A stretch of DNA of 64,000 bases. Source: Acidimicrobiia bacterium. GTDB taxonomy: Bacteria; Actinomycetota; Acidimicrobiia; Spongiisociales; ZC4RG35. The notes beneath the pieces were generated by a model. The model searched no databases. It was not told the DNA's origin and saw nothing but the letters and a program-made list of their open reading frames with translations. The stretch is taken from assembly GCA_965203555.1 (NCBI GenBank), contig CBDBCY010000004.1:352001-416000 (forward strand), in the 5' to 3' direction. Made by a program: the position numbers and the translations under genes. Shown in pieces: positions 1 through 64,000 of this stretch (the first letter of the stretch is position 1; each line of letters begins with the position of its first letter).

Positions 1-963
1 GTGTTCGGCCGACAATTGCGGCTGGTCTCCCTGGATGATTCCTATGAACCCGAAGCCGCCATCACCAACTCCCAGCAACTGATCAACGAGGAACGGGTAT
101 TCGCACTGATAGGGGCGGTCGGTACCCCAACCTCCCGATCCGCCACCCCGGTGGCCAAAGAGGCGGGAGTGCCGTACATAGCTCCCTTCACCGGCGCCGG
201 TTTCCTTCGCGATGCCCAGGAACTGGACAATGTGGTAAACCTGCGCGCCTCCTATAACCAGGAGACAGAAGAAATGGTGAACCGCCTGACAGAGGATCTG
301 GGCATCACCGACATAGCCGTGCTGTTCCAGGACGACTCGTTCGGCAGGGCCGGGTACAGCGGGGTGCTGGCCGCTCTGGAGCGCCGGGGCATGGAACCGG
401 CCGCAGTGGGTTCCTACACCCGCAACACAACCGCCGTCAAGACCGCCATGCTCGACATCCAGATGAACGAACCGGAGGCGGTAATCATCATAGGCGCATA
501 CAAGCCGGCAGCCGCCATGATCGCCTGGTCGCGGTTTACCAACTTCAATCCCATATTCATCAATATCTCCTTTGTAGGCAGCAACGCTCTCAAGGAGGAG
601 TTGAGAGCCTATGGGATAGGGGTTTACGTGACGCAGGTGGTTCCCTTCCCAACCGACGACAGTATCCCCGTTGTTGCCGATTACATGGCCGCACTGGAGA
701 CCTACGTTCCCGTGGCGACGCCCGGGTTCGTCTCTCTGGAGGGATACCTGGCCGGACGTCTGGCAGCGGCCGTCCTGGAACAGTGCGGTCCGGAAGTCAG
801 GCGTGAGTGCTTCACAGAGGGCCTTCGCCAACAGGGTGACTTCGACTTCGGGGGATTCGAATTGAGTTACGGGGAGAACGACAACCAGGGCTCTGACAGG
901 GTCTACTGGACGGTTCTACGGGCCGATGGCCGATATCACCCGATAGAGAGGCTGGGCCAGTAG
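1..963 (+). CDS. ABC-type substrate-binding protein, LivJ/Peripla_BP_6 family (5'-truncated by window edge)
   Basis: DDSYEP, GAVGTPTS, NLRASY and SLEGYLAG motifs typical of type I periplasmic binding proteins; 4 bp upstream of the kinase. Confidence 0.85.
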   Translation: MFGRQLRLVSLDDSYEPEAAITNSQQLINEERVFALIGAVGTPTSRSATPVAKEAGVPYIAPFTGAGFLRDAQELDNVVNLRASYNQETEEMVNRLTEDLGITDIAVLFQDDSFGRAGYSGVLAALERRGMEPAAVGSYTRNTTAVKTAMLDIQMNEPEAVIIIGAYKPAAAMIAWSRFTNFNPIFINISFVGSNALKEELRAYGIGVYVTQVVPFPTDDSIPVVADYMAALETYVPVATPGFVSLEGYLAGRLAAAVLEQCGPEVRRECFTEGLRQQGDFDFGGFELSYGENDNQGSDRVYWTVLRADGRYHPIERLGQ

Positions 964-967
964 CGGT

Positions 968-3160
968 ATGACAGCTTTCCCGGGCACCGTGAAATCACTC
1001 CTCAGACGCCTGTTGGAGAGCCGTTTTCGGATCTCCACCCAGCTTTATTCCGGGATCTGGGGCGCAGTGGCCCTAACCGTGGCGGCCGGCCTGGTCGGAT
1101 GGTTCTCCTTCAACCGGGTGGGGGAGGCGCAGAGTGTGGTCAACGAGGACACCGTGCCGGAGCTGGTGACAGCTTTCGAGATCGCCCAATACAGCAGCAC
1201 CCTGGTAAACGCCGCTCCTTCCCTGACAACCGCAGCCACTGCGCAGGAACTGGAGGAGATCGCCGGCGGCATCGATGAAACAACCTCCGCCTTCCTGCAG
1301 CAACTGACCCTTATGCAGGCAAACCAGTCGGAGGCCGACCTACGGCAGTTCGCGGAACTGCGATTCTACGTGAACTCGCTTGTCGCCAACATCGACGCTA
1401 TCTATCGTTCGGAGGAGGAACTGCTGAGTCTGGCCGTGGTCAGCGGGGACCTCAGGGAGGAGTTGGACGTTCTGGTCAACCAGCTTGACATGATCGTGAT
1501 CCCGGCGCTCGACGATCAATTCTTCTTCGGTATGACCGGCTACCGCAGACTCTGGCAGCTGCCCATTCCCAGGGACCAGTACTTGACTGAACAACAGCTG
1601 GTCATCTACCGCCACATAAGCGAGATCAAAGCCAATACCAACATCGCCACCCAACTTCTCGCCACCGCCTTCAGCGTCTCCGATGACTCACAGATAGAAC
1701 CCCTGCGGGAGAGTTTCGAAGCCGCCCAGGGACAGATAGCGACCAGCCTGACCGTGCTGGAAGGAGCCGACTTTCATGGAGAACTGTCCGGGCTCTTTTC
1801 CCAACTCTTCGACAAAGGGCTGGGGAGGGAAGGCGCCTTCAATCTGGCCACCCAACAGTTAAGACTGCTCGACACCCAGAACGCCCTGCTGACGGACAAC
1901 CGTCTGATCGCAGTGGGGGTCCTGGGCGAGGTCAACGATCTGGTCGCCGCCGCCCGGAGCAGAGCAGACGAGGCCACCCACGCTTCGGCCCAGGCGATTC
2001 TCACCGGTCGGACGCTCCTTCTGGCCATCAGTATCTTGAGCGTCACGGGGGCCATACTCATGGCTTGGCTGTTTGTGGGTCGGGTATTGTTGCGCCGCCT
2101 CAATCAGTTGTCCGATTGGATGCTGGGAATGGCTGACGGAGACTTGGAGACCCGCATCCAGATAAGGGGCCGGGACGAGGTGGCCGATATGGCGGCAGCC
2201 CTGGAGGTGTTCCGTATCAACGCATTGGAGGTGCAACGGCTCAACCTGGTGGAGAAGCTCGCCAACGAACTGGAAGAGAAGAACGCCGACTTGGAGAGAG
2301 TGCTCGATGACCTGCAAAAAGCCCAGGAGCAGATCGTCATCCAGGAAAAGCTGGCCGCCCTCGGTGAGTTGACCGCCGGGGTGGCCCACGAGATACGCAA
2401 TCCCCTCAATTTCGTGAAGAACTTCGCCGAGGCGTCGGAGGAGTTGTTGGAGGAGATGCAGGAGATTTTCGATGACATCGGGGAGGATGTCGAGGAAGAT
2501 GACATGGACTACATCCAAGAGATCAAAGGTGACCTGACCGCCAACCTGGAACGCATCCGTTCACACGGCAACCGCGCCAACAGCATCGTGGAGGACATGC
2601 TGATGATGGGCCGGGACTCGGGAGAGAAGCGAGTGGCGAACCTGAACAACATCGTGCACGAGCATATGAAGCTGGCTTATCACAGCGCCCGCGCCCTTGA
2701 TCCGAACTTCAACCTCACCATCAACGAGGAGTATGACCACAACGTGGGCGAATTGGAAGTCGTGCCCCAGGACCTGGGCCGGGTGTTCCTCAACCTGGTG
2801 AGCAACGCCTGCTACGCCACCGACGAGCGCCGCAAGAAGATCGAAGCCGCAGGCCAAAGCGGATTCATGCCGGAACTGCGAGTCACCACCCATCGGGAAG
2901 AAGACCGGGTGGTGGTCAAGGTCTGGGACAACGGCGGAGGCATCCCCGACGATGTGGTGGAAAAGATATTCAACCCGTTCTTCACCACCAAGCCCACTGA
3001 CAAGGGCACCGGACTGGGACTGGCCCTGTCAAGCGATATCGCCCGCCAGCACGGCGGCTTCATCCGGGTGGAGACCGACCCGGGGGATTCCACCACGATG
3101 GTCGTCGAGATACCACTCGACGACACCACCATCATCGAAGTGGCGGGTATCGATCACTGA
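968..3160 (+). CDS. Sensor histidine kinase with TorS-like extracytoplasmic domain, HAMP, HisKA and HATPase
   Basis: Two TM helices, HAMP (GRDEVADMAAALEVFR), H-box AHEIRNPLNF, N-box NLVSNA, DNGGG, FFTTK, GTGLGL. Confidence 0.92.
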   Translation: MTAFPGTVKSLLRRLLESRFRISTQLYSGIWGAVALTVAAGLVGWFSFNRVGEAQSVVNEDTVPELVTAFEIAQYSSTLVNAAPSLTTAATAQELEEIAGGIDETTSAFLQQLTLMQANQSEADLRQFAELRFYVNSLVANIDAIYRSEEELLSLAVVSGDLREELDVLVNQLDMIVIPALDDQFFFGMTGYRRLWQLPIPRDQYLTEQQLVIYRHISEIKANTNIATQLLATAFSVSDDSQIEPLRESFEAAQGQIATSLTVLEGADFHGELSGLFSQLFDKGLGREGAFNLATQQLRLLDTQNALLTDNRLIAVGVLGEVNDLVAAARSRADEATHASAQAILTGRTLLLAISILSVTGAILMAWLFVGRVLLRRLNQLSDWMLGMADGDLETRIQIRGRDEVADMAAALEVFRINALEVQRLNLVEKLANELEEKNADLERVLDDLQKAQEQIVIQEKLAALGELTAGVAHEIRNPLNFVKNFAEASEELLEEMQEIFDDIGEDVEEDDMDYIQEIKGDLTANLERIRSHGNRANSIVEDMLMMGRDSGEKRVANLNNIVHEHMKLAYHSARALDPNFNLTINEEYDHNVGELEVVPQDLGRVFLNLVSNACYATDERRKKIEAAGQSGFMPELRVTTHREEDRVVVKVWDNGGGIPDDVVEKIFNPFFTTKPTDKGTGLGLALSSDIARQHGGFIRVETDPGDSTTMVVEIPLDDTTIIEVAGIDH

Positions 3161-3397
3161 CGGCGGTCCTGAGGTGACGCGGGAATCCAAAGAGTGGCAA
3201 GGTTTGCCACGACTCCGGCCCACTTTTGTCATCGCCCGAGTATTAAGGTTCCTTGCGTGGGACCGTTTCCATAGCGGTGGTTGTCGCTATGGAGTACGCA
3301 CCTGACATCATGGTTCGGGATCAAGCAGGACAGACGACACGGCCGACACAACCTCAGGCTCAAAGGATGGTACGGACCATATGACCGCGGGAGAAAG

Positions 3398-4714
3398 ATG
3401 AGTGAGAGACGCACTCCGATGACGGGGCAGGGCTTGACCAGGGTTGAGGCTTTGCGCTATAAGTCCCTAAGGTACGTCTCCCAACCGTTGGGGCCTTTCC
3501 AGGTTCTGGTGGGTCCCAACGCCAGCGGGAAGTCGAACCTCCTGGACGTACCGGCGTTTCTCGGTGATGTGCTCCGCTCCGACCTGGCCACCGCCGTTCT
3601 GGGTGATGAACGTCTCGGGGTTCCTTTCCGGACCACCGACGCCCGAAAGCTCACATGGATGGGTGAGGGAGACTCCTTCGAATTGGCCGTGGAAATGGCA
3701 ATCCCACCGGACCGACAGCAGCCCCTGCCCAGGCTGTCCGGATCTCATAACGGCTACTCGCATTGTCGTTATGAGGTGGCGGTGGAGGTTGCTGGAACTC
3801 CCCGGTTTCTGGCGGAAACACTGTGGCTCATTCCTGCCAGGCCGATCCCTTCCGTTCAGCGATCTCTGTTTCCCATGCCTCTTGAGCCAATGCCGAACAT
3901 AGTCAGAACGCCAGGTAAGAAGGCTCCGCCGGGTTGGAAAAAAGTCGTTTCCCGCAGTGACTATCCCGAACGGGTCATGTTCAGCGACGAGAAGACCAAG
4001 TGGCGAAACCACTTCCGCATCTCGGCCCGAGAGTCTGCGCTGGCAAGCCTCCCCGCTGATGAAGACCGCTTCCCGGTTGCCCTCTGGATGAGAAGGACGC
4101 TGGGTAGCGTCCAGAGGATCGTTTTGTCGAGCGAAGCCATGCGGAGACCATCGTCACCGGTGCGACGGCAGGGTTACCTTCCTGACGGCTCCAATCTTCC
4201 CCACGTTGTCGTCGGCATCGAACGCGGACATCCGGAACAGTTTCGACGTTGGATCGAGCATGTCAAAGAGGCACTGCCGGACATCGTCGCACTAACAACC
4301 AGCGAGCGTCAGGACGATCGGCACCGCTATCTGGTGGTCAAATACAAAAACGGCCTGGCGGCGCCCTCCTGGCTGGTTTCAGACGGAACACTTCGATTGC
4401 TGGCCCTGACCTTGCTGGCCTACCTGCCTAAAGTCACCGGCACCTATCTCATAGAGGAGCCAGAGAATGGTGTCCATCCCCATGCCCTCCAGAACATATT
4501 CCAGTCGCTGGCGTCCGTCTACGGCGCCCAAGTCCTGCTTACCACCCATTCGCCGTTGCTGACGCGTTTGACCAGGCTGGATCAACTTCTCTGCTTAGCT
4601 CGCTCCGAAGAGGCGGGCACTGACATCGTTTTGGGACATGAGCATCCTGTCCTGCGGGAGTTGGGAGGGGAGATAGATCTGGGCACTCTGCTGGCCAGCG
4701 GCCTGCTCGGATGA
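3398..4714 (+). CDS. ABC/AAA_21-type ATPase resembling MADS defence protein MAD3
   Basis: Walker A GPNASGKS, signature SDGTLR, Walker B IEEPEN, H-loop TTHSP; start at ATG 3398 after GGAGA (ATG 3419 is an alternative); ATGA overlap with next gene. Confidence 0.75.
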   Translation: MSERRTPMTGQGLTRVEALRYKSLRYVSQPLGPFQVLVGPNASGKSNLLDVPAFLGDVLRSDLATAVLGDERLGVPFRTTDARKLTWMGEGDSFELAVEMAIPPDRQQPLPRLSGSHNGYSHCRYEVAVEVAGTPRFLAETLWLIPARPIPSVQRSLFPMPLEPMPNIVRTPGKKAPPGWKKVVSRSDYPERVMFSDEKTKWRNHFRISARESALASLPADEDRFPVALWMRRTLGSVQRIVLSSEAMRRPSSPVRRQGYLPDGSNLPHVVVGIERGHPEQFRRWIEHVKEALPDIVALTTSERQDDRHRYLVVKYKNGLAAPSWLVSDGTLRLLALTLLAYLPKVTGTYLIEEPENGVHPHALQNIFQSLASVYGAQVLLTTHSPLLTRLTRLDQLLCLARSEEAGTDIVLGHEHPVLRELGGEIDLGTLLASGLLG

Positions 4715-5307
4715 GTGGCGTCGATCTCTTCTGTCTGGTTGCCGACAGGAACATGGAAGCGGCTATTTCCGGGCTATTGGAGCGGCATCCAAGCCTCGGC
4801 ATTCGACAGATCAGGTACCGGGTTGCGATCCATCCACGGCAAGAACGCAGATCACGCCCTAGTGATACTCGACCATGCCTGGGATGGAGTACCAGCCGAG
4901 TTGGCAGAGGTACTGGAGTGGCTTTGGAAGAACGGCTGCACTCGTCAGGTATGCGGGATTGGGCAAGGGCCGTGGTGATAGAGCCGGAACTCGAAGCATG
5001 GGTTTTCAGCCGGTCTCCTCACGTTGCGAGGATCCTGGGATGGGAGGGATCTGCCTCAGACCTGCGCGAGGCTCTTCAAAGCAACGGATTCTGGGCGGCG
5101 GGTCACAACAAACCGAGCGATCCCAAGTCCGCTACGGAGTGGGCTCTTCATCGGGCCCGAATTCCACGGCCTTCGTCCATCTATCGCAACCTGGCGAAGA
5201 GCGTCAGCACCACCTCTTGCACCGACCGGTCCTTTGTTCGATTTCGCAGCCTTCTCAGAGGCTGGTTCCCCTCCGCAGAATCAGGGCTGGGCGACCCGGG
5301 ACTCTGA
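4711..5307 (+). pseudogene. MAD4-like partner of the ATPase, with two compensating frameshifts
   Basis: LVADRNME..LGIR, VIEPELEAW, KPSDPK, SSIY, CTDRSF..WF are in frame; the conserved-looking HALVILDHAWDG segment is in the +1 frame at about 4842-4918. Confidence 0.6.
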
Positions 5308-5554
5308 CATGACTTAGGCCTGCTGAAAGACGGCGCGGGTGGCTCTCTCCTGTTTGTCAGGGGGTGGCAGTGTCTGCGCAAAGCTCGCCTCACCAGGCGG
5401 CGCAGATTGGCCCGGACATCTTCTCCCAGCGTCCATCCGATGCGAGGTTGTCGCGGACCGGTCTCGACCAATTCCCGGGTCCAGCCTTGGTTCATGCCAT
5501 CCGTGCCGGTAGGTATTCTCCTGTAAACCCCAAGGAAAGGGATGCGACAAATAC

Positions 5555-6535
5555 ATGTCAGAAAGCACGGACGAGCCGGTAACAGACATCGCTTCGGTGG
5601 TGGTGGACGGGTGCGCACCGCTTCTGTCCAAACCGGGTGCCTGGGAAGGGTGGCTGGCGGGTGGGGTGGACCTGGCCATTCCCACGGTGGCCACCCATGA
5701 ACGCCCCGAGGAAGCCATACCGCGGGTGAGGAAATGGAGACGTTGGACAGAGGGCAACAACCGACTCTTCCATGCCGCCCTTCCCGAAGACCTGGACCGC
5801 CTGGGAGACGGGCGGCTCGGGATCGCCTTTCACTTCCAGAACACCACACCCCTGGGGGAGGATCCGGGCCTGTTGGAGGTCTACAGGGACCTCGGACTGC
5901 GGATGGTCCAACTCACCTACAACCATCGCAACGCGGTGGGATACGGGTGCATGGATCCCCACGACCGGGGTCTCACCGCCTTCGGGCGGGATCTGGTGGC
6001 AGAGATGAACCGTCTGGGAATGGTGGTCGATCTTTCTCACACGGGACGCCGAACCACCCTGGGGGCCATCGAGGCGTCGGCGCATCCCACGGTGTTTTCC
6101 CACTCCAATGCCCGCCGGCTGTTCGATCATCCCCGCAACATCACCGATACCCAGATCCGGGCGGTGGCCGAACGGGGAGGACTGGTGGGGGTGAACGCGG
6201 TCTCTTCGTTCCTTCGCACCGACGGGGTGGGCGCCAACCTTTCGGACCTGTTGGCCCACATCGACTATCTGGTGGAGATGATCGGCCCCGGACAGGTCTG
6301 CCTGGGGTTGGACTTCTGGAGCGACGGCGACATCGATTACGGGGAGTGGACCAGAACCGGCCTCTGGACCGCTGACGACCTCTCCGCCCACGTCACCTGG
6401 CCGGAAGGCATCTGCGGACCTGGGCACTTTCCCCGACTGGTCGAGGGGTTGGCTGCCCGCGGATACTCATCAGACGACATCGCGGCGATCATGGGGGACA
6501 ACTGGATACGGCTGTTCCGACAGGTGTGGAACTGA
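5555..6535 (+). CDS. Membrane dipeptidase (peptidase M19 family)
   Basis: QLTYN, GLTAFGRDLVAEMNRLGMVVDLSH, FSHSN, HPRNITD, GLDF motifs. Confidence 0.9.
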   Translation: MSESTDEPVTDIASVVVDGCAPLLSKPGAWEGWLAGGVDLAIPTVATHERPEEAIPRVRKWRRWTEGNNRLFHAALPEDLDRLGDGRLGIAFHFQNTTPLGEDPGLLEVYRDLGLRMVQLTYNHRNAVGYGCMDPHDRGLTAFGRDLVAEMNRLGMVVDLSHTGRRTTLGAIEASAHPTVFSHSNARRLFDHPRNITDTQIRAVAERGGLVGVNAVSSFLRTDGVGANLSDLLAHIDYLVEMIGPGQVCLGLDFWSDGDIDYGEWTRTGLWTADDLSAHVTWPEGICGPGHFPRLVEGLAARGYSSDDIAAIMGDNWIRLFRQVWN

Positions 6536-6554
6536 GTACCGCCACTGGTGCTCC

Positions 6555-7550
6555 CTACAACGACCGGCGGGCGGTCTCCACTCTTTCGATGAGAAACCCG
6601 CCCAGGGTCTCCAACACGGCGGTGGTTTCCGTGCCCGGCAGTTCCGCCAGCGCCCGGGAGGCCACCTCTGCGTGTTCCAGGGCTATGTCCAGCGCCTGAT
6701 CGACATAGTCTCCCTCCACCACGGTGGAGATCACCTCCTCCACCGCCTTCTCATCGTACGGGGGAGGATGGGCCAGCAATTCCACCACGCGGCCGCCGTT
6801 GCTCCCCCGGGCAGCCAGCAGCACCGGCAGGGTAAAGGTGCCCTCCCGGATGTCAGCGCCGGCCGGTTTCCCCAACAGATCGGTGGTGGCCACCAGATCC
6901 AAGGCGTCGTCGGCGATCTGGAAGACTCTCCCCAGCTGGAAAGCCCAAACAGTGAGAATGTCAACCACGGCGGACGGTGTGTCGCCCGCCCGGGCGCCCA
7001 CGTGGACAGAGGTGCGGATCAAGCTGGCGGTCTTCAGGTCGATCACCCGCTGGTAGGTGGAGATTTTGTGGTCAAGCCTGCCTATCAATCGGAACTCGAG
7101 TGTCTGACCCTGGGTGAGTTCGGTGTAGGTCTTGGCCAGCATCCGCACCGACTCCATGTCCAGATAGGTGGAGGCCAGTTCCGAAGCACGGGAAATCAGA
7201 AAATCCCCGGCCAATACCGCCAAGGTGTTGTTCCAGTTTGCGTTCACCGACGGACCGCCCCGGCGGGTGTCCGACTCGTCGATCACGTCGTCGTGATACA
7301 GGCTCCCCACGTGGATCAACTCCACCGCCGCCGCCGCCTCCACCGCCCGCCGGTCGCGGGCGGATCCCAGCCGGGCCGAGAGCAGAGCCAAGAGCGGACG
7401 CAGACGCTTTCCACCCGCCTTGAGAAGATGCTGAGAGATCTCCGTCATAAAGGAATCCTGGGAGGTGCTGACCTCCATCAGCCGGGATTCCACCTCTTCC
7501 AGGCGGCGCCAGACCCCTGGGATGTCGATGAGATGCCGGAAATCGTCCAT
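6555..7550 (-). CDS. Polyprenyl diphosphate synthase (heptaprenyl/GGPP family)
   Basis: GGKRLRP, first Asp-rich motif HDDVIDESDTRRG, KTASL, second motif FQIADDALD, GKPAGADIREG. Confidence 0.93.
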   Translation of the reverse strand: MDDFRHLIDIPGVWRRLEEVESRLMEVSTSQDSFMTEISQHLLKAGGKRLRPLLALLSARLGSARDRRAVEAAAAVELIHVGSLYHDDVIDESDTRRGGPSVNANWNNTLAVLAGDFLISRASELASTYLDMESVRMLAKTYTELTQGQTLEFRLIGRLDHKISTYQRVIDLKTASLIRTSVHVGARAGDTPSAVVDILTVWAFQLGRVFQIADDALDLVATTDLLGKPAGADIREGTFTLPVLLAARGSNGGRVVELLAHPPPYDEKAVEEVISTVVEGDYVDQALDIALEHAEVASRALAELPGTETTAVLETLGGFLIERVETARRSL

Positions 7551-7681
7551 GAGTAAAGGAAAACGTGGTATAGGAAACGGATTGGCTTATACTTCGCTCA
7601 GGAACACAGGAGCGGTTCCCGTGGTTGTTATAGACTAGGAACCCCGGAGGCACCGGGACGTAACGCAGTTAGGAGATCCCT

Positions 7682-10180
<2,499 letters not shown>

Positions 10181-10195
10181 TCCCTGCCGGTTCGC

Positions 10196-11146
10196 CTAGT
10201 AATCCAGGGTGAGCGTTCGGTGATGCTCTCCCATCCGGCCTGCATCGGGCCCCAGCACCGACTCGAACCACAGGAAGTAGTCAAGGCGCGGCCCGGTGAC
10301 CCGGGCGCCTGCCCGGTTGAGTTCTTCCACCAGCACATGTCCGGCATGGATCGTCGCCCAGCGGATGGCGACTTCCTGATCGGAATGGCGAGAAATCTCA
10401 ACACGGTTGTCAACCATCCGGGACAGTGGCGGCGAGTAGCGTAGCACCCCCAGATGACGCAGGATCCTGGGAAGCATGTAATCGGGATACACCGGGAAGG
10501 AACCCAACCCCGACCAGCGACGCCGGGAACGGGAAGCCATCATGGCCGCCGCCAAGTGGGCGAGCTTGCGGAAGCGAAGGCGGTAGTCGCCCAACACCGC
10601 CTCATCTTCATAACCGGGGATGGTGGAGGCCAGCAATCCGACCACCCGGGGTCCGTCCCACCCCGCCTCTTCCACAAGATTCAGCGCGGCGCCGTCCCAC
10701 CGGTCCGACAGGGAGGAGGCCACCGACGCCAGACGAGCGCCCCGTTGCGGGATCATCTGCAATACGCCTTCCCCGGCAAACAGGTGACGAGCCTCGGCGT
10801 GGGTCAGGTCCGCAAAGCGGCCGAGATCGGGCGTTTGGGAGGGTCCCATCCAAGCAGTGACCGCCCCCAACAGCGCCGGAGCGTCGGTCAGAGTCCTCCC
10901 TCGGTGGACTATGGACCACATGCCGGCGCCGGGGGGAGGCCACAGACAGGCCAGGACCGACACCGCCAGCGCGCAATAATCGAACCAGTGCCCGTCCTGC
11001 AGGTGGGTGGGCGGTCCGGGATAATCGAAGTGGGGAGGTGGGAACGGCCGGTCCCGCCACCGCGCAGCCATCGACGAGATGGCGTCATTCGCCACTTCCA
11101 CCCCCCATTCGACCGGCGGCGGATGCAGACGAAAATCGGTGGACAT
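10196..11146 (-). CDS. Queuosine nucleotide N-glycosylase, Q-salvage family (DUF2419/Qng1)
   Basis: FRKLAHL, PDYMLPRILRHLGVLRYS, EVAIR, LDYFLW and C-terminal HHRTLTLDY match the Q_salvage pattern. Confidence 0.85.
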   Translation of the reverse strand: MSTDFRLHPPPVEWGVEVANDAISSMAARWRDRPFPPPHFDYPGPPTHLQDGHWFDYCALAVSVLACLWPPPGAGMWSIVHRGRTLTDAPALLGAVTAWMGPSQTPDLGRFADLTHAEARHLFAGEGVLQMIPQRGARLASVASSLSDRWDGAALNLVEEAGWDGPRVVGLLASTIPGYEDEAVLGDYRLRFRKLAHLAAAMMASRSRRRWSGLGSFPVYPDYMLPRILRHLGVLRYSPPLSRMVDNRVEISRHSDQEVAIRWATIHAGHVLVEELNRAGARVTGPRLDYFLWFESVLGPDAGRMGEHHRTLTLDY

Positions 11147-11229
11147 GCTCAGAACCGGTACACTATCAGGTTCGGTAAGCTGAATAGCGCAGGGGAGGGC
11201 GAAATCGCAACGCTAACAAGGAGACCTTT

Positions 11230-12252
11230 ATGAAGAAGAGATTAATCGGTCTGTCCGTTTTTGCGGCGCTGTCGCTTCTGGTGGCCGGCTGCGGAGGCGG
11301 AGACGACACTTCCGTGTACCTGGTGTTCGACATAGGAGGGCGGGGCGACCAGTCCTTCAATGACGCCGCCGCCCAGGGCTTGGAGAGGGCAACCGAAGAG
11401 TTGGGGATCACCGCCAATGAACTCGAACCCACCGCCGGGGGAGAGAACCGGGACGAATTGCTCAACCTGTCCGCCGATGACGGCGCACAGTTGGTGTTCG
11501 GAGTAGGTTTTTTGTTTGCCGAGGCCATCGCCGCGGCGGCCGACGCCTATCCCGACACCAATTTCGGTTTGATCGACGGTTTCGTGCCTGATCTGACTGC
11601 CGACAGCAACCTGGTTGCGCTCGGGTTCGCGGAGCACGAGGGATCCTTCCTGGTGGGGGCCGCTGCTGCTCTGAAGACCCAGACCGGAAAGGTGGGCTTC
11701 ATCGGTGGCGTGGAGATCGACCTGATCAAGAAGTTCGAAGCCGGATTCGTCACCGGCGCCCGCCACATCAACCCCGGTATCGAGATCGACATCAAGTACA
11801 TAAGCCAGCCGCCTGACTTCAGCGGGTTCACCGATCCCGCCAAGGGCAAGGAGATCGGCGCCGCTATGTACCAGGCCGGCGCCGATGTCGTTTACCACGC
11901 GGCGGGCGGTTCCGGAGGCGGCCTGTTTCAGGCGGCCAAGGAACACAGTGTCAGCAGCGGCGCTCATATGTGGGCGATCGGCGTGGATTCCGATCAGTAC
12001 CTGACCGCCGGGGCCGAATTCCAGCCACACATCCTCACCTCGATGCTCAAGAGAGTGGATGTGGCGGTCTACGAAACCATCGCAACGCTGGTCGACGACA
12101 GCTTCACAGGCGGTTACCGGACTTTCAACCTTGCCATCGACGGGGTTGGATATGCAACCAGCGGGGGCCATGTGGACGATATCGCCGATCAACTCGAGGA
12201 TCTGAAGGCCCAGATCGTCTCGGGCGCCATCACCGTTCCCGAGTCGCCGTAA
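11230..12252 (+). CDS. BMP-family nucleoside ABC transporter substrate-binding lipoprotein
   Basis: Lipobox LVAGC, GGRGDQSFN, FAEHEGSFLVG, AIGVDSDQ, SMLKRVD. Confidence 0.93.
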   Translation: MKKRLIGLSVFAALSLLVAGCGGGDDTSVYLVFDIGGRGDQSFNDAAAQGLERATEELGITANELEPTAGGENRDELLNLSADDGAQLVFGVGFLFAEAIAAAADAYPDTNFGLIDGFVPDLTADSNLVALGFAEHEGSFLVGAAAALKTQTGKVGFIGGVEIDLIKKFEAGFVTGARHINPGIEIDIKYISQPPDFSGFTDPAKGKEIGAAMYQAGADVVYHAAGGSGGGLFQAAKEHSVSSGAHMWAIGVDSDQYLTAGAEFQPHILTSMLKRVDVAVYETIATLVDDSFTGGYRTFNLAIDGVGYATSGGHVDDIADQLEDLKAQIVSGAITVPESP

Positions 12253-12280
12253 CCCCGACCAGCGACTACAGATAACCTGG

Positions 12281-12320
12281 ACAGGTGGGATGCCTTTCGG
12301 GCGTCCCACCTGTTTTCTTT
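12281..12320 (+). terminator. Intrinsic terminator/attenuator hairpin after the BMP gene
   Basis: ACAGGTGGGATGCC-TTTCG-GGCGTCCCACCTGT stem followed by TTTCTTT. Confidence 0.8.
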
Positions 12321-12421
12321 CTCCCATCCGGCCTGAAGAGCATTGACCGGCCGGGCAAAACGTCTTCATGAATCGCCTGTTAAGGGCGTCTTTCGAGAGA
12401 TCGGGTGGTAATGTCCCTCTG

Positions 12422-13930
12422 ATGACTGCGCCCGCCATAGAACTGATTCAGATCACCAAGCGGTATCCGGGAGTGATAGCCAACGACCGGATAAACCTGG
12501 CCGTGCGGGAGGGGGAGATCCATGCGGTGGTGGGAGAGAACGGGGCCGGCAAGTCGACCATGATGAAAATCCTGTACGGGATGGTGATTCCCGACGAGGG
12601 TGAGATTCGCATCGGAGGACGGCAAATCGCCATGTCCTCGGCCCGTGATGCGATCGCAGCGGGGGTCGGGATGGTCCATCAGCACTTCATGCTCGCCGAG
12701 CAGATGACCGTTCTGGAGAACATCATCCTGGGTGCCGAGCCTCGAAACGGTCTCAGAGTCGACTTCGAGGAGGCCAAGCGGCGCATCGCGGAGATAGCCA
12801 GAGAGGGTGCCCTTGAACCCGACAGCTTGGTAGAGGAACTCTCGGTGGGGGAGAAGCAACGGGTGGAAATCACCAAGGTGCTCTTCCGGGGCGCCAAGAT
12901 ACTCATTCTCGACGAGCCCACCGCGGTACTGGTGCCCCAAGAAGTGGAAGAGTTGTTCCAATCGCTGAGGGAACTCCGGGAGAGGGGAGTGACCATCATA
13001 TTCATCTCCCACAAACTCGACGAAGTGCTGGACATCGCCGACCGGATCACCGTCATCCGGGCGGGGCGCACCGTGGCCAGCGTTGACCCCCGTCAGACTT
13101 CCACGCGGATGCTGGCCGAACTGATGGTAGGCGCCGAACTTCCCACCCCCGATATCCGGGAGTCGACGGTGATGTCCGAAGTGCTCCTGGAGGCCGAGGG
13201 TCTTGGTTCGCTGTCAGAGGAAGGGGACCGATGGGTGATCGAAGATGTCAGTTTCAAGATACGACGCGGTGAGGTGCTGGGGATCGCGGGAGTGGAGGGG
13301 AACGGCCAGGGGGAATTAGTGGAAGTGCTGGTAGGTACCCGGCCCGCCGACGCCGGACGGGTGTCGCTAAACGGCGAGGAAATCACCGCCCTGTCCACTC
13401 TGCGACGCAGAGCGTCCGGCATCGGTCTGATCCCCGCCGACCGACACGGGCAGGGCCTGTTGCTGGAGGCGCCCCTGTGGGAAAACACCATGCTGGGACA
13501 CCAGGGTCGTCCGCCATTCTCGCGAGGATTCCTGGTGGACCGGAACGGCGCCCGGGGAAGAACCGGGGAAGTGGTGGAAGCCTTCGACGTGCGCACTCCG
13601 GGTGTGGATGTCAAGATCCATGCCCTCTCCGGGGGCAACCAGCAAAAGCTCTTGGTGGGAAAGGAGATGCTCGCCACGCCCCAGGTCCTGTTGGCGTCCC
13701 ATCTCACCCGAGGGATCGACGTGGGCGCCCAGGCGCAGGTCTGGGAGAGCATCCGGACCGCTCGCTCCGAGGGCTTGGGGGTGCTCCTGATCTCCGCCGA
13801 CCTCGATGAATTGATCGGCCTGTCCGACACTCTGATGGTGATCCTGCGGGGACGACTGGTCGCCACCCTGGATCCCCGTTCCATCACCCCCGCCCAATTG
13901 GGTTCCTACATGACGGGCGCCGCGCAGTGA
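12422..13930 (+). CDS. Nucleoside/sugar ABC transporter ATPase (two NBDs)
   Basis: GENGAGKST, LDEPT, ISHKLDE, LSGGNQQK, TRGIDVGA. Confidence 0.94.
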   Translation: MTAPAIELIQITKRYPGVIANDRINLAVREGEIHAVVGENGAGKSTMMKILYGMVIPDEGEIRIGGRQIAMSSARDAIAAGVGMVHQHFMLAEQMTVLENIILGAEPRNGLRVDFEEAKRRIAEIAREGALEPDSLVEELSVGEKQRVEITKVLFRGAKILILDEPTAVLVPQEVEELFQSLRELRERGVTIIFISHKLDEVLDIADRITVIRAGRTVASVDPRQTSTRMLAELMVGAELPTPDIRESTVMSEVLLEAEGLGSLSEEGDRWVIEDVSFKIRRGEVLGIAGVEGNGQGELVEVLVGTRPADAGRVSLNGEEITALSTLRRRASGIGLIPADRHGQGLLLEAPLWENTMLGHQGRPPFSRGFLVDRNGARGRTGEVVEAFDVRTPGVDVKIHALSGGNQQKLLVGKEMLATPQVLLASHLTRGIDVGAQAQVWESIRTARSEGLGVLLISADLDELIGLSDTLMVILRGRLVATLDPRSITPAQLGSYMTGAAQ

Positions 13931-15033
13931 AAGCCAACCGCCGACTGGTTTACGCCGTGGTCTCTCCGATTCTGGCGATTCTGTTCGCCTTGGCGGTCTC
14001 GGGAGTGATCCTGGCGGCTTCCGGCAACAACCCTTTCGAAGCCTACGGCCAGATGTTCGAATACGGCATCCGGATCGACTCGCTCGCTTCGGCGGTGAAC
14101 CGGGCGGTCCCCCTGTATTTCTCGGCGATGGCAGTGGCGTTGGGCTTCAAGATGGGTCTGTTCAACATCGGCGTGGAAGGCCAGTACCGGATCGCGGTGC
14201 TGATCGCGGCGGCGGTGGGAGGGGCGATTGTCCTCCCCGCTCCGCTTCATGTCCTGGTGATCATGGCTACGGCCATGGCAGTGGGAGCTATCTGGTCGGG
14301 ATTCGCCGGCTACCTGAAAGTGAAGAGGGGGGTGCATGAGGTGATCTCCACCATCATGTTGAATTACATCGCTACCGGACTGGGGGCGTTCCTGCTGGCC
14401 AACTGGCTCCGGCAGGAGAACCCTCCCGGCGACCTGGTCATCAAGACCCCCGAGATCCCCCCCTCGGGTCGCCTTCCGTCGCTGAATCCCCTGCTTGAGT
14501 TGGTGGGTCTCGACCCCGGACGGGTAAGTCTGTATGGAATGACGGTGCTGGCGGTGGTAGCCGGGGTGGGATTCCATCTGCTGGTGAATCACACCCGCTT
14601 CGGGTTCGAATTGCGGGCCTCGGGAGAGAGCCCTGGAGCGGCCAAGATGGCCGGAATCCATCCCAGGAAGATGGTGGTGCTCACCATGGTGATCAGCGGC
14701 GGCATCGCCGGTCTGGTGGGAATGGCCCATCTGCTGGGGTTCTTTCACCGTTACAGTATCGACTTCCCGACCATGCTGGGATTCACAGGAATAGCAGTGG
14801 CGCTGTTGGGCCGCAATCATCCGGTGGGGATGGCTGGCGGGGCTCTTCTGTTCGGATGGTTCGACCGGGCCACACAGATCCTTGATCTTCGCGGCATCCC
14901 CAAAGAAATAGTTTTCATCCTGCAGGGCGTGATCCTCCTATCGGTGGTGGTTGCCTATGCGGTGGTGGAAGTGCGGACCCGGGCCGCCGAGAGTCGGGCG
15001 GTCACCGGGGCCTTGGAAGGAGAGGAATCGTGA
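13927..15033 (+). CDS. Nucleoside ABC transporter permease
   Basis: GLFNIGVEGQ, HEVISTIMLN, GFTGIAVALLGRNHP; GTGA overlap. Confidence 0.93.
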   Translation: MKANRRLVYAVVSPILAILFALAVSGVILAASGNNPFEAYGQMFEYGIRIDSLASAVNRAVPLYFSAMAVALGFKMGLFNIGVEGQYRIAVLIAAAVGGAIVLPAPLHVLVIMATAMAVGAIWSGFAGYLKVKRGVHEVISTIMLNYIATGLGAFLLANWLRQENPPGDLVIKTPEIPPSGRLPSLNPLLELVGLDPGRVSLYGMTVLAVVAGVGFHLLVNHTRFGFELRASGESPGAAKMAGIHPRKMVVLTMVISGGIAGLVGMAHLLGFFHRYSIDFPTMLGFTGIAVALLGRNHPVGMAGGALLFGWFDRATQILDLRGIPKEIVFILQGVILLSVVVAYAVVEVRTRAAESRAVTGALEGEES

Positions 15034-16295
15034 CCTCTCTCCTGTCTCCCCGGGAACGGATGTTGCAGTCCAACCGCTGGCTGTGGCTCGGCCTGGCCGT
15101 GGTAATCGCCCTCTCCCTCACCCGGATCCTGGCCGGTACGCCCGATCTCACATCCAGCGGCACCTTCGGAGCGGCGCTTCGGCTAGGAACCCCGATCTTC
15201 CTGGCAGGCTTGGGTGGGGTATACGCCGAACGGGTGGGAATAGTCAACATCGGACTGGAGGGCATGCTGATCCTCGGCACCTGGTTCGGGGCGTGGGCCG
15301 GATGGCATTGGGGGCCCTGGACCGGTTTGGCGGTGGGAGTGCTGGCCGGGATGTTGGGTGGGTTGCTTCATGCGCTGGCGACGGTCACTTTCAATGTGGA
15401 TCACATCGTTTCGGGAGTGGCTATCAACATCCTTGCCTTTGGGGGGATGAGGTTCCTGTCGGTCGTGACCTATGGACCCGATACGGGGGGTGGAGCCACC
15501 CAGTCACCTCCCATCTCCGATGTGATCGGGAAGGCCTCCCTGCCGGTTCTCTCCGGCGGAGAGATCCTGGGTTGGGAGAGTCCCGACTGGCTGGGAACCC
15601 TGGAATCCCAACATTGGTTCTTCCTATCGGACCTGGCCGGACTGCTGCGCGGTCTGAGCATAGACGTCTCCTGGGCCGTTATCCTGGCGATGGCCCTGGT
15701 GCCGACATCCTGGTGGTTCCTGTGGAAGACTCCGCTGGGGCTGAGGATGCGATCGGTGGGAGAGCATCCGGTCGCAGCCGAGTCGCTGGGCGTGGACGTT
15801 TACCGGATGAAGTATCTGGGTGTGATCCTCTCCGGCGGCATGGCCGGACTGGGCGGGGCGATGCTGGTCACCGAATTCGCCCGTATCTACCGGGAGGGTC
15901 AGACCGGCGGGAGAGGGTTCATCGGCCTGGCTTCGATGATCATGGGCAACTGGCGTCCCGGAGGCGCCGCCGCCGCCGGCGGGTTGTTCGGGTTCACCTT
16001 CGCCTTGGAACTGCGTGACGAACCGGCGGTCCACGCTCTCCTGCTGCTGATTGCCCTGACCGGATTCGGCCTGGGGATCTGGCTGGGCTACCGCCGGAGT
16101 TGGATTCCGGCCGTGTGGCTGGTGGGGACCGCGGTGACGGCGCTGGTCGTCTTCCTATCCACCGACTCCATCCCCCGCGAATTCGTGTTCATCACCCCCT
16201 ATCTCACCACCCTGGTGGTCATGGCGCTGGCGTCCCAGCATCTGCGGATGCCGGCCGCCGACGGACGACCGTACCGCCGGGGACAGCAGTTGTGA
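15030..16295 (+). CDS. Nucleoside ABC transporter permease
   Basis: ERVGIVNIGLEG, GLRMRSVGEHP, GRGFIGLA; GTGA overlap. Confidence 0.93.
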   Translation: MTSLLSPRERMLQSNRWLWLGLAVVIALSLTRILAGTPDLTSSGTFGAALRLGTPIFLAGLGGVYAERVGIVNIGLEGMLILGTWFGAWAGWHWGPWTGLAVGVLAGMLGGLLHALATVTFNVDHIVSGVAINILAFGGMRFLSVVTYGPDTGGGATQSPPISDVIGKASLPVLSGGEILGWESPDWLGTLESQHWFFLSDLAGLLRGLSIDVSWAVILAMALVPTSWWFLWKTPLGLRMRSVGEHPVAAESLGVDVYRMKYLGVILSGGMAGLGGAMLVTEFARIYREGQTGGRGFIGLASMIMGNWRPGGAAAAGGLFGFTFALELRDEPAVHALLLLIALTGFGLGIWLGYRRSWIPAVWLVGTAVTALVVFLSTDSIPREFVFITPYLTTLVVMALASQHLRMPAADGRPYRRGQQL

Positions 16296-17524
16296 GCGTT
16301 CGTTTCGATCCGTACAGTCCCGAATTCATCTCCAATCCCTATCCCGTCTACGCCGCCCTACGCCGGGAGCAACCTATTTTCCACGATCAGCGGTGGAATC
16401 TCACCTTCTTCGCCCGGCACGCCGACGTGGCGCCGATGCTCAGGGATCGGCGCTTCGGGAGGGACATCCGCCATGTCCCTGAAGCAGCCGCTCAGGTGGA
16501 TCCACTGGTGTACGAGCGGATTTACCCGCCCCAGTACCCTATGTGGACCCGGCTGATCCGAGACTCCTTCATCGACCTGGAACCTCCCCGCCACACCCGG
16601 ATCCGCCGCCTGGTGCAGTGGGCCTTCACCCGCCGCGCTTCGCGAAGCTACCGGCGGAGGATGGAAGCCGAAGCGCACCGACGGCTGGATATGGCGCAAC
16701 AGACCGGGCAGATGGATGCCATCGCCGAATACGCCACGCCCATTCCGCTGGTGATGATCGCCGAACTCATGGGGGTACCGTCGGCCGATCAGCCCCGGTT
16801 GGTGGAATGGTCACATCGCATAGTGCGGATGTTCGACGAGGGTTGTACGTCGGAGGAGGGGCAGTCGGCCGAACAGGCCGTCCTCGCCTTCAGTGACTAT
16901 ATGGGGGAGTTGATCGCCTTCCACCGCAGCCGCCCCGCGGACAACCTCCTTTCGCATCTGATCCGGGCCACCCACGAAGGAGATGTTCTCACCGAGGAGG
17001 AACTGATCTCCACCGCCATCCTGGTGCTCAACGCCGGGCACGAGGCCACCGTGCAGGCGATCGGCAACGGCCTGATGGCGCTGTCCGTCCATCCCGACCA
17101 GTGGCGACGCTGGCAGACTGATCGCAGTATCACCCCGACCGCCGTGGAAGAGTTGCTCCGCTGGGACACGCCGCTGCAGATGTTCGAGAGGTGGGTAACC
17201 GAGGATCTGGACTGGAAGGGAGTCAAGCTTGGGGCCGGATCCAAGGTGGGATTGCTGTTCGGGTCAGCCAACCGTGATCCGGAGTCGTTCCACCGACCCG
17301 ACCGTCTCGATCTGGGACGGATGCCCAACCCCCATGTGTCATTCGGGGGAGGGGTGCACTTTTGCGTGGGAGCGTCATTGGCGCGGGAGGAGCTGAAGGT
17401 GGCGTTCGAAGTCCTGCTGGACCGGCTTCGAAGCTTCAGACTTCACGACACGCCTCGAAAACGCATTCCCAGCCTGGTTTTTCGGGGCGTGCAGCAACTG
17501 CCCATGGACCTGGAGTTCGTCTAG
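16292..17524 (+). CDS. Cytochrome P450
   Basis: AGHEAT I-helix, EELLRW (ExxR), heme motif FGGGVHFCVG; start GTG 16292 overlaps the permease stop. Confidence 0.95.
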   Translation: MSVRFDPYSPEFISNPYPVYAALRREQPIFHDQRWNLTFFARHADVAPMLRDRRFGRDIRHVPEAAAQVDPLVYERIYPPQYPMWTRLIRDSFIDLEPPRHTRIRRLVQWAFTRRASRSYRRRMEAEAHRRLDMAQQTGQMDAIAEYATPIPLVMIAELMGVPSADQPRLVEWSHRIVRMFDEGCTSEEGQSAEQAVLAFSDYMGELIAFHRSRPADNLLSHLIRATHEGDVLTEEELISTAILVLNAGHEATVQAIGNGLMALSVHPDQWRRWQTDRSITPTAVEELLRWDTPLQMFERWVTEDLDWKGVKLGAGSKVGLLFGSANRDPESFHRPDRLDLGRMPNPHVSFGGGVHFCVGASLAREELKVAFEVLLDRLRSFRLHDTPRKRIPSLVFRGVQQLPMDLEFV

Positions 17525-18447
17525 GAAGCGGCCGCGGTGGTGGTTGTCTCCACGCTGATTGGAGCGGCCGGGTAGCCGATCACATTGACACCCTGCACCG
17601 CCAACTCCTTGTAGACGGTGCCGTTTCGGACCTCGGCGTCATACACGGTGGTGATGGTCAGGGTCAACTGGTTTGTCCTCAGGATGGCCAGGTCCACGAT
17701 CTGGGAACCGGGACGATCCACCAGGTTGAGGGGGACCGCCACGCCGCTGTCGCTTCCCGCTTCCATGGTCCGCACTCGGAAGTTCTGGTAGAAGCGGGTG
17801 TCATCGGCGAGGTTCACCCATTCCAATCTTCTCACCGTGATGGGCTGCTCAAAGACCAGTTTGATGGTGACTTGAGTGCCGGGGGTGATATCCGTCCAGC
17901 GGATCTGCCACTCCCCGCTCTTGCCGTTGATCAGATTGTCGCAGGAGTAGTTGGCGCCCAGACCCTCGGGGGAACACTGCACACTCAGCACACCCTGGGT
18001 GGTGGGAATCGGAGGGGGAGTAGTGGTGGTGGTGCTGGACGCGGTGGTCTCGGTAGCCTCGGCATCTGCTGGTTCTCCTTCCGAACCTCCCGTGAAGAGA
18101 TTGAAGAGCAGCGCGAAAACTGCCACGGCCAGAATGGTGGTTCCGGTGGCGATCACCGCGCGGACCCGGGCATTGGTCCGGATAGCCGGCCGGGGCGCGA
18201 GGGGCATGTCCGAATGGCTCAGCCTGATGTGGCATTGCTCGCAGCTTTGCCGGTTGGGAGGATTGAGGTGGCCGCACAGCGAGCAGGCCACCAGATTGTG
18301 GGTGGGTGGATAGTCGGTCGGGGAATCGGCAGGAGAGAGTTCCTCCCCGGACACCGACGGAGCAACCCTCTCCAATAGAGCACCACACGAGGAGCAAAAA
18401 TCAGCGTCGCCTACGTCGGCGCCGCATCGACCGCAAATCTGTCGCAT
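17521..18447 (-). CDS. Membrane protein with N-terminal zinc ribbons, Thr-rich linker and discoidin-like extracellular domain
   Basis: CxxC pairs (CGRC..CSSC, CSLC..CEQC), one TM helix, TTTTTPPP linker, beta-rich C-terminus. Confidence 0.65.
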   Translation of the reverse strand: MRQICGRCGADVGDADFCSSCGALLERVAPSVSGEELSPADSPTDYPPTHNLVACSLCGHLNPPNRQSCEQCHIRLSHSDMPLAPRPAIRTNARVRAVIATGTTILAVAVFALLFNLFTGGSEGEPADAEATETTASSTTTTTPPPIPTTQGVLSVQCSPEGLGANYSCDNLINGKSGEWQIRWTDITPGTQVTIKLVFEQPITVRRLEWVNLADDTRFYQNFRVRTMEAGSDSGVAVPLNLVDRPGSQIVDLAILRTNQLTLTITTVYDAEVRNGTVYKELAVQGVNVIGYPAAPISVETTTTAAAS

Positions 18448-18596
18448 ATCTGGTTTATTCTGGCAGAACCCGTGGGTGAGTCGGTTTATTTCCCAGCCTG
18501 TGGAAATAGTAGTGCGCTGCGGCCCCAACCTGGCGGAACCCGTTGCACAAGCGATACTTTTATCCACGCCGACGCCGTTTTGCTAGCCTGAAAACC

Positions 18597-19661
18597 GTGT
18601 TGGAAGACCATTCTTCCCAAGAGGTAGTGGAAAGATTGTTTTCGCATCGTCCCATCCGGGACGGGCTGGAGAGAATCCTGCAGGCGAGGGAGGGCGCCCT
18701 GATCGTTCTGGGAACCAACCTGGCCTTGGGAGACATCAGCGTGGACGGTTTGGACCTGACCGCCGCCGGCCTGGACGCGGCCCGCTTGGCGGAGGTGGCG
18801 AAAATGGACGGGGCGATCATCCTGGACAACGAATGGCGGATGATCCTCACCGCCAACGCCCACCTGGCCCCTCCTCCCAACATTCCAACCACCGAATCGG
18901 GCGCCCGCCACCGCACCGCCCAGCGGGTGGCTCAGATCACCGGCCTTCCGGTCGTCACGGTGAGCAAGGACCGGGCGGTGGTCACCCTTTATATCAACGC
19001 CGAACAGGTCGATCTCACCCCGCGCTGGACAATCCGCAAGAGAATCCTGAGGCAACTGCAGATACTGGTGGAGTTGCGCAAACGCTTCGACGAAGCGGAC
19101 GAGCGTCTGCTGCGAATGGAGTTGTTGGGCCTGGTCACCGCCCGGGAGGTGGCCCATGTGGTCCGGATGGGGGAGATGGTGGCCAGAGCCGCCTCCGCTA
19201 TCGAGACCATGCTGGCCGACTCCGTCCAGGATCCTTCCGCCACGGAGGCGTTACTGGCCGACCGGGTATTCGAGGTGGAGCGGTTGGTCCGGATAACGCT
19301 GAGCGACTATCTCGCCGATGATGCGGAAGCCGCTCGGGCAAAGCTGGCCGGGTTGCCCAACCATCAACTGGCTCACACCTGGCTGGTCGTCGCTGAACTG
19401 GGGTTGGACAAGTCGGAGGATGGTTTGATCCCCCGGGGGAACCGCTTGCTTTACCAGTCCGGATTCAATTCCGAGTATCTGAGGACCCTTCTGTTCGGCG
19501 CCTATCCCGACGCTCAGAAGATGCTGCACAGTTCCGTGGAAGGATTTATGGAAGTCAAGGGAATTGGCATCAAGAACGCCACCCGGCTGAGATTCGGCTT
19601 TGACCGCTTACTGGCCTCGGTGCACCCCATCGGACAGCGTGCGATAACCGATCACAACTGA
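18597..19661 (+). CDS. disA: DNA integrity scanning diadenylate cyclase DisA-like protein
   Basis: GALIVLG, catalytic KMDGA and ESGARHRTA motifs, C-terminal HhH (VKGIGIKNA); start uncertain (GTG 18597 chosen). Confidence 0.88.
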   Translation: MLEDHSSQEVVERLFSHRPIRDGLERILQAREGALIVLGTNLALGDISVDGLDLTAAGLDAARLAEVAKMDGAIILDNEWRMILTANAHLAPPPNIPTTESGARHRTAQRVAQITGLPVVTVSKDRAVVTLYINAEQVDLTPRWTIRKRILRQLQILVELRKRFDEADERLLRMELLGLVTAREVAHVVRMGEMVARAASAIETMLADSVQDPSATEALLADRVFEVERLVRITLSDYLADDAEAARAKLAGLPNHQLAHTWLVVAELGLDKSEDGLIPRGNRLLYQSGFNSEYLRTLLFGAYPDAQKMLHSSVEGFMEVKGIGIKNATRLRFGFDRLLASVHPIGQRAITDHN

Positions 19662-19687
19662 CTGTGCCAACCGTATACTCGGCCGCT

Positions 19688-20338
19688 ATGGCGCAGAGGA
19701 AACCCAGAAGGAGACAACCGGCCAGAGGCAGAGTGCCGCCCGGCAAGCCTTCCGGTCGCAAACGCAAACCCAAGTCGCCTCCGCGCCACGCCCGGGGCGC
19801 GGCCGGTTCGGCGGCGGTTTCCCCCAGTCGGGCGCCCAAATACAAGAAAGGCGACTACGTGGTCCACATCCAGCATGGGGTGGCCCACATCTCCGACATC
19901 CAGACCAAGACCGACTTCGGCGAAGAACAGGAATACTTCGTTTTGAACTTTCCTACCGAAGAGATGGTGATCAGCGTCCCGACCAACAAGACTCTTTTCA
20001 CCATTCGCCCCCTGATCAACAAGACCGAGGCGGCCCGGGTTGTCCGAAAACTCAAAGAAGAACCCCAGGAGTCGGGCGCTAACTGGAGTCGCTGGTACAA
20101 AGTGCTACAGGAAAAGATGTACTCGGGAGACATCTTCCAAGTGGCGGAAGTCGTGAGAGACCTCAACTATTCGAACCAGACCAAAGGTATCTCGCCGGCG
20201 CTGAAAAAGATGCTCAACCGGGCCCGGAGCGCTTTGATAACCGAAGTCCGTTTTTCGCTGGGTCTGGACGCCGAAGCTGCTGAAACGAAGATCAACCGGG
20301 CACTGCCCACTTTTGAGCCTATATCCCGCAAGAAATGA
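19688..20338 (+). CDS. carD: CarD family RNA polymerase-binding regulator with basic N-terminal extension
   Basis: YKKGDYVVHIQHG, NWSRWYK, SGDIFQVAEVVRDL; upstream of ispF as in actinobacteria. Confidence 0.9.
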   Translation: MAQRKPRRRQPARGRVPPGKPSGRKRKPKSPPRHARGAAGSAAVSPSRAPKYKKGDYVVHIQHGVAHISDIQTKTDFGEEQEYFVLNFPTEEMVISVPTNKTLFTIRPLINKTEAARVVRKLKEEPQESGANWSRWYKVLQEKMYSGDIFQVAEVVRDLNYSNQTKGISPALKKMLNRARSALITEVRFSLGLDAEAAETKINRALPTFEPISRKK

Positions 20339-20826
20339 CCGTCGCTCACCCGGAGTGGCGGGTGGGATGGGGAATAGATGCCCATCGGTTTGGGGCGGAT
20401 CCCCCGGTGCTGCTGGCCGGGGTTGAGGTTGATCTACACCGGGGGGTGGTGGCCACCTCCGACGGAGACGTCGTGGCACATGCTGTAACCGACGCGGTGC
20501 TGGGCGCCGCCGCGCTGGGAGATATCGGGACCCACTTTCCGTCGTCGGATCCCCGGTGGGAGAATGCTGACAGCATGCAGATGCTGGCTCGGGTGAAGCA
20601 GATGGCGGAGGCGGCCGGGTGGAAGCCTTCTTTCTGCGACATCACGGTGATCGCCCAATCCGTTAGGGTCGCGCCCCATCGCGGGGCGGTCCGGGAGGCC
20701 CTGGCCAGTGTGCTGGATATACGCTTGGATCAGGTATCGGTCAAGGCCACCACCACCGACAGCCTGGGTTGGCTGGGCCGCGATGAAGGTATCGCGGCGA
20801 CTGCTTCGGTCAGCTTGATCAGATGA
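20335..20826 (+). CDS. ispF: 2-C-methyl-D-erythritol 2,4-cyclodiphosphate synthase
   Basis: RVGWGIDAHRF, SDGDVVAHAVTDA, GDIGTHFP, VSVKATTT. Confidence 0.95.
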   Translation: MTVAHPEWRVGWGIDAHRFGADPPVLLAGVEVDLHRGVVATSDGDVVAHAVTDAVLGAAALGDIGTHFPSSDPRWENADSMQMLARVKQMAEAAGWKPSFCDITVIAQSVRVAPHRGAVREALASVLDIRLDQVSVKATTTDSLGWLGRDEGIAATASVSLIR

Positions 20827-20956
20827 ACGCCGTCTCCGCGGTCATCCCCACTACCCGTGACGATACGCCACTTCAGTCTGGCCTCCACGCAAAACCAGAC
20901 GTCGCCGGGGCCAGCGGTTCCCGACCATCCCTCCGTGACCTAACATCGACGGTGCC

Positions 20957-22381
20957 TTGAGGATTTTCGACACTCTGAAACGGGCGCCTGTCGCACTTGA
21001 ACCGGTCGCCCCACCCCGGATCGGGATGTACGTCTGCGGGCCTACCGTTCAATCGGCCCCGCATGTCGGCCATGGCCGCTCGGCGGTGGTCTTCGATCTG
21101 GTCCGGCGTTACCTGGTCTGGAAGGGGTTTTCGGTCCGTTTCGTACGCAACATAACCGATGTGGACGACAAGATCATTGCCATCGCCAACCGGGAGGGGG
21201 TCCCTCCCGAGAAGCACGCCGTGCGGATCACCGGGGAGTTCACCCGCGGCTACCGGGATCTGGGAGTGGCGGATCCCGACGTGGAGCCGAAGGCAACCGA
21301 GCACATCGCAGACATGATCGACCTCATAGAACGGCTGATAGAAAAAGGTTTGGCCTACCCACGGGACGGGGATGTGTATTTCGTGGTGCGGTCCATGCCC
21401 GGTTACGGGAAACTGTCGGGTCACAATCTCGACGATCTCGTGGCCGGCGCCCGGGTGGAGGTGTCGGAAAGCAAAGACGACCCCTTGGACTTTGCCCTGT
21501 GGAAGCAGGCCAAGCCCGGAGAACCACACTGGACTTCACCGTGGGGCGAGGGCCGACCAGGTTGGCATATCGAATGCTCAGCCATGGCGGCCCGGTATCT
21601 GGGTGAGACCTTCGATATCCACGGGGGAGGCAGCGACCTGATCTTTCCCCACCACGAGAACGAGATTGCCCAGTCGGAGAGCGCCAACGGCCGGCCGTTC
21701 GCCCGGATTTGGATGCACAACGGGATGCTCAACCTGGGCGGGGAGAAAATGTCCAAGTCGACCGGTCACCTGGTGGATCTCAACGAAGCCAACCGGAGGT
21801 TCGGAGGCCTGGCGGTCCGACTTTTCTATCTTCAGGCCCATTACCGGTCTCCCCAGGAGTTCTCTTCAGAACTGCTGGAGGACGCCCGGGCGGCGCTGGA
21901 GCGCCTGCACCGGCTCCTTCAGAAGACCTCCGACGGGCATGCGTCGTCCGATCCGGGGACAATAGCGGCCTTCAAGGAGGCCATGGATGACGACTTCGCC
22001 ACCCCCCGCGCCCTGGGGGTGCTATTCACCGCCGTGCGGCAGGCGAACCGGGAGTTGGAGCTTTCGGGGACCGGTGGCTCGAAGGCGGCGGCGGTGTGGG
22101 AGATGGCGCGGGTGTTGGGCCTGGACGACATCTCCTCCACAGGATCCGACCCGGTCGAGACAGGTAACCAACTGCGGGCCTCGGTCGCCGTCCTCGCCGC
22201 CAAAGAGGAAACCGACCGCTCTCCACACCTGGCGGTCATGATGGAGTCGCTTCTGACAAAACGTACCAACGCCCGTTCGACAGGTGATTACGCAACGGCC
22301 GATCGGATCCGGGACAGTCTCGCCGGCCTGGGGATCGTGCTGGAGGACTCCCGGGATGGCACCAGCTGGATACGGCCGTAG
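20957..22381 (+). CDS. cysS: Cysteine--tRNA ligase
   Basis: MYVCGPTV, HVGH, GRPGWHIECSAM, FPHHENE, KMSKS. Confidence 0.97.
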   Translation: MRIFDTLKRAPVALEPVAPPRIGMYVCGPTVQSAPHVGHGRSAVVFDLVRRYLVWKGFSVRFVRNITDVDDKIIAIANREGVPPEKHAVRITGEFTRGYRDLGVADPDVEPKATEHIADMIDLIERLIEKGLAYPRDGDVYFVVRSMPGYGKLSGHNLDDLVAGARVEVSESKDDPLDFALWKQAKPGEPHWTSPWGEGRPGWHIECSAMAARYLGETFDIHGGGSDLIFPHHENEIAQSESANGRPFARIWMHNGMLNLGGEKMSKSTGHLVDLNEANRRFGGLAVRLFYLQAHYRSPQEFSSELLEDARAALERLHRLLQKTSDGHASSDPGTIAAFKEAMDDDFATPRALGVLFTAVRQANRELELSGTGGSKAAAVWEMARVLGLDDISSTGSDPVETGNQLRASVAVLAAKEETDRSPHLAVMMESLLTKRTNARSTGDYATADRIRDSLAGLGIVLEDSRDGTSWIRP

Positions 22382-23108
22382 AGTCGAAGGTATCGCGGCC
22401 GTAAAGGCGGCGCTGGCCGCCGGCCGGGTAGAGCGGCTGCAGGTGTCCCGCGGCCATTCCAATCCCCGGCTGGCCGTCCTGATCGACTTCGCCCGGGACC
22501 GGGGAGTGAATGTCAAGCAGGTGGAAAACCTTGAAGGCGTGGCCGTCACCTCCACCCCCCAGGGGGTGGTCGCCGATTGCCGACTCATCCGGCCGGTGAC
22601 CCTCTCGCAATTGGTCCTGGAGTCAGAACCGGCGTCGCTGATGGTGGTCGATCACGTAACCGATCCTCGCAACCTGGGAGCTATCGCCCGAAACGCGGTT
22701 GCCGCCGGGACGCCTCGCCTAGTCATTCCCCGTCGGAGGGGATCTCCCCTGACCCCCACAGCGTTCAAGGCGGCGGCCGGGGGCTTGGAGAGTACCCGCG
22801 TGTGCCTGGTCTCGTCGATCCCCGAAACGCTGCGCCGTCTCTCCCAGATGGGTGTCTGGACGGTAGGGCTGGCTGCTCAGGCGTCCCAGTCATTATTCGG
22901 ACTGCAGTTGTTGACCGACCCGGTCGCCATGGTGGTCGGCGCTGAGCACCGAGGACTCTCCCGGCTGGTCATCGACCGCGTCGATCAACTGGCGTCAATC
23001 CCCATGGTCCCCGGATCCGAAAGCCTCAACGCCTCGGTGGCGGCCGGGTTGGCGCTGTTCGAGTTGGCTCGGATGCGCAGGTACTTCGACAAACCTCCGC
23101 CGGATTGA
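22356..23108 (+). CDS. rlmB: 23S rRNA (G2251-2'-O)-methyltransferase, TrmH/SpoU family
   Basis: DHVTDPRNLGAIAR, VGAEHRG, SLNASVA SPOUT motifs; follows cysS. Confidence 0.88.
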   Translation: MAPAGYGRRVEGIAAVKAALAAGRVERLQVSRGHSNPRLAVLIDFARDRGVNVKQVENLEGVAVTSTPQGVVADCRLIRPVTLSQLVLESEPASLMVVDHVTDPRNLGAIARNAVAAGTPRLVIPRRRGSPLTPTAFKAAAGGLESTRVCLVSSIPETLRRLSQMGVWTVGLAAQASQSLFGLQLLTDPVAMVVGAEHRGLSRLVIDRVDQLASIPMVPGSESLNASVAAGLALFELARMRRYFDKPPPD

Positions 23109-23141
23109 TCTGTGAAGTGCTACGATTCCGGTCGCAAACCC

Positions 23142-23215
23142 GCTGGCGTAGCTCAGACGGCCAGAGCAGCTGATTTGTAATCAGCAGGTCGTGGGTTCGA
23201 GTCCCACCGCCAGCT
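23142..23215 (+). tRNA. tRNA-Thr(TGT)
   Basis: Acceptor GCTGGCG/CGCCAGC, anticodon arm GCTGA-TTTGTAA-TCAGC, GGTTCGAGTCC T-arm. Confidence 0.97.
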
Positions 23216-23236
23216 CCGACGACAAGAGTAAAGAGT

Positions 23237-23602
23237 GGACATATTTACTTGGGTTGACGGTTGGGTCGCAAAGCCTGGCAAGCCGGTGTCCCGTATGTGA
23301 GGGTGGGCACCAGGCACATATCCACCGACTGCTCCGTCTGCGGGCACCGACAGCCCATGCCCCTGCGCCAGCGGGGTATTCCAGTACGGACGCTGCGGGC
23401 TGGAACTGGACAGGGATGTGAACGCCGCAAGAAAACATAGGCGCTCGAGCCTTCGGCACGGGGTCGGGAGGGACTTTCCCGACGCGCCCAGCAAACCTCC
23501 GACGCAAGACGACCACCACCCTCGGACGGTATATCGCCAACGGACATCGCAGAACAGCATCACCCGGGTAGACAACCCCCGTCAATCCAGGCATATATGT
23601 CC
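23237..23602. mobile_element. Small non-autonomous element with 24-bp imperfect inverted repeats containing a tnpB 3' remnant
   Basis: GGACATATTTACTTGGGTTGACGG (23237-23260) vs reverse complement of 23579-23602 GGACATATATGCCTGGATTGACGG, 20/24; TAAAGA in both flanks. Confidence 0.6.
23270..23439 (+). pseudogene. TnpB (IS200/IS605/IS607) C-terminal zinc-ribbon remnant
   Basis: Across two 1-nt frameshifts reads KAWQAGVPYVRVGTRHISTDCSVCGHRQPMPLRQR-VFQYGRCGLELDRDVNAARN-I. Confidence 0.8.
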
Positions 23603-23728
23603 CTAAAGAAAACAAAAAAGCTTCGGGTGGCGATATCCTACCGAGAGGATGCCCAAACGACTGCTACACATTATTCTTCCCGGACCACAGCACTCTGCCG
23701 CAGATGGGTTCCCACCTGAGGGCCTTGC

Positions 23729-24328
23729 ATGAGGGGTCGCCACGCCGCCCCGGGATGGTCTCCCTTCTGGCGTGACATACTGTTGCGATCCATCCTGGCT
23801 CTGCTGCTCGTCGCCATGGCAGTGTTCATCTGGTGGCTCTTCTCCGAGGATGATCTGTTCACCAACACGGTCGCCACCACTTCCGAGACGGCGCCCACCA
23901 CTTCCGAGACGGCGCCCACCACTTCCGAGGCAGCGCCCACCACCACCGCGGCGCCCACCACCACCGCCACCGACGCTGCTGCCGAAACCACCACGTCCAC
24001 CACTGCCCCGCCAACTACCACCACCAGCACCGCTCCGCCACTACTGGAACCAGCCGATCTGGTGGTCAAGGTCTACAACGCCAACGGAGTAGCCGGGATT
24101 GCGGGTAGAACCACCGCCCGTTTGGAGGAGGCGGGGTACGGAGTGGGAAGTCCGGACAATCATCCCCAGTTCCTCGATATCTCCCGGGTGTGGTACCGGG
24201 AGGGCCTCCAGCGGGAGGCCCAGCAACTCCAGGAAACACTGGTTTCCGACGCCTTGGTGGAGCCTATTCCACAGGAGCAGGAGGGGATTGACATCATGGT
24301 GATTCTGGGCCGCTCGTTCGAGGAGTGA
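23729..24328 (+). CDS. LytR C-terminal domain membrane protein
   Basis: MRGRHAA start, one TM helix, Thr/Ala/Pro linker, VKVYNANGVAGIA..DIMVILG LytR_C motif. Confidence 0.85.
   Translation: MRGRHAAPGWSPFWRDILLRSILALLLVAMAVFIWWLFSEDDLFTNTVATTSETAPTTSETAPTTSEAAPTTTAAPTTTATDAAAETTTSTTAPPTTTTSTAPPLLEPADLVVKVYNANGVAGIAGRTTARLEEAGYGVGSPDNHPQFLDISRVWYREGLQREAQQLQETLVSDALVEPIPQEQEGIDIMVILGRSFEE
23874..23936 (+). repeat. Three 21-bp coding tandem repeats (TTSETAP)
   Basis: CCACCACTTCCGAGACGGCGC x2 plus one degenerate copy. Confidence 0.85.
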
Positions 24329-25233
24329 TACCCACCGATCAACCCCCCGAGCAAAGAACAGGCGCCTGGCGGTTGATCGGCGCCTCTTTTGCCCTCCTGC
24401 TGCTGGGAACGGGGGTTCGGCTCGTATCTCCGGCCATCTTCTTGGACATCGCATCACTGTGGCCGGTCGTAGCGGGACTTTTGGCGGCGGGATGGGTGGT
24501 GAAGAGAATATGGTCGGACCGGCCGATCGCAGGCGCTCCTCTCATTCCCCTCTTGATCTTCTCATGGTTGGTGATCTCGGCTTCGTTCTATTTTGCAGAC
24601 CTGCCGGGCCTCCCCTCCAGCAGCCCCGACCTGCGGGGCCCACCGCCCGGTCCGAGTGACCTCAACACTTTCACGTTGGAAATGGATGAGGGACGCTTGG
24701 TCGTCGGCGAGGGAACAGGTCCGTCGGCCTACCAGGTGGCAGTTACCCGAGACGGAGGCAGGGCGGGGACCCCTGTGGCATTGGAAACTCTCAGGGAAGG
24801 CGGGGGCGCGATAAGGATTATCGATGCCAGGGCGCCACTGCCCCCCGATCTTGATCTCACCGTGACGGACAACGGTTGGCTGCGCTTCGGCGGCTGGGAA
24901 GTCGGACTGCATCCCCAAGCCACGTGGGAACTTACCTTGTCCGCCCCTGAAATCTCAGCAGAGCTGGAGACTCTCCAGATCTCGGCTCTGCAGGTGACCG
25001 GCGATGGCACGCTCAGGGTGGGGGAGGTAGCCGGCCCCGTGGAGATAGCGGTAAACGGCTCGTTCACCGTGGAAGTTCCCGAACAAACTCCGGTGGAAGT
25101 GGTGGGAGCGGCGATCGTTCCGGAGGACTGGACGGTAGAACAGGACATGGCCTGGTCGGGTGAGCGTGGGGCCGGCTGGCACATCGTGGTTGCTGAAGAA
25201 GGATCGGTCCAGATTCTCATTTTCAACGAATAA
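24325..25233 (+). CDS. Hypothetical membrane protein (3 TM plus beta-rich C-terminal domain)
   Basis: Long ORF with GTGA overlap and hydrophobic N-terminal helices. Confidence 0.7.
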   Translation: MIPTDQPPEQRTGAWRLIGASFALLLLGTGVRLVSPAIFLDIASLWPVVAGLLAAGWVVKRIWSDRPIAGAPLIPLLIFSWLVISASFYFADLPGLPSSSPDLRGPPPGPSDLNTFTLEMDEGRLVVGEGTGPSAYQVAVTRDGGRAGTPVALETLREGGGAIRIIDARAPLPPDLDLTVTDNGWLRFGGWEVGLHPQATWELTLSAPEISAELETLQISALQVTGDGTLRVGEVAGPVEIAVNGSFTVEVPEQTPVEVVGAAIVPEDWTVEQDMAWSGERGAGWHIVVAEEGSVQILIFNE

Positions 25234-25514
25234 CGACCTCAGCCACACACCGGAACCCCTTCTTTCTCGCGAGGACCGAAGGACTTACTGCACCAAGCCA
25301 TTGCCCGCGGTCCACCCCCACAATGCCGTCCATCGGATGCCCCGTGCGCCTTGACGATTTCTGACCTCCGAGCCGGTCGGTCGAGCCTTGGCCGGGACCG
25401 TAACTGTATCGGGCAGCATGATCAGTAAGCGGCGCCGGGAAGACGGTCGACCCGCAAGCCAGTCTTCTTTACCACCGTTACTTGGTGTCGGACCTTACCT
25501 TCGGGGACGGTTGT

Positions 25515-26297
25515 CTACTCACTGGGCAGGGGGGTTACGTAAGCGGCGGTGATACCCCCGTCCACCATGAATTCGGCACCTGTGACGAACGAGGACTCGT
25601 CCGACGCCAGCCACAACGCGGCGCGGGCCACTTCCATTGTCTCCCCGAATCTGCCCATGGGGATGTGGATCAACCGGCGTTGCCTCTTCTCCTCTGTGTC
25701 CAGGTACTGCATGAGCAATTCGGTACGCAGCGGCCCCGGGCACAGGGCGTTGACCCGGATGTTCTCCCGGGCGTGTACCACCGCCAGTTCCCTGGTCAGC
25801 GAGAGGACCGCCCCCTTGGAAGCGGTATAGGCCAACTGGGGAGTAGCCGCACCCACCTTGGCCACGAACGAGGCGGTGTTGATCACCGACCCGCCACCGG
25901 ACCGGCGAATGGCCGGAATGCCATGCTTGCATCCCAGGAACACCCCCTTGACGTTCACCGCGAAGGTGAAATCCCAGATCTCCTCGGCGGTTTCCACCGC
26001 GTCGGAGTCGTCCGGATGGCTGACGCCGGCGTTGTTGAACAGGATATGGAGTCCCCCGAATTCCGCCTCGGCGGCTTCGACCATGGCCCGGCAGTCAGTG
26101 TCGCGGGACACATCGGCCTCGACCTCCACCGCACGGCCTCCCCGTTCCTCGACGGCGGTCAGCGTCTCCGCCAAGGCCCGTGGATTGACGTCGACCCCCA
26201 CCACGGCCGCTCCCTCCGCAGCAAACAACCGGGCGGTGCGGCGGCCGATGCCTGACCCCGCCCCGGTGATGAGCGCCACTTTGCCCGCCAGTCGCAT
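25515..26297 (-). CDS. Short-chain dehydrogenase/reductase
   Basis: TGAGSGIG, NNAG, YTASKG, RVNALCPG. Confidence 0.93.
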   Translation of the reverse strand: MRLAGKVALITGAGSGIGRRTARLFAAEGAAVVGVDVNPRALAETLTAVEERGGRAVEVEADVSRDTDCRAMVEAAEAEFGGLHILFNNAGVSHPDDSDAVETAEEIWDFTFAVNVKGVFLGCKHGIPAIRRSGGGSVINTASFVAKVGAATPQLAYTASKGAVLSLTRELAVVHARENIRVNALCPGPLRTELLMQYLDTEEKRQRRLIHIPMGRFGETMEVARAALWLASDESSFVTGAEFMVDGGITAAYVTPLPSE

Positions 26298-26330
26298 GAG
26301 CCCGAGGTTATCCGGCTATAGTCCCAGACG

Positions 26331-27005
26331 ATGGCTATCCCCGACTTCACTCTCGACGACCAGGCCCGGCAGCCATGGCGACTTCGGGATCATCTGGATG
26401 CCGGAATCCTGTTGGTGTTCCTTCGCGGCGATTGGTGACCCTACTGCAACGGCCAGTTGGCCTGCCTGGCGCAACGCCACCAGGAGATCCTGTCCACCGG
26501 TTTCCGGGTGGCGGCGATCGACGTCGACTCGGCGGACCAGCACGCCGCCATGGTCGAAAAACTGCAACTTCCCTTCCCGATGCTGTCAGATCCCGACCGC
26601 TCGCAGGCGATAGCCCCCTACGGCTTGATCGACCACCACGATCCTCGGAGTGTGGCCCTCCCGGCCGTGGTAGCCGCGGATCCAGGGGGCGTCGAGGTCT
26701 ATCGATTCGTGGCGAGGGACTATGCCGACCGACTGCCCGAGGATGAGCTGTTGGAGATTCTCCGAGGCCGCCGACTTGGACGAACCACCCAACCGCCTCC
26801 CACGCCGGGTCAACCCCGACCTGGTCCCCGAGCGATGCCGCTTCGGGCGATGATCCCGTATTTTCGGGGAGGACGTTTCGCGGCCTTGGCCCTGGGTTTG
26901 AGACATCGTCATCTCGGTGAGGATTTCAAAGACGACTCCAAGGCGTTCGTAGCCGAAATGGACCGCTTCGTCGAAGCCGTCAAGAGCCTAAAGTCCCGCC
27001 GATAA
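26331..27005 (+). CDS. AhpC/TSA peroxiredoxin-like protein, probable selenoprotein (UxxC)
   Basis: ATG 26331 reads MAIPDFTLDDQ...LVFLRGDW-TGA(26436-26438)-PYCNGQL in frame with ORF 26457-27005 (FPMLSDPD). Confidence 0.8.
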
Positions 27006-27036
27006 GAGACCGGCTCCTGTACTCTCAAGGGTGCTG

Positions 27037-28266
27037 ATGCCAACCATTGCCGACCGGACCAGTCTTAGTCGGATAGTGGTCACGATCTGGGGAATCATCG
27101 GTGCTCTGCTGCTGGTGGGCATCATGATATGGATGGGCCGGGAGGTGCGAATCATATGGTTGCCCCTGGTGTTTGCCACCGGGATAGTGGTGATCCTGAA
27201 TCCGTTGGTGAGCCGTTTCCACCGATGGGGGATACCACGGGTGATCGGCGCCACGATCGCCTACGTGCTGTCGCTGGCTGCTCTGGCAGGGCTTGGTGCG
27301 GCGCTCAGTGTTCCCGTGATCCAACAGATCGGAGAATTGTCCGATCGGCTCCCTGACATCTACCAGGCGCTCTATGTTCAAATCGGGGGGGTGGTCGATC
27401 GTCTGGGCCTGCCGATCAGCCTGCCGGAGGACACTGCGCAGATAGCGGAGTGGCTGCGTGACAACCTGGGCGGGCTGGCCAGCCTCTTCGGAGGGGAGGG
27501 GACCAACGGCATCGGCGGGTTCTTTCGCAGTCTCTTGGGTCTGATGGCAGAGATATTGGTGGACATTTTGCTTGCGCCGGTGCTGGCATTCTATCTACTT
27601 GTCGATCTCCCCCGACTGCGCACCCTTCTGCTGAGCCTCACACCCCCCCGACACCGGGAGGAAGTGGTTCATCTGATCGGCGCAATCACTTCCACGGTCA
27701 GCCGATTCGCTCGGGGCCAACTGCTGGTGGCCTCGATCGTGGCGGTGCTGGGAAGCCTGGTCATGTGGTCTCTGAGTCTCCCCTTCTGGCTGATCGTGGG
27801 AGTTCTCTCCGGCGTGTTGAACCTCATACCGTTCGCCGGCCCGGTAGCCGGCGCCACCTTGGCCTTTCTGACTTCCTTGCTGGTGAGCAAACCTCTTACC
27901 GGTTTGATAGCCGTCCTGCTGTTCGCCGCCATCCAGCAGTTCGACAATCATGTGGTGACTCCCATAGTGCAGAAAAGCCGGGTGAAGCTGTCGGCTTTCA
28001 CCATCGTGCTGTCCCTGGTGGTGGGCGGCTCCGTGGCGGGCTTTCTGGGAGTGCTGACCGCGGTTCCGGTGGTCGGCCTGCTCCGGTTGCTGGGCGGGCA
28101 CTTCTGGCGCACCCGGGTGCTGGACGAGGACTGGCATCAGGCCCGAGAGTCGATCATAACGCGGATCGGGCCTCCATCCCTGTGGCGTTCGGACCTGTGG
28201 CGTTCCCGCAGGTCGAAACAGCCGACCGCCGACCCTCCCACAGAAGAGGAGGATCAGGAAGAATAG
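27037..28266 (+). CDS. AI-2E family transporter
   Basis: ILNPLV, FYLLVD, RFARGQL, LNLIPFAG, QQFDNHVVTP. Confidence 0.9.
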   Translation: MPTIADRTSLSRIVVTIWGIIGALLLVGIMIWMGREVRIIWLPLVFATGIVVILNPLVSRFHRWGIPRVIGATIAYVLSLAALAGLGAALSVPVIQQIGELSDRLPDIYQALYVQIGGVVDRLGLPISLPEDTAQIAEWLRDNLGGLASLFGGEGTNGIGGFFRSLLGLMAEILVDILLAPVLAFYLLVDLPRLRTLLLSLTPPRHREEVVHLIGAITSTVSRFARGQLLVASIVAVLGSLVMWSLSLPFWLIVGVLSGVLNLIPFAGPVAGATLAFLTSLLVSKPLTGLIAVLLFAAIQQFDNHVVTPIVQKSRVKLSAFTIVLSLVVGGSVAGFLGVLTAVPVVGLLRLLGGHFWRTRVLDEDWHQARESIITRIGPPSLWRSDLWRSRRSKQPTADPPTEEEDQEE

Positions 28267-28274
28267 GACCCGAA

Positions 28275-29462
28275 TTAGATCTGGTCGAAGCTCCGTTTCA
28301 CGAAGGTCCGGTCGAGAGAGAAGGGCGAGTCCCTCAGCCGCGAGGTGATCAGGTCGGCCAGGATGCGCCCTGCGGCAGGGGAACACATGATCCCGTGCCC
28401 CGAATAGCCGCTGTTGACCCACAGGCCCGCGACGGGCGACTGCCCGATCAGAGGACGGTGGTCGGGGGTCATCATGTACTGCCCCGAATGGACCATCCAC
28501 CAAAGTTCTCCCTGCCTCCACGCCTCACCCCAGAAGGGAGTGATCCGGGCGGCGGCCTCCGGCCGGGAGGGATCCAGCACCCCGAACACCATGTCGGAGT
28601 CGGGACGGACATCCTCTGCGGGTTCGGTTCCCGGTCCCCGGGGCGCGGCGTCCAGCACAAAGGCGCCCGACAGGGCAGGACGCCAATGGACCCCGGTGTC
28701 GTCGTCGATGGTCATCGGCGCGTCGGGCGGCACCCGCCACAGATCGGGAACCACCACTTTGTGGCGACTCATCACCTCTATCGGCAGTTCCACGCCCACC
28801 GAGGCCGCCAGTTTGCCGGTGAAAGGCCCTGCGGCTATCACCACCTGATCCGCCCGGATGGAACCCCGATTGGTTTCCAGTTCAAAGCCCCCTGAGGAGA
28901 GCTCTCGCATCGACCCCACCCGGCATGAAGTGTGCAGAGGCGCCCCGGACGCCCGCAACAAGCCCAGCGTCAGCGCCCGGGGATCGATGAAACCGTCACC
29001 CGCCCGGTAGCGGGCATGGACCACTCGCGAACTCAGAAACGGGAAGCGGCGTCGAGCCTCGTCGCCGGTGAGAGTCTCGATGTCGGTCTGCCCCCAGGAG
29101 TGTTGCAGAGCCACCAGCCGACGTTGTTCCACGGCTCGCCGCGGGGAGGTGGTGGCCCACAGGTACCCGGGTTGGCTGACCTTCAAAGGCGCTGACTCCT
29201 GGCCGGTGATCTCGGAAAAATTGAGGATCAGATTCACCGACTCTCGCACCAGTTCAGTCTCTTCCAAGTTATCGAATTGCAGGCGAAAGGCACCGGTGGA
29301 TGCGGGAGTGGTCAACGAGGCAGGGGCTGGACGAGCCTCCAGCACCACCGGGGACAATCCGGCGCGGGCAGTCCAGAAGGCGGTCGAGGCCCCCACCACC
29401 CCGGCGCCGATGATCACCAACTCCGCTCCGGCGGGAAGACCGTCGTGGACTTTGAACGCCAT
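28275..29462 (-). CDS. FAD-dependent oxidoreductase (DAO/sarcosine oxidase beta-like)
   Basis: IIGAGVVG, DGFIDP, MTPDHRPLIG, GYSGHGIM. Confidence 0.9.
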   Translation of the reverse strand: MAFKVHDGLPAGAELVIIGAGVVGASTAFWTARAGLSPVVLEARPAPASLTTPASTGAFRLQFDNLEETELVRESVNLILNFSEITGQESAPLKVSQPGYLWATTSPRRAVEQRRLVALQHSWGQTDIETLTGDEARRRFPFLSSRVVHARYRAGDGFIDPRALTLGLLRASGAPLHTSCRVGSMRELSSGGFELETNRGSIRADQVVIAAGPFTGKLAASVGVELPIEVMSRHKVVVPDLWRVPPDAPMTIDDDTGVHWRPALSGAFVLDAAPRGPGTEPAEDVRPDSDMVFGVLDPSRPEAAARITPFWGEAWRQGELWWMVHSGQYMMTPDHRPLIGQSPVAGLWVNSGYSGHGIMCSPAAGRILADLITSRLRDSPFSLDRTFVKRSFDQI

Positions 29463-29529
29463 TGCCACAAAACTACTTGGGCGTTCAGCAAAGACACAAA
29501 GAGAACCTCCCTCAAGTAGCCTTGAAGCC

Positions 29530-30261
29530 ATGAGTCCGCAACGAACCGCGCCCACCGACGAACTGTCGGCGCGGGACTCCTATCTGGCGACCGCCGAGGG
29601 TACTGTTCGGGAGATCGTGGCGGGCGGGGTGGTGCTTGACCGGACTCCCTTCTATGTCCGAGGCGGGGGCCAACCCGGCGACACCGGAGTCATCCGCTGG
29701 CACGACGGCGAGGTTCGGGTCGCCGACACCAAACGCCGAGGAGGAAAGGTGATTCACGTAGTGTCCGAACCCGGACTGCTCGAGCCCGGCACGCCGGTGG
29801 AATCCACCATCGACTGGGACCGGCGCTATGTGATCATGCGCACCCACACCGCTCTCCATGCGCTGTCGGGAGTGGTCTGGCGAGATTACCGCGCCAAGGT
29901 GACCGGAGGGGACATGAAGGCGGGAACCGCCCGGATGGACTTCGAACTGGAAGGCATCTCCCGGGAATTCGGGCGGGAGGTGGAGAGACGTCTCAACCTG
30001 GAACTGGTCAAGGGGTATCCCGCCGAAGTCCTGTGGATGGCCCGCGCCGAGGCGCTGGCGGACCCCGACCTGATTAGAACCAAAGTCAATCTGATTCCCG
30101 AGTGGGTGCAGGATATCCGGGTAATCGACATTGTGGGACTGGACCGACAGGCCGATGGTGGGACCCATGTCCGATCCACTCTGGAAGTGGGGGAGGTGAG
30201 GGTGGTAAAAACCGAGAGCAAGGGTCGGGCCAACAAACGAATGCGCATCGCTCTTGTTTAG
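29530..30261 (+). CDS. Alanyl-tRNA editing protein AlaX
   Basis: TPFYVRGGGQPGDTG, MRTHTALH, QADGGTHV. Confidence 0.9.
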   Translation: MSPQRTAPTDELSARDSYLATAEGTVREIVAGGVVLDRTPFYVRGGGQPGDTGVIRWHDGEVRVADTKRRGGKVIHVVSEPGLLEPGTPVESTIDWDRRYVIMRTHTALHALSGVVWRDYRAKVTGGDMKAGTARMDFELEGISREFGREVERRLNLELVKGYPAEVLWMARAEALADPDLIRTKVNLIPEWVQDIRVIDIVGLDRQADGGTHVRSTLEVGEVRVVKTESKGRANKRMRIALV

Positions 30262-30280
30262 AACGCGAGGCCCCTAGCCG

Positions 30281-30871
30281 GTGTTCGATCTGATCGTTTT
30301 GGTGCTCGGGGCTCTCCTGGCGATTCGAGGTTGGAGAAAAGGCCTGCTCCGCCAGTTGGCCACCCTGGCGCCGTTCGCGCTCGGACTGCTGATCGTGGTG
30401 CGACTGACGCCGGGTTGGGCGTCCGTGGTCGAAGACTGGCTGGGGATCCCCTACGGCGCGGCGCTGCTGCTGGTGGGATTGGCGCTGTACGCGGCGGTGG
30501 GTATCGGAGGTTGGGCGGCCCTCCACGCCCTGGCCAGGGCGGCCAGGTTCCCCGGCCTCAATACCGCCGACCGCGTGGCGGGGGCCGTTTTCGGGGTGGT
30601 CTGGCTAGTTCTGGCCATCATGGCTTTGACCTGGTTTGCCTCATTTCTGCCCTTGCCCGAAAACGTAACCACCATGCTGGCCGAATCGAACGCCGTAGCC
30701 CGGATCGCCGAACCCGAGAGCCTCCCGCGCCGGGTTCTGGACGCTCTCACCAGCAACAGTTGGGACGAGATGCTGATCAAAGTGGAGGAACTCTCCGGAT
30801 CGGTCGACGATCTTCTGAGGGACCTGCTGGGAGAGCAGGCGCTGCCCGGCCAATCCCCATCTTCTCCGTGA
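30281..30871 (+). CDS. CvpA family membrane protein
   Basis: RGWRKGLLRQL, DRVAGAVFG. Confidence 0.85.
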   Translation: MFDLIVLVLGALLAIRGWRKGLLRQLATLAPFALGLLIVVRLTPGWASVVEDWLGIPYGAALLLVGLALYAAVGIGGWAALHALARAARFPGLNTADRVAGAVFGVVWLVLAIMALTWFASFLPLPENVTTMLAESNAVARIAEPESLPRRVLDALTSNSWDEMLIKVEELSGSVDDLLRDLLGEQALPGQSPSSP

Positions 30872-31557
30872 CCGGGCTCGCCGAGACCATGGAGAGAGCA
30901 ATCGCGGATGTGTTCTCATCTCACCGGGACCCTGCCAGGGCGGAGGGAATGAGCGCCTACATGAAGAACCACTTCCCCTTCCTGGGGATTTCATCTCCAC
31001 AGCGCCGTCGCCTGGCGCAGACCGCCCTTTCCGGCCTGCCCCGGCCGGGCGACGGCGACCTGGCGAGATTCGCCAGGCTGTGCTGGGAGCGCCCGGAGCG
31101 GGAATACCAGTATGCAGCCATCGACCAGTTGCGCAAGGCGACCAGACGCCTCCCCTCTTGGCTCCTGGCCGAATTGAGATGGATGATCGTCACCAAGCCC
31201 TGGTGGGACTCCTGCGATCCGCTGGCGGGTACCGTGGTCGGAGGAATCGTCAAGCGCCACCCCGGATCCGAAGCGCTGATGGAGCAATGGATCCGCGATG
31301 AAAACCTTTGGTTGCGCCGAGCCGCCCTCCTCCACCAACTGAAATGGAAGGACGCCTGCGACCAGGACCGACTGTTCGGATTCTGCGAACTCACCATGGG
31401 AGAAAAGGACTTTTTCATTCGCAAGGCGATCGGATGGGCGCTGCGCCAGCATGCGCGGGTGGCGCCCCAGGAAGTGTCGCGGTTTCTGATCGAGCACCGT
31501 CCCCGATTGTCGGGGCTGTCCTTTCGCGAAGCGGCCAAGCACCTCGATCTGAGGTGA
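30868..31557 (+). CDS. DNA alkylation repair protein (AlkD-like)
   Basis: MSAYMKNHFPFLGI, EREYQY, WWDSCD, FFIRKAIGWALR. Confidence 0.92.
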   Translation: MTGLAETMERAIADVFSSHRDPARAEGMSAYMKNHFPFLGISSPQRRRLAQTALSGLPRPGDGDLARFARLCWERPEREYQYAAIDQLRKATRRLPSWLLAELRWMIVTKPWWDSCDPLAGTVVGGIVKRHPGSEALMEQWIRDENLWLRRAALLHQLKWKDACDQDRLFGFCELTMGEKDFFIRKAIGWALRQHARVAPQEVSRFLIEHRPRLSGLSFREAAKHLDLR

Positions 31558-31561
31558 CGGA

Positions 31562-32152
31562 ATGTCCACCGTGGGACCCGGCGGGGCCGACTGGGACGAA
31601 ATCTACGCGGGCGACGGGAGCGACACCGAATCCTTCGACCATCAGATGCTTTCCAACGCGCTGGACCTGCCGCCCGGCAAAGCACTGGATCTCGGCTGCG
31701 GCGCCGGAGGAAACGCCATAGGGCTTGCCCAGCGCGGCTGGATCACAACCGGAGTGGACTCTTCGCACAGGGCCGTCCGATCGGCCCGGATCAGCGCAGC
31801 CGAGGCCCGGGTCGAAGCCACATTCCTTCAGACGGACATGATCACCTGGAAGCCCGACGGTCTCTACGACTTGGTGGTGAGCTTGTTTGCGCTTCCTCCT
31901 CGGGGCCCTGATCGGGATGCCCTGATGTCCCTGGCCAAGCAAGCCTTGGCGCCCGGTGGGCTGATTGTTGTGGGGGAGTGGGAGACAATCGACAGCTACG
32001 ACGGCCGGTACGTCACCCTCTCGGAACTCACCGACGCTCTGTCGGACCTGGAGATCATCCGGGCCGAGGCGGTCGACGCCGACCCGGACATGAGCCGGGG
32101 AGAGCCGATTTCATGGCCGGCCGTGGTAGTGACGGCCCGCCGCCACCATTAG
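31562..32152 (+). CDS. Class I SAM-dependent methyltransferase
   Basis: WDEIY, ALDLGCGAGGNA, LAPGG. Confidence 0.88.
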   Translation: MSTVGPGGADWDEIYAGDGSDTESFDHQMLSNALDLPPGKALDLGCGAGGNAIGLAQRGWITTGVDSSHRAVRSARISAAEARVEATFLQTDMITWKPDGLYDLVVSLFALPPRGPDRDALMSLAKQALAPGGLIVVGEWETIDSYDGRYVTLSELTDALSDLEIIRAEAVDADPDMSRGEPISWPAVVVTARRHH

Positions 32153-32748
32153 CGCCGGGGTATGCCGCTCGGCCCCCGACTGGCCCACCAGGCAGCCAGC
32201 GACGCTCCCAGCAGGTTGGCAATCAGGTCCCGCATGTTGTTGGCGTAGTCGCCCACCGGGACCCCCTCCACCCCCAGAGTCGCCAAATACTCACCGACTT
32301 CGATGACGGCGCCCACCGCATTGGCGCCCAGGAAGGCGACCACTGCCGCTTCTTTTCCGCTGCTCGCCCGAAGCATCCAGGAGGTGGCCTCCCAAACGGC
32401 CAACCCGGCTGCACCCACTCCCAATACCTGCACCAGATGGTCGTAGCCCACCCCGCCCCAGCTTTGCTCGTACAGGACCAACCCGTCGAACATCACGTTC
32501 CCACCCGCCATGTGACAGAATCCGGAGACAGAAAGCATCACCAGCACGTGACTCGACAGGCGCGCCCGGCCGTCGACATACATCAGGATGACCCCGGCGA
32601 AAAGCATCCACAGAAGATAGGGAAAGGCCAGCTTGGACCCGGTGGCCAACCCGTACACCGTCCACCCCGTCACGTACGAACCCGAAACCCCAAGGATCCA
32701 CGGATGACGTCTGACGCTCGTCGCGATCCGTGATGTGACCGGATTCAT
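32149..32748 (-). CDS. Membrane protein (DUF2238-like)
   Basis: Several TM helices, HMAGG, YDHLV, IEVGEY, DLIANLLG. Confidence 0.7.
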   Translation of the reverse strand: MNPVTSRIATSVRRHPWILGVSGSYVTGWTVYGLATGSKLAFPYLLWMLFAGVILMYVDGRARLSSHVLVMLSVSGFCHMAGGNVMFDGLVLYEQSWGGVGYDHLVQVLGVGAAGLAVWEATSWMLRASSGKEAAVVAFLGANAVGAVIEVGEYLATLGVEGVPVGDYANNMRDLIANLLGASLAAWWASRGPSGIPRR

Positions 32749-32752
32749 CCAG

Positions 32753-32825
32753 CGCCCTCGGCAGGATTCGAACCTGCGACCTACTGCTTAGGAGGCAGTT
32801 GCTCTATCCCCTGAGCTACAAGGGC
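32753..32825 (-). tRNA. tRNA-Arg(CCT)
   Basis: Minus strand GCCCTTGTAGCTCAGGGGATAGAGCAACTGC-CTCCTAA-GCAGTAGGTCGCAGGTTCGAATCCTGCCGAGGGCG. Confidence 0.97.
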
Positions 32826-32989
32826 GGGGTTGGCGCGTTTTTTGGCGCGTTATTCGTTGTGTTTGTCGTGGGGGGTTGCTTCTGTAGGGTAGTGGGGCGT
32901 CGGGCCGGGGTGGGGTGCTGGTTTTGGTGGGGAGGGGGTGGGTGACAGCCGGGTTTGTGTGGGTTGGGGCGTCTTTGCTTGGAGAGGGG

Positions 32990-34228
32990 CCGGGTTGGAA
33001 TTCCGTCCAGGGCGATTACTTCGGCGACTGCTTGTTTGGCTTTGGGGGTGGTGAAGGTGTGTTGCCCGAGGTTGACGGCTGCTGGTTTGTCTCCTTTGGT
33101 GCGTTGGACTTTGCTGATTGGGATGGCTCCGGTGTCTAGTGTGCGGTCGGCTAAATGAGCGGGGTGTCTGAGAACGACCGGAAGCCGGTTCTCACAGGGG
33201 CTACCCGCAGGGCGCCGCCTACCCGATTGTTTGGCAGACATACCACTAGGAACCGGTCGATGTCGGTGGCGTGCAGGGCCATGTCGTAGACGACCGCCGC
33301 GGAGGCCTTTCCGTAGTTGGGGGTGTCGGTTTAGTAGGCCGAGGACCATGTCGCAGAAGACGGTGGCGTCGCTTTTGCCTGGGGGTTTGAAAGCCGTGCG
33401 TAGGATGATTCGTTCGTTGCGGTAGGGACCGCGTACGCTGGCTAGGACCAGTTGTTGGCCGTAGGCACCCCGAGCGACCGTTCCGGTGGGAGTGTGGTAG
33501 GGAACCGCGTCGGGGTCGAACCGGCGGACCTTCCCGGTTTTCGGGTTGATGATTTGTCGTGAACCGGTCTTGTAAATGGACGGTATCCAGGTGCCGTCAC
33601 CCACAATGAACTGTGTAGTGTCGGGATGGTTGACAGATCCCGTTTCGGCGGATAGCAGGCCCATATGTAAGGTTGCGTCTACTTCTATGCGCTCCACGAT
33701 CAGGTCGAGTTCTTCGAGGATTTCTCCGTGAAGGTACCGTTCTCGGAAACGGTGATGCTGGGATCTGCTGATCGGTTTGTTCGAAAGTCTCCGATGGGGA
33801 TGCCGCGGCCAGGCTTGTGCGACAGTGTCTTGGAGGCGTTGCCAGGTTTTGGGGTCAGAGAAGGTCCTGGCGATGTCTCGACCATTGCCCCGCAGCCCGG
33901 CTGTCACCTCGAACAGCACCGCTTCGAACACTTTGTGTTCCCGCGGGCGGCCGGGTCCACGTGATTTCTCTGTGTCTTTTTCGAGGGCTTCGGCGTACTC
34001 CCACAACAGCCCGAGGCAGGCGTGTGCTTCGATGAGTTCGATGTGGGACAGGTCCAGTGGCTCGCCGTGGACGTTGTGGCTGCCCCCGCTGGACGAACCA
34101 GCCGTGTCCGATGGCCCATCACGGCGTTCCTCTGTTGTGTAGTCGTCTAGGGATGCTTTCACTTCGGAGGCGGGCACCGGTTCGACACCGGAGAAGAACA
34201 CCGACCGGCGGGGTTTCTCATCGGCCAT
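32990..34228 (-). pseudogene. DDE-type transposase-like protein; frameshifted, MITE-interrupted, apparently C-terminally truncated
   Basis: GRPR motif, IVGDGTW (candidate first Asp), RFDPDA, YGQQLV, out-of-frame VVYDMAL (candidate second Asp); degenerates into CA-rich end sequence after LDGIPT. Confidence 0.62.
33140..33245. mobile_element. 106-bp MITE-like insertion with CTAG duplication
   Basis: CTAG at 33136-33139 and 33246-33249; removal restores DIDRFLDTGAIPISKV; weak inverted ends TG....GTC.GC.AAA. Confidence 0.75.
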
Positions 34229-35105
34229 CGTTTCTCCAGTTGTGACCGAGCGCCGCGGCGGTGTTGTCCAACGACGGGGAACCCAAGAACCGTGCCGCGG
34301 TTTCGATCCCATGGGTGTCCAACAATCCGCGGGCGGTGGTTAGCCGGATTGACCGGGCCGACACTCTTTCACGGTCGGACAGTCCCGCGTCGCGGATCAC
34401 ATCCCGAAGGCGCACGGTCACTGAATGCGCGGCCCGTTCCGGTCTGACCCGGCTGGTTACACAAATCAGATGATCCGCGGGGATGGGAGGGCGGTTACGG
34501 ACGAACCGTGCGACTCTGGAAACCCCCCACTCGTCGAGAGGGTTCACCCGCCAAGACGACCCTTCGAAAACGACAGTCGCCGTTTGGAGGTTCACGTCTC
34601 CCATGCGTACCGCGGCGACTTCGGTGGCGGTTCCCCCCGCGAACGAGAACACCACCAGCAACGACCGTCGGGATCCCACCAGCCCAGCGTCCGCATATTC
34701 TCTCACACGGTTTGCCTCTTCGGGGGTCAGCGGACGCGCGGTCGGGGCGCCTCCCAAACGGAGAATGCGCTCCCCGACCAACGCCTCGGTGTCTACCGGT
34801 GCTCCCAGGTCGGAGAACACGTCGAACATAGCTGACGCGATCCACTGGCGGTTCCGAGCGGTGGACTGTGCCGTGCGACGATACTGTCCTTGCCTGTCGA
34901 CGCGGGACACCCAGCACCAATGCGACACCATTTCCGCGGTCACGTCCGACCACTTGTCAACGCCCCGCCCCTGCAAATAGGTCAGCAGCCTCCGAGCGTC
35001 GGCCACGACCTTGTCGGCAGTGCGTGGGTTGGAGGCGTATCGTTGACAAAGCCCTTCCAACACCAGCGGCACCCAACGAGGCAGACAGTCCCGGTCGTTG
35101 CTCAT
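34218..35105 (-). CDS. Tyrosine-recombinase-fold protein with degenerate catalytic residues
   Basis: SAM-like N-domain, RPLTPEE, GGTATEVAAVRMGDV (cf. GxRxxE), SARSIRLT (cf. HxLRH), FLGSPSLDNTAAAL (cf. LGHxxxxxTxxY); overlaps the transposase start by 11 bp. Confidence 0.72.
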   Translation of the reverse strand: MSNDRDCLPRWVPLVLEGLCQRYASNPRTADKVVADARRLLTYLQGRGVDKWSDVTAEMVSHWCWVSRVDRQGQYRRTAQSTARNRQWIASAMFDVFSDLGAPVDTEALVGERILRLGGAPTARPLTPEEANRVREYADAGLVGSRRSLLVVFSFAGGTATEVAAVRMGDVNLQTATVVFEGSSWRVNPLDEWGVSRVARFVRNRPPIPADHLICVTSRVRPERAAHSVTVRLRDVIRDAGLSDRERVSARSIRLTTARGLLDTHGIETAARFLGSPSLDNTAAALGHNWRNDGR

Positions 35106-35457
35106 CGCAAGACTCACGCTTTCCAGCAGGATCCGCATCCACGGTTGCAACACCGCGGTGTCATTGAACAACCTCAGTTGCCGTCCGCAGACGGTGAACG
35201 CGGATCGAGTCCCAAGCCGGCGCAGGTGCTCATGTCCGAAGAGCGAACTAGAGATTTCCTGGGATGCCAAAAACGTGTGGCGATAGTGGAGGTGTCCAAA
35301 TGGGAACATTTCGATGTTCCCGGTCAGTCCTCACCGCTCCCAACAGCTTCTGTCTCCCGGCAACCGATTCACGGGAGGAGCAGATCGAGATCATAATATC
35401 GTCCATTACGGAAGACATTAGAAAGGGGTAGTGACAGGACGACTACCCTTCACCCCA

Positions 35458-35759
35458 ATGTCCAACCCTCGACAAAACCAGCCGCGTTTCTCGCGAAAAA
35501 AACTTGTTTTCCCGAGGGGCCGTTCAGGTCTGCAACCCCGCCGGAGGTCTATTTAGCTGCTGGGTTGGCCACCCGACTCAAAACCAAAATCGGGAACGAA
35601 TCCATACGATACGTTGCAAAAAAAGCCCAGCTCAGCCCTCAAACAGTCCTCAACATTCTCAACGGCACGACCTGGCCCGACCTACGCACCATCGCCAAAC
35701 TAGAAGTCGCTTTGAACACCCGACTATGGGGATACGAACACCGCAAAACCCGCCGCTAA
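35458..35759 (+). CDS. XRE-family HTH regulator, divergent from the recombinase-like gene (1-nt frameshift near the 5' end)
   Basis: SIRYVAKKAQLSPQTVLNILNGTTWPDLRTIAKLE HTH; ATG 35458 joins it with one extra base near the A7 run at 35496-35502. Confidence 0.75.
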
Positions 35760-36320
35760 ACCCACCAACTGAAGCGCCAGCATTTGGACAGCGCCCTTCC
35801 GAGATGGACCGAACCTGCGAGGAAAAGCCGAACGGGTCGTGGCGCCCTTCTGGGACCCTCTGAGACAACTCGGACAACCGGTTCCCCCGGGTCGGGTCCA
35901 TTCCACTAGTTTGACACCCGAGGGGGGTGTCCAACCACGGGGATGCCGGACTGGGTGACCGCCCCCCTCTTTTGCAGGTCGAGAATGTAGGCAACACAAG
36001 GATTTCATGGGGGGACATGAACGAAGGGCTGATGAGCGGGGAGCGCTCGACGCGATCTGCGGCGTGGAAGACGTGATCGGCTGCGAGGCAAACCACCAAC
36101 ACCAACTAAAGTGCCTCGCCACCTGACTCTGCGGGGACATCTCCGGGTCGTCAGCCGGTGAGGGTCACCCCCTTTTGTTCCACGCTTGATTCCTACCTGC
36201 TTGCGCGGTCTTTGTCGATAGGAGACATCACGGCGGGACCGTAAGTCGGGGGTGTGACCGGGGAGGCGGACCCGCCTGGCTATCAACACCAGTAGACGGC
36301 TCACTGACCTTCCCCTCCTG

Positions 36321-36441
36321 CCGTAATCCGTAACGCGTAACAGTCCTTGAATATCCAGAAAAACATAACCCTACGCGGGGAAACGACCAGCAAACAGCCC
36401 GGAGTTCCGTTACAAACCGCTCGGTTGACGTTTCCGTTACA
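36321..36441. repeat. Cluster of short CCGTAAC / TTCCGTTACA motifs
   Basis: CCGTAAT-CCGTAAC-GCGTAAC at 36321-36341; TTCCGTTACA at 36405 and 36432. Confidence 0.55.
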
Positions 36442-36972
36442 CTTCCAAGCCGCCCCAGGCAACCTCCCTGCCGAGTCGGACCCCCCGAGAAGCCAGCACC
36501 GGCCCTTAGCTCCAGAGCATCTTTCTACGTGAAGTCATGCAGATCATGTGATTGTGTGTCGGGCATTCCAGTGCTCAAATCGTTCGTGGGAAGGGCCAGC
36601 CTTAATTTTAGGACAAGTGGGCTGATCCGGCCACGGAACCACCGGCATGGGATGGCCTGTTGGCTCCACGCCTGACCTCGGAATCTAGGCAGGGTTCCGA
36701 AGGTAACCAACATCCAAACTTGGAAGTCTCCACATGGCTTGCAGCCGCTGCCTACGACCCATATCTGCCGTAACGGATGTGTCCTGGGTACCGGAATGTA
36801 ACGTGTCGGATCGCGCCCTTCTGGATTATGCTATGGCCCCGGTGGGAGTCCTACCTACAAGGCGACACCAGTGGCGCCACGAAACGAGGGAGCGGTCAAC
36901 GATCTGGAGGAAAGGACAAAACCTGGTTGAAGTTACGGTTTCACATGAACTCCACGTCCAGAAGGGGGAAGA

Positions 36973-37248
36973 GTGACGACCATCGAGTCGGAGAGGGCCG
37001 TTGTCCCCCCTGAACAGGGAAACCTGGTTCGTGTCCGAGACCGGTTTTGGGTCGTCGAGTCTGTACAGCAATCGACTAACCGGTTAGATGTGACCAGTTC
37101 GAATGGGTGGAATCGCCATCACCTGGTGCGCCTGGTTCCCATCGACAACAAAGGAAGCCCCTCGCCGCTGAGCATCTTTTGGGAGACAGAACCAGGTACC
37201 GAAATCCGACCCCAGTCCGAGTTGCCCGATCCCAGCCAGAGTGTTGAC
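36973..37248 (+). pseudogene. N-terminal fragment of a DISARM DrmD-like SNF2 helicase
   Basis: PEQGNLVRVRDRFWVV..HLVRL..IFWETEPG..LPDP resembles DrmD N-termini; cut exactly at a transposon-end copy. Confidence 0.65.
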
Positions 37249-37295
37249 GGGGTTGGCGCGAAACTGTGTGGGTTTGGGATTTTATGGTAGTGGGG
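37249..37295. repeat. Transposon-end copy 2 (47 bp)
   Basis: GGGGTTGGCGCGAAACTGTGTGGGTTTGGGATTTTATGGTAGTGGGG, 46/47 identical to 55654-55700. Confidence 0.9.
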
Positions 37296-37567
37296 TGGTG
37301 AAGGGAGATCCCGCACCGTCTCGCCGGGAACACGGAGGAGGAACGGATAGTGTTCCATGTGGGCATTGCCCGCTCCCGGAGAGAAACGGTGGTGGCGGCG
37401 GAGACCGGGAACGAGTCGCCTTTCATCTCGGAGGCGCTGGGAAAGAGCAACCTTGAGTCAGCGCTTCCCGACCCGGGTGCCACGGCAACAACTCGGGAGA
37501 TATCGCAGTGGTCATAGCACACGGTTGGAGAATGCGGGCTGGATCTGATCTTCAAGTCGCTCGTGCG

Positions 37568-37596
37568 GCGCTGGGATGCTCAGAGCATCCCAGCGC
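37568..37596. repeat. Perfect palindrome with 14-bp arms
   Basis: GCGCTGGGATGCTC-A-GAGCATCCCAGCGC. Confidence 0.85.
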
Positions 37597-37770
37597 AGAC
37601 CCGACTGGGTACATCAAATTGCAGGGGGTTCGCATCTGTGGGGTACCATCTGGTCGACAACACCCCGGCAGGGATAGAGAGGCATTACGGATCTGATAGC
37701 AGAACTCGGTACCTCGCGTTCTTTCGATCTGTGGGCAGGGTCTGACGGTTCGGAAACGGTCGGTCAGGTC

Positions 37771-40700
37771 GTGGAGAGAATAAGATCGGAAGCCCGCGAC
37801 ACAGCAGAACTGGGTCGATGGTTCTCGAACCTTGTCAGGGTTGTGTTGGTGGACCTCCCCGAGTACGAAATGGAGGAGGTGCATCATTGGGCGGACTGGC
37901 CCGAACGCGAGGCGCTTACCGGTCGCCCTCCATCCGATTGGGGTATTGATCTGGTGGGGCGTCGCACCGATGGCAGTTTCGTCGCCATACAGTGCAAGTG
38001 CTATGACCAGTCCCGCAAGGTCGGGAAGCCGGACACCAACTCGTTTCTGGCCAATTCGCAGTTACCGGTGTTCACGAAACGGTGGATTGTTACCACCAGC
38101 GACTGGACCAAACCAGCAGCTCGGGAAATCGACGGGATGCATCCGCCGGTCGGGCGCATCAACTTTCTCCGGCACTGGGACCATCCGGTGCCAGGCGAGG
38201 CTGCGGAACGGCCCACACAAGCTCTGTACCCGCGGCAAGAGGAAGCTGTCAACAAAGTAGTGGAAGGGTTCGCCCGTCACGACCGGGGCCGTTTGGTGAT
38301 GGCGTGCGGCACCGGGAAAACGTTCACTTCGTTGCGGATAGCCGAACAGATCGTACCGGATGGGGGACGCATCCTGTTCTTGGCGCCGAGCATTTCTCTG
38401 GTGTCCCAGTCAAGGCGGGACTGGTTGACTCACACCCGACGGCGCCTGTCATCCCTGGTGGTCTGTTCGGACACCACAGCTGGAGGCAAGCAGGAAGGGG
38501 ACATGCGCGTTTCTCATCTGGCGTGCGACGTGACCACCAGCCCCGAGGTGATTGCGTCCAAGCTGGACACTTCTGACACGTCCGTCCTTTTTTGCACATA
38601 CCAATCTCTTCCGGTGATTACCGCAGCGCAGGGAGAACACGACGCGCCCCGGTTTGATCTGGTTGTGTGCGACGAGGCTCATCGAACAGCCGGTGCTTTC
38701 AAGGCCGACCCGAGGGTCTTTCAGAGGATCCACTACGAGGAACATTTGAAAGCCGCCAAGCGCCTGTATATGACCGCTACTCCTCGGGTGTACACACCGG
38801 CGTCCAAGTCGTCCTTGGCGGCGAGGAACATAAGCGTTGTGGACATGACCGACCACTCGGTTTACGGACCGCAGTTTGACCGGTTGACGTTCAGAGAGGC
38901 TGTCGAGTTGGACATTCTGAGCGACTACCGGGTGATCGTTCTGCGAGTGCGGGAATCAGCGCTATGGCCCAGCATCCGAGCCGCGTTGGTGTCCCTCGCT
39001 GGCGATTCCGCTCTGAACAGCGGCGGCAAACCCCTCACTGTGACCACCGAAGATCTACAGAGAGTGCTCGGTGCCTCCCTAGCCGTGAACGGGATGGCGG
39101 AGGGTGTCGGTCCCGACGTGCCTGAACGGCTGAACCGAAGCATCGCGTTCGCCAATTCCATTGCAAGGTCCAAGTTCTACGCCAAGGCGTTGGACCATCC
39201 TCTGCTCAAACGGTTCGTGACTCGGAGGCGAAGGCAACGAAGCGCCGGAGCGGAGGCAGCATTGAAAACCGAAGTTCAACATCTCGACGCGAGAAACTCG
39301 TCGTATCAGCGGTTCCAGGCATTAGAGAAACTGCGCAGCGCGGGGGCGGATGGCGCCGCTCGCATCCTGACGAACGTGAAACTGTTCACCGAGGGCGTTG
39401 ACGTGCCGTCGCTCGACGCGGTTGTGTTCATGGAACCCCGCAAGAGCCACATTGACATCGTTCAGGCTGTTGGGCGTGTGATGCGCAAAGCAGAAGGCAA
39501 ACACCTCGGCTACATCATCGTTCCCATCGCGGCCAGCAGCGAAGACTCCCTCAATGAGGTGCTGACCGCTCACCACTCCGAATACCGTGTCGTGGGACAG
39601 GTACTTGCAGCTTTGCAATCCCACGACGAACAACTAATGGAGTCGGTCGCCCAGTATGTGACGATGATTGATGTGGACCGGCAACCTACCTCTGCAAATG
39701 GTGGTGAAACCACCAATGTCACCGACGACGACTGGATCGAAGAGACGCTGCCTCTGACCATCAAGGAAATAGGGGATGTTCTGCGTCCGGTCGTGATAGC
39801 AGCGTCGGGCCTAGGACGCCCCGGCAAACTGGTCACTGACCTGATCGCGGCAGCTGTCCGGGCTGCGGCGTCCGTGCTCGACGAAGCCCGACGGGATGCT
39901 GTGACAGGTGACTTCATCCCACAGTTGTCGGATGCCCTGGGTGTACCGATCGATGACGCTAAGTCGTTGGACACCTGCAAAATGGCCGCGTTGCTGATCG
40001 GGAACGCCTGCCTGCTTCACAAGCGGCTGCGTACCGTGGGACAGTGGTGGGATGTTCTGCCGGACATGTCAACCGTCGCGGTGTCTTCCGATCCCCTTGA
40101 CACCTTGAGAACCGCGTGGAAAACCATCCTGGACAAGGACTATGAACCGGTGTTCGACCCGGCTCTGACGGTGCTCGAATGCCTGCCCGGGTCACAGGCG
40201 GCGGTACAGCACAGCATCAGGATGCTCGCTGAATGCGCCGACAACACAGCTGACACGCTCAGCGAACTCGGCTACGACCACGCCGGACCCCTGTATCACA
40301 ATCTCATGCCTGATTCGCAGGCCAGGGGCGCCTACTACACCAACAACCTCTCCGCTTTGATGCTCGCCCGCCTGGCCATCGGACCGGACTTCGCGGACTG
40401 GCACAACCCAGACAGCATCAGCCGACTGAGGATCATGGACCCCGCATGCGGCACCGGCACCCTGCTCATGGCTTCCCTGAAAACGATCAAAGACAGGGTA
40501 GCCGAAGCAGGGAACACCGCAGACAGCGGTACCGCCTTGCATAAGACCCTGGTCGAGCAAGTGCTATACGGTCTCGACATCAACCAGGTCGGCATACAAC
40601 TGGCCGCTTCCAACTTCACACTGGGAGCACCGACCGTTGACTATCAGCGCATGAACCTGTACACGATGAAACACGGACCCCAACCGGACGGCACGGTCAA

Positions 40701-42216
40701 AGCGGGCACACTCGAGATGCTCACCTACGCCGACGAACATTCCCTGCAAAGCCTCGTCCGACCGACCGGCCCGCGGTCGGGGGTAGACGGCGATCATGTG
40801 GGCGGCGGTGACAGCACCTTCCCCCACAAAGACCTCGATCTGGTCATTATCAACCCACCGTACACACCCAAACATGTTCGCAACCAGCAGTTCACCGACG
40901 ACGTGAAAGATGCGATGCAAGACCACGAACTGCGAATCAGAGACACAGTCGTAGCAACAAATGCCAGCCTGCGAGATGTTGTCGACCCCAACAGCATTCG
41001 CACGTTCTTCACTCCTGTGGTGGAACGCTTAGTCCGAGACACCCAATCCTCACCACCAGAGAACGCGTATCTGGAAGAACACTCCACCGATCCCAGAAGC
41101 AACATCGGGCCGTCACAGCCCACTTTGGCCAAGGTACTTTCGGCTGCAGCCTGCCTAAATGCAGATGGCGTCAGTGAACGCAGGTTCCTGGCGCGGTCTT
41201 TCCACATCGAGCGGATAATCACCTCACACGACCCCAAGCGGGTCAACTTTTCCGAGAACACGAACGTGCATGAGTGTCTGCTGATCGCACGCCGCGCCAA
41301 TCACCCCCCCCCCCACACACACAAGCCGACCGAGTTCGTATCTCTCCGCAAGATGCCCTCCACACCTGAAGAAGCCATAGCAGCAGCAGACCAAGTCTCG
41401 GCGGGTGAACCTTCTTCGTGGGGATCGAGGACACTGTGGCCAGCTGACCGAGTGCAAGATGGCGACTGGGCGCCCGTGCAATGGTACAACTTCGATCTGG
41501 GTAGAGTTGCCCGGCGACTCGGACAGCACGGTGCCCTCGAAGCTGTCGGACAAAGACACTTCGTAGGGCCCACCGGCGAGAACATCGAAAGCACCACCCG
41601 CAGAGTCAGCGAAGACATCCCACCAGATGCCAGACGATGCTTTACATCCATAGCGGTTCGCCACCATCAGACCATGGGTGCCACCCCAGATGCCTGGGTA
41701 GCCGCCAAGCCGGGCAAACAAAACACATTCGACTACTACTGGAACCAGAAGAGCAATGTGCTGGTTGCCAAGCGGTACAGAACAACCTCCAGCCTGCTAT
41801 TGGCCGTGTGGAGTGACACGCCTTCGATAGGTAGAGGCAACGGATGGATGCCCGTAGGCGTTAACGACCAAGCAATGGGCAAGGGGCTGGTTGCGTGGTG
41901 GAACTCGACCCCCGCGACGATGATCCTGCTGAACCGCCGCTCAAAGATGCTGACTTACGTGAAGTGGTCCGTGGGACAGATGCGCTCCATCGGGATTCCT
42001 AAACCAGACAATCCCTCCTGGTCGGCTCTGACCTCGGCGTACGAAGAAGCCAAGAACACACCGATGCTTCCCCTCAAGCAGGGCACCGCCTGCGAAGCCC
42101 GATCAATCATCGACCAAGCAGCTGCTCTCGCGCTCGGTATAGACGGCGAACAAGTGGCCGAGTGGCGACACATGCTCACCGAGGAACCCACGATCTCTAA
42201 CCGTCCAGCCAACTAG
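37771..42216 (+). CDS. Single-polypeptide restriction-modification enzyme, type ISP-like (Mrr-type nuclease, SF2 helicase, N6-adenine MTase, specificity region)
   Basis: GIDLV..AIQCK, MACGTGKT, CDEAHR, TATP, QAVGRVMRK, DPACGTGT, INPPY. Confidence 0.9.
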   Translation: MERIRSEARDTAELGRWFSNLVRVVLVDLPEYEMEEVHHWADWPEREALTGRPPSDWGIDLVGRRTDGSFVAIQCKCYDQSRKVGKPDTNSFLANSQLPVFTKRWIVTTSDWTKPAAREIDGMHPPVGRINFLRHWDHPVPGEAAERPTQALYPRQEEAVNKVVEGFARHDRGRLVMACGTGKTFTSLRIAEQIVPDGGRILFLAPSISLVSQSRRDWLTHTRRRLSSLVVCSDTTAGGKQEGDMRVSHLACDVTTSPEVIASKLDTSDTSVLFCTYQSLPVITAAQGEHDAPRFDLVVCDEAHRTAGAFKADPRVFQRIHYEEHLKAAKRLYMTATPRVYTPASKSSLAARNISVVDMTDHSVYGPQFDRLTFREAVELDILSDYRVIVLRVRESALWPSIRAALVSLAGDSALNSGGKPLTVTTEDLQRVLGASLAVNGMAEGVGPDVPERLNRSIAFANSIARSKFYAKALDHPLLKRFVTRRRRQRSAGAEAALKTEVQHLDARNSSYQRFQALEKLRSAGADGAARILTNVKLFTEGVDVPSLDAVVFMEPRKSHIDIVQAVGRVMRKAEGKHLGYIIVPIAASSEDSLNEVLTAHHSEYRVVGQVLAALQSHDEQLMESVAQYVTMIDVDRQPTSANGGETTNVTDDDWIEETLPLTIKEIGDVLRPVVIAASGLGRPGKLVTDLIAAAVRAAASVLDEARRDAVTGDFIPQLSDALGVPIDDAKSLDTCKMAALLIGNACLLHKRLRTVGQWWDVLPDMSTVAVSSDPLDTLRTAWKTILDKDYEPVFDPALTVLECLPGSQAAVQHSIRMLAECADNTADTLSELGYDHAGPLYHNLMPDSQARGAYYTNNLSALMLARLAIGPDFADWHNPDSISRLRIMDPACGTGTLLMASLKTIKDRVAEAGNTADSGTALHKTLVEQVLYGLDINQVGIQLAASNFTLGAPTVDYQRMNLYTMKHGPQPDGTVKAGTLEMLTYADEHSLQSLVRPTGPRSGVDGDHVGGGDSTFPHKDLDLVIINPPYTPKHVRNQQFTDDVKDAMQDHELRIRDTVVATNASLRDVVDPNSIRTFFTPVVERLVRDTQSSPPENAYLEEHSTDPRSNIGPSQPTLAKVLSAAACLNADGVSERRFLARSFHIERIITSHDPKRVNFSENTNVHECLLIARRANHPPPHTHKPTEFVSLRKMPSTPEEAIAAADQVSAGEPSSWGSRTLWPADRVQDGDWAPVQWYNFDLGRVARRLGQHGALEAVGQRHFVGPTGENIESTTRRVSEDIPPDARRCFTSIAVRHHQTMGATPDAWVAAKPGKQNTFDYYWNQKSNVLVAKRYRTTSSLLLAVWSDTPSIGRGNGWMPVGVNDQAMGKGLVAWWNSTPATMILLNRRSKMLTYVKWSVGQMRSIGIPKPDNPSWSALTSAYEEAKNTPMLPLKQGTACEARSIIDQAAALALGIDGEQVAEWRHMLTEEPTISNRPAN

Positions 42217-42521
42217 CCGCTGGGTGTGCCGATGCGCTGGCGCGTAGACACATAAGCGCAGGTCACAAGTTCCCTTGCGGAGGCCTTTAAGCTGGGGCAA
42301 GGAAGGTGCAGCGCCTGTGGAGCATCACAATCCGATCCGAAAGGCCGTTAGGCGGTGCCGAGGTAGCGAAACTCGGCCCCCGAATCGGGATGTATCCGCC
42401 CTAATCTTGGGCGGCCTGGTCAAGGAGTTGTCTGTTATTGACTCCCGCGATGGACGGAAGGAGGGTTGGGTGGATCCGGCACTAATCACGGCATCAGAAC
42501 CGGTCACAGAAAGAGGGGTGC

Positions 42522-43527
42522 ATGAACTTCGATGCTGACCTGAGAGACATCATCGAGTCCTATTTCGCCTCCGAGGGTATCCGGTACGAAAGCAGCGACG
42601 AACTAAGCCGCTTGGCGGTCCACTACTCTGAAATGCGGATTAGAAGAATCCCTGCGGTGCCCCGCACAGTGCATTTCTCCAATGAAATACATTCCTCTTT
42701 GGGTGAACTGGCCCGAGAAACGGACAGCGCCAAGGCAGCTAAGACTTCAGAGGCCTGGGGAACGGTCTTTTATCTTCACCAACTGTTTGTGGAAGGGGAA
42801 TCTGTGATCCCTCATCTGAGCAGACGGGTTGAGAATGCTGCAACGCAGGACCCGCTCTTGTGGGACTGGGCCCTTCATCATCTCCACCTCAGACGACATC
42901 CCGAGGACTCGGGTTTCGTCAAACGATCCGATTACTTGCTGTTTGCCATCGTCACCGGCACCGAGGCGTTCTTTGTAGATGTGAGACCCCACACCGATCC
43001 CGAGAAATTGTTGTGGTACAGACAGGACCTGATGCGGATTGTGCATTCGAACTGGCCAGAGTTGATCAAACCAAATGTCCTTCACGGTGTGACAGGTGAC
43101 GAATTGACGGACCAGCAAAGAAAGGTGCTGCGAGAGAAGAACACGAATTCCGTCATGGAATTGGGAGGGAAGGCCGTTGGCGCTCGGAGGGGGACTGATG
43201 CGTGACGGCAGCAGCCTACGGTGCAGGTGGTGGGTGATGCGGCTGCGGTGGGAACTGAAACAACATGCAGATCATCTCAACGCCAACGCCGCCGCGGTGA
43301 GGAAGGCACTGAAAGAGAAAGGGATAGACACCAGTGGAGGCCCGGACTTGAAGCTCGCGCTACTGGACGACCTGAACCCCCCATCGGACCTTGTCCAGTC
43401 CCTGCAGGAAGACAACGGTTTGAGCAAAGACTTGTCCCGTATGGGGTTTGTGATCGTCGAAGCTACCACGCTAACGCCCATAGCGGTCAGCATCGAAACG
43501 TCAAGCCCTTCGACCACGGCACTGTGA
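42522..43527 (+). pseudogene. Hypothetical protein split by one frameshift near 43180
   Basis: Overlapping ORFs 42522-43205 (DWALHHLHL..GFVKRSDYLLF) and 43177-43527 read as one protein; RBS-like AGAGGGG before ATG. Confidence 0.6.
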
Positions 43528-43534
43528 TTTGTGT

Positions 43535-45099
43535 ATGAACCATAGGGGAGAACGGTATCTGACGGTCCGCCAGTTCATCAGGCACGCTTCCCGTCTCAAG
43601 GTCCGTCTCACCAATGGTGAGCTTGAGTTTTATGAAGAGTTTTGTCTGTTGTTGCCGGTTGCCCGCACCCGCATGCCTACTGAGTATGCTGTTGCCCTGG
43701 AGCGAGAGCCAAGGCGCCGTCCGTTCAGCAGTTCCGAAGGCCTCGACCCACCAGAACTGTGGGCGCGGCTCGCCCCCGGTTTCCGGGACGGAATGCATGT
43801 CTTTGACCAGGAACGAGACAACCCGTTCCTAGAAATCCCGGTTTGTGCGACCTTTCGCCCATGGCACACCGACACAGTTCCCGTGTCGCTCTCCGACGGG
43901 AACAGAGGTACGGACAAGGACCGTTGAGCGGTATTACGCCGCATGGCAGGTGCACATTGTCGAAATTCTCCGCCGCGGCGGCTACTACCAGCGTGCCCCG
44001 TTCCTCAGCGCACGGCCCGAATCTCATCTTCTTCGGAAGAGGTACCAACTGCCCGAGAACACGAAAAGCATCCGGTCTCTCAACGGGACGGCGATCGGCT
44101 ACGACGCTCTGACACTGTTCGGCGTTGCCCGCAGGATCGCCCGACGGGAGGCCTACTTTGCCGTCTCCGGTTGAGCAAAGTGCGTCTAAGACGGCGGGTC
44201 GGGAACTGGGCGACCTCTTGAAGCGTCGAGCACAGCGGGCTGTGAGAGTCTCCGGGGTTGACGAACCGGCCTTATACAACTTTGTAGACAAGCTCACCCG
44301 AATGATCGAGGACTACGGGGCAAGGAGAGGTTTGCGTTGGCTGAAGACGCAGAACAGGACCTTTGGGAAACCAGTCAGTTCGCCTACTACGCATACGACC
44401 ACGACTGGGACAGATTCTTGGCCGCCGCCGAAACCCACGTAGGACAACACCTGGTAGACAGGCTCCGACGGCTCGATCCCGTAGAAGCAACCAAACTCGA
44501 AGCAATGGAGAACCTCGAAAGCATCCTCCAGGACGGAAGCATCGACGTAGACGCCGATGACCATTCGAACACCCTCGAGAAATCGTCGAGTTCTGCCTGA
44601 CACATGATCTCTTCGAAGTCCTCACCGGCATTCAAAACTATTCCTACTCCTTATCCGACCAGCGACGGGACGGCTATCCCGGGTTCCCCTACCGCATGCT
44701 CCGTCCTCTTGCTCTCGCAGTGGAACAACTCGTTCGGGGGATCTTGAACGCCGCCGACAAACCCTATCACGGAAGGGCCTTACCGCGTTGATCAAGATCA
44801 TCGGAGCAGACTCTACATGGCTCCGACACTTCAATTGCCTCTCCAACAAGCGCAAAACATGGGACACCCACGGAGATCTGCATGCGAAGGCCCTAGCCGT
44901 TGCCCGTTCAATCCAAACACTGAGCGTCAAAGATGACGAGACAATCGCAAGAACACTGGTATGTGCCGTCCATACCCGGAACCTCGTGTCCCACAGGCAC
45001 AAGTTCCTCCCCACAGAAGTAACTCTGACCCTCGGAGGAACATGCGCCAAAGCGATAGTTCTTCTATGGCTCCTAGCCAAAGGAAAAGGGTTGGTCTGA
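43535..45099 (+). pseudogene. Multiply frameshifted gene with C-terminal HEPN-like RxxxxH motif
   Basis: Chain of overlapping plus-strand ORF pieces ending in VHTRNLVSHRH. Confidence 0.5.
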
Positions 45100-45279
45100 T
45101 TGACCACGGTTGGCTCATGACTGGCCAACTCTTCGCCACCATACATGTACAACCCTCAGGGAAGGCGGCTACTTATCCGGCCCTGCGCGTTTTTTGGGAT
45201 TGGTGGTCTGGCTGCTGGGTGGTGGGATTCATGTTAGGAGGAGTGCTCGGGCGGCGTAGTTATGAGGGTTGGTGAAGCC

Positions 45280-45600
45280 GTGGGCGGTACGTCGGAGGGA
45301 GTGGAGGGGGTTCGTCGGGTGGTGAGGGTGATCTGGTGGTGGTTGGCGGTCAGTTCCACCCGGCGGATGCGGTTGAGCATCCTCAATGCCCGGGCGGCGA
45401 GGTGCTGCTGTTTCAGGTCGGGATCCCGCACATCGGCCGCGGTGAGAGCGCGGATGGTGAGTGATTCCACGAAAGCAGCGTAAACCCTCAAACGTTCCGG
45501 CAAGACCGCGGTGTTGGACAGAACCTTGGACTTTCCATGTCGCCGAAGCAACTCCTCCGCTTTTGGGTGACAAAGCAGCCAGAACCGCTTAGATTTGATC
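45280..45600 (-). pseudogene. IS1634-like transposase remnant
   Basis: RFWLLCHPKAEE and PERLRVYAAF..ARALRMLNRIRRVEL resemble IS1634-family segments; GT-rich flank. Confidence 0.45.
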
Positions 45601-46047
45601 CCGCCCCCCGGGGTGGCCGGTGACAATGTTCCGTCGGCAGTGTCCCCCACCGACCACCGACCACCAGCCCCGAGATGAAAGAAGGGTCCGCTAATGCTGC
45701 CGCCGGCCGTTGCGGTAGCCGGATTCGGGACAGTCAGGCCTCTGCGAAGCCGCTGCCACTCCAAGGAACGGTACCCAGGAGTCACACGCGATGAGCACGA
45801 ACGCGTCATTCCCTATCTTGGATTGAAAGCCTGTCGTTACGGCGGTCAGCTAGCCCAGCATGAGGCCCTTTCCGACTGGGAAGTCCAGTGAAAGCCAACG
45901 CTCCTGCCTAATCGCGTTGTGGTACGATAATCCGGCGGGCTGGGGGCATTTTCCCCGCTTGGGACAGTTGAGGCGCCCTGGTCAGGCTCATGGTTCGGAG
46001 GCAGCCTTGTCTGCAATACTCACCAATGCTCAGAGGAGGACACCAAA

Positions 46048-47970
46048 ATGAGGCTCTCGTCGTTTCAGGTAGGTCCGTACCGGAACGTGCTGGATTCCGA
46101 CCCTGTCGATGTCCACCCGGAGGTAACCGTGTTGGTTGGCAAGAACGAGTCGGGCAAGACCAACCTACTGCACGCCCTTCACGCTCTAAAACCGGCCAAC
46201 GGCGAACGTGCTTTCCCCCGACTCGACTATCCCCGCTGGCTGCAGAAAGCCCACGAACGCAGCGGCGAGTACAAGAAAGCCAAGCCGATACAGGTCGTTT
46301 TCGATCTCACAGATGAAGATGTCCAAGCGGCCACCGACAGGTTCGGCGAGAACGTCCTGACCGCGAAGACGGTTTCTGGTTATCGCACCTACGAATCCGA
46401 GGAATTTGTCTTTTGCCCGCCCGCTTGTGACGTAACCACCGCACTAAAGCGCCTTTACAGGAACCTCTCCGTGCCGTTTCTGGAGGGGGCCTCCGACATC
46501 GGACGCCTTCGGGAGCAGCTGCAGAGCACCGCCCAAGAAAGGGGTCAGGACGGCCAAACCAATCATGCTGTCACCGCAGGCGAGGTGCTCAAACGTTTGG
46601 AAGCCGCCTACAGCGGTTTCGATTCCGTCTCCGAAGCAATCTGCGCTTTCCTTTCGGAACGTGTCCCTCGGTTCTTCTACTTCGATAGATACGCTGAGTT
46701 GCCGGGAACCACCGACACCGGGCCGCTTGTTCAGCATCTCCAGTCAACGGAACTCACGGGATCCTCAGAACTAAATTCTCGGCAGCGGACCGCTCTCGGC
46801 CTTCTCCGTATGGGGTTAGCCGACGATGAGATAATCGCCGACGAATACGACGCTCGCCAGGCCGAGTTGCAGGCCGTGAGCGCCGAACTCACCCGGAAAG
46901 TGCTGGACTACTGGAAGCAAAACCAGCACCTCCGTTTGACGATCAACATCAACCCCGTCGTTGACAGTAGCCATTATCCGAGCATCCTGCGGCGCGAATT
47001 GAAGCTTGATGTGATGGATGACCGGCATTATTTCACCAACAGTCTCGATGCTCGGTCCAACGGCTTCCGGTGGTTCGTTTCGTTCATAGCAGCCTTCGCC
47101 GAGTTCGAGGAGGACTCGAACGTGATCGTTCTCCTGGACGAACCCGGATTGAATCTCCACGCCCGCGCCCAGGCGGACTTCCTCCGATTCGTCAACGAAC
47201 AATTGGCTGCCAGTCACCAGGTCGTGTTCACGACCCACTCGCCGTTCATGGTTGACCCCGCAAGGCTTGACCGCGTACGCGTGGTCGAGGACACCGGCCC
47301 TGACATCGGAGCCAAGGTCGCCACGACGGACAACGCATCGAAAGACCGCGACACCCTCTTCCCGCTCCAAGCCGCCCTCGGATACGATATCGCCCAGAAC
47401 CTGTTCGTAGGCCCGGACAACCTTGTGGTTGAGGGACTCTCCGACTTCACCTACCTGACGACCCTCTCCAACCACCTCGCCTCCGTGGATCGAACCCACT
47501 TGGACGAACGGTGGAGAATCCTCCCCGCGGGAGGCGCCACCAACATCCCCACCTTTGTTGCACTGGTCGGACCGTCGCTCGATGTCACCGTCCTAGTTGA
47601 CGGCGCCGATGCTTCAAGCCAGAAGATCCGCAACCTTATGGAGAAGGGACTGCTCGACGACAAGCGCCTGCTGACCCCTAACGCCGGAACGCCCACTAAA
47701 GACGCCGACATCGAGGACCTGTTCACCGACGAGGACTATCTGAGGATATACAATCCCGCCTTAAATACCGCCTTGAAGATCTCGGACATCTCAGGTATCG
47801 ACCGGCTGACCAAGCGCATCGAAAGGGCAGCGGGAAAGTTTGGACACAACAAGCCGTCCACCTATCTACTGCACAACCGGGACAAGATCCTTCCCAAACT
47901 GTCAGAAACCACCTTGGAGCGTTTTGAGAAGATGATCGTGGCAATCAACAAGACACTGACGGCTGACTAG
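46048..47970 (+). CDS. OLD-family ATP-dependent nuclease (ABC ATPase + TOPRIM)
   Basis: GKNESGKT, SNGFRWF, LLDEPG, TTHSP, TOPRIM VVEGLSD, DIEDLF; RBS GAGGAGG. Confidence 0.88.
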   Translation: MRLSSFQVGPYRNVLDSDPVDVHPEVTVLVGKNESGKTNLLHALHALKPANGERAFPRLDYPRWLQKAHERSGEYKKAKPIQVVFDLTDEDVQAATDRFGENVLTAKTVSGYRTYESEEFVFCPPACDVTTALKRLYRNLSVPFLEGASDIGRLREQLQSTAQERGQDGQTNHAVTAGEVLKRLEAAYSGFDSVSEAICAFLSERVPRFFYFDRYAELPGTTDTGPLVQHLQSTELTGSSELNSRQRTALGLLRMGLADDEIIADEYDARQAELQAVSAELTRKVLDYWKQNQHLRLTININPVVDSSHYPSILRRELKLDVMDDRHYFTNSLDARSNGFRWFVSFIAAFAEFEEDSNVIVLLDEPGLNLHARAQADFLRFVNEQLAASHQVVFTTHSPFMVDPARLDRVRVVEDTGPDIGAKVATTDNASKDRDTLFPLQAALGYDIAQNLFVGPDNLVVEGLSDFTYLTTLSNHLASVDRTHLDERWRILPAGGATNIPTFVALVGPSLDVTVLVDGADASSQKIRNLMEKGLLDDKRLLTPNAGTPTKDADIEDLFTDEDYLRIYNPALNTALKISDISGIDRLTKRIERAAGKFGHNKPSTYLLHNRDKILPKLSETTLERFEKMIVAINKTLTAD

Positions 47971-48367
47971 CACGCCGACTCTTTGGGCTGTGGCAGGCTA
48001 CCCCCTTCGCTGATGGGGAGCAGAGTCAATAGACCGCTCACCCGCACCCGGGGCGGTGGTCATTTGAGGGGAGCGGACGAAGCGGCATGCGGTTGCCAAC
48101 AACAACCGCGCCCCATACCGAACGTGTCAGCCACCTGCCTGGTGCCCGGCCGGACTTGGTCGCACGGGGCCTCGTGTGGTAAGTGTTGACTGGACATGCC
48201 CTCTGACCTGGTGAAACACCAAATTGTTCGCTAAATTTGGGGGCTACCATCCCAGCTGTATGTTGACCACCGGCGGGGAGGATCACTGCCTTTTAGGCCA
48301 GGTGCTGACCCGTGGGTAAGCTATTTGCCCCAGCCTCTCTCGCAACGCCCTGGGTAAGGAGATCGTC

Positions 48368-49219
48368 ATACAACTGAAGCCTCCTTTCTCAGTTCGCAAC
48401 GACCCCGAAAGGCTCGAAGACTTCTTTGTCTTGAAAGAAGGGCTGCCATCCTGGGTACAGCAACCAATGTGGCGGTTTTTTCGTCATTGCTTTTTTGCGC
48501 CACCCCCATACCCGGGGAACCTCAACCCGCCACTCATGGAACTCCTAGAAGGACACACTGAGCGCGAATTGCCTCGCGATGAAGCAGCACTGAGACGCTT
48601 GTTCTTCGGTAACAGCGACCTATTTCTCGACGCTGTGGACTTCGGCTTGCGAGTGGTATCGGGGAAAAGAGATCATATGGAGGCCGTAGGAGATTTGGCT
48701 TTCCATCTTAATCACGCTAGGAGTGTCTACACGATCGGGAACGACGACGGGAATGACGAAATCCAGTACCGACAACCCCTCGAGATGACCCGATTAGTGG
48801 AAGAAGCGACAAGTGGCCGAGATCGGTCCGCGCTCCACATACAAGAGGCTTGGTCGAACGCTTTCAAGCTCGATGCCAACCTCAACGCGGCTGGAGCGGC
48901 GGCAGTGAAAGCAGTCGAAGTTGCCACCAAACCTGTCATCATCCCCAACAACGACAAGGCCACCTTAGGTCAGATCATCAGGGCGATGAAAGACAAACCC
49001 GCGAAGTGGGAGACCGACTCCGAGGCGGATAGAAGCCTCGAGACCGTTACGGATATGATGGACCAGATTTGGAAGGGCCATTACAGGCATGGCGACGAGA
49101 CGAAGCCGTTCGCGGCGTCCGCCGCCGGAACGGAGATGATTGTACACCTTGCTGTGGTGGTAACGCATTGGTTCAATTCGGGAAAGATCCGAAACGTCTC
49201 ACCAAGGGCCGAAGACTAA
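48368..49219 (+). CDS. Hypothetical helical protein, possibly Abi/HEPN-like
   Basis: AVKAVE..P..PNNDKATLGQII..W..YRHG pattern; RBS AAGGAG precedes in-frame ATA 48368, first canonical start TTG 48431. Confidence 0.55.
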   Translation: MQLKPPFSVRNDPERLEDFFVLKEGLPSWVQQPMWRFFRHCFFAPPPYPGNLNPPLMELLEGHTERELPRDEAALRRLFFGNSDLFLDAVDFGLRVVSGKRDHMEAVGDLAFHLNHARSVYTIGNDDGNDEIQYRQPLEMTRLVEEATSGRDRSALHIQEAWSNAFKLDANLNAAGAAAVKAVEVATKPVIIPNNDKATLGQIIRAMKDKPAKWETDSEADRSLETVTDMMDQIWKGHYRHGDETKPFAASAAGTEMIVHLAVVVTHWFNSGKIRNVSPRAED

Positions 49220-49321
49220 GGAGACATGCTGCTCAGTTGTGCGGGAGGGTACAAACTGCACTACAAGCCGACAGTAGCTTGTGTCCCCACCTGCAACCTA
49301 GTCTCCAGTTGTTGGCGTTGG

Positions 49322-49378
49322 TGATGACGATCATCGAAAATCCTCAGGAGTCGATCATCGAAAGTGCTCACCCTGGGG
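49322..49378. mobile_element. Orphan IS21-family terminal repeat
   Basis: TGATGACGATCATCGAAAA..GAGTCGATCATCGAAAGTGCTCACCCTGGG closely matches the IS21 end at 58146. Confidence 0.8.
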
Positions 49379-49593
49379 GTGATGAGCGCCTTCGCTGAAC
49401 ACCACGGGTGGTAAAACCGACCAAAGTTGTCGTGAACAAAGAACTCCCACTCCGGCCCAGAACATCAGAGCCCTCCTATTCCCACGAGAGCTACATTGAC
49501 TTGGTCAAGGTAGACTGTCGGTCGGCCATCCTTTCCGCCATCGTCGGTGTCTCCCCTATCGCTCTGTTTACGGTGCCCGCCTGTGTTTGAGTG

Positions 49594-51147
49594 TCACCGG
49601 GCGAGGATGTTGTGGAGGCGGTAGAGGAACGTAACGATTTGTGCTCGGGTTACGGTCCCGTTGGGGTCAAACCGGCCTTCTCCCACACCAGCGGTCATCT
49701 TGGTGGCTACGGCCCACCCTATTGCCTCATCCGCCCAATGTCCGGCTGGGACATCTGCGAATGTACCAGAACCAAGGGGGACGGTGGTGGGCGCATCGGC
49801 GAGGATGTTGTGGAGGCGGTAGAGGAACGTAACGATTTGTGCTCGGGTTACGGTCCCGTTGGGGTCAAACCGGCCTTCTCCCACACCAGCGGTTATGTTG
49901 TTGCCCACCGCCCATCTGATAGCTTCATCCGCCCAGTTCCACGGGCTGACATCAGCGAAGCTTCCTCCCCACTGTCGGGCGTCGTAGTTGTCCCACCAAT
50001 CGTCGTTAGCGGTCTCGTACGCAGCGCGGGCGCTGCCGTATGCTGCTGCTGCGGCGCTAAGAGCGGTGCGGGCTGTCAGAGCTGAGTGGATAGCGTCTAT
50101 TGCGCCATCTCCCTCAATGTCCTGGCTGCCGGCTATGGCCACCAAGGCTCTTGCTGTTCGGTGTTCGGCGGTGCGGAGGGCTTCGAGAACATCTCCAGTG
50201 CTGGCGGTAGTGTCAGTACCGCGGGCCTGGGCGACAGCCGCGGCTAGCACCGCATCGTGGTATGCGTTGGTAGCGTTCCCGACCGCGGCGACGGCCGAGT
50301 TTTGTTCTTGGCGGTAAGCATTTTCAGCGTCGTTCCATTCGTCAAGTGCCGCATCAACATCTTCCCACTCTTGGGCGATAGCGGCGGTTCGGGCATCATT
50401 ACGGGCGGCGAGAGCTTCGAGATCCGCGGCGGTCAAGCTATCGTGCCAAGTGGTAAGTGCCATATCCTGAGCAGCGTTGGAAGCCTTTAGCGCTGCTCGG
50501 TCAGCATCCTGGTTTGTTTCGATGGTCTCACGGTCCGCCACCAGTAGGGTATGGGCCGATGTCAGAGCATCGTGAGCGGTAGTGAGACCTCGGGTGCGAT
50601 CCTGTGCAGCAGACAAAACGTCCGTAAACACTGCCGTGTCGCCGGTAGCAACACCCTCAGCGGCGCCCCGGAGTGCCTCAGCGGCGGCCCGGTAAGCCGG
50701 AACAGCCTCATCGTTGTAGGCGGCTATTACCGCTTTCAAGGCTGTGTGATCTGGCTCCGGTGTCTGGTAATCAATCTGCGCCGCGCGTAAGTTTCGCCAG
50801 GCATCCCACGCCTCGTCAGAGGCATCAAAGAGAGCAAAGAGGTGAGCTATGTCGGCGTCGGTGGCCTCAAGATTCGTTGTTCCGTTGGCCAAATTATGAA
50901 ATCGATACAGGAAGTCAATCAACCGGGACCGGGTTACCGTGCTGTTGGGTTCAAACCGGTCAGGTTCCACTCCCTCGGTTATGTTGCTGTTCACCGCCCA
51001 TCCGATAGCCTCATCCGCCCAATGCCCGGCTGGTACATCCGAGAAACCATCGGAACCCGGCGGGATGTCTGCGCTCGATGGGGCAATGACACTTACCAAG
51101 AGAACTACGAAGACAGCAGCAACCACGGATCTGCGCCAGCGCGTCAT
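49594..51147 (-). CDS. Secreted S-layer homology (SLH) domain protein
   Basis: Signal peptide; three FxDV..WADEAI.WA..G..RFxPNxTVTR modules flanking an Ala-rich helical region. Confidence 0.9.
   Translation of the reverse strand: MTRWRRSVVAAVFVVLLVSVIAPSSADIPPGSDGFSDVPAGHWADEAIGWAVNSNITEGVEPDRFEPNSTVTRSRLIDFLYRFHNLANGTTNLEATDADIAHLFALFDASDEAWDAWRNLRAAQIDYQTPEPDHTALKAVIAAYNDEAVPAYRAAAEALRGAAEGVATGDTAVFTDVLSAAQDRTRGLTTAHDALTSAHTLLVADRETIETNQDADRAALKASNAAQDMALTTWHDSLTAADLEALAARNDARTAAIAQEWEDVDAALDEWNDAENAYRQEQNSAVAAVGNATNAYHDAVLAAAVAQARGTDTTASTGDVLEALRTAEHRTARALVAIAGSQDIEGDGAIDAIHSALTARTALSAAAAAYGSARAAYETANDDWWDNYDARQWGGSFADVSPWNWADEAIRWAVGNNITAGVGEGRFDPNGTVTRAQIVTFLYRLHNILADAPTTVPLGSGTFADVPAGHWADEAIGWAVATKMTAGVGEGRFDPNGTVTRAQIVTFLYRLHNILAR
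49600..49893. repeat. 96-bp exact direct repeat within the last two SLH modules
   Basis: 49600-49695 is identical to 49798-49893. Confidence 0.88.
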
Positions 51148-51373
51148 ATGCTAAAGCGACCCTTCGGTTCTCTGATACGCACCCGCACAACAGCTCCTTT
51201 GACGGTTGGGGGACCTCCGAACCTGGCTCGCTCCCCTCGGACCGTTTCCCGCTGAATCCTATCACCGGAAGAAGCGAGGCACAATATCCCAAACACATCG
51301 CACGGATTCAGTCTTCAATCGCCCCTCCCGTAGACGGGAGGCGGGAAGGACTTGAATCCACCGATCAGGCGGT

Positions 51374-51607
51374 ATGGGTGAGAAGTGGCGGTATCTTGAG
51401 AACTCCGTAAGCGTAAGAGAGGCAGTCGAGCCCGGCCTGCGCCACTATAGAGTCGGCGAGCTGGAAAAGGCAGCCGGAGTGTTCATCGATGAGGATGCGA
51501 TGGCTGGGCTCGAAGGAAAGCTCGTCCCAAGAGCTCACGCGGCATGGACTACGGAATTCGGAGGGGGATCATGTGGTGACGGACTTTCGGAAGAACATGC
51601 ACTTTGA
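51374..51607 (+). CDS. Small hypothetical protein
   Basis: 77-aa ORF after AGGCGG; no recognisable motif. Confidence 0.35.
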   Translation: MGEKWRYLENSVSVREAVEPGLRHYRVGELEKAAGVFIDEDAMAGLEGKLVPRAHAAWTTEFGGGSCGDGLSEEHAL

Positions 51608-51809
51608 GTTAGAGTCCGGCAGCGCGTTTGTGTGGCCGAATTAACGGAAGGTCGTCTGTGATGCAGCCCCAACAGCGTAATAGGAACGAAAGGTAGTGGT
51701 GAGCGGGTCAGTCGTGCAACAATTGGTGTCCTTTGGCGGGTAGCCGTGTCGCTGGACAACACCAAGACGACATTGCTCGTTTGGCTACCGATATGAGAAC
51801 ATGGCGGAA

Positions 51810-51990
51810 CCTCAACCATGTCGAGTAAGCCACCTTGGAGTAGGTGGACTGGTTTAACCATCGGTGGCTCCTCGAATCCATCGGACACATCCCACCAGCA
51901 GAGAAGGAGGCCAACTACCATCAACAGCACACCCCAGCACCCCTACCTGGTGTCAAGCAAAACACGCTTCGGTAAGCCTGGGGCGGTTCA
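51810..51990 (+). mobile_element. IS3-family 3' remnant with right inverted repeat
   Basis: VE*ATLE*VDWFNHRWLLESIGHIPPAEKEANY and terminal CCTGGGGCGGTTCA. Confidence 0.85.
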
Positions 51991-52015
51991 GTTCAATGAC
52001 TGATCGGAGACTCCA

Positions 52016-52832
52016 ATGGCCATGTTCGACCCCAACCTGACGCGCGCGGTCGCTAGGATCTCCTCAGCCGACAACATGAGACACGGCACAGGGTTTCTCT
52101 TCGATGCCCCACCTCCAAGGGAAGAAAGCAGGATGGGTACCTGGTTCGTGACTTGCAAACACGTCTACGAGGGGATTCGCGAGGACGGGGACAAGGCCCT
52201 CATCTGGTTCAACGGCAACAGCGACCACTTGGGGGTCATACCGATGGAGGTTTGGGTCGCAGGCACCGAAGGGGGGGTGGCTTTGGACCCTGCACGACCA
52301 GTACGACGTGGCCGTCCTAGCGTTCTATGCGCTGGAGGAAAACCCCAACATCAGCTTCGCGAGACTCCCCCGGAAAGACCACTCCCTCGACAGACTGCAA
52401 GCACAGCAGATCGGGATTTCCGAGGGGGATGGAGTTTACATCTTGGGATTCCCTGTCGGGTGGGAGCCGTCCGATCGCCGCCATTACCCGGTCGTCCGAT
52501 TCGGGGTTGTGGCCCAAATCCAGGGACTCTATGACGGGTCGCACTCGACGTTCCTGGTTGACGGATCCGCGTTCGGGGGCAACAGCGGCAGCCCAGTGCT
52601 CACCAAGTTCGAGGTGGCTGGCATCCGGGGACTTCCGGTAGTCGACAGCACCAACCTGATCGGGATGGTCAGTGCATACAAGCTCAACCCGTCTCTTCTG
52701 GGCGAGATTTCAGAGCAGCAGGTGCTCTCCCGATTGATCGCAACCGAGAACGCCGACCTGATAACAGTGATCCCGGTAGACCACATCGACGAGACAATCG
52801 GCATGGCCTGCGAGAAGTACGGGATCACTTAA
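52016..52832 (+). pseudogene. Trypsin-like serine protease split by +1 frameshift in a G7 run
   Basis: Triad VTCKHV (ORF1), YDVAVL and GNSGSP (ORF2); G7 at 52271-52277. Confidence 0.82.
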
Positions 52833-52889
52833 ACGGGGAAAACGTCCTGGGTCCTCACGGATAGCTAATCTTCGAGAGTGTATCGCCCC

Positions 52890-53120
52890 GATGCTCCTAT
52901 GTTTGTCAAATCGGGTTTCGGTGGGGTGGGAGGGTGGTGAGCCATTGGTGGTAGCGGGTGGCGAGGTGGTGGTCGTGGTATTGGCCTCGTTCGAGTTGGG
53001 AGATGCGTGTTGGGTAGGTTCGGAGGGCTTCGGCGGCGTGGTTTAGGGTTGTTCCGGCGTTTTTGCGTAGGCAGCGAAGGTCGTTGCCGTGGAGCGTGGG
53101 GTGTGGGTTGGTGAGCCTCC
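52890..53120 (-). mobile_element. IS110-like 3' remnant (C-terminal HTH plus end)
   Basis: Minus strand LTNPHPTLHGNDLRCLRKNAGTTLNHAAEALRTYPTRISQLERG..LATRYHQWL then TTGACAAACATAGGAGCATC, an end pattern recalled from actinobacterial IS110 elements. Confidence 0.65.
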
Positions 53121-53195
53121 TAGTCAGGTGTTTCTGCCGGTAATGTCAGGTGCTGGAAGTCAGTTCGGGGAAACCTTGGGGGTCGTGGTCGGGTC

Positions 53196-54833
53196 GTGAA
53201 AGAGCTGGAGTGTCTACTGGAAAGTGTCCCGAATTCATTACCACTGTGGGGCCTCCTGGGACGGGGCGACCCTCAGGGTGCTGTAATCGAGGCCAGTTAT
53301 GAAGCAATCCGGCCGGGACTCCCTCCCGAGGACATTCACAATCGGTTGAATGCTGTTGCTTGGTTGGTGTATTGGCTCATGCGCTACGGTCACGGGCCGC
53401 GGTCGCGAAGCCAACGCGTGGATTCTCTCCGTCGTTTGCCGGGCTTTGGCAAAGCATGGTCGTTAGCGGAGCACCACCAGAGCATGAAGGATTATCTGTC
53501 ACAGGTGGTGTTTGGTGTGAGGGCATACGAACATCAGGACTGCCTGATCCGCCTTGCCTACAACGGACAGCCCGGGCTTGCCCTGCTCTCGAAATACCTG
53601 ACATATAAAGCAGGTGTTGATCTCAATCTCTCTCTCAATCCGTACGTAGACGCTCTCGCGGAATACGCCGAGAGCGCCGCGGCCTCAAGAAACTGGTTCC
53701 GTTCACCCTCCCAGATCAGGAACCTTGCTAGAAAGGCGACGGACCATGTAAAAGGTCCGATCCGGCCCTATTTGGACCCGACACTCCAGACCCCGATAGG
53801 CGTGACCCTCGGCGATTTGGAAAAGTATTGGAATGAAATCTCGGCTATCAGCCTTTACGACTTTTGGATCATGCAGGCAAAGGAGTCGCCCAACAGGTTC
53901 ATACATATCCGCGAGAAATTCGTAGGAAACATGGCAAGAGCAGCTGAAATATCGCGAGAGTCGGCTGATGAGATCACCAAGACGTTGACATTGAACAAGG
54001 ACAATGCTCAAGATCCTGATTCGGCTGCTGTTCACAATCCTCAGTTGACGCCCATTGTGGAGTTCGAGGGCGGGTTGTTCCTGGTAGCACCTCTCCTTAT
54101 CCCATCGTTACCCTCTCACCAAACCATGAAGATGCTACAAGTGGCCTACGCCGGACAGCCCTTTCTCAAGTTGGGCCATGACCTGGGCAAAGAGGGCGAG
54201 GAACGGGTAGCTGCCCTATTAGAAAAGAAGCTCCGAGGGGACATTCGGATCGATACCAACGTCTTGACGATTGAAGGCCGCCGCCAATGTCCCGATCTCG
54301 ACGTGGTGGTTTATTCCCCCGGCGAGGTGTTGATAGTCATGCAGGTCAGATGGCACATCATGGTCAACAACCAACACGAAGCCCTTCTTCAACAGAGAAA
54401 CGCCAGGAAGGACCGCCAAGACCTAGAAACACTCCGTGACAAAATCAACGCCGGAGGGGTGCATGTGCAGTGGCCCTCAGAGTGGGGGAATGTTGACGCT
54501 GATCGATGCGAACGTAGATGGTTCGTCTTAAACCATGACACAATGCCCGTACACGACATTGGTGACAGCGACATCAAAATGCGGTCGTACATGCTGATCG
54601 AACACTTGTTACCTGGGACAGAGCACTCGGCACACGACCTGGTAAAGCTGTTGGACTGTCCACCTACCCCAGCAGCAGGAGACCCCCGGTTGGACAGAAT
54701 CCGGTACGGGGGGATCCAGATAGAAGCGGAACACCCCGATTTTCACCCGGACCAGCCACCCCCGTTTGACGACCTATCAGAAATCGTCCGTCTCGTCCTC
54801 AACCCTGCGGCACGCTACGAGCAACGTCAATGA
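53196..54833 (+). CDS. Hypothetical protein with C-terminal PD-(D/E)xK-like nuclease fold
   Basis: 545-aa lower-GC ORF; GKEGEERV..PDLDVVV..MQVRW. Confidence 0.6.
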   Translation: MKELECLLESVPNSLPLWGLLGRGDPQGAVIEASYEAIRPGLPPEDIHNRLNAVAWLVYWLMRYGHGPRSRSQRVDSLRRLPGFGKAWSLAEHHQSMKDYLSQVVFGVRAYEHQDCLIRLAYNGQPGLALLSKYLTYKAGVDLNLSLNPYVDALAEYAESAAASRNWFRSPSQIRNLARKATDHVKGPIRPYLDPTLQTPIGVTLGDLEKYWNEISAISLYDFWIMQAKESPNRFIHIREKFVGNMARAAEISRESADEITKTLTLNKDNAQDPDSAAVHNPQLTPIVEFEGGLFLVAPLLIPSLPSHQTMKMLQVAYAGQPFLKLGHDLGKEGEERVAALLEKKLRGDIRIDTNVLTIEGRRQCPDLDVVVYSPGEVLIVMQVRWHIMVNNQHEALLQQRNARKDRQDLETLRDKINAGGVHVQWPSEWGNVDADRCERRWFVLNHDTMPVHDIGDSDIKMRSYMLIEHLLPGTEHSAHDLVKLLDCPPTPAAGDPRLDRIRYGGIQIEAEHPDFHPDQPPPFDDLSEIVRLVLNPAARYEQRQ

Positions 54834-54945
54834 CATTTTCTAGTGGTCGGTTGATCTACTAGGGGAGTGGAGCCTATGATCCGGCTAGTGGGGACTGCCG
54901 ATCTCGTTCCATCAGGTCGCCTGGGACGCCGCTGTGAGTGCTGGC

Positions 54946-55278
54946 GTGAGTATTGAACACCGACGTGGGAATGCCCGCTGGTGTGAGAACTGCGCCACGG
55001 CACGTCGACGGCGGCAGAAAGCCGTTTACGCTCGTCGTTGGCGGGACTCGAAACACCTGTGCGGTATGCCCCCCGCTGACTGGTATGTGGAGAACCCGGA
55101 TTTGTCGGACATGTGGGTGTGCGGCACGCCCGATCCTGGTGTGTGTGCCCTGTGCGGCGAGGAGGGACTGGTGGCACTCTGGCGATTTCCAGCGTTTTAC
55201 ACAGCGGTGTGTTCGCCAATCCGACCGGACTCTCATCCCTGGCCATTCTCGTTCTCGCGTCATACCCCGCTGCGCTGA
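54946..55278 (+). CDS. Small Cys-rich (zinc-finger-like) hypothetical protein
   Basis: WCENCA followed by a basic helix, CALCG. Confidence 0.45.
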   Translation: MSIEHRRGNARWCENCATARRRRQKAVYARRWRDSKHLCGMPPADWYVENPDLSDMWVCGTPDPGVCALCGEEGLVALWRFPAFYTAVCSPIRPDSHPWPFSFSRHTPLR

Positions 55279-55431
55279 ATGGGTGGGGGTACCGGATTGC
55301 TGAGGGAACGCCTTGTCGTTGATGTGATCGGAGTGGGCTAGGGCGTACCGCTACCCAGCCGACGCCGCTCCGCCCGGAAGCCTGGGCGCGTTATGTCCCC
55401 ATAAGGCGCCCTTGAGGTTCGTCCAGGCGTG

Positions 55432-55471
55432 GCTATGGTTCCGACTTGGGTAGCTATGGTTCCGACTTGGG
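55432..55471. repeat. Tandem 19-bp repeat (period 21)
   Basis: GCTATGGTTCCGACTTGGG at 55432 and 55453. Confidence 0.85.
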
Positions 55472-55653
55472 CCCGACTGGCGAGTGTCTGGAATATTCGA
55501 AGAAGTGTGGCGGAGTACGACAGAAGACTTGGGCCAAATCCACCGCGATCAGGCCATGAAACCGTGGCAGATTCGGGCTTAGACCGTGTCAAAGCCCTTT
55601 CCATGCAGGCCTCTGACCTGCGCTTTGCATTTACGCGCCAGCGCCACAAGGGC

Positions 55654-55700
55654 GGGGTTGGCGCGAAACTGGGTGGGTTTGGGATTTTATGGTAGTGGGG
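55654..55700. repeat. Transposon-end copy 3, directly abutting the right target duplication
   Basis: GGGGTTGGCGCGAAACTGGGTGGGTTTGGGATTTTATGGTAGTGGGG. Confidence 0.9.
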
Positions 55701-55931
55701 CGGTTCACCCCCCACCCCTAAACACGCCCATCACCCCCACCCGAACCTCCCACCGGTCAGGCTAAAGCATTACCGAGGCCCACGACTCGTTAATCACGTC
55801 AACAAGGTGCGGTGTCACCGTAGGAGACAGCCGATCCTGGGCACTGATCCCCTCTGTTTTTGGTTAGGGTGTTGGAGAAGCTTGCCATCTCAGGACCAGA
55901 TACGGCCACCGGATGTTTGGAACGGCCCCAG

Positions 55932-57401
55932 ATGATGCGGATTCTGTCACTTGTTCCCGGACTACCGAGGGTCGGTTTGGTGTGCCTGGCAGCCGTCGTC
56001 CTGTTCTCCGCATGCGGCGGGGAGGCGGATCCGACGACTGAGACCATTCCGACCACGACCTTGCCGGAGCCGACCACCACGGTCCCGGCCATCACCATGC
56101 CGGAGGCTTCCGAGGAGATCCCTGATTTCGAGATCGGCCACGGGACGGTTTGGCGAGATGTGTTCGAGATGCTGGCCGGCGCTGAGCAATCTTGTGTTCG
56201 CGACGCGGTTGGAGCGGATCTGAACCGGGTGTTGAGCCGGGAGATCCTGGATGAGGATGAGGTCGGTCAGCAGGAATTGGCGCTCCTGCCATGTCTCCCT
56301 CCCCGAATACTCAGGACGGTGTTCCTGACCGGCATGATGCTCGGAATGGAAGATGACGGAGTCCCGGTTGCAGAGGAGCAGGAAGCCTGCTTGCGGGAGG
56401 TGGTTGACGAGATGGACATGGCCGCCCTCATCTCCGTATTGGCTTACGAGGCCGGTGGTTCCAACGACGCCGCCGAGGCGGAGGACGCGGCCCAACTCCT
56501 GGAGATGATGGCCGGTTTCCTGAGATGCCCGACCACATCCTCGGAATTGTCCGGGCGGGTCGTAGTCTCTTCTCTGTTGGAAACCACAGTTGCAGCTCCG
56601 ATGGACCTGCACACCGGACTCGACATGCTGGAACCCGGCGACGCGGAGGTCTTTAACTGGCGACCGGGCATCCCCGATGACCTGCCAGCGACAGCGTACC
56701 GATTGACCCTTTTCGGCAAGGGGGAATATGCCGATCCGCCGCGACCGCCGAGCGAGTTGATTGTCGCAACTGTATGGCCGAGAGCGATCAAGGCGAACGT
56801 GTTGTGTCTTGTAGACGGAGCACAAGTTCCATGCTCGAACCGCGCGGCCGTATGGAGGGTGGAGTTCGACGGACCAGCCATGGCCTTGCTGGAACTGCCA
56901 GAAACCGAACGCCGCCGCGACGTCATCTTTTTAGAAGAGCGGGACGGCCGACCCGAGGGAGTAATTCCAGTATCGCACACACGGCCGATCGACGGGTGGG
57001 ATGTCCCCTTCCCCGCAACCGGAAACGCACCTCCGGTAGTCACCAACCCCCTTGGAGGATGCGACTGGGTTCTGTTCATGCAAACCCTCGAACCGCGGGA
57101 GACGTTCACACCGATTCGTACCCGAGATTCTGCCAGACCGGTGTACATGCTCATCAGCGTCTGTGCGGACTACCCGACCAGCTACGAGATAGCTCCATTA
57201 GTCGTGGTAAACGAAACCACGGTCGCCCATCTCGACGGGTTCCGACCCTTTGTCGCCCGACCAGGTGCCACCTACGCTTGGAAACTTCCCGACGAGTTGT
57301 TTGACGCCGGAAACAAGATCAGGGGAGTGGTCGTCCGCAGGGCACCAACGAGGCGGGGGGTTTGGGTCACCCATCCGCTGTTTACCAACACGGACTCGTG
57401 A
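55932..57401 (+). CDS. Hypothetical lipoprotein
   Basis: Lipobox LFSAC, Thr/Pro linker, paired Cys helical region, beta-rich C-terminus. Confidence 0.75.
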   Translation: MMRILSLVPGLPRVGLVCLAAVVLFSACGGEADPTTETIPTTTLPEPTTTVPAITMPEASEEIPDFEIGHGTVWRDVFEMLAGAEQSCVRDAVGADLNRVLSREILDEDEVGQQELALLPCLPPRILRTVFLTGMMLGMEDDGVPVAEEQEACLREVVDEMDMAALISVLAYEAGGSNDAAEAEDAAQLLEMMAGFLRCPTTSSELSGRVVVSSLLETTVAAPMDLHTGLDMLEPGDAEVFNWRPGIPDDLPATAYRLTLFGKGEYADPPRPPSELIVATVWPRAIKANVLCLVDGAQVPCSNRAAVWRVEFDGPAMALLELPETERRRDVIFLEERDGRPEGVIPVSHTRPIDGWDVPFPATGNAPPVVTNPLGGCDWVLFMQTLEPRETFTPIRTRDSARPVYMLISVCADYPTSYEIAPLVVVNETTVAHLDGFRPFVARPGATYAWKLPDELFDAGNKIRGVVVRRAPTRRGVWVTHPLFTNTDS

Positions 57402-58210
57402 CCAGGAAACGGGCCGGACGGGCGGTGGTGATCCTATCGACAAATGGGAGTTGCTGGCAGACAGGAGGTCACTACAAGGCAGTTGCTATCAGTTCCCGTA
57501 TGGCACTGCGCGGCAGGCTCATCAGACGGTGCGGGGTGAGGGACTCCGGTGCTGGTGATGGCGATCATCACTGGGGCATATCAGGGCCACCTGGGTCGCT
57601 TATCGACAGGGTGCTCCTAGACCGCCTGTAGGCAGTAACCCTGTTTGCCTGATACTGCTAGCGAACCGGTGATTCGACGAAGTACAGCGAAGAGTCCAGA
57701 ACGAACCGTTGGCCATCGAGGACGCAGGGAGACTCTGTTCCATGGGATTCGCCAGTTGCTCACCGCTGCTTCCAAGAGAATCGGGGGTCTTTTCCTCCAC
57801 ACCGAGCGCGGCAGCATGAAGGTTCTGGAGGTATCGTAACGGCTATGTCAGACCCGTTCCATGGAACAGTGTCCTTGCCAAACCAGCCACCGCCTGTCCA
57901 AGACCAACGATCCGGGCCAGCGGCGAGCACTCGGCTGAGATCACCGGCACCCTTCCGCAAATGTTCCCTGAAGTTCTTTGCTGCCAGCTGTCCGGATTCT
58001 TCTGGGCACGTGCTCATCGTGCGGGATAAGGCTTGACTTCAGCAGAGATGTCCGACGCCGTCATTTACCAGCGGTCACATTACCCTTCCCGAGGCGCTTG
58101 GTTATCTTGTCTGGCGGCGATGCTGCTTCCTGCGATCCGCCCGGTTGATGACGATCATCGAAAGTACCCAGAGTCGATCAGCGAAAGTTCCCACCCTGGG
58201 TTGGGTGGTT

Positions 58211-58996
58211 TTAGGCTAGCAGGTCTCCTTTCGGTCGGTGTTTTCGGGCTTGGGCTTGGTAGCTTCTCAGGCGGTAGCTGTCGCCGGTGATGGTGAACAC
58301 CACGCTTTTGTGGAGCAGCCGGTCGAGCATGGCGGCGGCGATGGTGTGGTCGGAGAAGATCTCTCCCCACGACGCGACACCGAGGTTGGTGGTGAGAATG
58401 ATCGATCCTTTTCCGTACCGTCTGGAGATGACTTGGAACAGGGTGGCGGCGTCTTCTGCCGGCATGGGCAGATAGCCCAGTTCGTCGATGATCAACACTT
58501 TGGGGGTGTTGAAGAACCGCAACGTTTGGGCCCATCGTCCTTGTAGGGCGGCTTTGCGGCACCGCGCCGCCAGGTCCGCAGCGGTGGTGTAGTACACCTT
58601 GTGACCGGTGTCTACCGCGGCGCGGCCGAGGATGACCGCCAGCATGGTTTTGCCCACGCCGGGCGGTCCGATGAACAAAACGTTGGAGGCATCGGCCAGG
58701 TAGGCCCCGGTAACCAGCTCTCTTACCAGTTTCTCGTCGACGCTGGGTTGGGCGGTGAAGTCGAAGTCTTCCAGTTGCCATCTGGTGGGGAAGTTCGCCA
58801 GTTTGAGACGGGTTTCCCATCGCCGTTGTTCGGTGGTCTCGACTTCTACTCGAAGTAGACCTTCAAGGAACTCGGTGTGGCTTTCACGGTTGGTTCGTGC
58901 CTGTTCGAGGTGGGTGGGGAGCGCCTCGGCGGCGGCGGGTAGGTTGAGGTAGGCCAGATGGCCTCGCAGCTGTTGGTACACCGATTGGTTCATCAC
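58211..58996 (-). CDS. istB: IS21 helper ATPase
   Basis: GPPGVGKT, LIIDELGY, ILTTN, LDRLLH, GDSYR. Confidence 0.96.
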   Translation of the reverse strand: MMNQSVYQQLRGHLAYLNLPAAAEALPTHLEQARTNRESHTEFLEGLLRVEVETTEQRRWETRLKLANFPTRWQLEDFDFTAQPSVDEKLVRELVTGAYLADASNVLFIGPPGVGKTMLAVILGRAAVDTGHKVYYTTAADLAARCRKAALQGRWAQTLRFFNTPKVLIIDELGYLPMPAEDAATLFQVISRRYGKGSIILTTNLGVASWGEIFSDHTIAAAMLDRLLHKSVVFTITGDSYRLRSYQAQARKHRPKGDLLA

Positions 58997-60291
58997 AGCC
59001 CCGCTTTTCGGTTTTGTTGGTCGATGTGCCGCTGGTACACCTCCAGATCGATCACCGTTTCGGTGTACAGGTCTCCGATACCGGCGGCGATAGCCAAAGC
59101 CGCGTCTGATGGCGGACGGTTGGGTTTGGGTTTGCAGGGTGGTTTGGTGGTGAACTCGGCTAGGACCACGTTCTCCAAAGCGGCGGTGTGTTCGGGTAGC
59201 CGAACCACCCGTCCCATACCGCGGGGTGCCTGCTGGTGGGTGGCGACCAGCCGGCCACTGGCCGAGAACATGCTGATAGTGGGGTCACCGAGCCTCCATC
59301 GGACGGTGACCTGGGTTCCTATCACCCCTGGTGGCACCGAGTATCGGTTACCGCGTACCGATACCAGCCCGTTGGATGTCACCCTGCGCTCCAAAGTCCC
59401 TTCTGCCGGGTAAGCCACCAGGGGCAGCTCGAGGAGAGGCTCGGTCTTGGCCAGCTCACCCACCGTGCTCTCACCCCGTGGGCGAAGATCGCCCACGGTC
59501 TGGCAGAATCTGTCCAGACTGTGCTGTGCTTCGGCGATGCTGGTCACCGCTGCGGTGCGCCACCACCGCTGAGAGACATAGTGGATGGCCTTTTCCACCA
59601 CGCCTTTCCGTTGAGGACGGCGCGGTGGGCACGGGTCAACAACCACCCCATAATGTTTGGCTACCCCAACGAACGACGGCTGGATACGACCGGTGGCGGC
59701 GACCACGGTCGCCATCCGATCCACCCTCCACCGCCGCGGGGTACCCTCCAGTCGTCTCAACACCTGGTCAAGACCCTCCACCAAATGGGGTTGGTCCTGG
59801 CGGGACGTGATCCACGCCCGAAAAGCGCCCGAGTGCGACAGCACACCCACCAGCACATGAGCGGTGGCTCCCCACGGCGTGTCACGTAACTCCACCCAGT
59901 CCCACTGGCACTCCTCACCCGGTGGATGATCGATGATCGCCGTGGCCCGGCCCCTGGTACCCGCACAGGCGCCACACAACGGCCGCAGGCCCCGAAGACG
60001 GACCTTCCGCACAAACGTCACATAGCTCTGCTCATAGCCCAAAGCCACCACCTCGTCGAACAACGCCGACCCCCACACATGCGGATCATCAGACAACCGC
60101 TGCCGCACATACGCCTCGAACTCATCAAACAGATCCGCCCCCGCCCGGGCACGCTGACCGGGCACCCGATCGCCCGACAGATACGCTCGCACGGTACGGC
60201 GGCTCTTACCAACATGACGGGCGATAGCCGAGATCGACCACCCCCGCCTCCTCAAAGCATGAACTTCCACGCACTCCTCCAGTACCAACAT
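58993..60291 (-). CDS. istA: IS21 transposase
   Basis: N-terminal HTH, PGEECQWDW, VDRM, KGVVE, GNRYSVP. Confidence 0.96.
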   Translation of the reverse strand: MLVLEECVEVHALRRRGWSISAIARHVGKSRRTVRAYLSGDRVPGQRARAGADLFDEFEAYVRQRLSDDPHVWGSALFDEVVALGYEQSYVTFVRKVRLRGLRPLCGACAGTRGRATAIIDHPPGEECQWDWVELRDTPWGATAHVLVGVLSHSGAFRAWITSRQDQPHLVEGLDQVLRRLEGTPRRWRVDRMATVVAATGRIQPSFVGVAKHYGVVVDPCPPRRPQRKGVVEKAIHYVSQRWWRTAAVTSIAEAQHSLDRFCQTVGDLRPRGESTVGELAKTEPLLELPLVAYPAEGTLERRVTSNGLVSVRGNRYSVPPGVIGTQVTVRWRLGDPTISMFSASGRLVATHQQAPRGMGRVVRLPEHTAALENVVLAEFTTKPPCKPKPNRPPSDAALAIAAGIGDLYTETVIDLEVYQRHIDQQNRKAGL

Positions 60292-61079
60292 AAAGGGCAG
60301 GGCTCCTCTCCACAGCTAGGAAATGTGACAATCCCTTAGCTTGGAGAGAGCCCTACCCAACAACGGGCATTTACCCCCAGGAGGTGGGAACTTTCAGTGA
60401 TCGAGACTGGGAACTTTCAGTGATCGCCAACACGGTGGTGTTTGACGACTGGCGCTGGGAGATAATGGAGGATGCCCTGATCGTCTGGTCGGTCATCTGG
60501 GTGCTGTGGTGGCCCTTGTTGAAGCTAACAGTGACCGTGACCTTGACCGAAATGCGTCTGGCCTTTACCCTAGGTTGGCCCCGCAAGCGGATCAACCGGT
60601 CCGACATTCGTTCAGTGACGCCTGTCCGCGATTGGACACGCGACGCCCACGCCGTCCGGTCCAACTACTACTTTATGCAGAACCGCGGCCGCCAAGGGGT
60701 GTTACTCGTTCTAAAGGGGGGTAAGAGCCTGATGGTAAGCGCCGACGACCCCGATTTTCTGGTCGCTACGTTAAAACGTGCGGGCGATGATGCTGACGGC
60801 GCCACAAACGATGGTACGCACTCAGATCACGATGGACAGCAGAGAACGCGGGCCTGCCAAGCCGGAGTCCCCTAAACGGAGTTGAATGCTGAGTGCTCCC
60901 GACGTTGCCACTGTTGGGAGGTCGGCGTTGCTGGGACATGGCCGTCCATGGGTGCGTTTGCTCGTGGGATACCTCAACCACACGTTTGTACTAAGCAGTG
61001 CCCATAGCAGATTTCGCGTGGGCAGCCACCGACAACTCGGGGTGACTGAATCCCCCCGATGCTCGGGGGAACTCCAGCT

Positions 61080-61125
61080 TGACCACAACCACCAACTCGC
61101 CACCCGATACTGAACCGCCCCCGGG
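61080..61125 (+). mobile_element. Tiny IS scars (IS110-like tail fragment joined to an IS3-like end)
   Basis: DHNHQLATRY matches the 52890-53120 remnant; followed by TGAACCGCCCCCGGG. Confidence 0.45.
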
Positions 61126-61149
61126 TTCACCCCTTCTCCCACTTGCCAA

Positions 61150-61165
61150 TCGAACGTATGTTCGA
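61150..61165. promoter_or_regulatory. LexA (SOS) box inside a predicted promoter
   Basis: TCGAAC-GTAT-GTTCGA between TTGCCA (61143) and TACTCT (61167). Confidence 0.9.
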
Positions 61166-61215
61166 CTACTCTATAGGGTCCCCAACCGAACCCGTTGCGA
61201 GAAGAAGGAGGTGCG

Positions 61216-62661
61216 ATGCGGGTTGCGTGCCTGCTCATCTCTCATCTGAGAGCCAAGTCCGAGTTGCGGCGCGACCTGCGCCTGGAAGGCCGGCCGGCAG
61301 TGATCGTCGACCGGACGGGGCCGGTTCCCCTGGTCGTGGACCACACCTCCCAAGCATTCCTGGCGACAGCCGGGATGACTTTGGAACAGGCCATCTCCAA
61401 CCATGCGAACTGTCTCGTCCTGGAAGCGGACGAGTCCTACTACCGGCAGGTGTTCGACGAGGTGCTCGGTTCCCTGATGGAGGTCGGCCATCGCCTGGAG
61501 GGTCCGGAACTCGGCACGGTCTATGCGCGCCTCGATGGCCTGGGGGCCCTGTACGGCGGTGAGGACCGTCTGGTGTACACGCTCCTGGGAGCCGTTCCCC
61601 ACGATCTGGAACCGGCGGTGGGAGTGGGGGACGCCAAATTCCCCGCCTTCGTGGCGGCCCGGACCGGGAAAACAATGCAAATCAACCGGGTGCCTGCCGA
61701 CGCCGCTCGATTCCTCTCTCCCCATCCGGTCGACCTGCTTCCCGTCTCGGCGGAGATCAAAGCCAACCTGCACCTTCTGGGTCTTCACACCATGGGGGAA
61801 GTGGCCGCGCTGCCCAAGGGATTGCTGACAGACCAGTTCGGCCTGGAGGGATCGCGGGCCTGGTCGCTCTGCAACGGAATCGACGAGCGTCCCCTGGTTC
61901 CCCTGCAATTCACCGAGACCATCATCGAGCACACCTCCTTTCCCGACCATTCGGCCTCTCTGGAGCTTTTTTTGGTGACGGTGGACATCCTCCTCAAGAA
62001 GGCCTTCTCCCGGCGCCGGATGCTGGGGAGACAGGCGGCCGGTGTGACCCTGGAATGCAGAGCGGAGAGCGCTCCCTCATGGAGGAAGACGATTCACTTC
62101 AAGCGAGGAGTCCACGGATGGGAGAAGGCCTCCCCGATCGTCAGGCGCCAACTGGAGACTGACCCTCCCCTGGTCCCCATCAAAGATATCCGGCTGATCC
62201 TCACCGATCTCAGCGGAGCGTCGGGAACGCAACTGGGGCTCTGGGCGGATCCCAAGAAGGTGCGATGGCGCCGGATCCAAGACGTGGAGAGAAAACTCCG
62301 GTCCCGGACGCGAGGAGACCACATCCTGCACCGGGTCGTGGAGGTGGCCCCCTGGCATCCGGCGCCGGAGATGCGCTCGGTTCAGGTTCCCATCGACCGA
62401 TCGGGTGACTATGCCATCAAACCGGTGGCGGCGCCCACCCGGGTCTCCGTCCGGGAGGGAGACCGTCGTCGGCCGGTGGCCGTGCTGCTGGGTGACCGGT
62501 GGCGCCCGGTGGCCCGGGTGGCCGACCTCTGGACCTTTGACCTGTGGTGGTTGCCGCAACCAATCACCCGGACCTACTACCGGCTGGGAGGAGAGAACGG
62601 GCGAAGGGTCACCCTCTTCTACGACCAGCGGACAGAATGCTGGTACAGACAGAGCGGCTAG
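61216..62661 (+). CDS. imuB: ImuB-like inactive Y-family polymerase with C-terminal extension
   Basis: GMTLEQA, VGVGDAKFPA, FL..PVDLLP, LGLHTMGEVA, clamp-like QLGLW, no catalytic Asp motif, W..DLWW tail; RBS AGGAGG. Confidence 0.85.
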   Translation: MRVACLLISHLRAKSELRRDLRLEGRPAVIVDRTGPVPLVVDHTSQAFLATAGMTLEQAISNHANCLVLEADESYYRQVFDEVLGSLMEVGHRLEGPELGTVYARLDGLGALYGGEDRLVYTLLGAVPHDLEPAVGVGDAKFPAFVAARTGKTMQINRVPADAARFLSPHPVDLLPVSAEIKANLHLLGLHTMGEVAALPKGLLTDQFGLEGSRAWSLCNGIDERPLVPLQFTETIIEHTSFPDHSASLELFLVTVDILLKKAFSRRRMLGRQAAGVTLECRAESAPSWRKTIHFKRGVHGWEKASPIVRRQLETDPPLVPIKDIRLILTDLSGASGTQLGLWADPKKVRWRRIQDVERKLRSRTRGDHILHRVVEVAPWHPAPEMRSVQVPIDRSGDYAIKPVAAPTRVSVREGDRRRPVAVLLGDRWRPVARVADLWTFDLWWLPQPITRTYYRLGGENGRRVTLFYDQRTECWYRQSG

Positions 62662-62677
62662 CCGGGGAGACGGGAGT

Positions 62678-64000
62678 ATGACTTCGGGCTATGTGGAACT
62701 TCACGCAAAGAGCTTCTATTCCTTCGGGGTGGGAGCATCACACGTCCACGAACTGCTGGCCCGGGCCAAGGAATACAGGTATTCGGCCATGGCCCTCACC
62801 GACACCAACCTGTGCGGCGCCCTGGAGTTCGCCCGCCTGGCCAACAGCCTGGGCATCCGGCCCATCACCGGCGGAGAGTTGACCATGACAGACGACACGC
62901 GGCTGACCCTTCTGGCCGGGACGCGCACCGGATACGCCAACCTGTCCCGGCTGTTCACCCTGGCCAACGGTGCGGACCGCCGGAACCCGCGCCTCGACCC
63001 CGAGCACCTGCCGGCGCATTCGGAAGGGCTGTTCCTCCTTGCCGGAGGGCGCGACAGCCGTCTGTCTCGACTGGCGCTCTCCGGCCGGCATTCGGAGGCC
63101 CGTGATCTTCTCGGCGGGTACCGGGAATGGTTCGGCCCCGACAGGGTGTACGTGGAGGTGCAGCAGAACCTCCTGGAGGGCGACACCCGGCGCAACCGGG
63201 AACTGTCGTCCCTGGCTCACGCCGAAGGTGTGCCGGTGGTGGCCACCAACGACGTCCACTATCACACGCCGGAGCGCTACCGACTGCAGAACGCGCTGGT
63301 GGCCGCCGGGCACAACATCACCATGGACCAGGCTCTCCCCTACATCAGACCCAACCATCACCTCTCTCTCAAGTCTCCCGAACAGATGGAGCGGTTGTTC
63401 CGCCACCTCCCCGAGGCGGTCTCCAACACTTCAAGGATCGCCGACCAGTGCTCTTTCGATCTCAGCACCGACCTCGGTTACCGCCTTCCCGAGCCGGAAG
63501 TGCCGGAGGGGCACACACCCGACAGCTACCTTCGAGAACTCTGCCACCAGGCCGCTCTCCGCCGCTACGGATCCGTCTCGCCGCCGGTCCGGGATCGCCT
63601 GTCCGAGGAGTTCCGGCTGATAGAGACGCATGGTCTGGCCGGTTTCCTGTTGCTCTACCGGCAGATCGCCCTCATTGCGCAGGAGATCATGGAGGAAGAG
63701 GGTCTGGCGCCTCCCGGCACACCGCTCGAGGAACAGCCGCCCGGGAGAGGGCGAGGGTCATCGGTGGCCCTTCTGGTGGGGTATCTGATCGGCATCAGCC
63801 ACGTCGATCCTCTCCGGTGGAAGCTCACCCTGGAACGGTTCATCTCAGACGACACCACCCTCCTCCCCGACATCGACCTCGACTTTCCCCGTCACCTCCG
63901 CGACAAGCTCATCGGGCGGATCCACCAACACTTCGGCCCCGAATACGCGGTTCTCGCCGGCGCCATCTCCACCTACACCGCCAAGGGCATCATCCAGGAC
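62678..64000 (+). CDS. dnaE2: Error-prone DNA polymerase III alpha (runs off the window)
   Basis: MTSGYVELHAKSFYSF, ALTDTN, ATNDVHY, GRGSS, PDIDLDF in one open frame; absent from the ORF track because there is no stop in the window. Confidence 0.92.
   Translation, partial: MTSGYVELHAKSFYSFGVGASHVHELLARAKEYRYSAMALTDTNLCGALEFARLANSLGIRPITGGELTMTDDTRLTLLAGTRTGYANLSRLFTLANGADRRNPRLDPEHLPAHSEGLFLLAGGRDSRLSRLALSGRHSEARDLLGGYREWFGPDRVYVEVQQNLLEGDTRRNRELSSLAHAEGVPVVATNDVHYHTPERYRLQNALVAAGHNITMDQALPYIRPNHHLSLKSPEQMERLFRHLPEAVSNTSRIADQCSFDLSTDLGYRLPEPEVPEGHTPDSYLRELCHQAALRRYGSVSPPVRDRLSEEFRLIETHGLAGFLLLYRQIALIAQEIMEEEGLAPPGTPLEEQPPGRGRGSSVALLVGYLIGISHVDPLRWKLTLERFISDDTTLLPDIDLDFPRHLRDKLIGRIHQHFGPEYAVLAGAISTYTAKGIIQD

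Follow-up and report, generated by a model that had tools for sequence, protein, structure and literature searches.

The window, that is, the whole stretch of 64,000 nucleotides analyzed here, led us to a previously undescribed transposon family that carries anti-phage cargo and whose site is constant, namely bases 1-8 of a single arginine tRNA gene. We found no description of this family in the literature, within a coverage that leaves most subscription journals outside. Taking the mechanism, the promoter, and the history of the window as a whole, we consider it likely that three related repeats in the window are the left ends of site-specific cut-and-paste transposons of Acidimicrobiia. The features on which this reading is built, labeled as we interpret them, are the following.

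32752-32825, minus strand: tRNA-Arg(CCT) (ARAGORN, Rfam), with the target octamer ACAAGGGC at 32818-32825 on the plus strand.
32826-32980, minus strand: copy 1, left end of the tRNA-proximal element A, with the terminal repeat at 32826-32837.
32996-34228, minus strand: transposase pseudogene, matching residues 1-374 of an intact 539-aa homologue.
34218-35309, minus strand: 363-aa ORF of the tyrosine-recombinase-fold partner, overlapping the transposase start.
36973-37248, plus strand: start of a DISARM DrmD-like helicase gene (N-terminal ~92 codons; NCBIfam, PADLOC), cut exactly at copy 2.
37249-37300, minus strand: copy 2, left end of element B, flush to drmD and without the octamer.
37771-42216, plus strand: fused Mrr-nuclease/helicase/N6-methyltransferase of 1481 aa (Pfam, PADLOC).
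42233-42268, minus strand: inverted right-end-like terminus, ~29/35 identical to 55610-55645 (hand count).
42522-43205, plus strand: PD-T4-7-like defence protein (PADLOC, E 5e-34).
46048-47970, plus strand: AAA_15/AAA_21 ATPase resembling OLD, AriA, and GajA (Pfam, PADLOC).
55561-55645, plus strand: right end of element B, also preserved at 7 right ends from relatives.
55646-55653, no strand: second octamer ACAAGGGC, the target duplication.
55654-55704, minus strand: copy 3, a ~50-nt relic of an older left end.

An earlier, sequence-only reading had pointed to three related ends, and GGGGTTGGCGCG is indeed found as an exact match at 32826, 37249, and 55654 on the plus strand. When one mismatch was allowed, at least three matches to this 12-mer occurred in 11 of 100 shuffles; its count taken alone is not beyond chance, but the longer repeats are. 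Copies 2 and 3 are 96% identical over 52 nt (37248-37299 versus 55653-55704), and the identity of 46/47 reported earlier was reproduced over the span used there. The 20-nt sequence ACAAGGGCGGGGTTGGCGCG has identical copies at 32818 and 55646. Positions 32818-32825 (ACAAGGGC) are the reverse complement of bases 1-8 of the tRNA-Arg(CCT), a single-copy gene among the 47 tRNAs detected by whole-genome ARAGORN. As had been noticed, copy 3 starts at 55654, directly after the octamer at 55646-55653, which is itself directly preceded by the right end CGCGCCAGCGCC at 55634-55645. The unit 32826-55645 is thus bounded by imperfect terminal inverted repeats (14/18 positions match by hand count) and by the 8-bp direct repeat ACAAGGGC. 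The outward-facing hexamer that had been claimed for all three ends is present as TACCCT at 32886-32891 and as TACCAT at 37284-37289 and 55689-55694, within TAGGGTAGTGGGG at 32885-32897 and TATGGTAGTGGGG at 37283-37295 and 55688-55700, respectively.

Copy 1 carries a second GGCGCG repeat at 32844-32849, and ~155 nt of it are also found in relatives without a transposase gene. The right end of element B comprises the subterminal repeats ACCGTGGCAGA (55561-55571) and ACCGTGTCAAA (55583-55593), a hairpin at 55604-55622, and the terminal repeat CGCGCCAGCGCC. The right end followed by the octamer occurs once in the genome, at 55634, and an orphan right end without the octamer lies at G000:C4:2445723. 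A joint 45399->55561 seen in one DNA run was considered as an alternative form of element B and rejected, as the orphan right-end locus shares the arrangement; the joint most likely stems from this paralogous locus. We also discarded the idea that the right end is a decayed tRNA copy, suggested by a shared GCAGG...CCTGC stem: Rfam finds two real tRNAs only, and the GCAGGTC block is kept in right ends where the T-arm of the host tRNA differs. Positions 36000-45219 and 51912-55999 are unrearranged in an independent contig set, which may, however, derive from the window assembly's own sample.

Of the two core genes of the element, one encodes, as judged from structure prediction, an IS4/Tn5-like DDE transposase with an RNase-H-like fold. 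An AlphaFold model of an intact homologue (mean pLDDT 79.5) returned Tn5 transposase as each of the top five Foldseek matches (best E 7e-7, probability 1.00). All 44 transposase sequences share the catalytic residues D216, D319, and E477 (L044 numbering). The motif Y-x2-R-x3-E-x6-K at the third catalytic residue is the IS4/Tn5 signature; its form F/Y-x2-R-x3-E-x6-K is present in the same 44 sequences with R and E invariant, K nearly so, and F at the first position, and it reads FGLR-x-D-x-ESTNSH-x-K in the transposase alignments A1 and A2. In the window copy, the YDMAL motif, which holds the second Asp of the triad, lies in a different frame, and a deletion has removed the last ~165 C-terminal residues together with the catalytic Glu. 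A profile search for the family retrieved 1394 representative proteins at E<=1e-3. Searches of Pfam, NCBIfam, PHROG, and PDB sequences assigned the transposase to no family: the window copy matched 0 Pfam families, and DDE_Tnp_1 was hit by only 1 of 19 family members, with an E of 0.005 that falls short of the cut-off.

The partner gene lies directly upstream of the transposase gene in all six loci with a complete gene, and its homologues are ~330 aa long, compared to 363 aa for the window ORF. The same sequence searches (Pfam, NCBIfam, PHROGs, PDB) left the partner, too, without a family assignment, a weak XerC-like match aside. Its predicted structure (pLDDT 86) has two domains, core-binding and catalytic, and matches XerA, Tn1549 Int, IntI, XerH, lambda Int, and Cre with a probability of 1.00 each. 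Compared with the canonical R-K-H-R-H/W-Y set, five of the six catalytic residues, including the nucleophilic Tyr, are replaced. Profile alignment to XerA (5hxy) shows Arg I changed to T, Lys to A, His to S320, and His/Trp to S346, with Arg II retained as R322; the Tyr position corresponds to A353 when the XerA register is extended by eye. Across 43 partner sequences, S320, R322, and S346 never change, and A353 hardly does. The partner would be a catalytically dead tyrosine recombinase. A model of the transposase-partner complex scored 0.61, compared to 0.00 for the best of three controls (the mark for this score is reached by 116/157 solved complexes and by 2/215 mismatched pairs), with at least 95% contact agreement between runs and a partner pLDDT of ~80. 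The modeling thus supports binding of the two proteins to each other. An intact pair of the core genes is absent from the two best-studied genomes, the transposase being broken in the window; in G012, the partner gene looks frameshifted.

Six of the 15 relatives from the same genus share these ends, the octamer, and the tandem arrays, as do other MAGs of Acidimicrobiia; all relatives are metagenome-assembled genomes. In the six, the junction of right end, octamer, and left end lies at a variable distance from tRNA-Arg(CCT). Of the earlier proposal, the stacking at one tRNA site is therefore strongly supported, but two points need correction. Copy 2 lacks a target duplication and is flush to the truncated drmD, which sets it apart from a simple stacked insertion. 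The partner end predicted for copy 3 did not turn up past position 64000 or anywhere in the genome, nor was a transposase fragment found after copy 3, which is a ~50-nt relic. The suggested survey for tandem arrays, on the other hand, uncovered them in more distant Acidimicrobiia MAGs, with ~0.9-kb units that have both ends and are repeated head to tail. In L053, L056, and L061, the terminal repeats match at 12/12 positions (GGGGATGGCGCG / CGCGCCATCCCC), and an 8-bp direct repeat flanks each unit.

Transposase homologues were present in 8 of the 41 genomes searched, all of the window's genus. The placed matches (G000, G012, G004, G009, G003, G002, and G008 contig 25) adjoin the tRNA or displaced left ends, and four matches on short contigs (three in G008, one in G016) fall outside this placed set. 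The gene is constantly at the left end and in one orientation, and at 11 of 21 public loci tRNA-Arg(CCT) begins 176-237 nt past the transposase match on the same strand. Left-end-like sequence lies upstream of the tRNA at 15/15 same-genus loci, "empty" ones included, and is absent at four tRNA-Arg(CCT) loci of other genera, although such counts are not independent because the sequences are related by descent. Little or no island is present in G016, whose conserved flank begins ~140 nt from the tRNA, and in G001. Left-end copies end exactly at GGGG, adjoining either the octamer or unrelated DNA; flush joints of the latter kind were seen in two genomes (the window's and G004).

From these data, we infer the insertion chemistry, the partner's role as a selector, the promoter activity, and the order of events. 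The IS4/Tn5-like DDE transposase would insert the element over bp 1-8 of tRNA-Arg(CCT), acting with the catalytically dead recombinase-fold protein encoded just upstream, which may serve as end or target selector. Staggered cuts would duplicate the octamer, so that the tRNA stays whole but is parted from its former upstream DNA; the inverted repeats and the 8-bp duplication would follow from the Tn5-like nature of the transposase. After insertion, the left end would abut tRNA base +1 and bring a tRNA-facing promoter with a -10-like TACCCT or TACCAT, 35-60 nt upstream here. As this promoter and the p363-transposase operon read the same way, the element would supply tRNA transcription. Every new insertion would enter the tRNA-proximal octamer and displace earlier elements outward. 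In the window, element A (32826-37248) would be the newest and now non-autonomous, element B (37249-55645) older and equipped with defence cargo, and copy 3 the relic of a left end older still. The A/B joint may be a deletion ending flush at the B terminus, probably made by the transposase.

The cargo of element B includes the 1481-aa fusion protein, which is predicted to be a type IIG- or type I-like restriction enzyme. Beyond the elements, imuB/dnaE2 were considered as the native right flank and dismissed, since in relatives a distance of 250-390 kb separates them from the tRNA; the right flank of the window is thus rearranged, and the ancestral site is not visible there. A separate IS21-like element at 58-60 kb contains the sole rve/Mu-type transposase in Pfam scans of 31 ORFs.

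The arrangement of inverted arm, 8 bp, and inverted arm fits both a target duplication and a crossover region, so sequence alone cannot separate the two. Accordingly, the elements could be integrase-type islands. Recombination between an attP core (arm-ACAAGGGC-arm) and the 5' end of the tRNA would then be the work of a tyrosine recombinase, either the 363-aa protein through non-canonical residues or a host enzyme supplied in trans; the octamer would be the crossover region and the DDE gene a passenger. The CGCGCCAGCGCC-ACAAGGGC-GGGGTTGGCGCG junction does resemble the core site of a tyrosine recombinase, the spacer measuring 8 bp, the partner has the full two-domain fold, and integrase islands typically accrete in tandem at tRNA sites. 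We nevertheless regard this explanation as improbable: the five catalytic residues, Tyr among them, are replaced in 43 sequences with most replacements conserved, no further recombinase came up when the larger ORFs between 32.8 and 55.7 kb were searched with Pfam, NCBIfam, and PHROG, the DDE gene keeps its place and orientation at the left end with an invariant triad, and the two flush joints sit at the arm boundary and not within the octamer. Still less credible is an origin of the repeats in the native tRNA-Arg promoter region, copied through segmental duplication or unequal crossing-over, with the element merely adjacent. The sequence adjoins the tRNA in every same-genus genome, including the near-islandless G016 and G001, which speaks for this reading. 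However, CGCGCCA repeats and TACCCT flank elements even where the transposases of the hosts share only 37-55% identity, the sequence is missing from the four other-genus loci, and matches in 24 other-genus genomes reach at most ~10 nt past the tRNA. The exact stop of the copies at GGGG, beside the octamer or unrelated DNA, and the head-to-tail units with both ends likewise argue against it.

The promoter claim of the sequence-only reading has indirect support. A hexamer facing the tRNA (TACC(C/A)T or TACAAT) is conserved in 38 of 41 distinct left ends, 36 of them reading CTAC[CA][CA]T and two more TACCCT or TACCAT without the leading C, and the tRNA is cut off from chromosomal upstream DNA; on the other side, a simple sigma-70 consensus scan returned 0 promoters in either end. 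The RNA runs, available in contig form, contained a fraction of just 0.06-0.08 of the words sampled from the stretch. The left end probably supplies the promoter that keeps tRNA-Arg(CCT) expressed. The conserved hexamer could instead be a protein-binding site: the TACC(C/A)T block would be bound by transposase or partner and needed for transposition, and the tRNA would be read only through from the partner-transposase operon or elsewhere. This we hold to be unlikely, yet more probable than the two alternatives above. In its favor, the block is kept in displaced as well as tRNA-adjacent ends, the scan gave no -35 partner, and the operon reads toward the tRNA. Conversely, T1, A2, and T6 never vary and changes are limited to positions 4 and 5, as expected of a -10 element, and relics without the operon (G016, G001) retain the block beside the tRNA. 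Returning to the cut-and-paste transposons, a bolder version is conceivable, if rather doubtful. Here, the dead tyrosine recombinase would be the DNA-reading subunit of the Tn5-like transposase. It would bind recombinase-style arms on both sides of the 8-bp spacer, at the termini of the transposon and in the 5' region of the tRNA, and hold the transposase at the insertion domain, with strand transfer across the former crossover region. The left end would be the sole tRNA-Arg(CCT) promoter genus-wide, so that the host could not lose the last relic, which marks the site for the next insertion.

If the transposon reading is true, a small transposase and a recombinase-derived selector would form a compact two-protein targeting system for a chromosomal site with single-base precision, interesting both as an evolutionary route to target selection by transposons and as a potential tool for insertions. 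A bacterial element at the 5' end of a tRNA gene would also make its host dependent on a transposon end, and it would explain an anti-phage gene hot spot in uncultured Acidimicrobiia.

Like IS4/Tn5 (IS50), the new family has a DDE core with a beta-strand insertion domain, the Y/F-R-E-K signature at the catalytic Glu, and short terminal inverted repeats, and its 8-bp target duplication is similar in size to the 9 bp of Tn5. Unlike them, it has no significant sequence-family match, its transposase is always accompanied by, if not dependent on, a second protein, and its left end has one to three direct CGCGCCA repeats while its right end has other subterminal repeats. Tn5 inserts almost at random, whereas the target here is one tRNA gene, absolutely. 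With tRNA genomic islands the family shares the tRNA hot spot, the border direct repeats, the defence cargo, and the stacking of elements with and without their own recombination genes. Such islands use active tyrosine or serine integrases, usually at the 3' part of the tRNA, and bring a replacement 3' piece; in contrast, the site here is tRNA bases +1 to +8 and the enzyme a DDE transposase, and scanning the larger ORFs for known families revealed no active integrase in the island. With insertion at the 5' end, it is the promoter, not the 3' end of the gene, that must be replaced.

A dead tyrosine-recombinase domain serving a DDE transposon is also known from TnsF of Tn6022-like Tn7 transposons. 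Its inactivated domain selects one conserved chromosomal site, comM, with N-terminal zinc fingers and together with TnsA/B/C and TniQ (Faure et al. 2023, PMC10293859). The partner described here, whose selector role is putative, has no zinc-finger region and would work with a single Tn5-like transposase at a tRNA 5' end; Pfam scans of the larger ORFs (31 in the region) found no TnsA/TnsB/TnsC-type domains between 32.8 and 55.7 kb. The insertion sites of TnGBS / ISLre2-type DDE elements lie upstream of promoters (Guerillot et al. 2014, PMC3942029). These elements resemble the new family in having a DDE transposase and an insertion site set relative to a transcription signal. TnGBS reportedly relies on a Mutator-like transposase and hits many promoters, inserting upstream so that the promoter is not replaced, whereas the new family targets one gene and would replace its promoter.

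The sequence-only reading had reported three related ends at 32826, 37249 and 55654, the last of them adjoining a duplicated tRNA octamer, and both parts of this description were borne out. A window search found GGGGTTGGCGCG at all three positions. Three matches to this 12-mer were reached by 11 of 100 shuffles with one mismatch allowed, and the count is weak evidence on its own. Chance is not the source of the longer repeats: copies 2 and 3, the ends at 37249 and 55654, have 52 nt in common at 96% (repeat family D5), and an identical ACAAGGGCGGGGTTGGCGCG lies at both 32818 and 55646 (repeat family D12). Since the single-copy tRNA-Arg(CCT) gene occupies the minus strand, ACAAGGGC reads as its first eight bases in reverse complement, and the base preceding tRNA +1 is where copy 1 starts. 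The features are as follows.

32752-32825, minus strand: tRNA-Arg(CCT)
32996-34228, reading toward the tRNA: transposase-family gene, adjoining the tRNA and overlapping the second gene
34218-35309, reading toward the tRNA: recombinase-fold gene, adjoining the transposase gene
36973-37248: drmD fragment
Cargo beyond the drmD fragment: 1481-aa fused restriction-modification enzyme
Cargo beyond the drmD fragment: PD-T4-7-like protein
Cargo beyond the drmD fragment: OLD/AriA/GajA-like ATPase
49594-51147: SLH-domain protein gene, within which a 162-nt direct repeat has three copies (69-100%)
55634-55645: CGCGCCAGCGCC, right terminus, imperfectly matching the inverted 12-mer and abutting the second octamer on its left

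The unit from 32826 to 55645, composed of a tRNA-proximal element A (32826-37248) and an element B (37249-55645), has inverted termini matching at 14 of 18 positions (our count) and an 8-bp direct repeat, and as a whole is still bounded by a left end, a right end and the octamer pair. The final ~35 nt of the right end also recur in inverted orientation at 42233-42268, 17 nt past the restriction enzyme's stop codon, such that 42233-55645 is bracketed by two mutually facing right-end termini. Elsewhere in the genome, an orphan right end at G000:C4:2445723 (about 10720-10860 of sequence stretch L041, minus strand) carries three ACCGTGGCA repeats and a terminal CGCGCCATCGCC; no octamer, tRNA or left end was found near it.

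The two overlapping tRNA-proximal genes matched no family in Pfam, NCBIfam or PHROG scans. The product of 32996-34228 is one of a protein family whose members are ~540 aa long, and the model of an intact homologue from the relative G012 (mean pLDDT 79.5) has the Tn5 transposase as its best structural match (E 7e-7, probability 1.00), followed by PiggyBac, Mos1 and ISCth4. Across 44 sequences there is no variation at two Asp, at one Glu or at the Arg of an F-x2-R-x3-E-x6-K signature. A profile search returned 1394 representative proteins with E<=1e-3, a number that falls to 338 at E<=1e-30. The window's own copy is dead: it has lost the reading frame of the YDMAL segment, where the second Asp lies, and everything beyond residue 374, Glu included, is deleted.

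The model of the partner protein, encoded by 34218-35309, is a complete tyrosine recombinase fold (pLDDT 86) that matches XerA, Tn1549 Int, IntI, XerH, lambda Int and Cre, each with probability 1.00. In the alignment with XerA, the second Arg is the sole active-site residue to persist: other residues stand in place of Arg I, Lys, His and His/Trp, and the Tyr position is occupied by Ala when the register is extended by eye. Because five active-site residues are replaced and the replacing residues S320, S346 and A353 are invariant or nearly invariant across 43 homologues, the partner is probably a conserved DNA-binding shell without chemistry. Its gene immediately precedes the transposase gene in each of the six loci where the transposase start is complete and upstream DNA is present, and looks frameshifted in G012. 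A transposase-partner complex modeled for locus L044 scored 0.61, a mark that 116 of 157 solved complexes attained, as did 2 of 215 mismatched pairs, and the best of three controls scored 0.00. Runs agreed on at least 95% of contacts (partner pLDDT about 80), placing transposase residues 385-391 and 421-426 against partner residues 75-122, which supports a predicted contact between the two proteins.

We conclude that a DDE transposase probably joins the element to the tRNA gene with an 8-bp stagger spanning bases +1 to +8; the duplication would restore the tRNA, and its upstream DNA would be lost. A tyrosine-recombinase reaction with the 8 bp as crossover would leave the same arm - 8 bp - arm pattern, so that sequence alone is indecisive between the two. 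However, the DDE triad never varies, and the nucleophile is missing from the sole recombinase-like protein. Two genomes also have a left terminus lying flush against unrelated DNA (37248/37249 here and position 5669 of locus L025 from the relative G004), joints that fit aberrant end-joining by a transposase and are unexpected for a crossover within the octamer. For these reasons, DDE transposition is the preferred reading.

The tRNA locus was recovered from 15 of 16 same-genus genomes, and in all 15 GGnGnTGGCG... directly follows the tRNA 5' end, then T(A/T)(T/G)GGTA. The junction of right end, ACAAGGGC and left end recurs in six relatives (G002, G003, G004, G006, G012 and G014), separated from the tRNA by 3.3 to ~43 kb and present twice in G003. 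Transposase homologues occur in 8 of 41 genomes, a tally that takes in the unpublished G027 and G038, both without a match, and all 8 are in the window's genus. Those that could be placed, all but four on short contigs (three in G008, one in G016), adjoin the tRNA or directly follow the terminus of a displaced left end, and many consist of a C-terminal fragment alone. G016 and G001 have almost no island: the conserved flank is reached ~140 nt from the tRNA in the former and ~690 nt in the latter. Both retain a shortened left-end-like sequence with TACCAT. At four other-genus tRNA-Arg(CCT) loci the upstream DNA is unrelated, and in 24 other-genus genomes no match extends more than about 10 nt beyond the tRNA.

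A one-genome-per-species scan yielded 21 public loci (relatives G012 and G003 included), titled as Acidimicrobiia, Acidimicrobiales or Actinomycetota MAGs with the exception of one Bifidobacterium breve record. In 11 of the 21, the transposase match is followed after 176-237 nt by the start of tRNA-Arg(CCT), with both on one strand. Public-locus termini are perfect 12-bp inverted repeats, GGGGATGGCGCG / CGCGCCATCCCC, with GCCCTCGT on the flanks. Tandem arrays, a survey of which the sequence-only reading had proposed, are present as head-to-tail units at L056 (three junctions ~0.9 kb apart), L053 (two) and L061 (two). The ~0.9-kb units at L056 5554-7326 and L053 2772-3711 each have both transposon ends and resemble miniature, non-autonomous derivatives. 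At many loci only transposase residues ~405-529 survive beside the left end, which suggests that one deletion derivative may have spread.

Among 41 distinct left ends, 36 contain CTAC[CA][CA]T and 2 more have TACCCT/TACCAT without the leading C. The hexamer lies 38-89 nt ahead of the tRNA, a distance that changes with the number of CGCGCCA repeats (1-3). All variation within the hexamer falls at positions 4 and 5 (TACCCT, TACCAT, TACAAT), as would be the case for a TAnnnT -10 element. Because 22.8 kb of element DNA separates the tRNA from anything further upstream, its transcription must start inside element A. A sigma-70 consensus scan of the ends found no promoter. On balance, we lean toward the left end carrying a putative promoter for the tRNA.

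The remainder of the unit beyond the two core genes is cargo, which also includes a weak NERD match. A ~180-nt segment at 45234-45400, encoding residues 109-168 of a 191-aa minus-strand ORF, is a dispersed repeat with raised depth in DNA runs and at least 11 more genome copies (55-82% protein identity), one of them just inside the orphan right end (G000:C4:2445833-2445937). To the right of the unit, an IS21-like insertion sequence (58146-60432) is flanked by 50-nt inverted repeats at 82%, encodes an istA-type transposase (58993-60291, minus strand; rve and Mu-transposase C-terminal domains) and has a nearly identical copy within the G003 island. Error-prone polymerase genes, imuB-like and dnaE2-like (PHP + Pol III alpha), occupy 61195-64000; imuB lies 250-390 kb from tRNA-Arg(CCT) in relatives, and therefore a large rearrangement has occurred right of the island in the window's genome.

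As to the history of the window, we infer that the genus ancestor had a left end fixed beside the tRNA, that copy 3 is the remnant of an early such end, that B inserted next and A afterwards, and that a later deletion took the right part of A, from within drmD to B's terminus. This proximal-is-newest order assumes that the tRNA body belongs to the target, an assumption that fits L045, where a newer element has displaced an intact one.

We found no account of such elements in the literature covered, which leaves out most subscription journals, and we read them as DDE transposons that are site-specific and have a protein partner of their own. The dead recombinase may serve to recognize the element ends or the target, for which TnsF of Tn6022-like elements (PMC10293859) offers an analogue.

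What the first reader, a model, noticed from the sequence alone, without database searches (positions are those of the whole stretch)
34218..35105. Catalytically dead tyrosine recombinase coupled to a DDE transposase: candidate target selector
Seen: an intact ORF with integrase-like architecture where the first Arg (GGTATE), His of HxxR (ARSIR), His of LGH (LGS) and the Tyr nucleophile (DNTAAAL) appear substituted; it overlaps the transposase start. Known: TnsF of Tn6022-like Tn7 elements uses an inactive tyrosine-recombinase domain to select targets. Inference: independent recruitment of a dead recombinase to guide a non-Tn7 transposase to tRNA genes without an AAA adaptor.
Basis: partly seen in the sequence, partly recalled or inferred. 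Interest (0 to 1): 0.88.

Follow-up and report, generated by a model that had tools for sequence, protein, structure and literature searches.

The report
Dead recombinase partner of tRNA-targeting transposon
The gene encodes a catalytically dead integrase-like protein that always travels with a Tn5-like transposase in a previously undescribed family of transposons that insert, to the base pair, at the first eight bases of tRNA genes; the copy in this window has a broken transposase.

Summary
ORF 34218-35105 (-), probably extending to 35309, folds as a complete tyrosine recombinase (AF2 pLDDT 92.6; Foldseek hits XerA, Tn1549 Int, lambda Int and Cre). It keeps only Arg-II of the catalytic set. 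The Tyr column holds no Tyr in any of 184 aligned family rows.

In 35 of 35 related loci the gene is followed directly by a ~560-aa protein with an invariant D-D-E, an R(3)E(6)K motif and a Tn5-transposase fold.

New here are the element's ends. The window copy is a 22.8-kb transposon (32826-55645) with inverted termini and an 8-bp target duplication, GCCCTTGT, which is nt 1-8 of tRNA-Arg(CCT). It carries restriction-modification and ATPase cargo.

In 24 of 35 loci the right end abuts nt 1 of a tRNA gene (17 Arg-CCT, 4 Thr-TGT, 2 Thr-CGT, 1 Ala-TGC), and the target tracks the clade. Four more loci show tandem arrays.

The window's transposase is dead: a frameshift, a ~100-bp insertion and a ~520-bp deletion that removes the catalytic Glu.

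A co-fold of the two proteins passes its controls (0.67 vs 0.00). That the dead recombinase is the target selector remains inference (~0.45); binding the transposon ends is the main rival. Six literature searches found no description of this family.

The parts
32826..55645 (-). The whole transposon, 22,820 bp. The right end (RE) is at 32826 and the left end (LE) at 55645. The transposition genes lie at the RE side and read toward the tRNA.
   Evidence: The RE abuts tRNA nt 1. An LE junction with the same 8-mer lies at 55646-55653. The LE aligns with 12 other LEs. G+C is 0.56-0.60 inside against 0.63-0.67 in the flank below 32.6 kb.
32752..32825 (-). tRNA-Arg(CCT), the target gene. Its nt 1-8 (32825-32818, GCCCTTGT) form the right copy of the target-site duplication.
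   Evidence: ARAGORN. The tRNA and its downstream genes are syntenic in same-genus genomes.
55646..55653 (-). The left copy of the 8-bp target-site duplication, GCCCTTGT.
   Evidence: The same arrangement is seen in L004, L021 (where the 8-mer is GCCCGAGT, from tRNA-Thr) and L022.
32826..32895 (-). The right-end terminal region. It has two direct repeats of ACGCGCCA 12 bp apart (32831-32849), the terminus ...AACCCC, and a conserved CTACCCT at 32892-32886.
   Evidence: The repeat pair occurs once in 64 kb, with 0 expected. Repeat-like motifs lie just upstream of the tRNA in the 24 loci printed. The CTAsCCT-type motif is present in 26 of 26 REs and sits at -63 to -67 in 14 of them.
33003..34228 (-). 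Pseudogene of the Tn5/IS4-like DDE transposase. It has a +1 frameshift near 33295, a ~100-bp insertion near 33149-33248, and a ~520-bp deletion at 33003/32996 that removes the C-terminal third, including the catalytic Glu.
   Evidence: Three-frame translations. blastn and mafft against the intact L023 copy. Homologues are 530-600 aa.
34218..35309 (-). The catalytically dead tyrosine-recombinase-like gene, which is the finding itself. The conserved core is 34218-35105 and the longest ORF starts at 35309.
35565..35759 (+). An Xre-type HTH gene, divergent from the recombinase-transposase operon. It is a frequent third core gene of the family.
   Evidence: Pfam HTH_3 at E 4.3e-8. Homologues lie on the opposite strand upstream of the recombinase-like gene in 19 of 35 loci.
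37771..42216 (+). Cargo: a 1481-aa fusion of an Mrr-type nuclease, a ResIII/DEAD helicase and an N6 methyltransferase. It looks like a Type ISP restriction-modification enzyme.
   Evidence: Pfam.
46048..47970 (+). Cargo: a 640-aa AAA_15/AAA_21 ATPase.
   Evidence: Pfam.
55561..55645 (-). The left-end terminal region. It has the terminus GGCGCTGGCGCGTAAA (inverted relative to the RE), a CAGGTCA box (55620-55614), and two direct repeats of the form NACGGT (55590-55583 and 55568-55561).
   Evidence: Alignment of 13 LEs.
55654..55715 (-). A remnant right end of an older element of the same family (…CTACCAT…AGTTTCGCGCCAACCCC). It lies directly next to the left target duplication, which indicates a tandem array.
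   Evidence: The same RE-8mer-LE arrangement is seen in L004, L021, L022, L007, L014, L020, L034, L050, L051, L052, L060 and L061.

Best explanation
The ORF encodes the non-catalytic, DNA-binding subunit of a two-protein transposition module. This module belongs to an undescribed family of site-specific transposons found mainly in Acidimicrobiia.

The chemistry is done by the co-translated Tn5/IS4-like DDE transposase. That enzyme inserts the element with an 8-bp stagger exactly at nt 1-8 of a tRNA gene. The duplication regenerates the tRNA 5' end, and the element comes to lie immediately upstream of the tRNA.

The dead recombinase keeps the full C-shaped DNA clamp (core-binding plus catalytic-fold domains). 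I propose that it binds the tRNA gene body sequence-specifically, binds the transposase, and so fixes the insertion point. That would make it a target selector working without an AAA+ adaptor.

Shown:
- the fold
- the loss of catalytic residues
- the linkage to the transposase
- the element ends and the target duplication
- tRNA specificity at base-pair resolution
- decay of the window's copy

Inferred:
- that the two proteins bind each other (a model only)
- that the recombinase-like protein, not the transposase, reads the target
- that the right end supplies transcription for the displaced tRNA
For: **Fold and dead active site.**

**Family size.** There are 1125 cluster representatives at E<=1e-3, 605 at E<=1e-10 and 125 at E<=1e-30. 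All source names seen read 'hypothetical protein'.

**Selection.** dN/dS is 0.22-0.30 for the recombinase-like gene in the 8 pairs with dS 0.24-0.72, against 0.25-0.63 for the transposase in the 7 pairs with dS below 0.8. The pairs are not independent of each other.

**Linkage.** 35 of 35 loci have the pair on the same strand, with stop and start overlapping or nearly so.

**The transposase.**
- D227, D336, E490, R486 and K497 are invariant in 21 sequences.
- The AF2 model has pLDDT 85.
- The top 5 Foldseek hits are all Tn5 transposase, at E about 5e-7.
- Sequence-family matches are sub-threshold only: Pfam DDE_Tnp_1 in 7 of 21 members and NCBIfam IS1182 in 9 of 21.

**Site specificity.**
- The RE abuts tRNA nt 1 in 24 of 35 loci.
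- In 4 more loci the RE is followed by the 8-mer and then another LE.
- The 8-mer matches the tRNA actually hit: Arg GCCCTYGT, Thr GCCCGAGT.
- Repeated insertions used the same 8 bp although the upstream sequence was by then a resident RE. This places the recognition determinants on the tRNA side.
- Targets are clade-specific on the recombinase tree. The Thr-CGT clade has 100/100 support. Three of the four Thr-TGT loci and the one Ala-TGC locus fall in a clade with 99/96 support; the fourth Thr-TGT locus was not in the tree.
- An unoccupied tRNA-Thr in the window lacks the repeats.

**Predicted binding.** The co-fold median score is 0.67 (runs 0.70, 0.64, 0.67) and the best of 3 controls is 0.00. 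The tool's calibration was 58 of 80 solved complexes and 2 of 110 mismatched pairs reaching the mark. The partner's pLDDT is at least 83.

**Precedent.** TnsF of Tn6022 is an inactivated tyrosine-recombinase-like target selector (PMC10293859, passages read).
Against: - No experiment or computation here tells which protein contacts the tRNA gene.
- The three co-fold runs agree in 'at least 0%' of their contacts, so the interface is not reproducible.
- The element termini, with an inverted TGGCGCG core next to an 8-bp spacer and 12-bp direct repeats at the RE, look like plausible recombinase arm sites. That favours an end-binding role instead.
- 6 of 35 loci (L008, L011, L015-L017, L019) have an RE not followed by a tRNA or by the 8-mer. 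Targeting is therefore not absolute, or these loci are rearranged.
- A simple sigma-70 scan finds no outward promoter in the RE.
- A Tyr occurs 3 residues after the canonical position in 51 of 184 rows. It is His in the window protein.
Confidence: 0.45

Rival explanations
1. End-binding or synapsis factor. The dead recombinase binds the transposon's own termini (the TGGCGCG arm and the 12-bp direct repeats) and assembles or bridges the ends for the transposase. The transposase's own N-terminal helical domain reads the tRNA gene.
For: The termini form inverted arms that flank an 8-bp spacer at every RE-8mer-LE junction. That geometry resembles a recombinase core site, although the comparison to core sites is recalled rather than tested. 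The RE carries 2-3 direct repeats at 12-bp spacing in the REs printed. The end motifs differ between clades along with the proteins. The co-fold passes its controls.
Against: Tn5-type transposases normally bind their own ends (recalled, not tested). The transposase here has a ~130-aa helical N-terminal region that is modelled confidently and could do that job. This reading does not explain base-pair-precise reuse of the tRNA site.
Confidence: 0.3
2. Regulator or dispensable relic. The protein is a leftover of an ancestral integrase. It now only modulates transposition, for example as an inhibitor or an immunity factor, or it does nothing.
For: In the window it survives next to a dead transposase. 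Tandem arrays show there is no strong target immunity.
Against: Linkage is strict, at 35 of 35 loci. Purifying selection is at least as strong as on the transposase. The family is broad and keeps R186 in all 175 rows that have a residue in that column, plus R254, E162 and W290. The genes overlap, which suggests translational coupling.
Confidence: 0.15
3. A still-active recombinase using a non-canonical nucleophile. The recombinase-like protein would itself integrate the element at an 8-bp core, and the DDE protein would be secondary.
For: The 8-bp duplicated sequence flanked by inverted arms would also fit a recombinase overlap region. A Tyr lies at column 288 in 51 of 184 rows.
Against: Arg-I, Lys-beta, His-II and His/Trp-III are all replaced across the family. 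Column 288 varies (65 His, 51 Tyr, 13 Trp) and is His in the window protein. The DDE triad of the partner is invariant.
Confidence: 0.03

Closest known systems
TnsF of Tn6022-like Tn7 elements (Faure et al. 2023, PMC10293859; passages read)
   Same: Both are transposon-encoded proteins derived from a tyrosine recombinase and lacking recombinase activity. TnsF directs a DDE-type transposition machine to one conserved host gene.
   Different: TnsF is 498 aa, with N-terminal zinc fingers, two core-binding domains and only a partial catalytic domain. It works through TniQ and TnsC with TnsA/B and targets comM. The protein here is about 300 aa with a single core-binding domain and a complete catalytic-fold domain, and it has no zinc fingers. 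Its partner is a Tn5/IS4-like enzyme. No TniQ or AAA+ gene lies in the smallest elements, and the target is the 5' end of a tRNA gene. Sequence relatedness to TnsF was not tested. The paper mentions more distant CB+CAT homologues without zinc fingers that it left out (its Figure S4E).
Tn7 TnsD / attTn7 (recalled knowledge)
   Same: Both insert at a fixed distance from a sequence read inside an essential, conserved gene, and the gene stays intact. In both, the transposition genes cluster at the end next to the target and cargo sits at the other side.
   Different: No TnsA/B/C/D homologues are present. The transposase belongs to a different superfamily. Tandem arrays suggest there is no Tn7-like target immunity.
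Tn5 / IS4-superfamily DDE transposases (PDB 1muh, 1mm8 and others)
   Same: The fold matches (Foldseek E about 5e-7). The DDE has a long insertion between the second Asp and the Glu. An R(3)E(6)K signature is present; the signature itself is recalled.
   Different: Tn5-type enzymes act alone and show little target specificity (recalled). This one has an obligate partner gene, makes an 8-bp duplication and has one class of target. It falls below every curated family threshold.
IS1202-family elements that insert next to XerC/D sites (PMC10132070 and bioRxiv 10.1101/2022.12.17.520857; only the search listing and the start of each abstract were seen)
   Same: A DDE element whose insertion point is set by a site bound by a tyrosine recombinase.
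   Different: There the recombinase is the host's active XerC/D and the site is dif or pdif. Here the recombinase-like protein is encoded by the element and is inactive.
tRNA-targeting integrases of genomic islands and phages (recalled knowledge)
   Same: tRNA genes serve as safe, conserved landing sites, and the tRNA sequence is regenerated on insertion.
   Different: Those elements use active tyrosine recombinases and long identity segments at the tRNA 3' end. Here the identity is 8 bp at the 5' end, the element has inverted termini, and the enzyme is a DDE transposase.

Membership tests
Tyrosine recombinase superfamily | Two-domain fold: core-binding domain plus catalytic domain | tested here: met
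   AF2 pLDDT 92.6. Foldseek hits XerA, Tn1549 Int, lambda Int, XerH and Cre with probability 1.00 and alignments of about 290-340 columns. Profile against XerA gives E 1.6e-4.
Tyrosine recombinase superfamily | Catalytic residues Arg-I, Lys-beta, His-II, Arg-II, His/Trp-III and the Tyr nucleophile | tested here: not met
   The window protein has T159, S184, R251, R254 (kept), S276 and A285 (spacing rule for the Tyr). Across 184 rows the Tyr column holds 0 Tyr and the Arg-I column holds 1 Arg.
Tyrosine recombinase superfamily | Match to the Pfam Phage_integrase model | tested here: not met
   No Pfam or NCBIfam hit at E<=1 for the window protein. No Pfam hit at E<=0.1 for two homologues.
TnsF (Tn6022) | N-terminal zinc-finger region, two CB domains and a partial CAT domain | tested here: not met
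   The model is helical from residue 3, with one CB domain and a complete CAT-like domain. The protein is 295-363 aa against 498 aa for TnsF.
TnsF (Tn6022) | Operon with TniQ and the Tn7 core genes TnsA/B/C | tested here: not met
   The smallest complete elements, L021 (4.5 kb) and L022 (5.75 kb), hold only an HTH gene, the recombinase-like gene, the transposase and one unrelated ORF.
TnsF (Tn6022) | Sequence homology to TnsF | not tested
IS4/Tn5-like DDE transposases (the neighbouring gene) | A DDE triad with a long insertion between the second Asp and the Glu, and an R(3)E(6)K signature | tested here: met
   D227, D336, E490, R486 and K497 are invariant in 21 sequences. The signature itself is recalled.
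IS4/Tn5-like DDE transposases (the neighbouring gene) | Fold like Tn5 transposase | tested here: met
   The top 5 Foldseek PDB hits are Tn5 transposase at E 5.3e-7 to 1e-6. Global TM is low (0.28-0.39).
IS4/Tn5-like DDE transposases (the neighbouring gene) | Reaches a curated family threshold (Pfam DDE_Tnp_1 or an NCBIfam IS family) | tested here: not met
   Best results are DDE_Tnp_1 at E 2.4e-4 (7 of 21 members) and IS1182 at E 7.7e-5 (9 of 21), all sub-threshold. There was no PDB sequence hit.
DDE transposon (mobile element) | Terminal inverted repeats, a target-site duplication, several copies per genome and decayed copies | tested here: met
   Inverted termini. An 8-bp duplication in the window, L004, L021 and L022. 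Two to three copies on single chromosomes, for example L002, L012 and L034. Frameshifted or interrupted copies.
Active element in this genome | An intact transposase | tested here: not met
   Three lesions in the window's copy, and only one copy in the genome.

The most novel reading that the evidence does not exclude
A minimal two-protein, base-pair-precise DNA insertion system. A dead tyrosine recombinase keeps the geometry of a recombinase synapse, binding both the element's terminal arms and the tRNA gene around an 8-bp 'overlap' region. A Tn5-type DDE enzyme has replaced it as the catalyst at exactly that 8-bp stagger.

On this reading the family records a hand-over of chemistry from a tyrosine recombinase to a DDE transposase within one element lineage. 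It moves cargo of at least 20 kb into tRNA 5' ends without an AAA+ adaptor, and it re-supplies the tRNA's transcription from its right end.
Probability: 0.2. Interest if true: 0.9.

Novelty: new variant of a known kind. Interest (0 to 1): 0.76.

Why it matters
Targeted transposons are known mainly from the Tn7 world, where a selector protein or a CRISPR effector works through TniQ and the AAA+ protein TnsC. This family appears to reach the same base-pair precision with only a ~300-aa dead recombinase and a ~560-aa Tn5-like transposase, plus a small HTH protein in 19 of 35 loci, and it carries cargo of more than 20 kb.

If the dead recombinase is the selector, three things follow. It would be a second recruitment of a recombinase fold for targeting, possibly independent of TnsF. 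It would be the first such recruitment for the IS4/Tn5 superfamily. And it would be a compact candidate for site-specific insertion tools.

The family also shows a route by which defence islands accumulate upstream of tRNA genes in Acidimicrobiia. The tRNA-Arg(CCT) site was occupied in all same-genus genomes I examined (right end present in 11 of 11 syntenic loci). It mostly holds decayed or non-autonomous copies stacked in tandem.

Tried and rejected
- **Curated families.** Pfam and NCBIfam on the window proteins gave nothing useful for either gene.
- **Wasted search.** The search for homologous proteins with lengths 'longer' on the transposase fragment returned only 2 proteins. 'Near' would have been the better choice.
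- **PDB sequence search.** A profile of the transposase family against PDB sequences gave only chance hits, Cas2 at E 0.86 and HDHD2 at E 2.
- **Plasmids.** tblastn of an intact transposase against the plasmid collection found no match.
- **Left end, first attempt.** I looked for an inverted copy of the paired RE repeats as the left end and found none. The left end carries only one copy of the motif. It was found instead through the 8-mer.
- **Conserved host operon.** I considered that the pair might be a host operon rather than a mobile element. I rejected this because of the inverted termini, the duplication, the multiple and decayed copies, the variable cargo and the four different tRNA targets.
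- **tRNA as cargo.** I considered that the tRNA might be carried by the element. I rejected this because the tRNA and its downstream genes are syntenic across the genus, and because only its first 8 nt are duplicated between tandem elements.
- **Outward promoter.** The sigma-70 scan of the right end found 0 promoter-like sites. The conserved CTAsCCT motif therefore remains a motif of unknown role. Reading it as a promoter is inference.
- **RNA evidence.** No RNA holder was listed, and read laying was not used.
- **L015-L017.** These share a 5.3-kb block ending at the RE, but their flanks form a mosaic that I could not resolve into a clean transposition event.
- **Literature.** Six searches found TnsF and IS1202 as relatives in concept, but no paper describing this family. 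Subscription journals and ISfinder were not searchable. The supplements of PMC10293859 were closed and may list related CB+CAT proteins.
Full report
**1. The observation.** On the - strand an intact ORF runs from 35105 (ATG) to 34218. The frame stays open upstream to an ATG at 35309. The stop codon overlaps the ATG (34228) of the next ORF by 11 nt. Neither Pfam nor NCBIfam recognises the protein, even at E<=1, so the 'integrase-like' reading needed a real test.

**2. It is a tyrosine-recombinase fold with a dead active site.**
- A word-based homology search found 240 relatives, none with a precomputed Pfam domain and the only name seen being 'hypothetical protein'.
- A profile of 37 of them (alignment A1) hits XerA (5hxy) at E 1.6e-4 across the catalytic domain, with weaker hits to other Xer proteins.
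- The AF2 model built on A1 has mean pLDDT 92.6.
- Foldseek against the PDB returns only tyrosine recombinases at the top: XerA at E 3.7e-10, and Tn1549 Int, lambda Int, IntI, XerH and Cre with TM 0.58-0.67 over roughly 290-340 columns. Both the core-binding and catalytic-fold domains are therefore present.

The XerA alignment maps Arg-I to T159, Lys-beta to S184, His-II to R251, Arg-II to R254 (kept) and His/Trp-III to S276. With the canonical 9-residue spacing, which I recalled, the nucleophile maps to A285.

An exhaustive profile search found 1125 cluster representatives at E<=1e-3, of which 605 are at E<=1e-10 and 125 at E<=1e-30. I added the 147 newly retrieved proteins among the best 150 to A1, giving 184 rows:
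- The Tyr column holds 0 Tyr.
- The Arg-I column holds 1 Arg.
- Arg-II is Arg in 142 rows.
- R186 is Arg in all 175 rows that have a residue in that column.
- A variable aromatic column three residues further on is Tyr in 51 rows, His in 65 (including the window protein) and Trp in 13. I do not regard it as a replacement nucleophile.

Nei-Gojobori dN/dS for the 8 closest pairs (dS 0.24-0.72) is 0.22-0.30. The pairs are not independent. The catalytic loss is therefore old, family-wide and maintained under purifying selection.

**3. The neighbour is a Tn5-like DDE transposase, broken in this window.** The 498-aa ORF at 32816-34312 is an artefact of reading through lesions.
- Three-frame translation and comparison with the closest intact copy, L023 at 82% DNA identity, show a 1-nt insertion near 33295, a ~100-bp insertion near 33149-33248, and a ~520-bp deletion at 33003/32996. 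The deletion removes the C-terminal third.
- Intact homologues are 530-600 aa.
- In an alignment of 21 of them (A2), D227, D336, E490, R486 and K497 are invariant. That gives a D-D-E triad with R(3)E(6)K, the IS4-type signature as I recall it.
- The AF2 model (pLDDT 85) has Tn5 transposase as its five best PDB matches, at E about 5e-7. Global TM is low.
- Curated sequence models see it only below threshold: DDE_Tnp_1 in 7 of 21 members (best E 2.4e-4) and IS1182 in 9 of 21 (best E 7.7e-5).
- There was no PDB sequence hit and no plasmid hit.

**4. Linkage.** A scan of one genome per species returned 35 loci, nearly all from Acidimicrobiia MAGs. In 35 of 35 the recombinase-like gene is followed directly, on the same strand, by the transposase homologue. 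In most loci both ORFs are intact and overlap or abut. Several chromosomes hold two or three copies, and some copies are interrupted or frameshifted. A small Xre-type HTH gene lies divergently upstream in 19 of 35 loci and in the window at 35565-35759. The window's own genome has one copy only.

**5. The ends, the target and the duplication (new here).**

In 24 of 35 loci a tRNA gene lies on the same strand just downstream of the transposase gene; the 21 gaps measured ran from 89 to 346 bp, most between 166 and 207. The targets are 17 Arg(CCT), 4 Thr(TGT), 2 Thr(CGT) and 1 Ala(TGC).

The bases just before tRNA nt 1 carry two or three direct repeats of the type TTCGCGCCA at 12-bp spacing, ending in ...CCCC. 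An unoccupied tRNA-Thr(TGT) in the window has no such repeats, so they belong to the element. This is its right end.

In the window the right end stops at 32826 and the tRNA starts at 32825.

Searching for the tRNA's first bases found the left junction at 55653-55646. Read on the - strand it consists of:
- a remnant right end of another element,
- then GCCCTTGT,
- then GGCGCTGGCGCGTAAA..., which is inverted relative to the right end.

The window element is therefore 32826-55645 (22,820 bp), flanked by an 8-bp direct duplication equal to tRNA nt 1-8.

The same architecture, with the 8-mer matching the tRNA actually hit, is found in three loci:
- L004: 8.4 kb, GCCCTCGT
- L021: 4.5 kb, Thr, GCCCGAGT
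- L022: 5.75 kb, GCCCTTGT

In L007, L014, L020 and L034 the right end is followed by the 8-mer and then the left end of a further element. Thirteen left ends align and share the terminus, a CAGGTCA box and two NACGG(T/A)T repeats.

Every left junction found is preceded by another right end. Elements therefore stack in tandem, each new one using the same 8 bp next to the tRNA. Because the upstream sequence at those events was a resident element rather than native DNA, the determinants of site choice must lie on the tRNA side. This last step is inference.

On a tree of 25 recombinase-like proteins the targets are clade-specific. The Thr(CGT) clade has 100/100 support. The three Thr(TGT) rows in the tree and the Ala(TGC) row fall in a clade with 99/96 support. 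The rest target Arg(CCT). All labels together need 9 changes against a shuffled mean of 12.4.

Exceptions are L008, L011, L015-L017 and L019, which have a right end not followed by a tRNA or the 8-mer, and L024, which ends at a contig end.

**6. The site in the window's genus.** Right-end repeats lie directly upstream of the syntenic tRNA-Arg(CCT) in 11 of 11 same-genus loci retrieved. In 20-kb (or shorter) stretches upstream of the tRNA from 14 same-genus genomes:
- Only 3 (L050, L052, L058) keep recombinase or transposase homology.
- 5 show RE-8mer-LE junctions.
- Some bounded elements of 3.3-16 kb have both ends but no transposition genes.

The site is thus old and repeatedly used, and is mostly filled with decayed or non-autonomous copies.

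**7. Cargo.** Between the HTH gene and the left end lie a 1481-aa Mrr-helicase-methyltransferase fusion, an AAA_15/AAA_21 ATPase, an SLH-domain protein and several ORFs with no family. G+C is lower inside the element than in the flank below 32.6 kb. The two smallest complete elements contain no AAA+ gene.

**8. Do the two proteins bind?** I co-folded the L002 transposase and the L002 recombinase-like protein, each with its own alignment.
- Scores were 0.70, 0.64 and 0.67 (median 0.67), against 0.00 for the best of three controls.
- The tool's calibration was 58 of 80 solved complexes and 2 of 110 mismatched pairs reaching the mark. These counts hold only roughly here, because my own alignments were used.
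- The partner's pLDDT is at least 83, but the runs agree in 'at least 0%' of contacts.
- The best run places transposase residues 16-20 and 368-406 (the beta insertion domain) against recombinase-like residues 136-144, 200-204 and 238-241.

This supports binding but does not show it.

**9. Mechanism.**

*Shown:* a dead recombinase fold, an obligate gene pair with a DDE enzyme, inverted termini, an 8-bp duplication, and base-pair-precise, clade-specific use of tRNA 5' ends.

*Best reading (about 0.45):* the recombinase-like protein clamps the tRNA gene body and recruits the transposase, so that the staggered strand transfer falls on nt 1-8. The duplication then restores the tRNA.

*Main rival (about 0.3):* it binds the element's own arms and repeats, and the transposase reads the target.

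*Combined model:* it does both, preserving the geometry of a recombinase synapse around an 8-bp spacer. This is my most novel reading.

The tRNA is separated from its native promoter by the whole element. A conserved CTAsCCT motif, which fits the TANNNT -10 consensus I recall for Actinobacteria, lies 63-67 nt upstream of the tRNA in 14 of 26 right ends and elsewhere within 100 nt in the rest. A simple sigma-70 scan finds no promoter there. Supply of a promoter by the element is therefore only a hypothesis.

**10. Comparison with the known.** TnsF of Tn6022 is the clear conceptual precedent (passages of PMC10293859). It differs in architecture, partners and target; see the membership table. IS1202-type elements insert next to XerC/D sites (abstract starts only). 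Tn7 is the model for safe-harbour targeting (recalled). Six full-text searches found no description of this family. ISfinder, subscription journals and supplements could not be checked.

**11. Verdict.** The window copy itself is a fossil. I rate this a new variant of a known kind (transposons with a dedicated, recombinase-derived accessory or selector protein), with interest 0.76.

Noticed in passing
window 37771-42216 (+): A 1481-aa single-chain fusion of an Mrr-type nuclease, a ResIII/DEAD helicase and an N6-adenine methyltransferase. It looks like a Type ISP restriction-modification enzyme and is carried as transposon cargo.
   Followed up: partly
window 46048-47970 (+): A 640-aa AAA_15/AAA_21 (AbiEii/OLD-like) ATPase with unannotated neighbours at 42522-45809. 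This may be a defence module inside the element.
   Followed up: no
window 55654-55715 (-): A remnant right end of a second, older element of the same family, directly abutting the left target duplication. The rest of that element is not recognisable, and the 513-aa ORF at 55860-57401 has no Pfam hit.
   Followed up: partly
window 58211-60291 (-): An IS21-type pair, with IstB at 58211-58996 and an IstA-like rve/Mu-C transposase at 58993-60291.
   Followed up: no
window 61195-64000 (+): An ImuB-like (IMS) gene followed by a PHP/DNA_pol3_alpha gene. This looks like an imuB-dnaE2 mutagenesis cassette and runs off the window.
   Followed up: no
L051 3642-19900; L060 16077-19900; L061 2607-5929 (oriented with the tRNA at the right): Elements bounded by a proper left end, right end and 8-mer, but with no recombinase-like or transposase homology. 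They look like non-autonomous or deletion derivatives of 3.3-16 kb at the same tRNA-Arg site in same-genus genomes.
   Followed up: partly
L015, L016, L017 (about 4397-9689): Near-identical 5.3-kb blocks that end exactly at the right end and are not next to a tRNA. In L015 and L016 the end abuts a 47-nt hairpin (GAATTGGCAGC...GCTGCCAATTC). The flanks are mosaic between the three genomes.
   Followed up: partly
right ends of 26 elements, e.g. window 32886-32892: A conserved CTAsCCT motif (TAGCCT, TACCCT or TAACCT), mostly 63-67 nt upstream of tRNA nt 1. It could be an outward -10 element or a protein-binding site.
   Followed up: partly
L028 (contig labelled Bifidobacterium breve MAG): A complete recombinase-transposase-tRNA-Arg(CCT) unit on a 20-kb contig binned as Bifidobacterium, far from the Acidimicrobiia that hold the rest. 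This is either horizontal spread or a binning error.
   Followed up: no
window 23142-23217 (+): A tRNA-Thr(TGT) whose 5' side is unoccupied. The related clade of elements targets this tRNA species in other genomes. It could serve as a reference for a naive site.
   Followed up: partly
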